Notes: generated by a model not told the origin, from the sequence alone. A stretch of DNA of 63,938 bases, filler included, from Reclinomonas americana ATCC 50394 (GCA_048213135.1; 13 parts of 13 records of this genome joined end to end with filler, not necessarily neighbours in it); one strand, 5' to 3'. Counted from the first letter of the whole stretch, positions 1-63,938 are shown. A program made the numbers and translations.

Positions 1-1635
1 GGTGGTGTCGCGCATGCTGTACTTGAGTACAGCACGGTGAGGCTGGTGGGTGAGCTTGTGGGTGAGGAGGGAGACTGCATGCTCAGAGAGAGAGAGATTC
101 TTGTTTCGGTATTTGCATTGTTTTCACACTGGCAACACAGTGTGGAACAGTCCAGCAGCAGTTACCGTCAATCCAGTTGATGGTGCACATGCTGCACAAG
201 AGCGACAAAAGAGAGAGAGAGAGAAGAGGTGGGAGCAAAAAGAGAGTGAAGAAGCCGCCGGTCTGTCTCACGAACCCGTCACTGACACCGAAATGCAGTG
301 GACGAGACTCGGAAGAACAGACACAGACGGACTTCTTCGACCTGGAGGTGGTGTCGAGCATGCCATACTTGAGTGCAGCACAATGAGTCTGGCGAGTGAG
401 CTTGTGGGCGAGGAGAGAGACTGCATGCTCACAGAGAGAGAGATTCTTGTTTCGGTATTTCATTTGTTCACACTGGCAACACAGTGGGGATCAGGCCAAC
501 AACAGTTGTCACCAATCCTGGTGGTGGTACACATGCTGTACCTGAGTGGCAAAAGGAAGAGAGAGAGGAGAGGAAGGCAGAAAAAAGAATTGAAGAAGCC
601 GCCGGCCAGCCTCACGAACTCGCCACTGACACCGAAATGCAGTGGACGAGACTCGGAAGAACAGACACAGACAGACTTCTTCGGTCTGGAGATGGTGTTG
701 AGCATGCTGTACTTGACTACGGTACAGTGAGCTCGGTGGGTGAGCTTGTGGGTGAGGAGGGAGACTGCATGCTCACAGAGGGAGAGATTCTTGTTTCGGT
801 ATTTGCATTGTCTTCACACTGGCAACACTGTGTGCATCAGTCCAGCAGCAGTTGTCACCAATCCCGATAATGGTGGCACATATGCTGCACTCGAGCAGCA
901 AAAGAAGAGAGAGAGAAAGCAAAAAAAGAAGCGAAGAAGCCGCCGGTCTGCCTCACAAGCTCGCCACTGACACCGAAATGCAGTGGACGAAACTCGGAAG
1001 AACAGACGCAGACGGACTTCTTCGACCTGGAAGTGGTGTCGAGCATGTTATACTTGAGTGATGCACCGCTAGGTCGGTGATCGAGCTTGTGGGCGAGGAG
1101 AGAGACTGCATGCTCACAGAGAGAGAGAGAGAGTGAGTGATTCTTGTTCGGTATTTCATTTGTTCACACTGGCAACACAGTGTGGATCAGTCCGGCAGCA
1201 GTTGTCACTGATCCAGATGGTGGTTCACATGCTGTTCTCAAGCAGCAAAAGAAGAGATATAGAAAGGGGGCAAAAAAGGAGTGAAGAAGCCGCCGGCCAG
1301 TCTCACGAACCCGCCACTGGCACCGAAATGCAGTGGACGAAACTCGGAAGAACAGACTCAGACGGACTTCTTCGACCTGGAGATGATGCTGAGCATGCTG
1401 TACTTGAGTGCAGCACAGATCCTGGTGAGTGAGCTTATGGGCGAGGAGAGAGACTGCATGCTCAGAGAAGAGTGAGAGATTCTTATTTCGGTATTCCTCC
1501 GTTCGCATTGGCAGCACAGTGTGGAGCATGCGCAGTCCATCAACAGTTGTCGCCGATCCAAGTAGTGTCACACATGCCTACTTAAATATGACAAATGAAG
1601 GAGCGAGCGCGAGAGAGAGAGAGAGCAGAAAGTGA
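1..1635 (+). repeat. ~345-bp diverged tandem repeat (about 4.5 copies); each unit looks like a ~90-nt intron plus a 255-nt exon
   Basis: Anchor GTGAGCTTGTGGG recurs at 50, 396, 740, ~1080 and 1429. Segments 141-395 and 485-739 are both 255 nt, open, and flanked by CAG/GTGAG in phase 1 (peptide ...TDTEMQWTRLGRTDTD...). Copies 3 and 4 carry frameshifts or stops. Confidence 0.8.
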
Positions 1636-1697
1636 CCATGACGCGCAGCGTTGGCGTCCTCGCGTCCTCTCGCTTGCAAACTGTTGCGTAAAATCTG

Positions 1698-2293
1698 ATG
1701 GGAGTGTCGTCATCGTACCCTCGGCGCCCGCAAGGAGTGACTGCAGTCCTTGCGTATGAGTTCGGGGCGATCAAGGCACACTTGGAGGCGCAGCGCGTTG
1801 TGCAGATTGCGCTCTCCCCTCAGCCAACAGTTGCGTGTGTTCTCGCGATCGCTGTTTAAATTTTGTTTTTGCCAGTGTTGCGCGCGCACGTGAACATATG
1901 CTAGCACGCGCTCACCACTTTACATACACGCCTTTCGTGCAGGACGAGGAGTCGCTGTACCTCTTCAAAGGGGGGTTTGAGCTTCACGCACGAGTGCACG
2001 TGCCAGTTGAGTCCCTCGGCGCTATCTTCGCATTGCACGTGAACGGCAACTTGCGGTGGTCCAGTCGCAGTGGCGTGTACAGGGGCTGCGGAATCTTTGA
2101 GATAGGACTGCTCCCTGTGACGTCTGGCAACGGAACCGTCACCATTGGATCCCGTCAGATCATCATGCGACTTGGTGACAGACCGTCGGCCCTGCGATAT
2201 GCCGTACGTTTCGCGAATCTCTCTAGGTTGTGGTGGCCTTGTCTCCCGAGCGCTGTGCTTGCGTCTACCAGTGCATTTGACCCACTTGGATAG
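1698..2293 (+). CDS. Hypothetical eukaryotic protein, spliced; possible N-myristoylation motif MGVSSS; 3' end uncertain
   Basis: ATG 1698 is open to a GTTGCGT donor at 1830. Intron 1830-1942 (branch-like CTCAC, GCAG acceptor) rejoins ORF 1835..2293 in frame (...SPQPT|DEESLYLF...). Confidence 0.5.
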
Positions 2294-2596
2294 GTGCCAA
2301 GTGCCCGTGGACGAGAGCCCTTCGCGATCGACTCCAGCGACGTCTGATCGCCTTGCAATTGTTGACAGTGCAAACAGGTCAGTTTCTTTGACCACCTCTC
2401 ACCTTCGCTGTCACTCACTGCCTGTTTATTTTCAGTGTGGATTCTTCGCCAGTGGCTGCTGAGCTTACATCCTATGTTATGTCAAGCGCACGGAGTGATT
2501 TCGCTGGGTGCGGGCGAGTTCGAGAGTTTTATCCCACCCCGCCGGCTTCTTTTTGTTCATGGTGGCGTGGTTTGAGAGAAGTAGCAGTTTCCCAAT

Positions 2597-2696
2597 NNNN
2601 NNNNNNNNNNNNNNNNNNNNNNNNNNNNNNNNNNNNNNNNTTAATTAATTAANNNNNNNNNNNNNNNNNNNNNNNNNNNNNNNNNNNNNNNNNNNN
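2597..2696. other. Artificial contig spacer (first of 12: 2597-2696, 5901-6000, 10174-10273, 15852-15951, 17220-17319, 29307-29406, 31401-31500, 41517-41616, 43455-43554, 57468-57567, 60697-60796, 62419-62518)
   Basis: Identical N44-TTAATTAATTAA-N44 blocks; the 12-mer places stops in all six frames. Confidence 0.99.
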
Positions 2697-3176
2697 CGGC
2701 GGCGGAGGCGGCGGCGGTGTTTGCAGGCGCTTCACTCCCGTCACCACACTGCGCGCATCGGTGACCAGTGGAAGACGGATCGGCGGAATGTGCGTGGGTC
2801 GCTCACGCGGGTGCAGAAGCTGCTCCCAGCCGGTGATCGTTGGGTGCAACTTGCGCCACTGTGAGAAATGAGAAGTACAGTGAGCATACACGCGCGCGTG
2901 AGACAGAGTGTGTGTGTGTGATAGAGGGGAGAGAGTGTGTGTGTGTGTGTCAGGGTGGCGTACTTTGGGCCGCCCTCGCGCGTGAGACATTCGAAGTCGT
3001 CCGATATTCGCATGAAATTTCGCGGAAAATCACCAAGCAACAGCGCGCAGTGCGGCAAGCTACATGATAACCATCTTGAGAGCACGCCAGCAGCTGAAAG
3101 ATCACAAAAAATCGAGAAAAAGTCAGCGTTTTCTGCATGGTGACAAGACGTGACAGCCGCATGCGAGGCAGCTTGA

Positions 3177-5871
3177 TCACATGACTTGCAGTAGGTTGCA
3201 ATCCAATAGTCTGAAGAACGTGTCCATCTTGAATTCGTGGTGGTCATCATGACCATGAGCTTCTGCGTTAGATTCGCGCTGTTTGTCGCAGTCAGAAGCG
3301 TTGCTCGATATTCATCGGCGTGCTCATTGTTGGGTATGGATCAGTGAGTTTCTATTATTATGGACATTTGTCGCATTATTGGAATGTGGTGAATGAAGTG
3401 TTTTTCTTTGAAGGCGATTCAACGCACAGAGAAAGCATCTTGCTCTTGCCGACAGCACCATCATTCGCCATATGCATTCAGTAACAAGCGACACAGGACT
3501 ACAAATAACCTCCTGCAGCTGCAGACCGTGCTCGAGCTGCTGGCAACAGTCTCTGTTGTTCGGGATTCCGGCCCGTTTCGTTCACGGGAACAACCGCGAG
3601 AGCAACAGACTGTGGAGCATTGTCGGCTTTCGTGCGCCTCAGCAGCGTCACCAGGAACACCGTGATGACCTCAATGGCCGTCACGTGGAACTTGAAGACG
3701 AGTGGGGTGAGCTTGGAATGCAAGTCTGTGTTCCAGTGGACAAGTGAGACAACCAAAGACCAAGCACGACAAGCAAGCACTGCGCACCGCCATAGACAAT
3801 CACAGAAATGTCGGGGTGCAGCTTGTCCACGTACGTCAGACCCAGTCGCACCACTTGGCCTGTGAGCATTACGCGACAGTGGGCAGTGTTGCTTCCCCCA
3901 GGCCCATCGACCCGAGACCAACATGAACGCACCAAACAGTAAAATCGTCAGGCCGATCACCACCACCGCTTTTCGCCACAGTTTCTCCTGACAGTACGTC
4001 AACACCTTGCTGTGTGTGTGCGCGCGACAGGTCAGTGCGGATGCTACTGCAAGTATGCGCCACGATCACTCACGCAACAGCGGATTGTGCTCAAAGGCCA
4101 CGAGTGGAACGACAATTGCCAGGGCGCCGATCAAGTGAATGGCAGTACTGATACCTGTTAGCAGGTCAGCAAACAGCGCAACACTCCAACAAAAAATGCG
4201 CACACAACTGTTTGCCACTCGGTTCACCGGCGCGGGGTCCAGGAGGGATGCGTCGCCACTACACACAATGGTGAGCGCATACGCCTCACAGTTGCACAGC
4301 TTCTTAGTACTCGCAAGTCTCACCCCAAAAAGTAAATCAAGTTGCAAGTGCACGACAATATCTCGGCCAGCCAGCCGATCAAGAAGAACGTATCCATGTT
4401 GAATTCGTGGTGGTCATCATGACCATGCGCCTCTGCGTTAGATTCGCGCTGTTTGGAGGAGTCAGAAGCGTTGCTCGACATTCATCGGCGTGCAAAATAG
4501 TGACCGCACCTGGCTGGGCTCGGTTGAAGTTGACATGCGTCTGTCATCATAATCTACATCTCCAGAGGCACTTGTGGCAGCACTAGACGTTCGCGACAAC
4601 GTATTCTGTCGTGGAGACACTGTCTCAGATCTAGAGCCTCCACGCGGTGGGTGCTCCGCTTGCCGTTGCTGCGTTCGTTGAAAAGTGAGCGATACTGCAT
4701 GTGAGCGCGGCAACGACTGACGAACCACCACCGCTCCCACGTTGTGTTTCGCCGCATCCACGCGCAACAGCGGCAGAAACACGCCGAGAACTCCTGCCAC
4801 GCAACACAGAGCGACAATAAAGCCGCCCACTGGCTTGGTCTGCTCGCCAAAGAAATCCAACACGTCTGAGGGCAGAGGTGACGATGAGCGACATGACATG
4901 GGAAACAGGCAAAGAATACTACACGCACCGGGATACAGCGCCGCCAGAACACCCACACCGCCCATGAGTGCTACCACAATCAGCGTCGGGGGCAGCACCG
5001 CTCCGCTGATTAAGCCGGCCAGAAAGGTCGCGTAACTGTGTTGAGATGAAGGCTCCTTGTCGCTGGTCTCAGGACTGTGTTTGGTATGCCCCTTTGGTTT
5101 CTTGGGAGGCGCGGTGAACGCCTTGTAAACAGTGAAGAACTCGTGGAGGTAGTAAAACGACAGCCACGCGACGGTGAATCCAAACAGTCGCTGCGCGTTC
5201 GCCGACGCACCAGTGGACTCCACCCAGCTGCGATAGCACAGAAACAAATAAGGAAAGCGCGCTCTCTCTCTCTCCCTCTCACTCTCCATCTCTCGCACAC
5301 GAAACTTTTGCAAGTGGTGTCCGAGAGTGTACATGACACCCAGCGAACCCACGATTGACATGTGCACGAGAAGCAGTGGCGTCAACACAGCTAACCTCGT
5401 TGGCGACTCCTCAAAAGCCGTGTACACGGTCCTTTCGCAGGCCCGCAATCGGAGAAGCAAAATGGCCAGCGGCAGGCAGCTGGAGAGAAGCGCCAGGTGG
5501 CCGCTAAAGAAGGTGATCTCGTACGCATCAAACGTGTGGTCCACTTGCTCGATGATAAAGGCGCCCCAGACACACACGGCAAATGAAGTCGCAAAGAGCA
5601 GAATGCTCAACAGCGATTCTGTCAACACAAAGTCGTCCACGAGGGGGGGAAATGACTTGCGCGCGAGGAGAATGGTCTGCGCAGCGTGGAGGAAAGCTGA
5701 GGTGGTATCACCAAGGATTGGCGTCAAAGGACTTTTTGACTCTTGTTTCCCCAGGTCACAGCGAAGAGTTGGAGAATGGGCAACAGAGAGGATTGTAGTA
5801 CACGGATAAAGCACGGCAGACAACAGAACGAATGATGACAGTGAACAAGGCAGCAGCAATACTACGTCCAT
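3177..5871 (-). CDS. Multi-exon polytopic membrane protein of unknown family; ends uncertain
   Basis: Many hydrophobic helices in ORFs 4462..5871, 4066..4353 and 3499..4005; GT-AG introns, e.g. 5305-5228 with a GTTTCGT donor and a (GA)n tract; the exon RESNAEAHGHDDHHEF occurs twice. Confidence 0.55.
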
Positions 5872-6041
5872 GCTAGAAACACTGAGGATGACAGCAAGAG
5901 NNNNNNNNNNNNNNNNNNNNNNNNNNNNNNNNNNNNNNNNNNNNTTAATTAATTAANNNNNNNNNNNNNNNNNNNNNNNNNNNNNNNNNNNNNNNNNNNN
6001 CTCTCCTCTCTCCTCCTCTCTCTCTCTCTCTCTCTCTCTCA

Positions 6042-7299
6042 ATGTGCGCACGTGCAGACCAATCATCGCTTGTCACATCACTCCGCGCGGGCCTCGCTGA
6101 CTCCGACGACCAGCCGCGACAATGCCGCGCTCTCGAGCAGCTGGAACGCATCAGTCGCGTCAATCCCAACGATCTCCTCGCCAATCGGATCTTTCTGCGC
6201 GTATTTGCCTCGTCATTGACCAACGACGACGACAATGGGCACATGATTGCCTCCGTGGCCGCACTCGTCGATCATCCATCCGTGTCGTCGACTGGCTTCT
6301 CGTTGGCGATGCGGACGCTGCGCAATGTGGCACAGTACGAGTTCTCCACGCCGATGGGTGCTGCACTGCGCGAGGCAATGACGCGACGGGTGCTGGCGGG
6401 TCTGCAGGCGAGCGGGCGTGGTGGCCACGAGAGCACTGAGTTGTTGGCGGTGCTGGCGCAGTCGGACAGTGAGGCGAGGCTCATGGTCGACTACGTGGAG
6501 GTGGTGGCGCGTCTCGTGATGGAGGAGCGAGCGCCCGAGTCGCAGATGAACATGGCGTGGGTCGTGTGTCACATGGCGCCGTGGAGTTGCGATCGTGTGA
6601 TGGCAGATGCACTGTGTTGGTACGCCAGCTGACACCACGGGTGATGCAGTTCACAGGGAGCGACCTGAGGCTGCGGCGCCGCTGTTGGCCGCCCTCGAAT
6701 TGTCGCAGAGCAAATCTCTGGCCACCGACATGGCACGTCGATCGCTGCTGTCGGGCGGCGATGATGGTGGTAGTAGCGGCGGTGTGTCTCTGTTGGAGGT
6801 GCGAAGACAGCTGACACCGCCCGTGATTCAAATGTCGCCTGCATCGGTCGACGAGGCTCGGCGGCGCAATGCCAACTCGGCCGTGGTGGCCGTCTGCGCA
6901 TCGGCGTGTGTGGCGTTTCTGTGGGCCTTTTGTCGCACCAAGTATCGAGCGCGGCGGTATCTGCGCGCTCTCGGCGAGGTCGTCACTGGTGACTTGCCGC
7001 CTGTTCAGCGACAGGCGATACGCAACGGCTTCTGGGCGGCGGCGGCTGCCGCACTCGGCACCTACGGTCTCGGCGTGGAGCGCCTGATTGACCGACGCGC
7101 GGCGTGGACCTCGAGCGGTGTCGCCATCACGCCGGAGCAGGACGAGAGGATGCAGCGGGAGCAAATGGTAGAGTTCGCGGTCCGCACGTTCCTCTCGTAT
7201 GCGGTGGTCAGCGTCCCCTACGCAGTGCTGCCGATGGTTGCCGGGCTGATGACTGAGCAGTTGGGGCAGCAGGATCTCGACAATATACTCAGAACGTGA
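6042..7299 (+). CDS. Hypothetical protein: helical (ARM-like) N-terminal part with C-terminal hydrophobic segments; probably 5'-partial
   Basis: Coding-like GC-rich ORFs 6042..6632 and 6607..7299, plausibly joined by one short intron near 6557-6655; no family recognised. Confidence 0.55.
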
Positions 7300-7494
7300 A
7301 AAGGGGAAGAGGTGGAGGGAGGGTGGGCGGTGAGGGAGAAAGGGTGATCGACGGAGAATGTTTGCTTGAGGCGAATGCTGGGAGTATATAAAGCACACTT
7401 CTGCACATTTTCATTGTGCAGTTGACTCACTGCGTAACGCAAGAAGCATGAAAAACAACAACACACACTAAAAAAACATCCACCCGTTCAGATA

Positions 7495-9381
7495 TTACAA
7501 CTTCTCCAGGCACTCCTGGAGCGAAATGTTCGGGTCGTCCATCAGCTTGACGTACGAGCCTGCGAAACGAACGTGAGCCTCACGCACACGAATCGCAGCG
7601 AAGAAAGAGAAGCCTCACCCTTGGTGCTCTTCTGCTTCGGGTTCTCGTCAATCGCCTGATCGTAGCAGGCCTTGTGGTCGGCCAGGTACTGGTCCTCGGT
7701 GTAGGTGCCAGAGCCCTCCGGGCACGTGTTCAGCAGAGCAAACTATACAGCACATGGAGATCAGTCAGTGGCTTCACACACGTCATGCAATCAAACAAAA
7801 TGAATGACGCACCTTGATGGCGTGCTCCAGAATCGTCTTGCCAACGTCCTTGGCATCCGAAACCAGGCTCAGCTGGCCGGAGATGGCGGCCTTGATGGCT
7901 GTGCGCGTCATAATGAGGAGACAAGGCAAAACAGACTGGTCAACAGAGATGTGCGAGTCTCGTACCAGTCTTGGCCACCCACTTCATCGTCGACTTCACG
8001 CCGGCCTTGATGCCGTTCTTGCACCCGCTAATGTCCTTCAAGCACACCGGTCCACACGAGTACTACACACAACGTCGTTAGCGCACCGCAATCCACAACA
8101 GGAAGCAGCGAAATGAGAGGAAGATGATGCTCACCTTGTAGACGCTGTCCGAGCGGCACTGGGAGGAGTTCACATACACTGTCAGAAACAATCGGCACAG
8201 CAATACGTCGTCGTGGCACTTCTACATCTCACCTTCTGCATGCACGCAAAGCCGATGCAAGAGTAGCGATTGGCGTGTGCGCCTCCGGTCTTGTTGAAGC
8301 GCACTTTCTGCAAAGTGCGCGTCTCGTGTGAGCAGTACAGGCCAACGGCGCTTCTCACTTGCACGCCAACGCAACTCGGCGGCACATGGAGGTGTTCCAC
8401 TTGACGGTGAGCTTCTTGATCAGGGTCTCGCGGTTGACGAGGCGCGACACGGCCTGACCAACGATCGAGTTGTCGACCAAGTCCTTGGCGGTGATCACCT
8501 GACCAGAGAGCAGGCCGACAGACTCCGAGCGCATCTGCTTGCGCTTGCTCTGATCATCCTCGATATCCTGCAGCGTCTGTCGCAAGTCTGCACTCGGGAG
8601 CGTAGCGTGAGTTCACCGGCACAATGGAAAAACCTGCACGACATATCGACATGCAAACCGTTGTTGACCTCCTCCTCCTGCAGGCGCGATCCGTTAGTCA
8701 ACAGAGCACGACGAGAATAGCACGCAACACGCAGATGCACTCACCCACATCTCCTGCATCTTCCTGACCGACGTCTCAACGTCTTGCGCTGGGAGTGACA
8801 CAAACCAACCAGTCAGTACACGAAAGCGACGAACAGCGGGCAGCTCTCTCACTCTCCTCCTTCTGTGCGCGTCTGCAATAGCGTGTGTGCATTCTCTCCT
8901 CTTTCTCTCTTTGACACACACCTGGGAACTCATACTCCACCGCATTCTGCTTCGAAATTTGCATGCGCTCATCCGACACAATCTTCTTGGCCTTCTTGAT
9001 GGCCTCATCCACCGGCAGCAAATCCGCCGCACTCTGCAGCACCTGCAGAATGTCGCCCGCCAACGCACTCGACTGCGCGTCTGCCAAGCTCATCCCCTCA
9101 TCCTCCTCACTATCCTCATCCTCCTCCTCGAGCAGCTCATCCAGCGCCCGCTCCACCTCCTCCTCCGACATGCCGTTGAACTGCTGCAAGAACGCCTCAA
9201 AGTCCACGTCATCGTCTTCTATACGAGACAACTGAGGCAATCAAACTACACACAAACAGTGTGCGCAGTTGCATGCAGAAGGCAAACCCTCGACTTCACG
9301 TGCATGCACACACGTGCACGCAATCAACACTGCAACCAGCAGCAACGCGAACAATACAACAATCGACGAATGCTGAGCCAT
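7495..9381 (-). CDS. Predicted secreted protein with an acidic N-terminal region and a Cys-containing C-terminal half; multi-exon
   Basis: ATG 9381 gives the signal peptide MAQHSSIVVLFALLLVAVLIACTCVHA. Exons splice in frame (e.g. ...TSMCRR|KVRFNKTGG... across intron 8375-8308 with a GTTGCGT donor) to ...SLQECLEKL, TAA at 7495-7497. Confidence 0.65.
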
Positions 9382-9538
9382 GATGAACTACTTTCGCTTT
9401 TGAGCAGGGGAAAAACAAAAAAAAAACACAAATTCCGGATATCTGCTCGCGATGGACAGACGCGGACAGATGCGATGGTGAGTCACGCGACCGTTGATTT
9501 GTCTTTTTGCGTTGTGTCGCGAAAGGAACAAGGAGAGA

Positions 9539-10097
9539 ATGGCGGCGCCTGAGGAGGATGTCAAACCGGCGCTGACCTTGCGGTTGCGTCTCTTAATCAC
9601 TCACTCACTCACACACTCACGGTGTCTCTCTCTCTGTGTGTCTCACTCATTGTCTGTTTCTTCAGTCATGTGTTTGGTATGCAGTCGGATGTGCAAGGCA
9701 GTGTGCACTTGTTGAATGAGACCACGTGCTTGTACCCGGCCGGCCGGTGCATTGTCAATATGGATTTGCAAACAAGAGTGCAGCGGTTCATTGGTGAGTG
9801 GATTGGAGGAGAAAAGAGAGAGAGGGAGAGAGAGAGAGTGTGTGTGTGTGTGTGTGTGAGAAAGGAGAGAAGGGAGAGGAAGAAAGTGACGAGAGAAAAG
9901 GGAGGGAGTGTTGTGTCACAGTACAACTCCAGAACCTCGCAAATCGTGCTTCAGAAAGAGTCCGCGCTGTGTGTGCTTATTGAAGCTTGTGAGATGCGAG
10001 AGGGGCGAGAGAAGCAGAGACAGGGAGAGGTGGAGGTGAGAGAGGGAGGATTGTGTCAAGGCACAACTCCAGAACCTCGCAAATCGTGGTTCAGATT

Positions 10098-10157
<60 letters not shown>

Positions 10158-13100
10158 TAGAGAGAGAGAGAGANNNNNNNNNNNNNNNNNNNNNNNNNNN
10201 NNNNNNNNNNNNNNNNNTTAATTAATTAANNNNNNNNNNNNNNNNNNNNNNNNNNNNNNNNNNNNNNNNNNNNTTCTCTTCCTCCTCTCCACGCAGTCCC
10301 CTCGGCACAACATGCGACAAAGAGCGAAGGCATCAGTGCCATGTCGTTGATGGGATCGCAGAACGAGCGCAAGGAGCGCAAGTATCTTGCTGTGGCGGAG
10401 CGCAGCAGCGAGGCGGCCATGGTGCACATTTACGAGGTGGCCACTGGTGAGTTGTGACGACTCCGAGACTCTCCAGCCCTTTGCTGCTCTGTCTCACATG
10501 CGTCTCAGGCCGACGAAAGAAAACGGTGACCTCGTCAAACTCGAACGACAAGGCCAAGGAGTACGTGTCGGTCGATTTTAGCCACGATGGCAAGCTGTTG
10601 ACGCTGGGAGGCGCACCGAATTACGGCCTGACTGTGTGGGGATTGGACGCAAAGAAGGTGCTGGCCTCCACCGAGTGTGTGGCGCAGGAGGATCTCTCCA
10701 AGCCGTACCAATGTGAGTCGACAGGCGGGCAAATGGGCATCGAGTGTTGCTCCCAAAATCTCTTTCCCCTCCTCCTCCTCACCTCTCTCTCTCTCTTCCC
10801 ACACAGCCGGCACTCCTCTCCCCGTCATGACCCAGTGCTCGTTCTGCCCGGCTGACTCGTCGCTGATTGCGGTCGTCGGCAACGGTGCACTGCGATTCCT
10901 CCGTGCCGAGGCCAATGGCTTCCGCGTGCTGGCCGCCTCGGCTCTGCGCGAGCCCAAGAACATTGTGGCACAGGCGTGGCTGCGTGGCACCGACGACCAC
11001 CGCTTTGTGGCGGCCACCGATCAGGGCGAGTTGCTGCTGATTGAGAATGGCGAATTCAAGGGCACAATTCACACGCAGGATGCGATGGGCGAGATTGTGC
11101 GCGTCATTTACCCGTTCCAGAAGGTTTGGCGCCACTCCAACCTCGCAGACGCGCGCGGCGACTCACCACTCTGCTTCGTGCAGGGCTTTATCGTGGGCAC
11201 CGACACGGGCAAGGTGGCGATTTACGACCGCTCCGATGCCGGCGACTTTTACTCTCGCGTGCGCACCGTCAAGCTGCTGGACAAGGACAAGAACGGCAAC
11301 CAGCTGTTTTCGGATCCACGGCCGGCCGTGGTGGGCCTCTCTGTCAATCCGGAGCAGACCATGATTGCAGTGTCGACGGCCAATCACCAAATCTTTTTGG
11401 TGTCCCTCAACCAGGACATTGAGAATGTTGCGTGCAAGCACAGCAGCAGTTCGTCCACTGCACTGGGTGCATGCTCATCTATCGCGTGATGCCAAATTTT
11501 ACACAGGACGTGTCGCTGCTGGCCGAAAGCTGGCACTCTGACGGCATCACTGCTGTCGACACATGCATTCGGAAGCCACTCATTGTCACGTGCGGCGTCG
11601 ACAAGAGTGTGCGTGTGTGGAACTACCACGACCACTCGTTGAATATTGTGCGCTTCTTCCCCGAGGAGGCCACTGCTGTCGCAATTCACCCCTCGGGTGA
11701 GTGTCGCTCGTGCGCCGGTTTGCTGGGTGAATGCGCGACTCACTTTTTTCCCTCGTGGCGCAGGTCATCACATGCTGGTCGGCTTCAAAACCAAGTTGAA
11801 GCTCATGGACATTCTCGATGACGACTTGAGAATTGTGAAGGAGTTTTCAGTGCGCGAATGTCGAGAGGTGTGTGTTTAACGGCAAGAGGGATGTACGAAA
11901 GAGCACTTGCTCACACTCCCCCCCCCCCCCCCGTCCTTTACGCAGTGCCGCTTCTCGCACGGTGGCAGCTTCTTCGCGGCCGTCAATCAACACAACGTGC
12001 AAGTGTACGCCACCTACACGTGCGAGTTGCTCAAATCACTGCGTCACATGTCATTGATTCAGTCGGTGGCATGGAAGGCCGACGATGCATCGCTCGTGAG
12101 GTGAAGGCAGAGAATGATGGAGAGAAGAGCGACTCTTGGTGCTCATGGTCTTCCTTTTCGCTTGCGCAGCTGCGCGGAGGACGGCTCACTCTTCGAGTGG
12201 CAAGTCGGCAACTTTGGTCTGCTGCACGAACACTCCACACCCAACTGTCGATACTCTTCAGTCGTGTACGGCCCCGGCGACACCATTTTCGCCGTTGGCT
12301 CTGACAAGCCCGTGCGGCGACACTACTTTCAAGAGTTCAACGGCAGCGAGGGCCAGGAGATCGAGGTCATCAACAGTCGAGTGGCGTTGTACAAGCTGCA
12401 ATACGCGCAGAACAATCGTGCCATTTACGCCGGCAAGGAGGACGGTCTGATTCGGTTTTATCCGTTCCCGCTGGAGCGAGGTGAGCGCAAAAAAGAATAG
12501 AGTGCTTGCGTCCTCTCTTTCTCCTTTATTCCCTTCTGAAAACCTTTACGTCCCAATCGCACAGATGTGTTTGAGGACTATGTGGCTCACCAGAACAGCA
12601 TCCTCTCCATCACCATGTCGTACGACGAGTCGACGCTGGTCACTGTCGGTCGCGACGGCTGTGTGATGGTGTTTGACGTGCGCGACATTTCCGAGCAGTC
12701 CAAGAAGCTGGAGGTGGCCTTCTCGGACGAGGTGCTCATTTCGCACTCAGAGCTGGAGCATCTGCGCACCATTATTGCGGGCCTGGAGCAGACGATTGAG
12801 ACCAACATGCAGCAGTACGACGTGAACATGAAGACTCGCGAGCGTGAGCTGCACTTGGCGCACGAGATGGACAAGGGCAAGTTGTTACAAAAGGTGGGTG
12901 TGTGTGCGTGAGTGAGAAGGGAGAATTTGTGTGCACAGTTAGACTCATCCATCTTGCCATCTCCAGCTCGACCAATTACAACAACAAGCCTCGGAGGAGG
13001 AGCACAGAAAAGAGGCCGAGATTGTGCGTCTAAGGAGCGAGATTCACAACGCGGAGCGTCTGCACGAAGAGGAGATGACGCGCAAGAAGAACGAGTTCAA

Positions 13101-15099
13101 GGAGAAGAGCGAAGCGATGAATCTGCGCATCAAGGAGCTGAATGAGCGCATCGAGGAACTGCAACGGCAACACGCGGAGGACATGGCGGCGATCGAGGCC
13201 AAGTATCAGGAGGAGTTGACGCAGCAACGCGAGGCTTTCCATGAGCGGTTGCGGGAGTGCGATTTGGCCATTCACAACCACAAGGAGATGCTCGAGTTCC
13301 AGAAGAAGTGCCACGAGGAGAGCATGAAGCAGATGCAGGACGACCACGACACACAACTGCAGCGCTCCAAGGAGAAGGCCCTGCTCGAGAGCCGCAAGGC
13401 CAAGGAGGACTTTGCGCAAGAAAAGGTACGCTTCGTGTCTGTTGTTTTCCCTTGCCAGTCATACCGTGGTCTCTCACTCTTTCGCTTTTTAAAGGGCGCC
13501 AAATCACTGGAAATCAACCGACGTACCAAGGCCGAGCAGGACGTGAAGAAGCTGCAGGAGCAGCTGAAGCGCAAGGAGGACCTGGTGGCCGAGATGATCA
13601 ACAAGCAACGCGACTACGAAAAGGAGATTAATCGGTTGAAGAAGGACGCGGCGGAGAAGGACAAGAACTTGATGGAGAAGGAACGCAAGGCCACCGAGTT
13701 GCGCAAGGAGAAACAGGAGCTGGAGAAGTTCAAGTACGTGTCGGAGCACCGTTTCCGTGAGCTGGAGAGCCAAGTCGGGCCGAAGAATGCCGAAATCGAA
13801 AAGATGGAGCGCGAAATCGTCGGCATGAATGAGGTGTGTGGAGTGTGGGAAGAGGATAGGTGGGTTGTGTGATATGGTGCTCACATGTTTGAGCAGGAAT
13901 TGGAGCGCTACGTGATGGAGAACAGCTTGCTGAAGACCAAGAACGACGACTACAAGATGAAGGTGCACGGTGCGCGCAAGGAGAACAAGCGCCTCCAATT
14001 CCAACTGCGCGACTATGCGCTGTTGCAACAGCGCTTCGAGCGCGATTTGCACGACCTGTTGACGGTCATTCAGGATCCGCGGGCGCTGAAGGAGCGCGTG
14101 CGTGAGCTGCACGAGTTGTATGTGGAGCAGCCGCAGCAGGTGGGTGGAAAGGGGAAGGAGAGGGGGAAGGGGAAGAGGGAGAGGAAGAGATGAGAGAGAG
14201 AGAGCAAGGGGATGAGGAGAGAGTGCAGGAAAAATGTGAATTAGAAAGTGGAGGAAAAGTTAAGCGTGATTAACGTGGAGAGGATAGGAAACGCACGGAG
14301 GGTTTATTGTTCGGCGAAGTGAGGGCAAAGTGAGAATGAGAAGGAGATGATCTGCAGGAGAGCTTGAGATATGGTAGACGAAGTGTTTATTTCTTGAAGA
14401 ATCTCTCTCTCCTTCATTTCTGTCTTCTTTGCCTGCTCGGGCGCTGGGTAGTTGCCGTCATGTGGACTTATGTGCGCCTTTTGTCACTGTACAGACGGCT
14501 GGTGGTGACGAGCCGCTTCGTGACGAGTACTCGCGGCAGCGCGAGTATCTGGAGAAGCAAGTGGAGTCGCTGAAGAAGAAACTGGCCAAGGACACGGAGA
14601 CGCAGCGCAAGGAGAACAGAAGAGTTTCGTTGATGCCGCTGGCACCCACAACTCTTCTATGCGTGGTCTGACTTTGTGTCGTACAGATTCTCCAAGAAAA
14701 CATCACTCTGATTCACGAAATCAACGAGTTGAGAAGAGAAAACAAGGCACTGCGCAGCATGGGCGCTGGCCAACGACCCGGTGCCGGTAGCTCGCACCGC
14801 CGACAGAGCTTCTTTGTCACGCAACAGGACGGCACGCAGCACGCTGGCGGTGGAGCGGGTGGAGGCTTTGACGTTGCGTCAAGGGATGGTTGCCCGGCTA
14901 GCCCCTCTTCCACACTCAGTTCTCACATGGCGTACAGGATTTTGATCCGCTTCGCGAGATCGAGCTGCAAAAGGCCGAGATTCAGCGGCTGCGAGCACGC
15001 ATTGAGGAGCTCGAGGGCCTGCACCGGCCGCAGTCACGAGAGCGACTGCCACCAATACACGGTTTCGACGCGACGGAGGAGATTGAATTTGCTCCGTGA
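9539..15099 (+). CDS. CFAP57: Cilia- and flagella-associated protein 57 (WDR65): WD40 N-terminus plus coiled coil; multi-exon, spans the spacer at 10174-10273
   Basis: Spliced N-terminus RHVFGMQSDV...LYPAGRCIV...VQRFI; motifs [97 protein letters not shown] and C-terminal RLPP; TGA 15097-15099. Confidence 0.93.
9911..10173. repeat. Two ~45-bp direct repeats (9911-9955, 10051-10095) and a (GA)n microsatellite in CFAP57 intron 2
   Basis: ACAACTCCAGAACCTCGCAAATCGTG occurs twice, 140 bp apart; the (GA)n run reaches the contig end. Confidence 0.8.
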
Positions 15100-15177
15100 T
15101 CGCCGCCGCCGCTGCCGCCGCTCTTGTTTCCTCTTGGCTAATCCAAACAATGTACAATTTGTGGCTAATCTTGTTTT

Positions 15178-15851
15178 TCATCTGCCTACGCTGACGATGG
15201 TGCCGTCGGCGGCCGCCGAGTACGCTCTGACCTTGGCCTCGGCTGGCGATGATTCGGCCTCCTCACTGGCCTGCAATGTTTCGCACTCGTCCAACAAACT
15301 GTGTGTGTGTGTGTGTGCACGCGCGCGACACGGTGGGTGAACAGAAAAAAAGGGGGGCAAGAATCACACGCATGCAATGAGGACGCAACAGCCGCATCGC
15401 CACATCGCCCGGCTCGGTGGCCAAGAACACACGAGCGTGTGCGATTGCGTTGGCATAGCGGCGGGCATTGTACGCGTCGACAGCGCTGTTTGCCAGCGCC
15501 ACTCGTGCACGCTCCTCGGCTGTCGCCTCCGATAGGGACGTCACCAGTTCGTACTGTTTTGTTGTCGGCGTTTGTGAGGACTGAAAAGGGGAGAAGTCGT
15601 GAGAGAGGGCAGAAGACGCAACAACAGTGGTGTATCCGCGCCCGCCCTTGGTGGGAATCGGCTGCAGGGCGCGGAACAAGAAGAGAGAGCTGGCTTGTGC
15701 GACAACGTCCTCCGTCACCACCACTGATGTCAGCAGCTTCTTGTTCAGCGCGTGGCAACGACTGGCCAGGGTGACCGTGTCACCCAACTGTAGAAAAGAA
15801 GTAAGATTTGGAAACGCGGGCTGCAGCTCAGAGAGACACACACACACACAC
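15178..15851 (-). CDS. Hypothetical protein (5'-partial) with a TPR-like helical pair, convergent with CFAP57
   Basis: Introns 15622-15554 and 15389-15299, both with GTTGCGT donors, join GYTTV|YELVTSL...AVDAYNARRYANAIAHARVFLATEPGDVAMRL|LLDECETLQ...; stop at 15178. Confidence 0.55.
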
Positions 15852-15951
15852 NNNNNNNNNNNNNNNNNNNNNNNNNNNNNNNNNNNNNNNNNNNNTTAAT
15901 TAATTAANNNNNNNNNNNNNNNNNNNNNNNNNNNNNNNNNNNNNNNNNNNN

Positions 15952-16091
15952 GCAAAAAGCATGTCCCATTCCGGCTTGAGCGCCAGGAAAGCGTCGCGGC
16001 CGCCGAGGATCTCGACGGAGAAGCCCACCCCGACCTCGGCATCGGGCGAGGGCGATCCTTCCATATCCCTGCGCATGGGCTTGGCAGGCAT
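15952..16091 (-). CDS. Bacterial GNAT-type acetyltransferase (CelD/BcsL-like), N-terminal fragment
   Basis: ATG immediately after the upstream stop; FLALKPEWDMLF resembles the F.AL..EW..L start of this family; cut by the contig end. Confidence 0.4.
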
Positions 16092-16093
16092 GC

Positions 16094-16747
16094 TCAACCC
16101 TGACCGCGGATATGGTCGATCAGGCGCTTGGCCCCGGCCAGGCGGAACTTCGCGAGATAGGGCGCGAGCAGCAGCGGATGCCGGGCGGCGAAGGGCGCAT
16201 CATGCTCGACCATGTGCCGGATGGCGAGAACCGGCAGCGGCGCCCGCAAGGGCCGGAAATCACTGTTCCACAAACCCGGTGCGTCAGAGGTCTCGTACAT
16301 CAGCCCGATCATCCGGCCACGCGCGAGCGAATAGAATTTATGCCGCTTTTGGACGCGCTGCAGCATGGCAACGCCGCGCTGATCGCTGCAGTTCGGGAAG
16401 CCGACGATGACAGTGCGGAAATGCACCATGCCGGGCTTGCAGGGGATCGCGTCGAGCGCGCCGAAGCTGGCGCGGATCAGGGCGAAGGCGCGCTCCTCCT
16501 CATCGGGCCTGGCGCTGCAGATGGCGAGACGCGCCGTGTCGATGCGCGCGGCCTGGCGGGTGAAGGGGCAGACGGCGCCGGTGCGGCCGAGATCGGGATG
16601 CTCGCGCATCAGATAGTTCTCGACCCAGCCCAGCAGCGTGGCGAGCGAGGCATTTTCCCCGGCATCGGCGGCGATATCGGCGCGTGCCTGCGCGAAGGTC
16701 AGCAGCGCATCGCGCGCTTCTGCCGTTCTCGCCACCCTGTCCAGCAT
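16094..16747 (-). CDS. Bacterial DUF6875-type protein
   Basis: 217-aa intronless ORF with HPDLGRTGAVCPF and FRPLRAPLPVLAIRHMV motifs. Confidence 0.75.
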   Translation of the reverse strand: MLDRVARTAEARDALLTFAQARADIAADAGENASLATLLGWVENYLMREHPDLGRTGAVCPFTRQAARIDTARLAICSARPDEEERAFALIRASFGALDAIPCKPGMVHFRTVIVGFPNCSDQRGVAMLQRVQKRHKFYSLARGRMIGLMYETSDAPGLWNSDFRPLRAPLPVLAIRHMVEHDAPFAARHPLLLAPYLAKFRLAGAKRLIDHIRGQG

Positions 16748-16840
16748 GAGAAACCCCTAGGCCTATGCAACCGGGGATAGCAGCCGCGCCTTAGGGAATG
16801 GTTGACGAGGTCTTGTCGCAGATAGTGGCGGCGTTAGGGT

Positions 16841-17219
16841 TTAGGAAAGCTTATCGTCCCCGGACCAGCCACAAGCCGCGAGCGCGGCCTGCATATGTGG
16901 CGGCGGCGGAGCGGAGATCCGTACCGGTTCGCGCTTCGGGTTGAGCGGGATCGCGATGCCCTGGGCATGCAGGTGCAAACCCGGGCCGGCGTCGCGCGGC
17001 GCGTCGCCGTAGATTTCGTCGCCACGGATCGGCCCGAAACTGGCAGCGCAATGCACGCGCAACTGGTGCGTGCGCCCGGTCAGCGGCTCGAGCGCCAGCC
17101 AGGCAAGTTGAACACCGTCTAAGATTCCGCGGCCGAGCACGCGGTAGCGTGTCTGCGACGGCAGGCCGTCCGGGTCGGGCTTCATCCACCAGCCGCGCTC
17201 GGGCGAGCGCTTCGCCAGG
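16841..17219 (-). CDS. rluA: RluA-family RNA pseudouridine synthase, C-terminal part (Alphaproteobacteria-like)
   Basis: TGRTHQLRVH, PIRGDEIYG and LHLHA motifs; 5' end cut by the contig end. Confidence 0.88.
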
Positions 17220-17383
17220 NNNNNNNNNNNNNNNNNNNNNNNNNNNNNNNNNNNNNNNNNNNNTTAATTAATTAANNNNNNNNNNNNNNNNNNNNNNNNN
17301 NNNNNNNNNNNNNNNNNNNTTTTCGAGGAGCCTTAGTCCTGGAAAATCAACTTGTTTCAGGTGCATTGCCTGTCGATTCAGAG

Positions 17384-17625
17384 CGCAGATGCTTGTTCTC
17401 CGTCTCACGCCCTCCCAGAATCACCCAGTGGTCACCTCCGGCGACGCACCGTTGCCGAGGTGTGTGAGTTGCAAAAACCGGCACCAATGCGTCCGAGAAT
17501 GTACGTTGACCCTGCTGATTCTGACAGCAGATACTTGTTCTCCGTCTTGCGCCCTCCAAGAATCACCCCTTTGTTGCGTCAACACGATCAGCCGATCTTG
17601 AGCAGTGAGTGTTGCAAAAACTGGG
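17384..17625. repeat. ~144-bp tandem duplication just outside the transposon end
   Basis: GCAGATRCTTGTTCTCCGTCT..CGCCCTCC.AGAATCACCC at ~17385 and ~17528, each followed by GTTGCAAAAACYGG. Confidence 0.65.
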
Positions 17626-17658
17626 TCAATCTATATGCACTGGTTAATTTTTTGGGGG

Positions 17659-18100
17659 CGAATCCGGCGAATATCGGTGGACGTATAACCGCATGACACG
17701 TTTGGCCGGATTCGTGGCAGGGCCACCGGATTCGCTCAGCGGCGCGCGACAGCGCGCCGCGCATCCCGAGCGATTTTCCAAATCCGGCGATCAAAACTCT
17801 TGCGGAATTCGCGCGAATCCGGCCGTACGGCCACCGTATTCGCTCTGCAACAAGTGCCGAATACTGCGTCGAATCCGGTGGCTTGCCGTATTCGCCCTGC
17901 AGCAAGTGCCGAATACTGCGTCGAATCCGGTGGCCTGCCGTATTCGCTGAGCAACAGCTACCGTATACTGCGTCGAATCCGGTGGCTTGCCGTATTCGCA
18001 GTGTGTGTGAGATCGCCAATCCACAGTATTCGCCGTGGTACTCGGCCAGGATTCGCGGCCTGATGCTTCGTGGTTCCACCGTATTCGTCGCGAATTCGGC
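17659..18100. repeat. Subterminal repeat array: 52-bp tandem units (17834, 17886, 17938, partial 17990) and CGAATCCGG / CCGTATTCG motifs in both orientations
   Basis: Directly visible; each unit contains the inverted pair GTATTCG...CGAATAC (imperfect in the third unit). Confidence 0.85.
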
Positions 18101-18160
18101 ACTGTAGACCTTATTTACATAAGAATAAACGACTGATTCATTATTCAATTGCTGCTAAAA

Positions 18161-21100
18161 TCACTCTTCCAACGGTATGCTGGACCTGTAGTCGAGGACT
18201 GCACCCAGAGCGAAGCCTACTGCCTCTTCCGCACTGTCGGCAACCTTGGTCAGTTCCGCCATGTTGCGCAACTTGAAGCCAGTCAAGAAATCCCGTCCCC
18301 GTAACCGCGTCGGTGGTGCGTCAGCTGCGGCAGATGGCTGTCGCCCTCTACCACGGCTCGTCGCCTGACCGTGCACGACACCAGTTGCCACAACCGTTGC
18401 CAAACCAAGAAGGTGATGAACTGGAACCCAGTTTGCAACCATGATCGGCCGTTCCTCAGCTGGCAATCGCAACGAATCCAACGACACGAGTGGCACAATG
18501 CTTGTGCCTGCCGGCGCACCATCTACATACGATCCCGGCAGGAAATTGGGGAAAGCCTCGCACGCTGCGCTGGCCGGGGGAAGGAAGTCACAGAGTGCCA
18601 CACAGTACCAGTATCGACCGTCAACACCACGTGTACCGCGTTGAGAACGATGCAGAAGTCTCTCGTCCACTGGAACTGATACAAAGTATCGTATGCGCCC
18701 GAATCTGACACACCAGTCCCTAACTCGCCGCTGCTGCTCATGTGACAGCACGTGTACCGACTCGCCACTGGCACCAGCAGCGGCGCTCGCAGACCTGGCA
18801 ACACCAGTAACCGCACCGTAACCAGCTGCGTGCTCTCGAACTGGTACAGGAGTCTTGATGTGTCCACGAGCACGCTCTGCCGAGTGAGAGACGACGTCAG
18901 TGGCGCACGTCCAATGCTCCTCGTCATCAGAACCGTCACTGTCGGTGTCGTCCATGCTGTCGTAGTGGTGTTCGTCACGAGAAGTGTCTGTGCAGAGTAC
19001 AATGTCAACCATTCGAATGGAAAGGAGCAGAAAGCAGTTGTACAAATGTACACACCTTTTGCGCTGGCCTTGAGTTCTCCACCAGGCCTGTCACCGGCCG
19101 ATTCTGCACCCTCAAATAAGTCAACGTAGTCTTCTGCTGCTGCAGATTGGACTCCAGACATCCGTTCCAATGCTGCCTCTGGTGACCTGTACTCCACCGT
19201 CCAGAAGAAGCTGTTCTTGGAAGACACCTTGTGCGACTCGCTGAAGAACTGCTGCCCTCGAATGAGGCAAGCACTAAAAAGCCGCACCTCCAAATCCATC
19301 AAATCAGTCGCTTGCAGTCCGTGAAGCTGGAGAAATTCGACCAAAGTATCAGCTACTGCAGGGCCAAGATCACGAACACGATTCGGGTGCTGAGCAGACC
19401 GCCGAGTCGCAGCGGAGTTCCGTGTGGTGCGGGGAATACCGTCATGTGCTGCTGCTGAGCTACCCGCAGCACCTGCGACGTCACGTGGCAGTGCCTCGAG
19501 AAACCACGGTCGGCGGAGAGCAAAGGACGATAGAATGCCCTCCAACTCCCACCCCTCGAAGCCAAGGAAGGCCTTAAAGTTCGCCGCGTCCACTGATTCG
19601 GCGAGCGCGTCCACTGACAATGAGTCTGGCGACGTCATGTAACCACGCCGCTCATACAGTTTCCTCAAACACTCGGCGGCGAGGTGCACTGTGCGCGCCC
19701 AAAGCAAGTAAGATTACGTACAGAATTGCGCACAAGCTCCACCACGTGCGCGGCCACTCGTGCACTCACTTCTCCTGTTGCTGACAGATAACTTGCGAAG
19801 AATGTCCATCATCCGCTCGACAGAAAACAGCCACGTGGAGCCCGGTGGTCCCCAACGCCTCACCAGTTCTGGTATATGTTCCAACCGGTGGAAGAGTGCC
19901 TTGATGCCATGCGATCCGACAAGTGTGGAAACGGAGGTGAGGAAGTTTCTGATGATCTCTTGCAGTGCGTCCACCTGCGCGTCAGCATTATCCAGTGAGC
20001 TATCTGGTCAAGCTTGCGATTCGGGCATGCAGCAGTCGGTTCACCTCAGATCGCAACACTCGGTATTTAGTTGAGAACACTGCAATATGTCGAAGAAGCA
20101 CAATCGCACGCATGGTGTCTCGTGAGACGATCCCGGCGAAACACACAATCGCCATATGAATGGCAAAGGTAAACCATTGATGTGCTGTACGAAAACAAGC
20201 ACACACAGAGCAGGCTGGCAATCAGACAGAGTGCCACACTGTGCAGCCGGTGCACACACTCAACTTTTTAGTTTGCTGCCAGGACGGGAAGGATCGGGTA
20301 AACGATCAATTGTGGACAACAACTCAGAGTTGCACACGGCGAAGCGCTGTCGGAAGACAGCGAGCGCGTCAGCTGTGAGGTGCGGGCACTCAGTCAGCGA
20401 ACCGTTGTGAACAGTGCTTCTCACAGTCCACTGTCGACTGTCGTACCTTTAAGCGTGATGTTGGACCGGAGACTGGCATCCTCGCCGATCAGCCACAGAA
20501 AGAATCGCTTGATGACTCCACTCCCAACAACATGCATGGAGTCGTAAACAACGTCGTGTGGTCGGCGGCAGTGTGGTAATTCGTCTAGTATGCAGCGTCT
20601 GCGATGCAGGAGAGAGCAGTGTTTGTTGGTGAAAAGGAGGGTGGGTGTAGAAGTGACCGGCAATACACGAACCGCATGCCATTCACCGACTGCACAAGTC
20701 TCTGGTTTTCCATGATGCCATTTGCCGCTGCAACATCGTCCGTCGTGCGTGGAAGGTGCCTGGTGAGTGGCCAGCCGATCCCGTCTACAGTTTTCGTGCT
20801 TTTCGTATGGCAATGAATGCACCTACAGATGCACAAACAGATTGAGCAAGTGAAAGAGAAGGCATGTAGTGGGGGGTGTGACAGAGACGTATTGAGGGAC
20901 TCACCACGAGTTGTAGCTGAGCACGCTGACCATTTTGTGCAACGCTGGTAGATCGCACACGACATAGGCGATGACGACATACATCTTCACACGACTGCCG
21001 TCAGCATGTGACACTGGGACACCTATGCCACGGTACCACCGGTGTGTTGAATTGAGCACAAGAGGGAACCCACACCCGCGACAAACATGCACGCACCGTC

Positions 21101-21195
21101 TGTCCCAAGTCGCTTGAACATCTCAACAAATGGCTTCAGAATGCCGTTCATCGTCTGTATCCACAATCGTAGTCAGTCGCTGACACTCTGTTCGC

Positions 21196-21236
<41 letters not shown>

Positions 21237-24025
21237 CACCCCACTTACTTCGCTCGATTCTGTTGGTCCGGGAAGCAACGCTGAGCGGTGATGGCAAGGT
21301 TCAGCCGCTGATTGAGCAAACAATTGGCATGCAGATCACGACAAACGAACACTGCCTCACCAAGAATAATGACATTCTCGGGCCTGGTTCGCACCCTCTC
21401 GTCCAGATTCAGAATTTGCAAGGTGAGAACGCCCATCGAATAGCTGGTGCGCTCATATTTTGAAAGCCAATCAACCGACAGCCGACAGACAAGCGTGTTA
21501 CACGCAAGCCCGTCCGTTCGCAGCATGTCTTTGAACTAACAACAACGAGCACCGAATTGAGCATGGAAACAGTGAGAGACGAGAAACAATCGGTGCAAGG
21601 CCCACTTGCCTTTTCAGCCAGAAGACGCATCCCCTCGTTGTTGTAGGCGCTGATGACCTCATTCTCCTCCAAGGCGGCTCGAAAACGGGTCGGAAAAGTG
21701 CGCATGTCGTCTTGCACTCTCGCCTCTTGGAATACCCGCTTCAGTTCCTTGACAACGTCTATGGTTGCCAGCATGTCCTTGACGGGGACATAGTGATCGA
21801 TGTCGTACCACCGTTCCTTCACAGAACACCACAAATGATGAGCAAAAGGTGAATAAACAACAGGAGCATCGCAACATTCACCTTTTTAAATACACGAGTT
21901 TCGCAGTCTGCACACAGCCGCGTTGCACACTCTGGCCGAGTGCACAAATTCTTGTTCCTCGTCCCTGACCTCTGCGTTTCAGAGTGCAATGAACAACGAG
22001 TTTCACACACACTACAACACAAGCACGCTCACCGTGAGTGTCATCGGCATGATTTCGTCAACGATAAATAATCGTTGGCATTTATCGTTGGGACACAGGA
22101 TGAACTCCACAATGGATGGCACAGAATCCGTTCCCTTGTTGACCAGGCCGGCACGAATCACCGCTTGTTTTGCCTTGTCGACGAGAGTGCAAGTTGTCAG
22201 TGTATATCTTGATGATGAAGTAAGCAACCCGTCTCAAACTCACAGTTGGTACTTTTTTCGAAAGAGTTCCTACGACCGAGCGCACAGTGGACCTTGTCAC
22301 GCTTCCGTCCTGCACTTGGTCGACCACCTCGGACGAAAGGCACAAAACCAAGGAGCGCACCAGCTTCAGCAGCTTCTCCGTGACCGTGTCGGGCAAGAAT
22401 GCCTCCGCAGTGATGCACAAGAGTTTGTACTCGGCAAGACGAGCAAACTGACCCTCGCCGGCAGCAAGACACCGTCGGAAAGCATCTGCAGCACACGCAG
22501 ATTCAGATGTACGACTTGCGCAAGAAGCGACACTGCTGTACACAGAACAAACCCTCGTCTGATTCGCCTGCAAGTAAATGACCCTCCGACGACACGTCGG
22601 AGGTAACTGACAGCGAAGCCCGCGCACGCATCTTCGCCATCTGTTGAAGTCGGAGACGATCAGCAGCTGCGTGGTGCACGCACATACGCGAATGAGCAAC
22701 AATCCTTGTGAAGAACTGCGCACGCAACATGCGCAATCAGCATCGAGAACGTGCGTCACCTGTAACAATGTGTGGGGGCTGGTCGGAAACCGAAAAGAAA
22801 TGTAAGGGAAGTACTTGATCATCTGGTTGCATGAATGAAGAAACAGAGGGAGGGAGTGGTGAGAAATCTGCAAGGATGCTGATTACACAGAGGAAAAGGC
22901 AGTCTCACCGTCTAGTTTCTCTTGAGCCGGTGGGCCACCGGAGCCCTCGCCGCCAAATTCGTCGGCAAAGCCATCCTCGTCGTCACTGGGCACAGAATGA
23001 ACCTTCTCGAACTCAGCCTCTTGTTCAGCATGAATCACTCTCGCGTGATGTCCACCGAGTTCACCTTCACGGTCTTCGTCTCCCTCCGGCACAAGGAAAC
23101 TCGGAACGAGGCTCGCACCACCCTGCATTCACAAATGTCATGAGCTCAATCACTGGTCAAGGGCATGAGCTTGTGTGCCGGTGTGCAAAGAAAGGAGAGC
23201 GATGGGAAGAAGAGAGTGTGTTTCCACGCGCGCGCGCGCGCCCAGGGGGGGAAATGTCATGACAAACACACGCACAAAACAACCACCACACGCACACACG
23301 CAGCACAGAGGAGATGTAGATGACATGTGTTTGCGCGCTGCAGAGACACGTGGCCACGGCGCACTGAAGAAAACCAAGAGAGTAAAGAATCACGATGCAC
23401 TGGTTGTTCATCAACCGAATCACACACAGACGCACAGCACGGAAATGCACAACACAGCGCCGTTCACACTCGCAAAGCACAGCAGAGCACACACTCACAC
23501 ACACACACACGCGTGCACGTGCACGAACAGCAACAAAGAGTAAAAAAGAGCGCGAAACGCGCGCGAGGACATGTCGCGCGCGCCATGTGTGCACAAGTTT
23601 GTGCGCTGCAGCACTCTCTGGCCAACGAGCGTACCGACAACAATCACACATATGCGCACAGAGGAAACAAGTGCGACGATCACAGGAGCAGCGCAGAAAG
23701 TGTGACGGAGAGAGCGACATGGGGGAATGTGCCCTCGCAAGACTCAACTTTCAACGAGCTCAGAGCCTCAAAGCACCGTACAGACAACCGCAGTTGGTTC
23801 GCAGCCTTTGCACCATGACTGAGAGCGGCAGCTATTCAGTCGCGCGCAAGTCAGACAAGCAGCGAGAGATGGCCTTGACACAACAATAACCACAAATAAT
23901 GACACACCGTCGTCCTGTGACGTCTGCGGCTTTGCGGAAACTGCATGTGCATTCTTCTGTTTTTGAGCCTTGTCAGCTTTGGCAGCGAGTCTCTGAGAGA
24001 TGCGCCTCTGGTCTTCGCTGTCCAT
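18161..24025 (-). CDS. CACTA/EnSpm transposase (Transposase_21/tnp2 plus DUF4218-like regions), intron-rich; start tentative
   Basis: Ordered motifs: CPNDKC...CTRPEC, RLSVDWLSKY...YSMGVLTLQILNLDERVRTRPENVIILG, LLPGP, VVCDLPALHK, YDSMHVVGSG, KTHQWFTF, FHRLEHIPELVRRWGPPGSTWLFSVERM. Catalytic D/D/E positions appear present. Confidence 0.85.
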
Positions 24026-24313
24026 CTCAGTGTCAATAGAACTAATAAATTTCGATTCAGGCGAAGGAAGATTCTATTTCACTATCTCCGTCGCACTCCA
24101 CGCAGCGCTGTCTTCGCTCCGAGAGTGCGCACACCAGACGGCGATTGTCGTGTACGCCGACTAGTTACCTGTCTGTGTGCATGTGCGTGTACTTGCCGTT
24201 CGTTGTTTGCAGAAAGTTTTTCCGTGCAAGGCTGAATTGTGACTCGTGCAGATTGCACTCACTCCACCCGCACGCGCGCACGCCTAGCCTACATCCTCTT
24301 CCAGTATCTGAGA

Positions 24314-27300
24314 ATGAGCGACAACACACACCAGTACCGCACTCGCCAGCAAACGTCGTCGACGCAACGAAAGGGCGCAACTGCAAGCAAGAACACAGCG
24401 TCGGTGCCGAAGTCACACAACGCTGGCAGTCGATCTCAGCATGCGCATGCACAACCAGCAGCCGCCGCGGCACGACGGGCACCACGTGCACCGACACCGG
24501 CAACTGTTCCGCCTCCACCGCCGCCGCCGCCGGCACCGCCGGTGCTATCGATATCATCGATATCATCGACACCACCGGAAACTGCTCAAGAATCTCCGCC
24601 TCCACCGCCGCCGCCGCCTCCACCGCCGCCGCCGCCGGTGCTATCATCATCGACACCACCGGAAACTGCTCAAGAATCTCCGCCACCATCGCCGCGGCCG
24701 CAACCTGTATCTCCGTGGCCGGCGCCATCGCCATCACCACCGCCGCCGGCGCAACAGCAAGCTCCACCTCAACCACCGACACCACCTGTATCTCCGTGGT
24801 CATCGCCATCACCACCATCGCCACAATCTCCGCAGCCGCGGACGCCGTTGCCTCCGCCGCCGACAATCCCGTCGACGTTGGAGCAGCCTATGTGCGGCAC
24901 CATCGACGGCGACACCGACCTGCAGGTTGCGTTATCCACGCTGCCGGGCACCAGCGCCTTGTCGCCGGAAACGGTTTCATCGATCGCGCACATCATCAGC
25001 ACCACTGTCGATTCGAGAGTGCGATCTGTGGTTGCCCAAATGCTCTATGCACATGGCGCCCCTGGCGCGCGCCTTGGCGATCGCACCTCCAATCAGGTCA
25101 GCTGGTCAGGGTCGCCTGCGACGATGTACTCCACAGCAACATATCAAACAATGCCGTCATCAGTGGCAACACGGGACAGATTCACGCCGTTGTCAGATGA
25201 CACGTTCTCCCGACCGGAACTGGTCGGTTTGGGCGTCGGCGTGTCGGACAGCTACGACGAAATGCCGGCATGTGTTGCCATGAGCTTCGAATCCTTGGGC
25301 GTCTATAGCTCCCGCGGTGGATCTGGAAAATCGGCGTCGAGTGCAGGAAGCACGTCGGCCAAGGGTGGCCGCAGTCGACGTGGGAAAACTGGGGTGAGTG
25401 AGAGATTGGCATTGAGCGCGCGCCTAAACGTACAATGCACCTGCTGATCTTTTCTGCCACTTGCAGGCCGCCGCGACTGATGCACTGGCCATGCTGAAAC
25501 GCTCGAAAAATTACCACACCCATTTTTTCACGGTGGAGTCGTACACGGAGAAGCAATTCAAAACGGACGAGCTGGAGCTGTACGAGCCTGCCAAAGGACT
25601 CTTCATCGATGAGACCGTGAAGGCCTTGGACATCGAAACGCAGGACTGGATTCGACGGTGCTGCGACAGCCACGGCAGCAAGGGTGTGCTCTTTGACGAC
25701 AAAGGATTCGGCAGGCCGCTGGTGTTGGCTGACTTTCCCAAGAAGCACCCCTGTCGCCTACCGTTTGGCGACATGTTCGACAACCAGGTGCTCCACAAGC
25801 TCAGGGCGGAGCGGACCAAGGCGTTCGATTCTGACAGGCATGACGAGCTGGCGGGGAGGAAGCGAGAAAACGCCCGTTTGTGGCGTGCCCGCAATGCGGC
25901 GAAACAAAAGGAGGCCGCAGCCGCTCGCAAGAAGGAGAAGGAGGAGGCGAGGGAGCGAGAGGCCGAGGAGCTCGCCGTCGTCATGGCCACAGATGACGAT
26001 CTGGAGAGCGCGGCCACAGAAAAGGTGCGGAGAAATATTGAAGAGAGAGAAGGCACCAGAACTAGTTTTCACTCGGTGTGTGGCAGAAGACCAAGGGAAC
26101 ACAATCAGCCAAGGTGATCGGCAACAGCGGTCACGATGACAGCAAGAAAGGCGATGATGAAGGGGCGGTACGTGCCGTGCGTGCCACTTGTGCCCCGCGT
26201 GGCTCTTTCTGAAAAAAATTGATCGACTGCAGGCAAGTCGAAAGAGTGGAAAACGCGGTGGTGACGACCTTGATGCGGACGACGACGACCACTCCAGCAG
26301 TGCACGTGGAAGCTCGCCGCCTCTGAAACGCCAGCGAGCACGGGGCCGGCAGCGGAAAGGTAAAGGTACGACAATTGCAAGTCGACACGTCGACATCATC
26401 ACTATTCAGAGTGAGTGCATGTGTGTGGGAGAGAGCTCGAGGGAGAGAGATGTAGTGTGTCTACGTCGCAGAACCTCCACATGCAGTGCACCATATACAC
26501 GAAGTGGGGCTCGGGTGTGGAGCAGAGTTGTGCAGAACATGTCGGCTGTCGACATGCCAAACTCTCGCCCTCTCTCTCGCATCCTCTCTGTGTTAATGTC
26601 AACGCTCACTTGTCTTGTTTGTGTGCTCACATGCACACGGGTGCACTGCAGTCAGTGAGGTTGCACGCACACAGCGGAGCAGAATGCGACAAACTGACAC
26701 ATGCTCGCGCCGTTGTCCGCACGCAGACCAATCGACATCACCCACACGCGCGGGAGCGAGTGGTGACGATGAGTATGACCGCGGTGTCGAGAGCTCGAAT
26801 GCAAAGGATCCGGACTTCGACGCCGGCTTCGTCTCTTTTGTCCAAGCAGCAGACGAGAAGGCACATTCACGGCGTGGAGGAGACGATGATCGCACAACAG
26901 CGAGTGCAAGGAAGTCTGCCGCAGCTCCCATGGACGCCAGTACACCGGACGGTCACACGCAAAAGAAAAACGGATCGGGCGACGGCGCGAAAGGTTTGTT
27001 GTGTCGATGCATCGAATCACGCGCTGCTTCGATTGCTCACACAACTTTGCTCTTTCTGTCTCTCTCTTCTTGTCTCCTCCCTCTTGCACGTGTGTTTATG
27101 TGTGCGCGTCTCTCCGCCGCTCGGGGTTTCCAGGTCGTGGTGCCCAAGGAAAACACGGAAAACATGTGGTAACATCGAAGTCGCAGCGGAGAATCGACCA
27201 TCACTTCAGCCCCGGTGGCTCCCGTGCTGGACGCTCAGCAGCGTCCACTGTTGACGACACCGGCAGCGAGTCTGCACAGAAATCGAATTCGCAGATTGCC

Positions 27301-28996
27301 CCTGCTGCGTCTGGATCTGCAGCTGCAGCTGGCTTCTCCGCCTCCGTCGCGACTGCTGCTGCTGCGGCTGACGGTGCCGCGGCTGCAAGGGCCAAGTACC
27401 GCGCTAGCGCTCGGATGAGAAGCAACTATCAACCTATGATGCCAGATGGCGGCATGATCGAGGTGAAACAAGACGAAGAGGTGATTATGACGTGTGTGTG
27501 CGATACCCAGCCGGTTTATTGGTGCTCATCGTGGGCATGTGTTTGCACAGGGACATGTCGAGCGGCGACTCATCCGCCCCGTTGTGAGGCTGGATGTTGA
27601 CATCCCTGAATTCAATATCAGAGACGAGGATTTTGAGGTCGAATCTAAGCGCTTGGGCGACGAGATCGAACGCCTGATCAACATGTGCGCCACAACGAAC
27701 GTTACCGCCACCGAGGACAGCAAGAAGAAGGCGAAGGAGGCGCTGGATAAAGTGGTGATCGACTGCAGGGAGAAGATTTCTCTGCGCGACATGTTCAGGC
27801 TGCATGAGCACAAAGGCGATCGTTGGTTACAAGACAACGTTGCGTTTGAGTGTGCGAATGCGACGACACTTCTGACTGTTCTGCTGACCACTGTCGTGTG
27901 CAGCTGGTGAACCAGTACGCTAGTTTGGTGAATGATTGTCAACACGCGCTGGCATCTACGCCAATGGCAATGCAACGCGCAATCACCGAGGATGGCATCG
28001 GTTGGCTAGGCGACAGGCTCAACAAGTTGCCATCATTTTTTGTGGCCAACTCCTATTTCTACACGAAATTAGTTACACTGGATGGCGACGACGCCGGCGA
28101 GCGGCGGAAGTTCTCCAACCGCATGTACGACTTTCGCAATGTTGAGAGGTGGACACACCGCAAGCATGTGAAGCGCCTCGGGGAGTACGAGGCCTCCAAG
28201 CAATGGATCAACATCTTCCGGCAACGACGCATTCTCTTCCCCATACACCTCGATCACTTCCACTGGGCGCTCGCTGTGGTGAACATCGCAGAGAGGCGAT
28301 TGGAATACTTCGACTCGATGCCGAGTTACCGAGTTGACGTTGGGCACGGTGTATTGGAGGTCAGTGCACATGCGCGTGGGCATGCATGTATGATGAGACA
28401 ATTTGTAGTGGACGCACATGGCGATGGGTTACCTGACGCTCTGTACGCGCACTTTGCATACACGCAGGACCTCGCTCGCTGGCTTGTCGACGAGTATCAC
28501 ATGTGCTGCAACCCTGATGATCATACGATTGATATCTTCGGTAACGAGATTCCTGTGTTCGCACGCGATCTTGATAGGAAGATCCCGGACGACTTTGATC
28601 GTGTGATGGTGCCGTGCCCGGCGCAACATAACGGCTACAACTGCGGTATCCACATGATTGCCGTACGTTATCTGTCGTTTGTGTGCTTACTTCTTTCTGT
28701 ATTCTCTTTGTTCGGAACTCACTGCATGCATCTCCTTGTCTCCTCTCTCTCTCTCTGTCGTGCAGAACATGTTGTGTGTCATCCACGACCTACATCTCGA
28801 CGCCTTCCCCGACAATCACGCGCTTGTACCACCGAACGCGGATTCGTTCTCACCATTCCCACTGCGCCGACTAATTTACCATGAACTACGAGCCGGCCAG
28901 TACACCGGCTGCTTCACTTTGTCAACTCGTGATCAACCGGCCGGTCAGCCTGCCGTGCCCGGTTCATCGGCTTCAGCGGTGATGGAGGTCGACTGA
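24314..28996 (+). CDS. Large multi-exon protein: Pro-rich/low-complexity N-terminus plus C-terminal Ulp1/SENP (peptidase C48) domain
   Basis: WLQDN|LVNQY, FVANSYFYTKL, VERWT, ILFPIHLDHFHWALAVV, EYFDSM, PAQHNGYNCG (His-Asp-Cys triad and oxyanion Gln). Joining of the upstream exons into the same gene is inferred. Confidence 0.8.
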
Positions 28997-29502
28997 GTTG
29001 CTGCAACAGCAGCATGCACTGTTCATTTGGTCACTGCGCCGGTAGAACTGCAATAAAGAAGAGCGTGTGTTTTTCAGTGACCTGAAGACTAGCCACAGCC
29101 GACGGATGCCGCACCGCAAAACACGCTCGACTCGCCGCGCGCTGCGCAGCTGGCACCTCGCCGGCGACGTGCAAACACACCAGCGACTGTCGCCACCGTG
29201 CCTCCACCGAGTGCCGCCAAGCCGCGCCCGTCAGCTGAGCGAGAAACGTGAGCCGAGTCAGTGGGCAGCTGGCGTGCATCAATTCCACACACAATGACAC
29301 CCGCCGNNNNNNNNNNNNNNNNNNNNNNNNNNNNNNNNNNNNNNNNNNNNTTAATTAATTAANNNNNNNNNNNNNNNNNNNNNNNNNNNNNNNNNNNNNN
29401 NNNNNNACATGTCACCGCCGTGCACTGCGCTTGCGCGTGTTGAGTTGAAGGGCGTTGACTTTGTGAAATTTCATAGCATCGCTCTCCTGCCCACCGCCTC
29501 AG

Positions 29503-30715
29503 CTGTCACAGAGGCACAGCTTGTGCGCACTCAAGGTGACCGAGTAGGATGGCCACCTGCTGATGGTTTCCCAACGAAACACACTGCATTGTGTCACAGT
29601 GGAACGCACAAGCCCATCACCGAGAAATCGCACTTGTCGCATGCACGCACTCGGAGCAACACGCAAGACTCGTGGACTGCGTTGGATGATCTTGGAGGGT
29701 GCAGTCTGCCCTACATGGTGCACCATGTTGGTACGCAAGAACACGAAAGATGCGTGTGCAGTCGTGCAAACACCGCGAAATCTCGTGTTTGCGATGCGCA
29801 TGCCCAGGGCGGCGGTTGCGTGCGCGATGGTGGTGCTTGCTGTCAGCATCTGCACACAGACATGCCTCGACACCTCTCTTTGCCGTTGGAGTGCAGCACA
29901 CAAACCGCAAGCCTGAGAGCAGCGTGCGAGACAACTCACTGTCGATCCGGTCCGGACGTCCGACACGTCGACTCTGCTGCGTTGCGTGATGGCGCTGTGC
30001 AGAGGCTAGCGCTTCTCAGCTGTGCTCTCTTGTTGTGCGTGACACGTGCAATCCGCATGCGAGGCCAAGCAAGGTGAAGGCGCTTGACACGACAGACCGA
30101 TATCGGACATGAGTGACACAGCTGCCTTGGCGCAACGTTTGTGCGTGCCACTCGTGGTCGCCGGCGAGCTCGCGGTGATCAGGGTGACAAGCAGAACAAT
30201 GTGCACCACCTCCTCACTGCGGTGGCGTGCGGCACCAGCGCGGACAAAGTGCAGCGCAAGAACACGCGTTCAATCAGCCACCAAAATGAGACACAGTCGC
30301 ACTCACTCACGCACAAAACCTGTCACAGATGCACAGGTTGTGCGCACTCAACGCAGCAGAGTAGCATGACCATCCACCCATGGTTTCCCAACGAAACACA
30401 CTGCAGTGCGATACGGTGGAACGCACAAGCCCATCACCGAGAAATCGCACATGTCGCATGCACGCACTCGGCGAGCAACACACAAGACTCGTGGACTGCG
30501 TTGGATGATCTTGGAGGGTGCAGTCTGCCCTACATGGTGCACCATGTTGGTACGCAAGAACACGAAAGATGCGTGTGCAGTCGTGCAAACACCGCGAAAT
30601 CACGTGTTTGCGACGCCTAAGGCGGCGGTTGCGTGCGCGACGGTGGCGCTTGCTGCCAGCATCAGTGCATACACATACCTCGACACCTCCTGCTCTCAAT
30701 GCAGTGCAGCACGCA
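29503..30715. repeat. Two diverged ~400-bp direct repeats (~29503-29900, ~30320-30715) in a non-coding-looking contig
   Basis: Near-identical core CAAGACTCGTGGACTGCGTTGGATGATCTTGGAGGGTGCAGTCTGCCCTACATGGTGCACC... in both copies. Confidence 0.85.
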
Positions 30716-31500
30716 CAGAGACGGGCCAAAACATACATCAGGAAACAGTGTCCACTGGGAACAACTCGCGCAGGTGCGCGCACGCCCCAAAAAAACACAG
30801 TGAGCCACTGCGGGACATACGAACGCACCATCTGACGCATAGAGTGCAGTGCCAGCGTACTGTGGTGTCGCGGCGGCGCGCCGACAAGACGGTTTCCGGC
30901 AAACTTCGTGCAACTTCCACTGCGTCCTGCGAGCCTTAATTCACGAAGGAGAGAGTTGCTTGGGCCACAGAAACCGGCCATCAGTAGCCGAAGATGTACT
31001 CTCTCGGCTTGTCAGCTCAGAATGCTTAACGGACCACGCAGGAGCGCATACTTCGCAAACAAAAAACATTCCCAGAAAATCAGCTGGAAGTCTATGCAGT
31101 TGTCGAGCTGCAAGCCCTCAAAATCAGCTCGGTTCGTTTTCTGCTCATTTGAGGCTCGAAAACCTCTCTTTTACGCGTTGTATATGCTTTTCCTTCATCT
31201 AGCTTCGCTTGGCTCGAGTTGGCCGGCCTTCCAGAGGCCTGGGCTGCCCTCCGAAGTCACCCGGCTTCTCCCTGCAGTCGCAGTTCACCGTCCACGCCGT
31301 CGATCAGCCGTCGGACGAGACATCGCACTGTGCAACACACGCAGCGGCACTGCCAGCGCGCGTTCGTGCAGTGGCAGCGCAGTGACTCTCCTCTCGCTTC
31401 NNNNNNNNNNNNNNNNNNNNNNNNNNNNNNNNNNNNNNNNNNNNTTAATTAATTAANNNNNNNNNNNNNNNNNNNNNNNNNNNNNNNNNNNNNNNNNNNN

Positions 31501-31897
31501 CAAATGACCACACTCGCACGGTCCGGTCATAACTCCCACTCACGACATGCTGACCGTCGGGAGTGACCGCGACACTGCGCACCCAGGAAGTGTGCCCCTC
31601 CATCCGTCGCACCTCTTGGCCACGCGCCAGTGACCAAACGCGCACAGAGTTGTCGCCGCCTCCGTGGACGACGTGCTGACCGTCGGGAGTGACGGCAACG
31701 AAGCTCACTGTGTGAGAGTGCCCCAGCAACCGTCGCACCTCCTTTCCAGTCGCCAGGGACCACACTCGCATTGTTCTGTCGAGACTCCCGCTGACAACGT
31801 ACTGACCATCGGGAGCGACAGCAACAGAGTACACCGCGAAAGTATGTCCATTGAAACGCCTGCAGCGGAAAATGTTCCGATGCGGGGCGAGTGACAT
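31501..31897 (-). CDS. WD40 array gene copy 8 (3'-truncated by the contig end)
   Basis: MSLAPHRNIFRCRRFNGH followed by three GH..V.SVAV.PDG..VVSG..D..VRVW repeats. Confidence 0.85.
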
Positions 31898-32089
31898 GAC
31901 GGAGGAGTGTGCGCGCGTGTGTGTGTGTGTGTGTGTGTGTGTGCGGGGTGGGGGGGGGGGGGGCGGAAGAATCAGGGCCAATCAGGACATGATGCTAAGG
32001 ACGCTTGCGCACCGTCGACGCTTCACAACTGCAGACAATGCGCCAGAATTCAACAGGAACTCAAGGAACACAAAATAAAGGCAGAGAGC

Positions 32090-33195
32090 TTACAAACGCG
32101 AGTCGGGATCCACACTGTGTCGATACAGCATGGCCGCCGCGTCCTCGACGATGAAACAGCGCAGCACCATCTCCGGCAGGCACCGGGAGTCTGGCGCCAC
32201 CTCATGACTTTCCTGCTGCTGCTGCTGCTGCACAGCCAACATGGCCGACCGCGCGGCGTCGAGCTCCAGCTGAGCAAGGCCACACGGAGTGGACCACACC
32301 CGAACAGTGCCGTCACCTTTTCCACCCACAATGTGCTGCCCGCCGGGAGCAATGGCGACAGAACGCACTGGAAGAGTGCATTCCCCCAACTGCTGCACTT
32401 CTCCTCCACTCACAACGGACCACACTCGCACGGTCCCGTCCCATCCACCACTCACAATGTACTGGCCATCGAGAGTGACAGCGACTGAAAACACGTATTT
32501 GTGGTGTCCCTCCAGCCGCTGCACTTCTTCGAATTCTCCACTCGGACCACACGCACAGTCCCGTCCCAACTCCCACTCACAGCGTGCTGACTGTCGGGAG
32601 TGACGGCAACAGAGCTCACTGCTCCAGTGTGCCCCTCCAATCGTCGCACCTCTTCTTCACTGGTCAAGGACCACACTCGAACTGTCCTGTCGCGACTTCC
32701 GCTGATTATGTGCTGATGATCATCGGGAGTGACAGCGACAGACTCCACAGCTGCAGTGTGGCCCCACAGCCGTCGCACCTCTTCTCCACTCGCGAATGAC
32801 CACACTCGCACACTCTGGTCACCTCCGCCACTCACAATGTGCTGACTGTCGGGAGTGACAGCGACAGCGAACACAAAAGCAGTGTGCCCGTTCAAACGTC
32901 GCACTTCTTCGCCACTCGCCAGTGACCACACTCACACTGTATAGTCACCGCCGCCACTGACAACGTGCTGACTGTCGGGAGTGACGGCAACGGAACCCAC
33001 TGCTCCAGTGTGCCCCTCCAATCGTCGCACCTCTTCTCCACTCGCCAGTGACCACACTCGCACTGTGCTGTCGTTCCCCCCGCTGACAATGTGCCGGCCG
33101 TCGGGAGTGACGGCAACAGAGAACACCACAGTAGTATTGTGGCCCTTCAAGACACGCTGGCAGTGGAAGAGGTTGCGATGCGGGGTGTGCGACAT
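32090..33195 (-). pseudogene. WD40 array copy 7, disrupted
   Basis: TGA at 32932-32934 where paralogs encode Arg (VRVW), plus small deletions shifting the frame near 32540-32560; the C-terminal tail is retained. Confidence 0.8.
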
Positions 33196-33361
33196 GGGCG
33201 ACGAGTTGTGCGTGTGTGCGTGTGCGCGAAAGAAGGGGAGACGAAGGGGACGAAGACGGTGGGACACCATGCAATCAGGCGACGATTGAGTGCCCAAAGG
33301 GCGAACCGCCTGAGCTCTACAGAGTAGACTTCACTTAGAGAAAAGCAGAGAGGAATCTTTC

Positions 33362-34459
33362 TCACAAACGCGAGTCGGGATCCACGCTGTGTCGATACAG
33401 CATGGCCGTTGCATCCTCGACGATGCAACAGCGCAGCACCATCTCCGGCAGGCAACGGGAGTCTGGCGCCACCTCATCACTTTCCTGCTGCTCCTGTACG
33501 GCCAGCAAGGCCGACCGGGCACCGTCGAGCTCCAGCCGAGCGAGGCCGTACGGAGTGGACCACACCCTCACTATCCTGTCGTCACCTCCTCCTCCCACGA
33601 TGTGCTGACCATCGGAGGAGACGGCAACAGACTGGACAGCATAAGCGCATCCCTCCAACTGCTGCACCTCATCTCCACTCGCCAGAGACCACACTCGCAT
33701 AGTCGCGTCCCAGCCGCCACTGACAATGTGCTGGCCATCGAGAGTGACAGCTACTGAAAGCACAGCATGAGTGTGCCCCTCCAGCCGCCGCACTTCCACT
33801 CCACTTGCCAGTGACCACACACGCACAGTACGGTCAGCACTCCCGCTCACAACGTACTGATCGTCGGGAGTGACGGCCACAGAATTTGAAAAGCCATTGT
33901 GCCCCTCCAGCCGTCGCATTTCTACGCCACTCGCCAGTGACCACACACGCACGGTCTTGTCGCGACTCCCGCTGACAACGAATTGACTGTCGGGAGAGAC
34001 GGCGACAGATAACACTGCATCAACGTGACCCTTCAATCGTCGCACGTGCTCACCGCTCGCCAGCGACCACACGCGCACAGTCTGGTCATCGCTCCCACTC
34101 ACCACATGCTGACTGTTGGGAGTGACAGCGACACAGCGCACCCACCCCTTGTGCCCCTTCATCACTCGCACTTCTTCGCCATTCGCCAGTGACCACACTC
34201 GCACTGTGAAGGCATCACCTCCACTGACCACGTGCCGACTGTCGGGAGTGACGGCAACGGAGGTCACGGTTGCAGTGTGTCTCTCCAATCGCCGCACCTC
34301 TTCGCCACTCGCCAGCGACCACACTCGTATAGTTCTGTCGAGACTCCGACTGACAGCGAACTGTCCATCGGGAGTGACGGCGACAGCGATCACCACAGTA
34401 CTGTGTCCCTTCAAGGAATGCTGGGGGCGGAAGATGTTGCGATGCGGGGCGCGTGACAT
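33362..34459 (-). CDS. WD40 array copy 6: 7 WD40 repeats plus conserved ~60-aa tail
   Basis: Intronless 365-aa ORF with seven ~42-aa repeats, then STPYGLARLELDGARSALLAVQE...SRCLPEMVLRC. Confidence 0.92.
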   Translation of the reverse strand: MSRAPHRNIFRPQHSLKGHSTVVIAVAVTPDGQFAVSRSLDRTIRVWSLASGEEVRRLERHTATVTSVAVTPDSRHVVSGGDAFTVRVWSLANGEEVRVMKGHKGWVRCVAVTPNSQHVVSGSDDQTVRVWSLASGEHVRRLKGHVDAVLSVAVSPDSQFVVSGSRDKTVRVWSLASGVEMRRLEGHNGFSNSVAVTPDDQYVVSGSADRTVRVWSLASGVEVRRLEGHTHAVLSVAVTLDGQHIVSGGWDATMRVWSLASGDEVQQLEGCAYAVQSVAVSSDGQHIVGGGGDDRIVRVWSTPYGLARLELDGARSALLAVQEQQESDEVAPDSRCLPEMVLRCCIVEDATAMLYRHSVDPDSRL

Positions 34460-34589
34460 GATATGATGAAAGTGGAGGGGGACGAAGGACGCGCGAGTCG
34501 ATGCAAAAATGCTGCGTCGAAGCTAAGCGCCTGCATCGACAGCGCAGACTTCTTTACTCGAGCGAGACGCGAAACAAAGAGAGGAATCA

Positions 34590-35684
34590 TTAATACAAAC
34601 GTGAGCCGGGATCCACGTGCGCGCTATATCTATACAAGATGGCTGCCGCATCCTCGACGATGAAACAGCGCAGCACCATCTCCGGCAGACAACGAGAGTC
34701 AATAACCTCGTCTTCACTTTCCTGCTGCTCCTGTACGGCCAGTAGGGCCGACCACGCGCCGTCGAGCTCCAGCCGAGCGAGGCCGCACGGCGTGGACCAC
34801 ACTCGCCCTCTCCTGTCATCTCCTCCACTCACAATGTGCTGACCATCAGGGGCGACGGCAACAGAAGACACCTCGGTAGTGTGTCCCTCGAACCGCCGTA
34901 CCTCTTCTCCACTCGCCAGAGACCACACTCGCACTGTTGTGTCATCGCCGCTCACGACATGCTGACCGTCGGGAGTGACGGCAACAGAATACACAGCAGC
35001 ATCGTGTTCCTCCAGCCGCAGCACCTCTTTGCCACTCACCAGTGCCCACATACGCACAGTGCTGTCACAACCTCCACTCACAGCGTACTGACTGTCGGGG
35101 GTGACGGCGACCGAGCACACTGCGCCGATGTGCCCCTCCAGCCGTCGCAACTCTTTACCACTCGCCAGAGACCACACTCGCACTGTTTCATCGTTACTCC
35201 CGCTTACAATGAGCTGACTGTCGGGAGTGACGGCGACAGATAACACTGTGCCAGTGTGTCCCTCCAGTCGTCGCACTTCTACTCTGCTCACCAATAACCA
35301 CACCCGCATGGTTTCATCATCACTCCCGCTGATAATGTGCTGACCGTCGGGAGTGACGGCGACAGAGAACACCTCCTCAGTGTGCCCATCCAATTGCAAT
35401 CGTAGCACTTCGACTCCACTCGCCAGTGACCATACACGTATAGTCTTATCATCGCTCCCACTGATGATGTGCTGACTATCGGGGGTGACGGCAACAGAGT
35501 TCACCGCCGCAGCGTGTCCCTCCAACCGATGTACCTCTTTGCCACTCGCCAGTGACCACACCCGCACAGTGCTGTCGCGACTCCCACTCACGACGTGCCG
35601 GCCGTTGGGAGTGATGGCGACAGAGTACACAGCGGCAGTGTGACCAATGAGTCTTTTGGAGCGGAAAACGGTGCGATGTGACAT
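34590..35684 (-). CDS. WD40 array copy 5
   Basis: MSHRTVFRSKRLIGH start by analogy with paralogs; seven repeats and the same tail. Confidence 0.9.
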   Translation of the reverse strand: MSHRTVFRSKRLIGHTAAVYSVAITPNGRHVVSGSRDSTVRVWSLASGKEVHRLEGHAAAVNSVAVTPDSQHIISGSDDKTIRVWSLASGVEVLRLQLDGHTEEVFSVAVTPDGQHIISGSDDETMRVWLLVSRVEVRRLEGHTGTVLSVAVTPDSQLIVSGSNDETVRVWSLASGKELRRLEGHIGAVCSVAVTPDSQYAVSGGCDSTVRMWALVSGKEVLRLEEHDAAVYSVAVTPDGQHVVSGDDTTVRVWSLASGEEVRRFEGHTTEVSSVAVAPDGQHIVSGGDDRRGRVWSTPCGLARLELDGAWSALLAVQEQQESEDEVIDSRCLPEMVLRCFIVEDAAAILYRYSAHVDPGSRLY

Positions 35685-35893
35685 GAAGGAGGAGAGTGCA
35701 ACCGGGGACGAAGACGTGGGACGCGATGCAATCAATGCTGCGTCGACGCTTGCATCCTTGCATGGCGAAGCGCCTGCGTTCGACAGAGCAGACTTCATTA
35801 CTTGAAGAAACACAAAAGGAACACACAAAAGAGGAAAGAGGAAACCATCAGTCGTCACAGCTGGCGAATGAATTGTTGTTGTCGATCATCGAC

Positions 35894-36991
35894 TTACAAA
35901 CGCGAGTCGGGATCCACGCTGCGACGATGCAGCAGAACCGCGGCATCCTCAACGATGAAGCAGCGCAGCACCATCTCCGGCAGGCAGCGGGAGTCTGGTT
36001 CCCCGTCTTCGCCGACAACAGCAGCTGTTCGCTGCATCTCCTGCACGGCCAGCAGGGCCGACCGCGCACCGTCCAGCTCCAGCCGAGCGAGGCCGCACGG
36101 AGTGGACCACACTCGCACAATGCTGCCGTGGCCTCCACTCACAATGTGTTGCCCATCGGGGGCGACGGCAACAGAAAGCACGTCGTGAGCGCGTTCCTCC
36201 AGCCGCTGCACTTCCTCTCCACTCGCCAGCGACCACACTCGCACGGTGCCGTCGGCGCCCCCGCTGACAATAAACTGGCCATTGGGGGTGACAGCGACAC
36301 TGCGCACCCATCTCGTGTGCCCCTTCAACCGTCGCACTTCCTCACCAGTCGCCAGTGACCACATTCGCACAGTCCGGTCAAAACTCCCACTCACAAAATG
36401 CTGACTGTCGGGAGTGACGGCGACAGATGACACCACATCACCGTGCCGCACCAGACGATGGACTTCGTCGCCTCTCGCCAGTGACCACACTCGCATCGTA
36501 GAGTCATCGCTGCAACTCACCACGTGCTGACCATCGGGAGTAATGGCGACAGAGCCCACTGCACCTCCGTGTCCCTGGAACCGTCGCACCTCCTCGCCAC
36601 TCGCGAATGACCACACGCGCACAGTGTGGTCATAACTCCCACTCACGACATGCTGACCGTCGGGAGTGACCGCAATACTGCGCACCCAGCCTGTCATCCG
36701 TCGCACCTCTTGGCCACTCGCCAGTGACCACACGCGCACAGTGTTATCACCACTCCCGCTGACAATGTGCTGACTGTCGGGAGTGACAACAAGGCAGTTC
36801 ACTGCATGAGAGTGCCCCCCCAACCGTCGCATCATCTTTCCGGTCGCCAGTGACCACACTCGCACTGTTTTGTCATTACTCCCGCTGACAAGGTGCTGAC
36901 CGTCGGGAGAGATGGCGACGCAGTGCAAGTCGGCAAGGTGCCCAGTGAAACGCCTGCAGCGGAAGATGGTGCGATGCGGGGCGTGTGACAT
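35894..36991 (-). CDS. WD40 array copy 4
   Basis: MSHAPHRTIFRCRRFTGH; seven repeats; tail variant AVVGEDGEPDSRCLPEMVLRC. Confidence 0.9.
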   Translation of the reverse strand: MSHAPHRTIFRCRRFTGHLADLHCVAISPDGQHLVSGSNDKTVRVWSLATGKMMRRLGGHSHAVNCLVVTPDSQHIVSGSGDNTVRVWSLASGQEVRRMTGWVRSIAVTPDGQHVVSGSYDHTVRVWSFASGEEVRRFQGHGGAVGSVAITPDGQHVVSCSDDSTMRVWSLARGDEVHRLVRHGDVVSSVAVTPDSQHFVSGSFDRTVRMWSLATGEEVRRLKGHTRWVRSVAVTPNGQFIVSGGADGTVRVWSLASGEEVQRLEERAHDVLSVAVAPDGQHIVSGGHGSIVRVWSTPCGLARLELDGARSALLAVQEMQRTAAVVGEDGEPDSRCLPEMVLRCFIVEDAAVLLHRRSVDPDSRL

Positions 36992-37147
36992 GAGGAAGGT
37001 GCGTGTGAGGGAGGACGAAAGTGGGACACAATGCAATATGCGCAATCGCCGACGATGGAACTGCGAAGCGCCCGAGTACGGCAGTAGATTCACTAAAGAA
37101 CACATACACATACACCCAAGAGCAGACAGGAAACACCCCTCATGGAT

Positions 37148-38239
37148 TCAAAAACACGAATTGGGGTCGACGCAGCGTCTGTGGACGATGACTGCTGCAT
37201 CCTCGACAATGAAGCACCGCAGCACCATCTCCGGCAGACAACGAGAGTCAATAACCTCGTCTTCACTTTCCTGCATCTCCTGCACAGCCAGCAAGGCCGA
37301 CCGCGCACCGTCGAGCTCCAGCCGAGCGAGACCACATGGAGTGGACCACACTCGCACAATGCTGTCGTCACCTCCACTTACAATGTGCTGACCATCGGGG
37401 GTGACGGCAACAGAAAACACGTCGTGAGCGCGCTCCTCCAGCCGCTGCACCTCCTCTCCACTCGCCAGCGACCACACTCGCACGGTGCCGTCGGCACCCC
37501 CGCTGACAATAAACTGGCCATTGGGGGTGACAGCGACACTGCGCACCCATTTCGTGTGCCCCTTCAACCGTCGCACTTCCTTACCAGTCGCCAGTGACCA
37601 CACGCGCACAGTCCGGTCAAAACTCCCACTCACAAAATGCTGACTGTCGGGAGTGACGGCGACAGATGACACCACATTACCGTTCCCCACCAGGCAATGG
37701 ACTTCCTCGCCTGTCGCCAGAGACCACACTCGCACAGTGCCGTCGGAATCCCCACTCACAATGTGCTTACCATCGGGAGTAATGGCGACAGAGCCCACTG
37801 CACCTCCACGTCCCTGTAGCCGGCGCACCTCCTCACCACTCGTGAATAACCACACGCGCACGGTCCGGTCATAACTCCCACTCACGACATGCCGACCGTC
37901 AGGAGTGACCGCAACACTGCGCACCCAGGAAGTGTGCCCCTCCATCCGTCGCACCTCTTGGCCACTCGCCAGTGACCACACGCGCACAGTGTTGTCAGCA
38001 CTCGCGCTGACAATGTGCTGACTGTCGGGAGTGACAACAAGGCAGGTCACTGCATGAGAGTGCCCTCCAAACCGACGCACCATCTTTCCGGTCGCCAGTG
38101 ACCACACTTGCGCTGATATGTCACTACTCCCGCTGACAACGTACTGACCATCGGGAGAGATAGCGACGCAGTGCAAGTCGGCAACGTGCCCAGTGAAACG
38201 CCTGCAGCGGAAGATGGTGCGATGCGGGGTGAGTGACAT
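37148..38239 (-). CDS. WD40 array copy 3
   Basis: MSLTPHRTIFRCRRFTGH; seven repeats; tail variant ESEDEVIDSRCLPEMVLRC. Confidence 0.9.
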   Translation of the reverse strand: MSLTPHRTIFRCRRFTGHVADLHCVAISPDGQYVVSGSSDISAQVWSLATGKMVRRFGGHSHAVTCLVVTPDSQHIVSASADNTVRVWSLASGQEVRRMEGHTSWVRSVAVTPDGRHVVSGSYDRTVRVWLFTSGEEVRRLQGRGGAVGSVAITPDGKHIVSGDSDGTVRVWSLATGEEVHCLVGNGNVVSSVAVTPDSQHFVSGSFDRTVRVWSLATGKEVRRLKGHTKWVRSVAVTPNGQFIVSGGADGTVRVWSLASGEEVQRLEERAHDVFSVAVTPDGQHIVSGGDDSIVRVWSTPCGLARLELDGARSALLAVQEMQESEDEVIDSRCLPEMVLRCFIVEDAAVIVHRRCVDPNSCF

Positions 38240-38394
38240 GAGGAAGGCGTGTGGGAGGGGGACGAAAGTGGGACACAATGCAATATGCGCAATCGCCGAC
38301 GATGGAACTGCGAAGCGCCCGAGTACGACAGTAGATTCACTAAAGAACACATACACATACACCCAAGAGCAGACAGGAAACACCCCTCATGGAT

Positions 38395-39504
38395 TTAAAA
38401 ACACGAGTCGGGATCAACGCTGCGTCGGTGGACGATGACTGCTGCATCCTCGACGATGAAGCACCGCAGCACCATCTCCGGCAGGCACCGGGAGTCCAGT
38501 TCCCGTTCCCCGTCTTCGCCGACAACAGCAGCTGCTCGCTGCATCTCCTGCACAGCCAACATGGCCGAACGCGCGCTGTCCAGCTCCAACCGAGCGAGAC
38601 CACATGGAGTGGACCACACTCGCACAATGCTGTCGTGGCCTCCACTCACAATGTGTTGCCCATCGGGAGAGACAGCAACAGAAAGCACGTCGTGAGCGCG
38701 TTCCTCCAGCCGCTGCACCTCCTCTCCACTCGCCAGCGACCACACTCGCACGGTGCCGTCGGCGCCCCCGCTGACAATAAACTGGCCATTGGGGGTGACA
38801 GCGACACTGCGCACCCATCTCGTGTGCCCCTTCAACCGTCGCACTTCCTTACCAGTCGCCAGTGACCACACGCGCACAGTCTGGTCCCAACTCCCACTCA
38901 CAACATGCTGACTGTCGTGAGTGACGGCGACAGATGATACCACATCACTGTGCCCCACCAGACGATGGACTTCCTTGCCTGTCGCCAGTGACCACGCTCG
39001 CATCGTAGAGTCATCGCCGCAACTCACCACGTGCTGACCATCGGGAGTAATGGCGACAGGGCCCACCGGGCATCCGTGCCCCAGGAACCGTCGCACCTCC
39101 TCGCCACTCGCGAATGACCACACGCGCACGGTCTGGTCATAACTCCCACTCAAAATGCGCTGCCCGTCAGGAGTGACCGCAACACTGCGCACCCAGGAAG
39201 TGTGCCCCTCCATCCGTCGCACCTCTTGGCCACTCGCCAGTGACCACACGCGCACAGTGTCACCACTCGCGCTGACAATGTGCTGACTGTCGGGAGTAAC
39301 AACAACGAAGCTCACTGTGTGAGAGTGCCCCTCCAGCCGTCGCACCTCCTTTCCGGCCGCCAGTGACCACACTCGCATTGTTCTGTCGAGACTCCCGCTG
39401 ACAACGTGCTGACCGTCGGGAGCGACAGCAACAGAGTACACCGCGGAAGTATGTCCAATGAAACGCCTGCAGCGGAAGACGGTGCGATGCGGGGTGAGTG
39501 ACAT
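38395..39504 (-). CDS. WD40 array copy 2
   Basis: MSLTPHRTVFRCRRFIGH; seven repeats; tail variant AVVGEDGERELDSRCLPEMVLRC. Confidence 0.9.
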   Translation of the reverse strand: MSLTPHRTVFRCRRFIGHTSAVYSVAVAPDGQHVVSGSLDRTMRVWSLAAGKEVRRLEGHSHTVSFVVVTPDSQHIVSASGDTVRVWSLASGQEVRRMEGHTSWVRSVAVTPDGQRILSGSYDQTVRVWSFASGEEVRRFLGHGCPVGPVAITPDGQHVVSCGDDSTMRAWSLATGKEVHRLVGHSDVVSSVAVTHDSQHVVSGSWDQTVRVWSLATGKEVRRLKGHTRWVRSVAVTPNGQFIVSGGADGTVRVWSLASGEEVQRLEERAHDVLSVAVSPDGQHIVSGGHDSIVRVWSTPCGLARLELDSARSAMLAVQEMQRAAAVVGEDGERELDSRCLPEMVLRCFIVEDAAVIVHRRSVDPDSCF

Positions 39505-39647
39505 GAGGGAGTGTGTGCGTGCGTGTGTGGGTGGGGGACGAAGAAGTAGGACATAACAATGCCAACGAACTGCTAAGCGCCCGAGTACTACAGTTGATTC
39601 ACTAAAAGACATACACCAAAAGCAGACAGGAAACGCCCCTCATGGAT

Positions 39648-40739
39648 TCAAAAACACGAATTGGGGTCGACGCTGCGTCGGTGGACGATGGCTGCTGCAT
39701 CCTCGACGATGAAGCAGCGCAGCACCATCTCCGGCAGGCACCGGGAGTCTATCACCTCCTCTTCACTTTCTTGCTGCTGCATCTCCTGCACAGCCAGCAC
39801 GGCCGACCGCGCACCGTCGAGCTCCAGCCGAGCGAGACCACATGGAGTGGACCACACTCGCACAATGCAGTCGTCGCCTCCACTCACAATGTGTTGCCCA
39901 TCGGGGGAGACAGCGACAGAAAGCACGTCGTGAGCGCGCTCCTCCAGCCGCTGCACCTCCTCCCCACTCGCCAGCGACCACACTCGCACGGTGCCGTCGG
40001 CACCCCCGCTGACAATAAACTGGCCATTGGGGGTGACAGCGACACTGCGCACCCATTTCGTGTGCCCCTTCAACCGTCGCACTTCCTCACCAGTCGCCAG
40101 TGACCACACGCGCACAGTCCGGTCCCAACTCCCACTCACAACATGCTGACAGTCGGGAGTGACGGCGACAGATGATACCACATCACTGTGCCCCACCAGA
40201 CGATGGACTTCCTCGCCTGTCGCCAGAGACCACACTCGCACAGTGCCGTCGGAATCCCCACTCACAATGTGCTTACCATCGGGAGTAATGGCGACAGAGC
40301 CCACTGCACCTCCACGTCCCTGTAGCCGGCGCACCTCCTCACCACTCGTGAATAACCACACGCGCACGGTCCGGTCATAACTCCCACTAAAAATGCGCTG
40401 CCCGTCAGGAGTGACCGCAACACTGCGCACCCAGTGCCCCTCCATCCGTCGCACCTCTTGGCCACTCGCCAGTGACCACACGCGCACAGTGTTGTCAGCA
40501 CTCGCGCTGACAATGTGCTGACTGTCGGGAGTAACAACAAGGCAGGTCACTGCATGAGAGTGCCCTCCCAACCAACGCACCATCTTTCCGGTCGTCAGTG
40601 ACCACACTCGCACTGTAATGTCACTACTCCCGCTGACAACGTGCTGACCGTCGGGAGAGATGACGACGCAGTGCAAGTCGGCAACGTGCCCAGTGAAACG
40701 CCTGCAGCGGAAGATGGTGCGATGCGGGGCGTGTGACAT
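39648..40739 (-). CDS. WD40 array copy 1
   Basis: MSHAPHRTIFRCRRFTGH; seven repeats; tail variant ESEEEVIDSRCLPEMVLRC. Confidence 0.9.
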   Translation of the reverse strand: MSHAPHRTIFRCRRFTGHVADLHCVVISPDGQHVVSGSSDITVRVWSLTTGKMVRWLGGHSHAVTCLVVTPDSQHIVSASADNTVRVWSLASGQEVRRMEGHWVRSVAVTPDGQRIFSGSYDRTVRVWLFTSGEEVRRLQGRGGAVGSVAITPDGKHIVSGDSDGTVRVWSLATGEEVHRLVGHSDVVSSVAVTPDCQHVVSGSWDRTVRVWSLATGEEVRRLKGHTKWVRSVAVTPNGQFIVSGGADGTVRVWSLASGEEVQRLEERAHDVLSVAVSPDGQHIVSGGDDCIVRVWSTPCGLARLELDGARSAVLAVQEMQQQESEEEVIDSRCLPEMVLRCFIVEDAAAIVHRRSVDPNSCF

Positions 40740-40789
40740 GAGGAAGGTGCGTGTGTGGGAGGGGGACGATGATTGAAGTGGGACACGAT

Positions 40790-40904
40790 GTGATTGGCAG
40801 TCACCAGTAACCACACGCTGCCACTCAACGTGCAGGCGGTCGGGAGTGATCGCGACAGCATACACTGAGGAAGTGTGCCAAGGGAGGAGCACTTTGCTCG
40901 ACAT
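40790..40904 (-). pseudogene. Degenerate single WD40 remnant upstream of the array
   Basis: WHTSSVYAVAITPDRLHV matches the first half of an array repeat, then diverges. Confidence 0.5.
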
Positions 40905-40963
40905 AGCAAACAGGAGAATTACAATTTGGCGCGAAACTCTGTTGCTTTTTCTCCTCTCTTCTC

Positions 40964-41161
40964 ATGAGCGTTGGTCCGTCAACTGCCACGATTGGCACTC
41001 TGAGTGCGAGTGAGCGTGATGCACTGGAGAGCACTGATGTGCCTTCGTCGTGGTTTCAAGAGTCGAGTGTGGAGCATGTGAAGGTACAGGCGAACTTGGT
41101 GGGCGAGGTCGCCGATGGCACTGCGCAGACAGAGGAGATGAGTCGCGCGGTGGCTGCGCAG
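40964..41161 (+). CDS. First exon of an unknown gene, divergent from the WD40 array
   Basis: ATG 40964 open to CAG|GTGAGG at 41161/41162, followed by a purine-rich (GA)n intron that reaches the contig end. Confidence 0.45.
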
Positions 41162-41444
41162 GTGAGGTGGGAGGGTGGTGGGTGTGTGTGAGAGAGAGAG
41201 AGAGGAATGGAGGGAGAAGAGGGGGAGGTTGAGAGGGTCGGCAGTTGTGATGGTGGTTGAGTGAGTGAGAAGTGAAGGAGAGGGGAGAGAAGAGGCAACT
41301 GAGATGAGTAGGAGAGGGAGAGAGAAGAAGCAAACGAGATGAGAAGGAGATGAGAAGAGACTGGCACAGACAGGAGTAAAGAGAAGCAGAGAAGCAAGGA
41401 GGAGAGACTGACACAGACAGAGGACGTGAAAGAGAAGCAGTGAA

Positions 41445-41496
<52 letters not shown>

Positions 41497-42619
41497 GGAA
41501 GGGAGGAGAGAGAGAGNNNNNNNNNNNNNNNNNNNNNNNNNNNNNNNNNNNNNNNNNNNNTTAATTAATTAANNNNNNNNNNNNNNNNNNNNNNNNNNNN
41601 NNNNNNNNNNNNNNNNACACCACAGCCACCGACCGCGACGCAGTCGTCCTTGCGCAACTGGCTAATGTCGAATAAACGGGGGGAAAGCCAGACAAGATAC
41701 CGCAAGCATCGCGCTCAGTTTACTTGACAATTTTCGCTCTCGACACACACATCACATCACACAGCTCGAAACGCGGCTCGACAAACAAACAACGGTGACT
41801 CAAACATGCACTACCAATCTAGTGACAGAGGAGGAAGGAAAGGAGAGGAGGAAAGATGAGAAGAGGGTAGGACACAAAAAAACAGAATCGGGCGAGCGCA
41901 AACACACACACACACCACACCACACCACACACAGCAAGAGTGACAACAGAACTACACACTCGCTTTCCACGAATTATGAGAGGGAGGGGCACATAAAAAC
42001 ACACACACATAAGAAATCCAAAACTAATTAATGTCAGTTGCGGCACACCACCAAGGGAAAAGCACGACCGTCGACGCGAACCACCACCCCACCACGTCGC
42101 CTCCAGCCAGTGGAGGCGGCGCAGTAGAACTACAAGGCGGTGACACACGAACGACAAGACCAGTGACTCGACCAAACGCAGCAGCCACACAGCGCGCCAG
42201 CATACACAACAAAGAATAGACGAAGGGGGTTTAAAAACAACACCGGTGCAAGGCGACAGAGGCCGACGGAGCAGACGAGTGTCGCGAAAGACACTTTCTA
42301 CATCCGACATGCATGTGCTCACACACACTCACACTCACACAAAAGATACGAAAAGCTGGCGTGAAATAAACGAAGAGGTAGAACAACGTGGAAAGAACAA
42401 GGTGCAGTGCTTTTTCGCTAAAGAAACGGGACAAGGCGAACACGCACACGCACACACGCACACATCCGCTCGCAAGCACTCACACTCGGGTAGGGGTGGA
42501 GGAGGAGGAGGAGAACGGTGGTGGAGATGGAACGATAAGATGAGGATCAAGCAAAGCATTAGAAGCCAGCAAGAGGCAAGCACACAAATAACATCGACGA
42601 AAACCAAGCCACGAGTTCA

Positions 42620-43454
42620 TCATGACTTGGTGCCGCTGCCGTCGGCGGTTGGATCTCTTGACGAGCTCGGAGGTGACTGTGTGGCGGCAGTCACGGCAAC
42701 AGCACGCGGGGCAGGTGATGCTGCGACTGGCGGCATGACCGCTTGCGCCTGTGGCGGCGGATACATGTAGGCCGTCGGCTGTGTGGGGTAGTACATGTAG
42801 CCAGCCGACGGCGGTTGCACTTGACTTGTCATCAAGAACGGTCCGCCAGAGGCCAGCTGCGCCGGTGAAACACCGCCCAGTACAGCGCCTGCATGGACAA
42901 AATGTGAGGAAAAATGTGACGAACACAGCGGTCGAAGCAGATAAACGTGACGCACCCGTGGAGAAGTCGACCACATGCAGATTAGTACCCATAGAGGGAT
43001 ACATGCCCGGGTGCGGATACGCGCCGCCCACCGACGATGGCACAAAGGTCAGCGAAAAGTGTGGCGGTGCTGCAGCGGCAGCGGCGGCAGTGGGGATGGT
43101 GGCGGAAGCTGCGGTTGCGGCGGCTGCTGCCGGTTGCGGTGACAGTGGAGACATTTGCGGCCAGGAGCTCTGCTGCGAGTGCGCGCTGATTGGAACCGAC
43201 TGTGATTTTTGCGCTTGTGGCGAGTCGCGAGCGGCCGACGATGACGATGGTGGCGATTGGGGGGCTGCCGGCTGGCGCGGCGACGGTCCACCCTCGGCGT
43301 CGTGACGTCCGACATTGCCGGACGCCATTGCTCTCCGCTGATGGTACCCATTGACGTGGTGCTGTCGCCGCGAGACTCCAGAGGCGTCGCCAGCCGAGTG
43401 CGGCCGTGAGTGCTGTCGGCTGCCACCGGCCTGATATCTCGCATTGCTCGAGTG
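42620..43454 (-). CDS. Low-complexity Pro/Ala/Ser/Gln-rich protein, probably 5'-partial
   Basis: ORFs 42480..43328 and 42620..43045 are plausibly joined by one short intron; a long AT-richer UTR-like region lies downstream. Confidence 0.45.
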
Positions 43455-43565
43455 NNNNNNNNNNNNNNNNNNNNNNNNNNNNNNNNNNNNNNNNNNNNTT
43501 AATTAATTAANNNNNNNNNNNNNNNNNNNNNNNNNNNNNNNNNNNNNNNNNNNNTGTGCACGCAG

Positions 43566-45160
43566 GGTGAGAGCGAGCCACACTTGTCGGCGAGCATGGC
43601 CCGCGTGTGCAACCTGCCACTGCCACAATTGCGTGTGGGCACACTCGACTCACTGCTCAGCCTCTCCGACGATCTCTCACGGTGAGTTCAGCAGCAGTGC
43701 CATCACACTGGGAAGAGAAGCGAGTGCGACATGGCATCACTTGCCCACTCTCTCTCTCACACACACACATACGCACTGTCTCTCCCTGTGCTCTCTCCTT
43801 TACTCACACTACTCACCCACCAAGAAGGAAGAGAGTGTGACAGGGAGAGAGATTTCACTCTGATGACAGTGATCAGAAATACACTTCGCTCATGTTGGAA
43901 TGTGTCTTGCAGACTTGATTCATCAATGTCGGGCGTGATGAGCAAGGTGGCACGAGCGGCTGCCGAGATCCGCGGCGGACAGTCACTGCCTCCGGTGGAA
44001 GTGCGGCCGGGGTTGACGGTGGAGCCAGAGGCGTATGTGACCGACTTTCAGTGGAGCGACACGTTCCCGTTGCGCAACAAGATGCAGCAAATAGTGCAGC
44101 AGATTGTCAAGTCGATTGCCGAGGTCGATGAGGGGCTGCGTGTGGAGACCTCGGAGGCGCAGAATGTGAAGAATGAGCTGTCGACCATCATGCGCAAGGA
44201 GACGGGCTCGTTGCAGTCACGGTCGCTGTTTGATGTGGTCAGGCCGGAGCATGTCGTCGATTCCGAGTACCTCAAGACCCTGTTTGTGTTTGTGCCTTCG
44301 TTGCGTCAGTTTGTGGTGCCGAGTGTGCTCGACGTGTGCTTGGTCTCTCACCGGCGGATCGCGCGTTGCAGATTCCAAAAGCGACTGTGGGAGCAGTCGT
44401 ACGAGACGCTGGCGGCGCAAGAGATTGGCCCCAATCAGATGCTGTACGTGGCTGTGCCGCGATCATCGATGTTGCGTCTCGTGTCTCTTGCCGGTGTGGC
44501 CCATTGTTTCCGAGTGCTTACGACAGTGTCGCACAGGGAGCTGTCCACGGATCAAGACGGTACGCTGTTCCGAGTGGTGGTGCTGGCCAAGTTGGCCGAC
44601 GAGTTCAAGCGCAAGTGCCGCGAGGGTGAGCTGCGCTTCACGGTGCGCGAGTTTGAGTACACACCCGAGCTGGCTGCCGAGGCACAAGGACGGCGAACGG
44701 AGTTGCAGGAGCAAAAGGAGAGAATGGATGTGAGTCGTGACGCGCCAGTGTTAACTCGCTTCTTTGTTGGGTTCGCGTTTCTCAATGCTGCGTGTCGCAC
44801 AGACGGACATGTTGGAGCACACGGCAGGGTACTTTTCGCAAGCATTCAGCAACTGGGTGCACCTCAAGGTCATTCGGGTGTACGTCGAATCGATTCTGCG
44901 ATACAGCCTGCCGCCACGGTTCAGGGCATATGTTATTCGGGTTCGTTTTGATCACACACGCCCTGGGAGTCTTTGATGGTGTGTGGCTCACCCGCGCGCG
45001 CGCACAACAGACGGACAAGAAGAATGAGAAGAAGGTGAAGCAAATGTTGGTGAAGCAGTACGAGCACTTGGGTGGTCTGGGATTCCGCGACAAGGATGTG
45101 GAGTCAGCGGCCAGCGAGGGCTTCCTGCCCTTTGTGACCACCACACTTACGTTCCACTAA
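43566..45160 (+). CDS. ATP6V1C: V-type proton ATPase subunit C (5'-partial)
   Basis: LRVGTLDSLLSLSDDL, YVTDFQWS, RKETGSLQSRSL, DSEYLKTLFVFVP, VPRSS, FTVREF, WVHLKVIRVYVESILRYSLP. Introns include 44300-44371, 44471-44536, 44730-44802 and 44941-45010. Confidence 0.95.
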
Positions 45161-45319
45161 CGACATTGACGACTACTTTTTTTCGCTGTCTGCGGTCGCC
45201 TCCACGGGTGCGCTGCAGGCTCATTTTTGTGTTCCCTGTCTTTCTCTCTCTCTCTTTCGTTGTTGGCGGTAGTGAAACTGGTGTGTGCATTTTCTTTACA
45301 AACCGGTTGATACTGTTGA

Positions 45320-48300
45320 TCATCTCGGTGACTCGCGCGACATGTGTTGCGGAGTGCCGGGGGATCCGCTCATTGGATTGAGGTAGTTGCGTGCCGGCGA
45401 TGGTGCCGCCGCCATGTGCGACTGTTGGTGTGGTGGCGGTGGTGGTGGCGGCGGGGGCATGATGGCCGGCATGGCCGCGTAATGTTGCCGCGGTGGCGAC
45501 GTTGGTGACGGTGAGTTGGCGTGCTGAGCTGCCATGAGCGCCAGCTGGTGGCTGTTGCGCGACGGCGGCGACTGCTGCGCCAGTGCCGGCGATGGCCGGT
45601 AGGGCAGGAGGGCCACGAGGCCCGAGTTGGTGTGCAGCAGTGGGTACTGCGGCGACGATGACATGGGTGATGGCATGGTGGCAGGCGACGAGGGGAAGAA
45701 GGCCGGCGACGGCGGCTCCTCCATCCACATGGGCGTCACGGGAGCGAAATTCGGCTGCGAGATAAGGCGATGAGTGGGCGGTTTTGCAGAGGCACGACAC
45801 GACACATGAGAGGAGGAACTCACCGACACCTTGTTGGCCTTCATGGCGCCAACCATGAGCTTGACGCGCTGATATCGGCGCCAGTAGACGCAGCTGAGGA
45901 ATATGATTAGGAAGAGCAGCATCGGGAGGCCCTGTGTGCAAAGATGGGGGTGAGTGAAGGGCATCGTCAAGTTGGGTCATCCGCAGGCATTGCGCAACGA
46001 CGGACAGCCCGACAATGAGGCCAATCTGATGGTGGTACACGGAGAGACAAGGAAAGTGTCAGATGGAGAATTGTGCGTTACCTCTTTGCATGCAAAACGC
46101 AACATTGGAGGAGCTCGTCCTGCTGGTGCTCGACGACTGGTCGGGAGTGGGCGTCGGCGTCGGTGTGGGTGTCGGCGTCGGCACCGTGCCTAGCTGGAGG
46201 GTGGTTGTCGACACTGTGGCTCCGTATGGTCCCGTGCCCGACCCGTTGACTGCCTGCGCTCTAAAGTAGTACTGTTGTCGCCGCGCGAGGGAGAGAGAGT
46301 GAGTCAGAGAGGGTGAGCATCACATGAGATGCGTGAACACAAAGGCACGCAACCAAGGTCAACGGCGCCAAGTTGTTGAGGGTCACCGACACGGTCACTG
46401 CTCGCACATGCACGTCGCGAGTCGATGACGCTGATGTTGCCGGTACCTGTGTTGTCACAACCACGGTGTCGAACGTTGGACTCGTGCAGTAGTCCACGTT
46501 GAGTGTTGTCAGCGTTGCGCCACCGTCCCACTGCAAAGTGAATGCCATGGTGATGGCTGTGGACGATGGCGTCGGCGTGGTGGCCGCGGGGAAAGGCGGC
46601 GTGGTGGCTGTGCCCTTGGTCCACAACACCGAGTCCGTGGGCAGGCTGTTGCCGAATGCAGAGCGCGCCAACACTCGGAAGTACATGACCGTCGACACGG
46701 AGACGGCGGAGACGTCAATCGACGTGGTCAACGTCGACACAACCACCTTGGTGGAGCCCGTGTAGTCTGGCTGAGTGGCCCGCTCGAGCTGTCACCCGTC
46801 GACGTGAGTACAGACATATATCAGCCTCATATTCTCACTCGCTGCTACAAACAAACCTCGTACACCTCGGCCGGAGGATTCTGCGTGAGATTGCACGATG
46901 CTGCGTCAGCCAACAACCAGAAGAGGAGCATCATTACTCCATGCATGCGACAAACCGTGCTGGATGTTGTCTGGTACGACGGTTGCCAGGAAAGTGTCAG
47001 TGCGTTGGCCACAAAATTGGAGACACACAGCGAGAGTGGTCGATGAGGCGGTCCGCGCACGGAAGACACTGCGACGAGAGGAGGCCATCAGCAACAGCAG
47101 CCAGACGCGAGGGGCCCCGTGAACATCGAACCTGCCGAGGTGGTAAATGTGACCGACACTGACGGCAACGACGTGCCAGAGGAGTTGGCCGCAGAAATGC
47201 GAACAAAGTAGCCAGTGGCATCGAACAGATCGCCAATGGTCAGTGTCTGCGGATTCTGCGAGACGCGGGACACTGTCTGCACCGCCACCGTCACACACCA
47301 CACCGCGTCAGCACACCGCCACATGAGCTCGGCAAACACATCATCACCGCACGCAACAACAGTGCTCGTCATGGGGGTGTACCCGACAGCTGCTGGGTAC
47401 GCGGCGCTGCGACTCCACTGCAGCGTGAACGTAGTTGGCAGTGGCGTCACGGAGGGATTGTTCCATGACAGAACCACCGTGCTCGATGTGATCTGTGCGT
47501 GTCGCAGTCAATCAGTTGATAGAATGCCACCATGTAGCCGACAGGTACACTGCAACCAACCGAGGACGCCGCGAGACCAGTGGGGGTGTCCGGCACGCCG
47601 GTCAAGTCGGCAACATTGGAGAAACTCTGACTACGCGTCACCAGCCCTGCGTGGAGGAGGAATGTTTGTATGCGCTGCTGTGACGCTCATGTACGCTGCT
47701 GAATACCCACCAAAAGAGTTCAAAAACTCGGACTTGAAGTAGAACTTGGAGCCGACCTCCAGCGCCGACAGCACCATGGTGGAACTGGCGCCGGCGACTG
47801 TGGCGTCGGCCTGTGTGCTGATGTAGTTGCCCTCTGTCGGAGTCGCAGATCCAGTGACCTTGTAGATACGTAATCTGCACACGACCGGCTGAGTGCATGA
47901 CGGATACACGCTCGTCAGCCAGTCTCACCACCACTCACCTCCGCTGGGTGACCGTCGCGCCCTCGCCGCCAGCATACTGCGGATGGAACAACGTGACAGT
48001 TACAGTGGTTCCGGAGGCGACAGCGGTGGGATTGGAAATGCCAATGGGTCCAATCACAATGTTGGTGCCGGAAAGCACCAGCGAGAAGTCCTGAGCGCCC
48101 GACGGCGTCGACTGTGCGTACACCTTGGCGGTGTATGTGCCCGCCGGCACTCCAGTCATGAGGATCTTCTCCGTCGTGTTCAGTGCGTCCACGGCCACCT
48201 GTATCATCATCGTCAGGACGATGAAAGGGCAGAGGGAGAGATAGCGGGAGACGACAAGGGCGCAACAATGGTCGAAAACAGCTGATTGCCGATTTGCTGC

Positions 48301-51300
48301 ACCGTGCCGGTGTCATCCGGTCCAGCAATCACCGACAGATTGAGATCTGAAACAATGGCCTTGCTGCCGCCGGCGGCCACCGAGCTGGGCGGGTAACTGT
48401 GCAGCAAAGTGATGAGATAAACAGAGTGAATGAATAGTCGAAATAGTCAGCCTTTGCACGAAACTCGGTCCAGCACAGAGTGAGGGAGAGGGATGCAGAG
48501 CCTCCGGCGACAACCACAAACGACGCGAGAAATGAGCCACCGGCAACCAGCGATGTGGTCTCCGCGGCAAGGACCAGCGTTCTAGTGGACAAGATAGGTA
48601 CACAAAGGGTAAGCAGACTGACAACATGCCGCGGCGGCATGTCCATATTTTAGCTCACCTCGGGTACACGCCAGTGGCCGACATGATGTTGCTGAGGTTG
48701 ATCCTTCCGTAGCCCTGCAGCTCACTGTTCTGCCGATTTGACAGCGTGTTGACGGCCGCCTGCCCGTTGCCACTAACTGCTCACACGCTTTGTCAGCTGC
48801 TTCATCAAAGGACAACACATCAAAGCACCCAACAAACCGTCGCCTCCATACTGCAGAGCAACACAGAGAAGTCAGACAAGTGTCACCAACCCACTCAACA
48901 CCACAATTCTCTCAATGAGAACTCACCAGCCCAGTGACTTGTGCGGCTGCGTTGATCAGTGTGGCTCGAATCAGCGACGCCGGTGGAGCACTGAACGGCA
49001 CACCCACCGACGACGAATTCGGATTGAAGGGATACTTGGAGCGATACCACTGGCGAATGAGAGTGGCTGCGCCGGTCACCGCTCCCGCCGCCATGCTGGT
49101 GCCCTGCAGGGACACGGTGGCGGCCGCCGCATTTGTCACTGCACAGATGCGCCAGGTGAGCAGTGGCTTCCACGGCAAAAGAAATGCGGTGCATCACGCA
49201 ACAATCGGCCGTGGCTCCCGTGCCGCAGCTGTTACCGGTACTGTCGGCAAAGCTCTTGGCACTGATCAAGTCGCCCCTGTTACCAAAATAATGAGCGACG
49301 ACTGCCAGCGCAGACGCACTGTGACATGTCACGCAACGGTGCAACCACAGTGACGCCGTAGCGACCGTCGGTGGTCGGACCACGCGACGAAAAGTACTCC
49401 ATGTTGTTGGCGTCGGCGGCATTCAACGTCGCACCCACCGACATGATATTCTTGGCCGACGCCTCACGCCTGCAAGCCAACAAGGGTGAGTGCACACGAT
49501 GCACAAACCTCGCAAGTGAGACGGGCGAACGCACGTGAGGCTCGGTACCGTGGGACCATTGTTGGAGGCAGCAAACACCACCAGCGTGTCCTGCAGATGG
49601 CACACGATGTGAGGGCAAGAAACAATGGCAGAAACCAACATGCACACACACACACACCTTGTTGCTGTTTGCAAACTGGTCAATGGCCATGCTGTTGGCC
49701 GAGTACTGACCATAGTCGTTGGGTGTGCCGGCACCCCACGAATTGTTGATAATGTATGCGCCGTTTCTGCGCATGCCACCCAGATACTGGCCATTGAGAT
49801 CGGGCGGTGTGTGCAACGCCGTGTTGTCGCACACGCCGCCGGGCAGGCCGGCACAGTCGCACGCGATATTCGCCGGACACGCGCAGCCGCTCATGGACGA
49901 GCACTGCAGGTCGAAGAAGACTACCTTGGAGCGCGGAGCAAGTCCATTGTATGCCGCCAGTTGGGAGCTGGACGGTGTGGCGTTGCCCTTGATGGAGCCC
50001 ACCTGTGCGACACGAAGTGAATACAAGCACATGGGAGGGGTACATGGGAGGGGTACACATGAAAGAAACACACCACATGTGTGCCATGAGCACCGTCGAC
50101 GACCTACACGACAGCAAAAACGTGAGCAAATCATGTGAGCACACAGCAGCGGCACAGAAGCGGTCGCACGAAACCTCGGCACGATCCATCCAGTCAAAGT
50201 AGCCAGCGAGGGCGCGGTGGGTGGACGGTGTGAAGAGGACAGTCGGATCGCGCGAGAACGAGAAATTGTTGTTGTCGTTAAAGTAGCAGGAGCGATAGTC
50301 CAGCCCCGAGTCACCCGCGCCTTGACGAACAGAAAGTGAGCAGATGGAAGGCAAGCAAAGATTTCCAGAAAGCACGTACCAATCGTCTCGCTAAAGCCAT
50401 CGAGAAGCGCGGAGAACGGCTCACTGTTCTGGAGACCGGTCTGCACAATCGAGCGCATGTCCCGGTTCATGGGTCGAATCGGCGCCGCCACATCGACCCA
50501 AATGGTACGCCGGTGCTGTGCTAGCACCGATACCGCGGCAGCAGCCTGCTCCTCATCGACAAACAGCGATATCACATGACCCGTTGCACGCATCCAGTGA
50601 TGGACTGCACGATGGTCGGCGTCAGCTCACTTGCTCTTCCCTCCATCTTTCTTCTCCCCCTTGATCCACTCACCCGTCACACCCGCCTCCCGCAGCTGCT
50701 GCACCAACTCCTGCGCGAATCCACTCAACAGCGAATCATCTCGATCGACAGCACCCTCCACTTGCAGGTGCACACGCGACTGCACCGGTGCGCCACGGAC
50801 TCGTCGCACGTGCGCCACAAACGACAGCGCACCCGCCTCGCCCGTCTCCAGCGCCCTGGCCGCCTTGGATCTCCGATTGAACACTGTCGCATGCTCGGCA
50901 ACCCACACAGTCACCAGCTCACGTTCCACTGCGCGCATCGCTCGTGCCGACGCCAGCACCAGATACGCATTGTCGGGCACATACAAGACCGAGTATCGCG
51001 CATACAAGTCGTCCACTGACTCGACCGCAGCACTCCCTTCGTCCTCACGCTGAAGGACTCGCGCAATGCGTTCGCGCAAAGCTGGACTCGCTCTCGGAGA
51101 ATCCCGCCCCGTCAGCGCCACCACAAACAATCGCTTCTCGCTGTCACTCGAGGTCGATGTCGACGTCCAGTGCAACGTCACTCGCGTGTCGACCACGTGC
51201 CCACCGAGATGCACAAGTGCGACATTGTGCTGCTGTGTCATGAATGAGTGAGTGAATAACGATCAACAACAGTTCGGACATTTTCACGCTTTCTCATGCA

Positions 51301-51423
51301 TGGTGCTGCTCTCACCTCTGTGTCACTGTGGGCGTGTGCAGTCGCGAGGGAGAGACATGCGAGTGTCACCAGCAGCAACAGCAGTGACAGTAATGACGCA
51401 GTGTGCCACTGATTTTGCGTCAT
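45320..51423 (-). CDS. Type I membrane subtilisin-like serine protease: signal peptide, prodomain, S8 domain (KP-43/Tag-like), beta-sandwich, several FN3 repeats, TP linker, TM helix, Pro-rich tail
   Basis: Catalytic motifs GDSGLD, HGTHV|VGS and GTSMAA; NNSWG, FAASN, AKNIMSVGA, FSSRGPTTDGR, LCWTD, DLNLSV; FN3 ends YFVRISAANSSGTS, YFRVLARSAFGNS, YYFRAQAVNGSGTG; TM IGLIVGLSV|GLPMLLFLIIFLSCVYWRR. Confidence 0.88.
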
Positions 51424-51596
51424 GTGTGCTCTCTCTCTCTCTCTCTCTTGTTCACTCGCTTGCTCGTTCGCTCTCCGCTGAACGTGAACAGGGAAGGCAG
51501 GAGAGAGGGAGGGAGGCAGAGGGAGAGATAAAGAAGAACGACACGCTGCAAGAAATGAGGGGACGGATAGGAGTCGCGACGCTCAACAGGACTTCA

Positions 51597-54500
51597 TTAA
51601 TCTTCTCCGAAGTCATCTTCTTCGTCGTCGTCTTCATCCTCGTCGTCCATGAGTACACGGGAGCGGCGAGCGGATGCTACCGGTGGCGGTGGTGGAGGAG
51701 GAGTTGCCGGTGCCGCTGCAGTCGCTGCTGGAGGAGCGGCTGCGGAAAGGGTGTGACGCTCGGTGCTCTGCCACACGTTTTCCTCATCATCATCGTCGTC
51801 GTGATCGTGCTTGATCTCGTTGGCTGGCACAGGTGCTGCGGTCGACGAGGACGACGGTCCAGCTGCGCAGGAGCCGGCGACAAAATCCGCAAACTCGTGG
51901 CAGCGCAGAAACGCGCCGGCTGGCAAATTCAAGGCCATGCCCGAGTTCTCGCAGCGGCGCATGTAGCTCAACACCCAGCCCCACGTGCGGCTCTCGGTCA
52001 GTGCATGCTCCGATCCGATCAGCATCAGGTGCCTGTGCTTGCATGAGTGCGCGCGGACACAGGAAAATCAAGAAAGGGACATCCTCACCGTCGAGCCCGG
52101 GTCAGCGCCACGTTCATGCGCTTCTTGGCGTCGACAAAGCCGAGCGAGGCCGTACGACAGCACGAGATAATGACAATGTCCTTTTCGGCACCCTGAAACG
52201 CGTCCACGGTCGACACCTCCAGCAGCGACTTGCGCTTCTTGCTCATGGCGCCGCACTCCTCCAGTTTCTCGCAGATCCGCGTCGCTTGCGCCTTGTCTGT
52301 CGCACTCGTCAGTCAGAATGTGTCGCCAACCGTGACGCACACAAACGCAACAGAGCGCCACCACGCCAATGGACTCTTGCGGCACACCGGCCTTCAGCAG
52401 CATGGTCACGGCGTGCACGGCCACCGTGGCCTCCAACTCGTTGAAGACACTCTTGCTGCCGGAACGCACCTGCTCACGGCCGTCCACGCAATTGACAAAC
52501 AGCAGTGGCGGCAGACCTGCTACCACCGCCGGTCGCTGCTCCGCGGTGATGCCGTCGACCAGCTTGAGGCCATAGAACAACTCGTTGGAGATGCGTGAGA
52601 TCACCGGATGGCACCGGTACTGCGTGCGCAGAATGACCACCGGCAGTCCGCAGTTGCGCAGGCGCACAAACAGCGCCTTGTCGATCCCCTGACCGGCGTC
52701 GCGGTCACTTGCTTCGCCGCCACCGGGCAGCGTCGGCGACAACTGGTTCGGATCGCCGATCGCCATCTGCACAGCCGTGTATCAACAACAACAACAACAA
52801 CACAGTGCACTCTCTGTCTGACGTGTCACGGGTACCAGCTTGCGGCATCCAAAATTGAGCGGAATCAGCGTCATGGGTTCCACACACTGACTGGCTTCGT
52901 CAAAGAGCACCACACTGAACTTGAGATCCATGTCCTGCAGCTGCTGGCAACTGGCGCACGTCGTGCCGACCACACGCGCTTGCGCCAGCAGCTGCCGTCG
53001 GTCGGCCGACGACTTGTTCTGCAGCATGGAGAGGGCCTGCCAAAAAAACACGGAGAGTGTGAGTAGTCAGCGATCCACAGGAAAGAGAGAGGAAAAACAA
53101 ACCTTCTTCACGCTGGCCTTTTCCGCTGGCGTCGCGGCCTCCCGCATCATGTCGTTGAGCGACTTGATTTCCTCCGACACCGACTCGCCCGCGGACAAGG
53201 CCGACAGCGTGTACGACAGCATGGACCGCGCAATGCGGCGCACACTGCCCACGCGCACGAATTCCGAGCACTTGCGCTCGGCAAGGCCCTCCAGAATGTG
53301 ATCCACGGCCACGTTGGTGACCGACGACACGAGGATGCGCTCCGTTGGATCGAGCACGCGCAACAGCAGCTCAATCACGCTGACCAGCAGGCGACTCTTG
53401 CCGGCACCAAACACACCATGCACCAGCAGCACGCTGGAGGTCTGTGGGGCGGCCGCGCCGCTGCAAAAGGTACCGGGCAGTACCCAGTCGGCCACCCGAT
53501 GCAGCACCGCCAGCTGGTCGGGATTCAGCGTGTACTCGCGCGCATACCGCTCCACCTCGGAGCGCAGCGCATCCGGCGTCAGCGTGCCCCGACCGGTCAC
53601 TCGCACCAACGGTGTGGACACATCCTGGCCGGACACCAGCGTCGGCAACAGCGGCAGGCGCTCCTCGGTCAGCGACGCGAGCGTGTCAATCATCTGCGAT
53701 GGATTGGGTGAGAAACAATGGCGGCTCGTGTGATGCACAGGATGCTGGGTCACGCAACGTGGAACACTGAGGAGAGATTGGTGGCGCGGATCGCCACCAT
53801 GCCACCGCGAATGGGCTCACTGAACCTCCGTGCCGAGCCCGACAAAATCGAAACCTCCACGAGGCTGTCGGAGGTGGGGCCGAAGAACACGGAGCGACAC
53901 AGCAGAGTGTCGAGGTTGCCTTTGCCGTCCGGTCGCAACACGATCCACAGGTCGTCTTTGGCATAACTGTGAGCACGATGTGAGTGACGAGTGGCGCTTC
54001 ATGAACGGCAACAAAACAACACGCAACCTGGTCGACTGTTCCGGGTCGACAATGTGGATAAAGTACGACGTGCCCACACTCACTCGCTCGCCACCGCCAC
54101 CGCCGCTGCCACTGCCACTGCTATTGCTGCTGCTGCAGCCAGGGAGAATGCGTCAACACGTCACTTTCCCACGTAACCGCTGATTTTCCACGACTGCAGG
54201 CTCACCGTTCGCGCGAGACCAGCGTGGTCTCAATGTAAAACGGCACACCAGCCGCTCGCATGTGGGCGGTGAGCGACGAATCGGCGTGTGCCAGCACCGA
54301 CAGATCTTTCAGCGGCGGCGCACGGGAGGAACCACCGCGCCCCTCTGCAAGCTTGTGTGAGCATCGAAGCCGCAGCCACCATGCCCCACTCGGTCCACGG
54401 CAACGCAACTCGGTGCACCACTGAAACCCTTGGCAGCGCCGCCGCCGCCGGCGCCAGCGCCACCGCCGCCACCTGCGCCGTCGGCCCACTTGAAGTAGTC

Positions 54501-56148
54501 GCACTTGCGCAAAGGACAGTGAAAGTAGGACCTCCCTGCAAGCACCCAGTCAGCGACTGTGCTGGTTGTGGGCATCTCTGTTGCAACACGAACCCTTGTT
54601 TTTGCCGTCCTTGTTCACCACACCCCGCTTCGGTGTGCCGTGCGGACATTGCCCGCCGCCGCCGCCGCCTCCTCCAGCGCCGCCGGCGATCACATACTGC
54701 GAGAGGGCGGTGCTGGTGGTGGCGGCGAGGCCGGCCAGCTGCAGATTGATCTCCTCGACCAGCGCCGAACAGAATCGACACTGGTAGTCCTTCAGCGAGA
54801 TGAACTTGTCGGGAATGAGGACTTGACGACGCTGCACGGGTGGCGCATCGATCAGCGGCGGAAACGTGAGTGAGCGCCACCATTCGCCCTCTGCCGACAC
54901 AGCCACGCGCGGCGGCGGTGGTGGAATGTACACGGCGGAGGAGGAGGAATAGGAGGCAGTTGGCTGCGTCGAGGTCACCGATGTGTTGGTGAATGCCGGA
55001 CGCTTCGCTCGCTCCATGGCCTCCAGTGGGTCCTCATCCATCGGCATCGGCTGGTACATGCGCGAGGCGGCAGCTGGCGGTGGTGGTGGTAGTGTAGGTG
55101 CACCAGGTTGCTGACGCTGTTGCAGTCGCCGAGCAATGACAGCGTTGAGATCCACACTCATCAGAAAGTCGTCGTCCACCAGGCTGCTCTCAATGTCATG
55201 CGCGCCACTGTGTCTCGGTGGCGACGGCGGCGGTGCAAGACCACGCAGACGCATCACAATGTCGGGAGCTGTGTGAATCATTTGTCATCATCATCATCGC
55301 AGACAACATGACAAAACACATGGGATGGGGCGGTACGCACTTGCTCGACCGCCGGGCGGTGGCGATCGTATCAGCGGTCCACCAGTGACCACTGCTGCCT
55401 GTGTCACAGCACTCCTGCATCACCCATCTCCAGTGAGCAAGCAACAGCCACACACACGCGGTGACACACCCCACAGAGACGAACCCGAGTTGTCGCTCTG
55501 GCGACAAGCGCACATCGCGTCGCTTGGTCGCCGGCGACACGGTGTTTGCCGACGCCCAGTCACTCGCCACTCTACTCTGCTGCTGCGGTTGTTGCTGTTG
55601 TTGCTGCTGTGCGGCTCCCAACGCAGGCGACACGACCGACGAGAGTGGTCTCTTGCGCGACACTGCTGGCGCAGCAGCTGGCTGCGCAAGGGCAGGCGAC
55701 CGAAATGCCGCGCGCGCCTGCTGTGTCACTGCTGTGGAGGGTGCTGGCGGCAGTGGCACCAGCGGCTGTCGCATCTTCGAGGCCATCTGCGTGACAGAGA
55801 GTGAGAGGAGGCAGGCGCGCAACACGCACACGATCAATGCATGATCGCACTTTGGGCTCATCATCAATCTGCACAATGCACGAGTCCAATCGCACTTCCT
55901 CGCCCACACACAGTGCGCTCTCGTTGAGAATGGCCGACGCCACAAACTCGCCACGATCATCCAGCACTGTAAACTGCACGCATGCACACACACGTGTTTG
56001 TGTAAACAAACACTCGCACACTCTTACAACACAATCGCATGCACTCCCGCACTTTATGCGAGTCCTCGTCCCACGTTGCGGTGCCATCTTGAAACGCCTT
56101 GGCCTTCTTTGTCAACTGCTTGGTCCACAGCACCACAAACTCTCTCAT
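51597..56148 (-). CDS. ZGRF1: ZGRF1-like 5'-3' DNA helicase (DUF2439 N-terminus, GRF zinc finger, Upf1-like SF1 helicase)
   Basis: MREFVVLWTKQLTKKAKAFQDG; CPHG...NKG|RSYFHCPLRKCDYFKWAD; YAKDDLWIV; HGVFGAGKS; DEASQ; GDPNQL; QYRCHP; TVDAFQG. Confidence 0.92.
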
Positions 56149-56222
56149 TCTTCACCACGATCACGACAGTGTTATTTATGAGGGAGAGAAAGAGAATTTT
56201 TGGCGGGAGACAAAGCATGACG

Positions 56223-57467
56223 TCACTTTCCCGCCGCCTTTCCACTCGCTGGTGCGACGCGCCGCGTAAATGCAGGCACCTTGTGTGAGCCAGCATATTG
56301 GCGCTGGTACTGCATGCGTTCCGGATCGACGGCGGCGCGTTGGGTAAACACTGGCGACTCCCACGGCATGCTCTTCTTGGCCGGTCGGGCGTACGATTGT
56401 GAGTTGGCGGTGGCGGCGGCTGCGGCTGCGGCAGCGGCGGTGGCTGAAGAGCTCCAGGTGCCGGTGGAGGGGCCAATGTCCTTGAGCACGCCGTAGGCGT
56501 TGTCGGACATCCAGGCTTCGAGTGACGACAGTGCCTCGCGTGCCGTGGAAATCGCTTGCATGGGGGCGTGACCGCGTGGCGCCGATAATGGCGCATCGGT
56601 GGTGGTGGACGACGACGCCGCACTGCTCCTGTGACTGGATGTTGGAGTGGCAAGGGTGACCATGTGCAGGGCACTCTTGGGCCGACCCGATAATGAGTTG
56701 TCGCGCGAGCTTACATGCGCCACCGAGCCACGCGTGCTCAACGTCTCCATCGGCACAACGCCATCGGCACTGTCCTCGCAGCAGCTGCCGGGCAAGAAGT
56801 GCGGAGAGAGGCGTGGCACGAGAGCAATCGACGGCCGCCGCTCGTGCAGCGGCGTGCTCATATCCTCGCCGGCAAAGCTGCCGTCTTCGCTGTCGAACTC
56901 GTCCAGCTTGAAATCAGTGTAAGGCGCCGGCACACGCGGCGCATCCAGATACGCACTGCCGTCGCGCAGCTCGTGTTTCGACAGGTGTCGCAGGTAGTCG
57001 ATACGGCGATTCATGGCGTGCGGGCTGCCACTGGAGCTCAGCGCCAGTGAAGGCCGTCGAACAAACGGCGGTGAAACCTCCACTCCGTAGTCCGATCCGC
57101 GCGACTGCATGGCGGCCGAGGTCGACATGCGACGACGAGCATGTGCAGCTGTCGGCCACGACATGGAGGGGCCGACGCTATCGGTCGCAGCGATACCGGT
57201 GGCGACAGAGGCATCGTCATGAACCAGCACTCGGCTGCAGAGCGAGCGCAGCTCGTCCAGCTGTTTCTGTGCCGTCGGTGAGCGCAGCAGGTTGTACGCC
57301 GACTGCGTCAACGACTCTTCCTCTCCACTCGCATGATCCGCATGAGCACCGCCCTGTGGCGTCGCCGTGGACGAGGCCGTCGCCGGCGACGTGGTCTCCT
57401 TGTCCACCATCACCGCACCACAAATCACCGTGCTCTCCCCCGCGGCCATGGCCTGCGTCATGGCCTC
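56223..57467 (-). CDS. Hypothetical Ser/Ala-rich protein (5'-partial)
   Basis: Open frame of >400 codons running off the contig end with coding-like composition; no family recognised. Confidence 0.55.
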   Translation of the reverse strand, partial: EAMTQAMAAGESTVICGAVMVDKETTSPATASSTATPQGGAHADHASGEEESLTQSAYNLLRSPTAQKQLDELRSLCSRVLVHDDASVATGIAATDSVGPSMSWPTAAHARRRMSTSAAMQSRGSDYGVEVSPPFVRRPSLALSSSGSPHAMNRRIDYLRHLSKHELRDGSAYLDAPRVPAPYTDFKLDEFDSEDGSFAGEDMSTPLHERRPSIALVPRLSPHFLPGSCCEDSADGVVPMETLSTRGSVAHVSSRDNSLSGRPKSALHMVTLATPTSSHRSSAASSSTTTDAPLSAPRGHAPMQAISTAREALSSLEAWMSDNAYGVLKDIGPSTGTWSSSATAAAAAAAAATANSQSYARPAKKSMPWESPVFTQRAAVDPERMQYQRQYAGSHKVPAFTRRVAPASGKAAGK

Positions 57468-57567
57468 NNNNNNNNNNNNNNNNNNNNNNNNNNNNNNNNN
57501 NNNNNNNNNNNTTAATTAATTAANNNNNNNNNNNNNNNNNNNNNNNNNNNNNNNNNNNNNNNNNNNN

Positions 57568-58329
57568 AACCGACTGTGGGGCGGCGTCGTGCCCTGGCTC
57601 TACGTCAACAACACCAGCTTCCTGCGGGAGGAGAAGGCGAGCGGCGGCGACTGGTTCTGGAACCGCTTCTACCCGGATCAGCCGGCACGGAGCGGAGGAT
57701 ACGTCTGGCGGCAGGCGGACGCACTGAACGAGCACGCCGTCGAGAGCTTCTCCGTGCTCGAGAGCATGGTCTCCGAGGGCCTCGCTGCGAACCCCGCCCA
57801 GGGCGGTGGGAACGAGCTCGTCTCCCTGTTCTCGACGGGATCGGTCGGGATGACCCCCGCCGGAGGATTCTGGGTCCGGGGCCTCGACGAAGCGGGCGTG
57901 GCGAACGATGCCTACGACGTGACGTACTTCCCACGGATGGCGGGTCAGCGTCACCAGTTCGGTGCCGGAGGCTACGCGATCATGGAGACCTCGCCGCGCA
58001 AGGACGAGGCATGGGAGTGGCTCAAGTACTGCGTGTCCGTCGAGGGTATGACGATCGCCCACCCGAAGCCCGACTCGTCACTCCCCCGTCGCTCGCTCAA
58101 TGCGAAGCTGTACGGCGCGGGAGTGGGCCCCGACCACTGGCAGGTCTTCTACGACACGCTCGACAAGTTCCCCGACACTGGCCCCATGCCGGCACCGCCG
58201 CAGCAGGCTGCCGTCGAGTCCGCCCTGCTCAAGAACGTCGTGTCGACCATCACGAACGGGCCGTCCGGCGTGCGCCGCGGCCTCGAGACCATGCAGCGAG
58301 ATCTCGAACTCGCGTTGGGAGCACGATGA
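57568..58329 (+). CDS. Sugar ABC transporter substrate-binding protein (5'-partial), actinobacterial
   Basis: SBP_bac_1-like C-terminus (GYAIMETSPRKDEAWEWLKY); ATGA overlap with the downstream permease. Confidence 0.85.
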   Translation, partial: NRLWGGVVPWLYVNNTSFLREEKASGGDWFWNRFYPDQPARSGGYVWRQADALNEHAVESFSVLESMVSEGLAANPAQGGGNELVSLFSTGSVGMTPAGGFWVRGLDEAGVANDAYDVTYFPRMAGQRHQFGAGGYAIMETSPRKDEAWEWLKYCVSVEGMTIAHPKPDSSLPRRSLNAKLYGAGVGPDHWQVFYDTLDKFPDTGPMPAPPQQAAVESALLKNVVSTITNGPSGVRRGLETMQRDLELALGAR

Positions 58330-59266
58330 TGTCCGAGAGCACCACACGCACCCTCACCGTCCCTCGGGGCTCCCGGAGTGAGACCGGCACTGCCGCCCGA
58401 TCCGGGCGACCCATCGTATGGATCTTCCTGGCGCCCACCCTCATCGGGCTCGGCCTGTTCAACCTCGTTCCGATCGTCGGCTCGTTCGTCCTCGCCTTCT
58501 TCCGCTGGGACATCATCTCCGACCCGGTGTTCGTCGGCGTCGACAACTTCGTCGATCTCGCGACCAACCCGACCGTGAGCGTGTCGTTCCTGAACACGAT
58601 CGGCTTCGTGGTGGTGGCCGTGACCCTTCAGCTCACGGTCGCGCTGGTTCTCGCCATCCTCGTGCAATCGAGGATGCCGGCATGGCTGCGCACCTTCTTC
58701 CGGTCGTCGCTGTTCTTCCCCCTGATCCTGTCGGCCGCGTCCGTGTCGCTGATCATGGCCTACCTGTTCAACCAGGAGTTCGGTCTGGTGAACCAGACGC
58801 TCAATCTGATAGGCATCGCCGACGTCGGCTGGCTGACGACAGGATTCGGCGCGAAGGTCGTGGTGCTGCTGGTCTACGTGTGGCAGAACTTCGGCTTCAC
58901 CTTCCTCCTCTTCATCGGGGGTCTCTCGGCGATCCCCCGGGAGGTCTACGAGGCCTCCTCCCTCGACGGCGCAGCCGGGTGGACGCAGTTCCGGATGATC
59001 ACACTTCCCCTGGTGAGTCCCACGTTGCTCGTGGCATCCGTCATGGCGATCATCAACGCTCTGCAGATCTTCGACCAGCCATGGGTGCTCACCCGAGGGG
59101 CCCCGGCGATGAGACCCGCACCGCGGTGATGGTGATCTACGAATCCGCCTTCCGGCAGCTCGACTTCGGCGGCGCTTCGGCCATCGGCATCGTTCTCACG
59201 CTGCTCATCATGCTCGTCACGGCCATCCAATTCCGGTTGAGCCGTCGATTCGTCTTCTACGGGTGA
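58326..59266 (+). CDS. Sugar ABC permease (MalF/UgpA type) with an apparent 1-nt frameshift at ~59097-59104
   Basis: EAA loop IPREVYEASSLDGA; LTRG continues as GPGDETRT...RRFVFYG in another frame across a GGGGCCCC run. Confidence 0.88.
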
Positions 59267-59273
59267 GGCCATC

Positions 59274-60158
59274 ATGACCACGACAATCACGACGAAGCGT
59301 TCCTGGCTCCTGCGCCTCGGCACGGGTGGGAAGTTCGCCCTCCTCGCACTGGCGGTCTTCCTCACCCTCGGGCCCGTCGTCTGGACCCTGGTCACGGCGC
59401 TCTCGCCCACCGACAGCGTGACCCAGGAGGTCAGCGTCGGGTTCGGGGCGTTCGCCGACGTCTTCACCAAGATCCCCATCTGGCTCTACGCGTGGAACAG
59501 CGCTCTCGTGGTGCTGCTGATCGCCGCGGGTCAGATGCTCTCCGCTGCGATGGCCGGCTATGTCTTCGCCAAGTTCGAGTTCCGCAGCAAGAAGCTGCTG
59601 TTCGCTCTGATCCTCGCGACCATGATGGTCCCGCTGCAGGTCACGATCGTGCCCGTGTTCATGCTGGTGCGGGGCATGGGCCTCGCCGACACGCTCCTGG
59701 CGCTGATCGTGCCCGCGCTGCCGACCGCGTTCGGCACGTTCCTGATGCGGCAGTACTTCATGGGGGTCCCGACCGAACTGGGCGAAGCCGCCCAGCTCGA
59801 TGGGGCAGGGCCATGGCGCACGTTCTTCGGCGTGTACCTTCCGCTGGCGACGCCTGGCCTCGCCATCGTCGGCATCCTCGCCTTCAACTATCACTGGAAC
59901 GAGTTCTTCCGGCCGCTGATCATGACCATCAGCGATCAGAACTTCACGTTGCCGCTCGGTCTCGTGACGCTGCAGGGCAACCTCGGCACCGGCAGTATCT
60001 CGACGGTGCTCGCCGGAGTGATCCTCTCGATGATCCCCGCGCTCCTGGTGTTCTTCTTCGGGCAGAAGCCGCTGCGCGAAGGACTCACCGCGGGCGTCGG
60101 CAAGTCGACCCCCATCCGAATCACAGAGAAAGACGACTGCACCGGTGACAACAACTGA
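59274..60158 (+). CDS. Sugar ABC permease (MalG/UgpE type)
   Basis: FLMRQYFMGVPTELGEAAQLDGA and WNEFFRPLI motifs. Confidence 0.92.
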   Translation: MTTTITTKRSWLLRLGTGGKFALLALAVFLTLGPVVWTLVTALSPTDSVTQEVSVGFGAFADVFTKIPIWLYAWNSALVVLLIAAGQMLSAAMAGYVFAKFEFRSKKLLFALILATMMVPLQVTIVPVFMLVRGMGLADTLLALIVPALPTAFGTFLMRQYFMGVPTELGEAAQLDGAGPWRTFFGVYLPLATPGLAIVGILAFNYHWNEFFRPLIMTISDQNFTLPLGLVTLQGNLGTGSISTVLAGVILSMIPALLVFFFGQKPLREGLTAGVGKSTPIRITEKDDCTGDNN

Positions 60159-60696
60159 CCTTCCCCCGGTCCGCATCACTCGCCCGCGGATGCACTTCTC
60201 CCCTCAGAACAACTGGATGAACGATCCGAACGGACTCGTCTTCCACGACGGGCTCTACCACCTGTACTTCCAGTGCAACCCGCAGGGGGTCTCGCACGCG
60301 AACATCAGTTGGGGCCATGCCACGAGTACCGACCTGACGCGATGGACCGAGCACGATCCGGCGATCCTCTGGGATGACGAGGCGCAGATCTTCTCCGGCT
60401 CCGTCGTGGTGGACCACGGCAACACATCGGGATTCGGCACGGATCAGGAGCCCGCGCTGGTCGCGCTCTACACGGCTGCGGCGCCAGGACACCAGGCCCA
60501 GGCTCTCGCGTACAGCACCGACGGCGGGTACGTCTGGACGAAGTACCAGGGCAACCCCGTCCTCGACCGCGGCACGAGCGATTTCCGCGACCCGAAGGTG
60601 TTCCGCTACGACGATGGCGGGGACGGATACTGGGTGATGGTCGCGGTCGAGGCGCAGGACCGCCAGGTGCTGTTCCATCGGTCCGACGACCTCAAG
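60145..60696 (+). CDS. Glycoside hydrolase family 32 (levanase/beta-fructofuranosidase), 3'-partial
   Basis: WMNDPNG, WGHATSTDL, FSGSVV and FRDPKV motifs. Confidence 0.93.
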
Positions 60697-60796
60697 NNNN
60701 NNNNNNNNNNNNNNNNNNNNNNNNNNNNNNNNNNNNNNNNTTAATTAATTAANNNNNNNNNNNNNNNNNNNNNNNNNNNNNNNNNNNNNNNNNNNN

Positions 60797-60886
60797 CCGT
60801 CTGAGGCGTCCGGCGTCGGGGCACATGCGGCGATCATCGACACCAGCAGCGCGGCCGCGGCGAGCGCGGGGGATTCTGTAGGCCAT
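60797..60886 (-). CDS. Start of a putative lipoprotein gene (partial; probable 1-nt frameshift in a C run)
   Basis: GGAAGG then ATG at 60886; the shifted frame reads ALAAAALLVSMIAAC (lipobox-like). Confidence 0.35.
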
Positions 60887-60901
60887 GGGCTTCCCTTCCG
60901 A

Positions 60902-62128
60902 TCAGGCGACGAGAGTGGCTTCTGACGCAGCGCGCTTGCGCGCCAGGAGGAGACAAGCGGCTGCTGCGAGCAGGACCGTCACGACGGTGGTGATGCCGAG
61001 GGGCAGGATGCTGAGCGCTCCGGCGATGCCGACGAAGGGAGCAGCGATCCCGCCGAACCCGAATCGGACCATGCCGAGCAGGGAGGATGCCGTTCCGGCC
61101 ATCTGCGGGTAGTCGGCGAGCGCGAGCGTCGTCGCCGGAGGTGCGGTGATCGCCACACCGCTCGACAGTGCGAACAGTGAGACGACGACCACCCACAACG
61201 GCATCGGTGTCAGTCCGGCGACGAGGAGTCCGACAGCTCCCAGTCCCGTGACGACGACTCCCGCCGCGAGCGTGCCGGGGATGCTCCACCGCTCGGCGGT
61301 GCGCCCGGCGAGGTACCCGAAGATCATGTGCCCGGCGGAGTTGAGTCCGAACGCGGCGGCGTACCACTGCGGGGTGAGTCCGTAGATGTCCTGCAGGACG
61401 AACGTGGATCCTGCGAGATACGCGAACAGCGCCGCATACAGGAACCCCTGGTTCAGAACCGCGCCGAGGAACACACGGTCGCCGAGAAGGGTGCGGTAGG
61501 CCTGGAGGGTCTCCCCGAATCCGCCGCGCGTGCGCTGGTCCGCCGGCAGGGTCTCCCCGAACACGAGGAGCGTGATGACGAGAAGCACCGCACCGATGAC
61601 GGCGAGGAAAACGAACAGTCCCCGCCAATCGGTGAAGGTGTTCAACAGCCCGCCGAGAAGGGGGCCGACGATGGCCGCGAACCCCCCGATGACGGTGAGC
61701 CGGCCGTAGAAGCGGATGAGGGCCTTGCCCTCGAAGACGTCGCGGCCGGCCGCGGTGGCGATGACGATTCCCACACCGCCGGCGAGACCCTGCACGAGGC
61801 GAGCGAGGATCAGCAGCTCGATCGACGGGCTGAGCGCGCACAGGACAGAGGTGAGGATGTACGCGGCGATCCCGATCAGAAGGATCCCGCGGCGCCCGAA
61901 CCGGTCGGACAGCGGGCCCGCGATCAGCTGACCCGCGGCGAGCCCGATCAGGCACGCCGTCACCGTCAGCTGCGCCACCGAGGTGACGGCGCCGAGCTCC
62001 GCCGTCAGTGCCGGCAGGGCGGGAAGGTAGAGATCCATCGAGATCGGACCGAACACCGTCAACAGCAGAAGCAAGGACGGCAGCACGCGTCGGGTGAGGC
62101 TCGGCGACGACGGTGAGAGGGAAGGCAT
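60902..62128 (-). CDS. Bcr/CflA-family multidrug efflux MFS transporter
   Basis: MDLYLPALP and GPLSDRFGRR motifs; 408 aa, highly hydrophobic. Confidence 0.93.
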   Translation of the reverse strand: MPSLSPSSPSLTRRVLPSLLLLLTVFGPISMDLYLPALPALTAELGAVTSVAQLTVTACLIGLAAGQLIAGPLSDRFGRRGILLIGIAAYILTSVLCALSPSIELLILARLVQGLAGGVGIVIATAAGRDVFEGKALIRFYGRLTVIGGFAAIVGPLLGGLLNTFTDWRGLFVFLAVIGAVLLVITLLVFGETLPADQRTRGGFGETLQAYRTLLGDRVFLGAVLNQGFLYAALFAYLAGSTFVLQDIYGLTPQWYAAAFGLNSAGHMIFGYLAGRTAERWSIPGTLAAGVVVTGLGAVGLLVAGLTPMPLWVVVVSLFALSSGVAITAPPATTLALADYPQMAGTASSLLGMVRFGFGGIAAPFVGIAGALSILPLGITTVVTVLLAAAACLLLARKRAASEATLVA

Positions 62129-62173
62129 GCATCCATCCTTCGCGCGGACGCGTCTCAGCGGGAGTCCCTGACG

Positions 62174-62199
62174 AGGGGTGTACTGACAGAGAACCCCCC
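62174..62199. promoter_or_regulatory. Candidate operator between the divergent MFS and XRE genes
   Basis: Imperfect inverted repeat GGGGT-N13-ACCCC in the ~100-bp divergent intergenic region. Confidence 0.35.
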
Positions 62200-62230
62200 G
62201 ACGCGGCTCCGTCGACCTACCCTGAAGCGT

Positions 62231-62418
62231 ATGGACAATCGAGAAGAGGTGCGCGAGTTCCTCATGACCCGCCGTGCACGGATCTCACCGGAAGCCGCCG
62301 GCATCCCCGTGGGTTCGAACCGTCGCGTCGAGGGATTGCGGCGCAGCGAGGTGGCGACTCTCGCCGGTGTCAGTGTGGAGTACTACTCCAAGCTGGAGCG
62401 TGGGGCGATATCCGGTGC
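62231..62418 (+). CDS. XRE-family HTH regulator (MmyB-like), 3'-partial
   Basis: EFLMTRRARISPEAAG...RRVEGLRRSEVATLAGVSVEYYSKLERG. Confidence 0.9.
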
Positions 62419-62518
62419 NNNNNNNNNNNNNNNNNNNNNNNNNNNNNNNNNNNNNNNNNNNNTTAATTAATTAANNNNNNNNNNNNNNNNNNNNNNNNNN
62501 NNNNNNNNNNNNNNNNNN

Positions 62519-63938
62519 GCCGAAAGTTCGACATGAGTTCACCCCCGCCGCCGACCGGCATCGTCAGCTACACCGTCACCTCTCCCATTGGCGGCCCAGA
62601 GGTCGAAAAGATGACGGACAAGCAATGGCTCCTCGCAATGACCAAGCATGACGGCGACGACCGCAAATCAGACCCTTCCGTGGGAGGAGCCCGGGAACTC
62701 TCGCAGATGCTCAAGGCCAGCACCGCGAATGATCCACAGCGCTTTGCGAAGCTCGCGATGGGGATGACCACGGAGACTAATCCGGCTTACCCAAGTGCCG
62801 TTCTTTGGGGGTTTGGGAGGCTTCGATCCCGCCAGATGTTCTAGCGGCAGTCGTCGGCGCCATTCGATACATTATGAGTCTCGGTATGAGCGAGTGCGAT
62901 CGCTGGCTGGGATGGTCCGTACGCCACTTCCTAGACGACGCCCCGCTTGACCTGGTGCAGCTGGTGCGAGATCGTGCCCTCACTGCACCGGACCCGAAGG
63001 ACAACACTCCCGTGTTCACGCAAGACGCTGAACATCCCGGTCGCGAGTTGCGTCAGAACGGCATAAACACGGCGAGAGGAAGGCTCGCTGAAGAGCTCGG
63101 AGACCTCCTTCTTCACGATGCAACGGGCGAGCGCACGACTGTAGTCAGCGCCCACTTGGTCGCGCTCGCAACCGATCCGGTCCTCAGTGTTCGTGCGTGC
63201 GTCGCTCACACGATCGCTGCATGCCTCCGACACGACCGGGCGACTGCCCTCGAGGCGTTCGACCGTCTGATCGAGGCGGACGATATGTTGTTGGCGTCTG
63301 ATCTCGTGCAGAACCTGATGATCTACATCGGCAACGTAAGCCCAGAGCGAGTCGAACCAGTGATAGACCGCATGCTCGACTCATCCGACGCAGACGTACG
63401 GCACGCGGGTGGCAGCATGGCGGCTTTCGCCGCTCTTGAGTGGGAGCGTCCTGCGCTTATGGATCGAGCTCTTTCCGGGGACAGTCAAACGCGCAACGGT
63501 GCAGCAATCGTGTGCAGCGCAAGAATCGATCGAGCGGCAGACTCGCGACTCGTACGCTCCACGTTGCTCCAGCTCATGGACGACGAGGAGGAAGACGTCC
63601 GCAAGTCAGTTGGCGAACTTGCCAGCCGCCTCAGGGGACGACCTATGCGTCCGTTGGCTGGCTTTCTTTCAGAGCTGATCACATCGTCGAGCTATACCCA
63701 CGCGACGCCACAACTATTGATCGCTATCCAGGAGGCTCCCGATAAGGTAGACGATCTGGTGGTCCTCGCCGCTCATCGCTTCCTCGACGTGTTCAGCACC
63801 GACCTCGGAGATTTGCGCACAAGCGCCGCGGGCGACGCGCACTACATCGCGGACCTTGTTGTTCGTGCCCTTGCGCAAACACGCGATGCGGAGCGCGTGT
63901 CAGAGCTACTGGATATTCTTGACGGACTCATGCAACTC
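62519..63938 (+). CDS. Internal fragment of a large bacterial alpha-solenoid (HEAT-like) protein; frameshift near 62815
   Basis: The frame ending at 62844 continues in a shifted frame that stays open to the window end (PDP...GINTARGRLAEELGDLL, DPVLSVRACVA, DSSDADVR, DEEEDVRKSV). Confidence 0.7.

Follow-up and report, generated by a model that had tools for sequence, protein, structure and literature searches.

The window analysed here, i.e., the whole 63,938-nt stretch of Reclinomonas americana DNA, carries genes for V-ATPase subunit C (43597..45160, + strand), CFAP57 (9539..15099, +), a ZGRF1-type helicase (51600..54700, −), a Ulp1/SENP-type protease, and a subtilase, together with unnamed genes. 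The original prediction had assigned introns in these genes to 25 donors that begin with GTT, and all 25 heptamers were confirmed at their coordinates, a minus-strand coordinate denoting the donor's first G. These donors follow the form N|GTTGCGT(G), rarely GTTTCGT, GTTGCGC, or GTTGAGT (hereafter the GTT class), while the canonical donors follow G|GTG(A/C/G/T)GT(G), mostly GTGAGT.

The listed donors include 19 copies of GTTGCGT, and both strands of the whole window hold 34, which compares with 14.6 ± 3.7 in 100 dinucleotide shuffles (maximum 23; 0/100 reached 34) and with 12.1 expected under an order-3 Markov model. The excess of ~20 copies agrees with the 19 listed donors, and the 15 unlisted copies are about as many as chance would give. 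Under the same order-3 model of the window, no enrichment was found when A, C, or G took the place of the inserted T (GTAGCGT, 2 observed vs 2.7 expected; GTCGCGT, 13 vs 16.9; GTGGCGT, 17 vs 20.6), nor was any found for GTTGAGT (11 vs 8.0). A gene finder whose donor constraint was GT alone began 7/41 short introns with GTTGCGT, compared with 34/8471 GT sites (p = 3e-10).

Homologues of V-ATPase C, CFAP57, and ZGRF1 were aligned with a donor-blind spliced aligner, which knows GT..AG alone, and 25 robust introns were recovered in the three genes, seven of them beginning with GTTGCGT or GTTTCGT (7/25; 95% CI 12–49%). Removal at these seven sites restored frame and colinearity with the homologues, clearly so at five, and the loss of score on forbidding each donor indicates that homology is decisive for five and merely permissive for 44471 and 11427. 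Such a share among homology-defined introns upholds the view that GTT starts form a routine donor class of real introns, and the unshifted GTGAGT, GTGCGT, and GTTCGT donors that had been reported from the same genes are also seen in the homology alignments.

The V-ATPase C gene has five introns, with donors in the order GTGAGT, GTTGCGT, GTTGCGT, GTGAGT, and GTTCGT. Its 72-nt GTTGCGT intron at 44300..44371 (+) was placed by donor-blind alignment to homologue P0001 with ungapped flanks, and forbidding the donor lowered the alignment score by 8.1 bits. The 66-nt GTTGCGT intron at 44471..44536 (+) was chosen in the same donor-blind manner; with its donor forbidden, the alternative 44481-44540 was just 1.6 bits worse but had a GAG rather than a CAG 3′ end. 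For CFAP57, homology gave 12 robust introns, sites 9583, 12894, and 14873 being less certain. An 80-nt GTTGCGT intron at 11427..11506 (+) was found by profile alignment and also picked by the donor-blind gene finder; its donor was used in 8/12 pairwise alignments, the other four joining 11453 or 11486 to 11529, and 0.0 bits were lost when it was forbidden (one homologue). The 63-nt GTTTCGT intron at 14624..14686 (+) appeared in 12/12 pairwise alignments, and forbidding its donor cost 33 bits. The first CFAP57 intron (GTTGCGT, 83 nt, 9583..9665, +) was proposed by the donor-blind gene finder and passed the architecture test described below, and was reached by just 1/12 alignments. Near the CFAP57 C-terminus, the gene finder placed a GTTGCGT intron of 65 nt at 14873..14937 (+), or of 47 nt if it ends at 14919; this site is contested, as 14873 was used in three alignments and 14816 in three, and the profile alignment takes 14816-14919.

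Three of the eight robust introns in the ZGRF1-type helicase gene begin with GTTGCGT. The first lies in the helicase domain (55 nt, 52297..52351, −) and was found in 9/10 alignments, with solved Upf1 chains aligning as far as the donor and YKAQ in frame after the intron, as had been predicted; a GTGCGT 11 nt downstream of this donor would shift the frame, and forbidding donor 52351 lowered the score by 6.7 bits. The other two, of 65 nt (53694..53758, −) and 61 nt (53967..54027, −), were recovered in 7/10 alignments (53767 being used by two) and 6/10 alignments (other donors being used by two), with losses of 4.2–8.7 and 5.1–7.4 bits, respectively, when the donors at 53758 and 54027 were forbidden.

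The remaining sites were judged by splicing signals and open frames. In the Ulp1/SENP-type protease, a 65-nt GTTGCGT intron (27839..27903, +) was supported by gene finder and architecture, and its junction presumably fits the Ulp1 motif; matches in solved-structure searches stop short of this junction. Architecture likewise pointed to two GTTGCGT introns in the subtilase, of 61 nt (49277..49337, −) and 64 nt (49139..49202, −), the former yielding what we take to be an APG..I.S-type subtilase motif; a solved-structure search for the subtilase at 49337 matched no homologue. A 71-nt GTTTCGT intron with a TAG acceptor (50104..50174, −) was suggested by its downstream exon, which begins with what we assume to be the GHGTH-like catalytic-His motif of subtilases. 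Also in the subtilase gene are a 68-nt GTTTCGT intron (48397..48464, −; architecture and open frames) and, on architecture, GTTGCGT introns of 81 nt in the Fn3 region (47277..47357, −), 82 nt (46272..46353, −), and 78 nt (46026..46103, −), and a 67-nt GTTGCGC intron in the hydrophobic tail (45932..45998, −), this last being the weakest of the 25 sites because one in-frame stop fell within 90 nt in the frame test.

In unnamed genes, GTTGCGT introns were proposed at 1830..1942 (+, 113 nt; architecture), 8308..8375 (−, 68 nt; branch motif and GCAG end, not passing the strict AG-exclusion test), 15299..15389 (−, 91 nt; gene finder, no CTNAY branch motif being found within this intron), 15554..15622 (−, 69 nt; gene finder and architecture, with a 42-nt alternative), and 22641..22728 (−, 88 nt; architecture, with weak flank coding signal). 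A GTTTCGT intron at 5228..5305 (−, 78 nt) has the architecture and long open frames on either side, and a GTTGAGT intron at 20185..20264 (−, 80 nt) was placed by open frames. Each of the 18 sites without a usable homologue has a plausible acceptor 61–113 nt downstream, and coding potential falls within their proposed introns.

The architecture test asked for a CTNAY branch motif and a CAG 50–120 nt downstream of the donor with no intervening AG. It was passed by 17/34 GTTGCGT sites compared with 879/8471 GT sites (Fisher p = 7e-9), by 3/34 when the opposite strand of the same 34 sites was read, and by 15/19 listed vs 2/15 unlisted GTTGCGT sites. For comparison with the canonical class, 22 canonical introns were assembled, six of them from the gene finder and not from homology. 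Median length is 69 nt in the GTT class and 69.5 nt in the canonical G|GTGAGT class, and in both the branch motif reads CTCAC, CTCAT, or CTGAC and lies a median of 19 nt before the 3′ end. All 25 GTT-class introns start with GT, and CTNAY is present in 24/25 of them vs 17/22 canonical introns, with a CAG 3′ end in 24/25 (the remaining one being TAG) vs 21/22, a 3′ end comparison that is partly circular because the acceptors of the 18 unanchored GTT sites were picked by the same branch/CAG rule. GTT-class introns are thus ordinary short GT-AG introns that resemble canonical ones in length, branch motif, spacing, and CAG end, and, judged from sequence, their GTT starts are very probably real donors. 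They account for roughly a quarter of introns and are mixed with canonical donors within genes.

What sets the class apart is its donor rule. The GTT consensus is GTTGCGT, with T at +3 in 25/25, G at +6 in 25/25, and T at +7 in 24/25, and positions past +8 look random. At the position where canonical donors vary, C occupies 24/25 GTT-class donors vs 4/22 canonical ones (p = 5e-8), A being found there in 13/22 of the latter. The exon-final G is likewise lost, as G at −1 occurs in 4/25 GTT-class vs 20/22 canonical introns (p = 2e-7), and in 1/7 vs 16/18 when homology-anchored introns alone are counted (p = 0.001), while G follows the donor motif at similar rates (13/25 vs 13/22). The original prediction had described these donors as the normal donor plus one extra T, which is formally correct in that GTTGCGT equals GTGCGT plus T, but a one-base displacement of the normal spectrum does not describe the class, given its near-fixed C, its −1 G in only 4/25, and the lack of GTTGAGT excess. 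We therefore consider it likely that GTT donors form a distinct class and not a blurred canonical one. A literature search found no published description of a GTTGCGT donor class.

Pairing energies sharpen this difference. When donors were paired with a conventional U1 5′ end (a standard 11-mer, from which host U1 may differ, with pseudouridine treated as U and with U1-C and other proteins ignored), the best register averaged −1.4 kcal/mol for the GTT class vs −9.0 kcal/mol for canonical donors, all of which pair in the canonical register. On this conventional 5′ end, nine of the 25 GTT donors came to +0.5 kcal/mol, a full shifted helix was possible in 2/25 and a bulged helix in 3/25, and the GTTGAGT donor at 20264 was the sole member with good shifted-register pairing (−5.9 kcal/mol). 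By comparison, a perfect complement of the GTTGCGT heptamer gives −8.6 kcal/mol, within the canonical range. The analogy to human GUUAAGU donors, read by shifted or bulged U1 pairing, thus fails on energy with the conventional 5′ end (−1.4 vs −9.0 kcal/mol). Because conventional U1 should barely pair with GTTGCGT, a second means of recognizing intron starts probably exists in this cell, and a variant U1 or U6 or some other altered reader appears likelier than simple pairing in a shifted or bulged register. A search for snRNA genes within the window found none, including no U11, U12, U4atac, or U6atac.

Taken together, the distinct donor rule and the near-zero pairing with conventional U1 lead us to infer that a dedicated or modified reader recognizes these 5′ splice sites, and that the GTT class has a dedicated RNA reader is a tentative suggestion that we place somewhat short of even odds. 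We take the GTT sites to be the 5′ ends of short introns of the major (U2-type) spliceosome, and the simplest candidate reader would be a second U1-type snRNA whose 5′ end carries ACGCAAC, complementary to GUUGCGU. The first GU would still be the cleavage site, and U6 would subsequently take over there, looping out a single nucleotide. The full reading, to which we give a probability of about 0.35, is that two parallel 5′ splice-site codes coexist, each with its own U1-type snRNA, a conventional one for G|GTGAGT-type donors and an ACGCAAC-ended one for the N|GTTGCGT donors of about a quarter of introns. If true, these introns would be a third class beside U2-type and U12-type introns, differing from the major class solely at first recognition.

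Other explanations have to be weighed against these two codes. The class might be an artefact of misplaced junctions or of a heptamer excess that is compositional chance, and 18/25 sites lack homology support in a window that is a stitched draft; we nevertheless regard such an artefact as very improbable, given that none of the 100 shuffles reached the observed count, that the architecture enrichment (p = 7e-9) is not mirrored on the opposite strand (3/34), and that blind alignment found seven of the junctions across three unrelated genes. A single conventional U1 might instead read both classes, either in a shifted register, where G+1 faces the U1 base that usually lies across from exon −1, or through bulging of a U at +2/+3, with proteins such as U1-C or Luc7 offsetting the weak helix. 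The consensus GTTGCGTG, slid by one base, matches G|GTGCGTG at 7/8 positions including the following G, and the lost −1 G is what a full shift predicts, though not a bulge. Experiments in human cells have established registers of this kind, according to Tan et al. 2016 (PMC4856993), who give predicted bulge +2/+3 donors as 68 of 201,541 in human (54 after curation), compared with about a quarter here. Against it also stand the almost absent predicted pairing (mean −1.4 kcal/mol; 2/25 full shifted, 3/25 bulged), a near-invariant C (24/25) facing a U1 pseudouridine that favours A, the base preferred by canonical donors (13/22), and the lack of enrichment of the better-pairing GTTGAGT, so that we find reading by one U1 doubtful, if still a serious contender.

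Recognition might also be independent of U1 pairing, with a UGCGU-type-binding protein, or the tri-snRNP itself (the U6 ACAGAGA box, U5, and Prp8), selecting the site directly and U1 being dispensable or permissive. Some sequence-specific reader is indeed required for a conserved heptamer that is hardly complementary to U1; however, U6 contacts about three intron bases in spliceosome structures, too few for conservation from +3 to +7, and we know of no protein with UGCGU-type specificity for intron starts. According to PMC4856993, U1 merely marks the site and the cleavage point is set by U6, which fits a non-U1 mode, one that we judge improbable overall. A last account addresses where the introns came from and could hold under any of these mechanisms: one insertion mechanism or mobile element may have supplied the GTTGCGT end as a birthmark, landing arbitrarily in exons. 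The missing −1 G preference (4/25 vs 20/22 canonical) is as arbitrary insertion predicts, yet the best matches among the 25 introns span 10 nt, and sequence beyond +8 looks random. A motif held in 24/25 while the remainder decayed must itself be subject to splicing selection, and we think a mere birthmark quite unlikely. Copies of an introner element were rejected, since comparison of the 25 introns with one another gave no match above 14 nt.

Several known systems resemble the GTT class in part. Roca and Krainer in 2009 and Roca and colleagues in 2012 reportedly described shifted-register and bulge +2/+3 5′ splice sites in human U2-type introns. Like the GTT class, those donors belong to GT-AG introns, start with GUU, carry the conserved G and U one base further in, and are cut at the first GU; U1 pairs with them in a non-canonical register. 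They are rare, A-rich after GUU, and form a real U1 helix, whereas the GTT class makes up ~25% of introns, has C there, and has a predicted helix near zero. All human non-canonical registers combined reach 2.1% of donors in PMC4856993. U12-type introns likewise form a second class within the same genes, with a longer near-invariant 5′ motif that is read by its own snRNA. U12-type introns have their own 5′ consensus and their own branch motif near the 3′ end. The GTT class was rejected as U12-type, since its GTTGCGT consensus is not the U12-type 5′ motif and its branch motif and distance are the same as in the canonical class. U12-type introns are also ~0.36% of mammalian introns by the figures in PMC4856993, compared with ~25% for the GTT class here.

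Variant U1 snRNAs with altered 5′ ends are described in human and other animals and are the same kind of molecule as the reader proposed here, though none is known to us that acts on as much as a quarter of the introns in a genome. Finally, Irimia and Roy 2008 (PMC2483917) report that Ostreococcus lucimarinus has two sets of introns that differ in 5′ consensus, one of them atypical and strongly constrained to GTGCGTG, i.e., the present motif minus the extra T; the authors raised matching snRNA changes or two spliceosomes and judged a single spliceosome more likely. The Ostreococcus motif keeps the normal register, accompanies an intron-poor genome, has its own branch motif, and belongs to sets that lie on different chromosomes. 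The GTT class, in contrast, occurs in intron-rich genes (at least 12 introns in CFAP57), with classes mixed within genes and an extra base in the donor; it was thus rejected as an Ostreococcus-type constrained donor, being near-invariant in the same way but displaced by one base and set in intron-rich genes.

The window (63,938 bases, 57% G+C) carries intron-rich eukaryotic genes on bases 1-57467, encoding a CFAP57-type flagellar WD40 protein, an Ulp1-type protease, a giant tandem WD40 array, V-ATPase subunit C, a subtilase, and a ZGRF1-type helicase. Its 13 draft contigs are joined by twelve identical 100-nt linkers (N44-TTAATTAATTAA-N44, with stops in all six frames; 2597-2696, 5901-6000, 10174-10273, and nine more), one of which lies inside a CFAP57 intron (9794-10296) whose flanking exons are correctly ordered. 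The tandem array (31445-40961, minus strand) has six or more WD40 propeller units, each ~1.25 kb long. Single stops separate its long open frames, and three of these stops are bridged by gene-finder-predicted introns of ~200 nt starting GTGTTTTT. A strong DUF6875 domain match (E = 4e-42) adjoins a pseudouridine synthase fragment at 16097-17218 on the minus strand. The last three contigs (57568-63938, ~62% G+C) hold genes of bacterial type, for a solute-binding protein, two ABC permease components, a GH32 glycosidase, and an MFS transporter. These contigs probably represent contamination of the draft or a bacterium associated with the organism, and the GTTGCGT within them, at 63047, is a chance occurrence. 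Best identities to any homologue were 35% for V-ATPase C, 48% for a CFAP57 exon (top solved match, the trypanosome flagellar protein CMF6), and 43% for a ZGRF1 exon, with no close relative of any gene, and a search for relatives among metagenome contigs gave 182 pattern matches, none confirmed; the source lineage looks poorly sampled. All tests below use the window and homologous proteins.

Homologous proteins were aligned to three genes with a spliced protein-to-genome aligner whose splicing rules were limited to GT..AG boundaries and the three intron phases. For V-ATPase C, the one homologue found (P0001, 35% identity) placed five introns with donors GTGAGT, GTTGCGT, GTTGCGT, GTGAGT, and GTTCGT, and aligned without gaps on the flanks of both GTTGCGT introns (44300 and 44471), confirming that unshifted GTGAGT and GTTCGT donors share a gene with GTTGCGT. 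For CFAP57, a word-index search ('longer' setting) returned no homologues and a HMMER library search supplied them; 42 used as a profile and 12 used singly supported 12 introns, each shared by seven or more of the 12 single alignments, including those with donors at 11427 (GTTGCGT, 8/12) and 14624 (GTTTCGT, 12/12). With ten ZGRF1 homologues, eight introns won six or more votes, and GTTGCGT donors open three of them, at 52351 (9/10), 53758 (7/10), and 54027 (6/10). Altogether, GTTGCGT or GTTTCGT donors open 7 of the 25 robust introns across the three genes (95% CI 12-49%). Forbidding the donor cost the alignment 33, 8.1, 6.7, 4.2-8.7, and 5.1-7.4 bits at five sites; the penalty was only 1.6 bits at 44471 and, in the alignment with one homologue, 0.0 bits at 11427. 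Solved Upf1 chains align as far as donor 52351; a GTGCGT of ordinary appearance lies 11 nt further on, but its use would shift the frame.

Other boundaries were considered and rejected: if introns began one base further in (TT..), neither the GT nor the AG rule would hold, and CAG stands exactly at the GT-register boundary; a donor at the motif's internal GT (+6) shifts the frame at the anchored sites. Some introns have donors of other kinds. A ZGRF1 intron (52767-52835, minus strand) begins with the odd donor GTACCCGT, without G at +5; all 10 alignments place it, and its two flanks match solved helicases at coordinates that abut. The gene finder predicts a second donor of the form GTACCCG at 48667. 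A 60-nt, in-frame, stop-free CFAP57 intron (11124-11183, plus strand; 12/12 alignments) has the donor GTTTGGC, which neither donor class fits cleanly.

The original prediction had named 25 such donors (hereafter the GTT class: 19 GTTGCGT, 4 GTTTCGT, 1 GTTGAGT, and 1 GTTGCGC), and all 25 motifs are present where it placed them. The 18 outside the seven anchored introns, for which there was no usable homologue, each have a plausible acceptor 61-113 nt away, and coding potential falls within their proposed introns (-0.095 vs +0.03 and +0.06 bits per base). Site 14873 is contested, with three alignments for it and three for 14816, and site 9583 was reached by one alignment only. The proposed subtilase junctions were judged by sequence motifs typical of subtilases, because comparison with solved structures found no homologue at E <= 0.001; the query exon is poorly conserved. 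At the Ulp1 junction, solved structures align downstream only, and a search with the upstream exon gave no match. A gene finder that scores codons, branch motif, and CAG, demands only GT of the donor, and is usable for short introns only, picked GTTGCGT in 7 of 41 short introns (p = 3e-10); an earlier version, which weighed codon usage and asked no more of introns than GT..AG, produced too much noise, mixing up strands and creating spurious long introns, and was discarded.

GTTGCGT is also overrepresented, with 34 copies vs 14.6 +/- 3.7 in shuffles (0/100 shuffles reached 34) and 12.1 predicted by an order-3 Markov model. Only T after the initial GT gives an excess: GTAGCGT, GTCGCGT, and GTGGCGT are at or below their expected counts, and GTTGAGT is barely above (11 observed vs 8.0 expected). 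An architecture test, requiring a CTNAY branch motif and CAG 50-120 nt downstream with no intervening AG, was passed by 17 of the 34 GTTGCGT copies vs 879 of 8471 GT sites (10.4%; p = 7e-9), and by 3/34 on the opposite strand. By site, it was passed by 15 of the 19 originally named copies vs 2 of the 15 others; the latter resemble chance background, and the named copies account for the excess. One unnamed copy in ZGRF1 (54345-54409, minus strand) is followed by a branch motif and, 65 nt downstream, by a TTGCAG end; none of the alignments chose it, since this stretch is rich in glycine and lacks conservation. At 4066-4078 (minus strand), candidate GTTGCGT and GTGAGT donors overlap 5 nt apart (GTTGCGTGAGTG), with one good acceptor downstream at 4010.

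The GTT class was compared with a canonical set of 22 introns with G|GTGAGT-type donors (16 homology-derived and 6 gene-finder-derived). Median intron length (69 vs 69.5 nt), branch motifs (CTCAC, CTCAT, and CTGAC in both), median branch-to-3' distance (19 nt in both), and the CAG 3' end (24/25 vs 21/22) agree, an agreement partly built in because unanchored acceptors were selected by that same rule; the seven anchored GTT introns show the same 3' features. No U12-type motif was found in the GTT class. Pairing of intron ends, as in euglenid non-conventional introns, was rejected by eye, the 3' ends having no consistent complement. GTT introns are major-type GT-AG introns differing at the donor only, and two donor classes with one 3' machinery are mixed within genes.

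At the donor, the canonical set has G at exon -1 in 20/22, and the GTT class has T 9, A 6, C 6, and G 4 (p = 2e-7); among homology-anchored introns alone, G at -1 occurs in 16/18 canonical vs 1/7 GTT introns (p = 0.001). Canonical +4 is variable (A 13, C 4, T 3, G 2), while the corresponding GTT +5 is C in 24/25 (p = 5e-8). The following base is G in 13/22 (canonical +7) and 13/25 (GTT +8), and the remaining canonical positions are +3 G 19, +5 G 21, and +6 T 17 (n = 22). Slid by one base, GTTGCGTG agrees with G|GTGCGTG at 7 of 8 positions, and a full register shift, unlike a bulge, would predict the lost G at -1. The frequent donor class originally proposed is real, and its heptamer does resemble GTGCGT plus T, but it follows a donor rule of its own, with C almost always at +5 and G seldom at -1.

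Pairing was computed in ViennaRNA with the 11-nt 5' end of a conventional U1, from which the U1 of this organism may differ. The canonical set paired at -9.0 kcal/mol, all in canonical register, a good fit which suggests that a conventional U1 exists here, whereas the GTT class, each donor taken in whatever register favoured it most, reached -1.4 kcal/mol; 9/25 stood at +0.5. Shifted or bulged pairing to conventional U1 does not account energetically for these donors. Since conventional U1 fits the canonical class, the GTT class would need another sequence-specific reader. The simplest would be a second U1-type RNA carrying ACGCAAC; a perfect complement to the heptamer would give -8.6 kcal/mol, in the same range as the canonical class, and after hand-over U6 would have to accommodate one extra nucleotide. 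No snRNA gene was found in the window at gathering thresholds, and a scan of bases 1-57467 with E up to 1 gave two weak miRNA-like chance matches only.

There are rival explanations. A single U1 could read the GTT class by protein-assisted shifted pairing; the near-invariant C of the class sits opposite a U1 position favouring A, and the better-pairing version, GTTGAGT, is not enriched. GTT donors might instead be recognised independently of U1. A further rival concerns origin: one insertion mechanism may have created all GTT introns. The arbitrary -1 base would then make sense, whereas continued conservation of the motif would not, and no similarity longer than 10 nt links the 25 introns.

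Few pairings in eukaryotic gene expression are as conserved as that between the U1 5' end and its mirror image, the donor consensus, and to our knowledge, out-of-register donors are known only as rare human exceptions. If about one in four introns uses a fixed heptamer hardly bound by conventional U1, the first recognition step would have been duplicated and retargeted in a lineage, or else splicing would depend on U1 pairing far less than is believed. Annotation of such a genome would go wrong wherever it relied on gene finders and spliced aligners trained on GTRAGT-type donors.

A full-text literature search (figure logos, supplements, and subscription papers lay outside its reach) found no description of GTTGCGT donors, and the heptamer as DNA or RNA returned primers and unrelated sequences only. 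Experiments have established non-canonical U1 registers in human, where 68 of 201,541 donors are predicted to use the bulge +2/+3 register and non-canonical registers of every kind account for 2.1% (PMC4856993). Euglena GT-AG introns, with a GTGTG consensus, C-rich tracts, and CAG, resemble the canonical class here, and the passages describing them are silent on GTT donors (PMC11170887). Two sets of introns coexist in Ostreococcus lucimarinus, one of them marked by an atypical constrained GTGCGTG; the authors considered matching snRNA changes but preferred a single spliceosome (PMC2483917).
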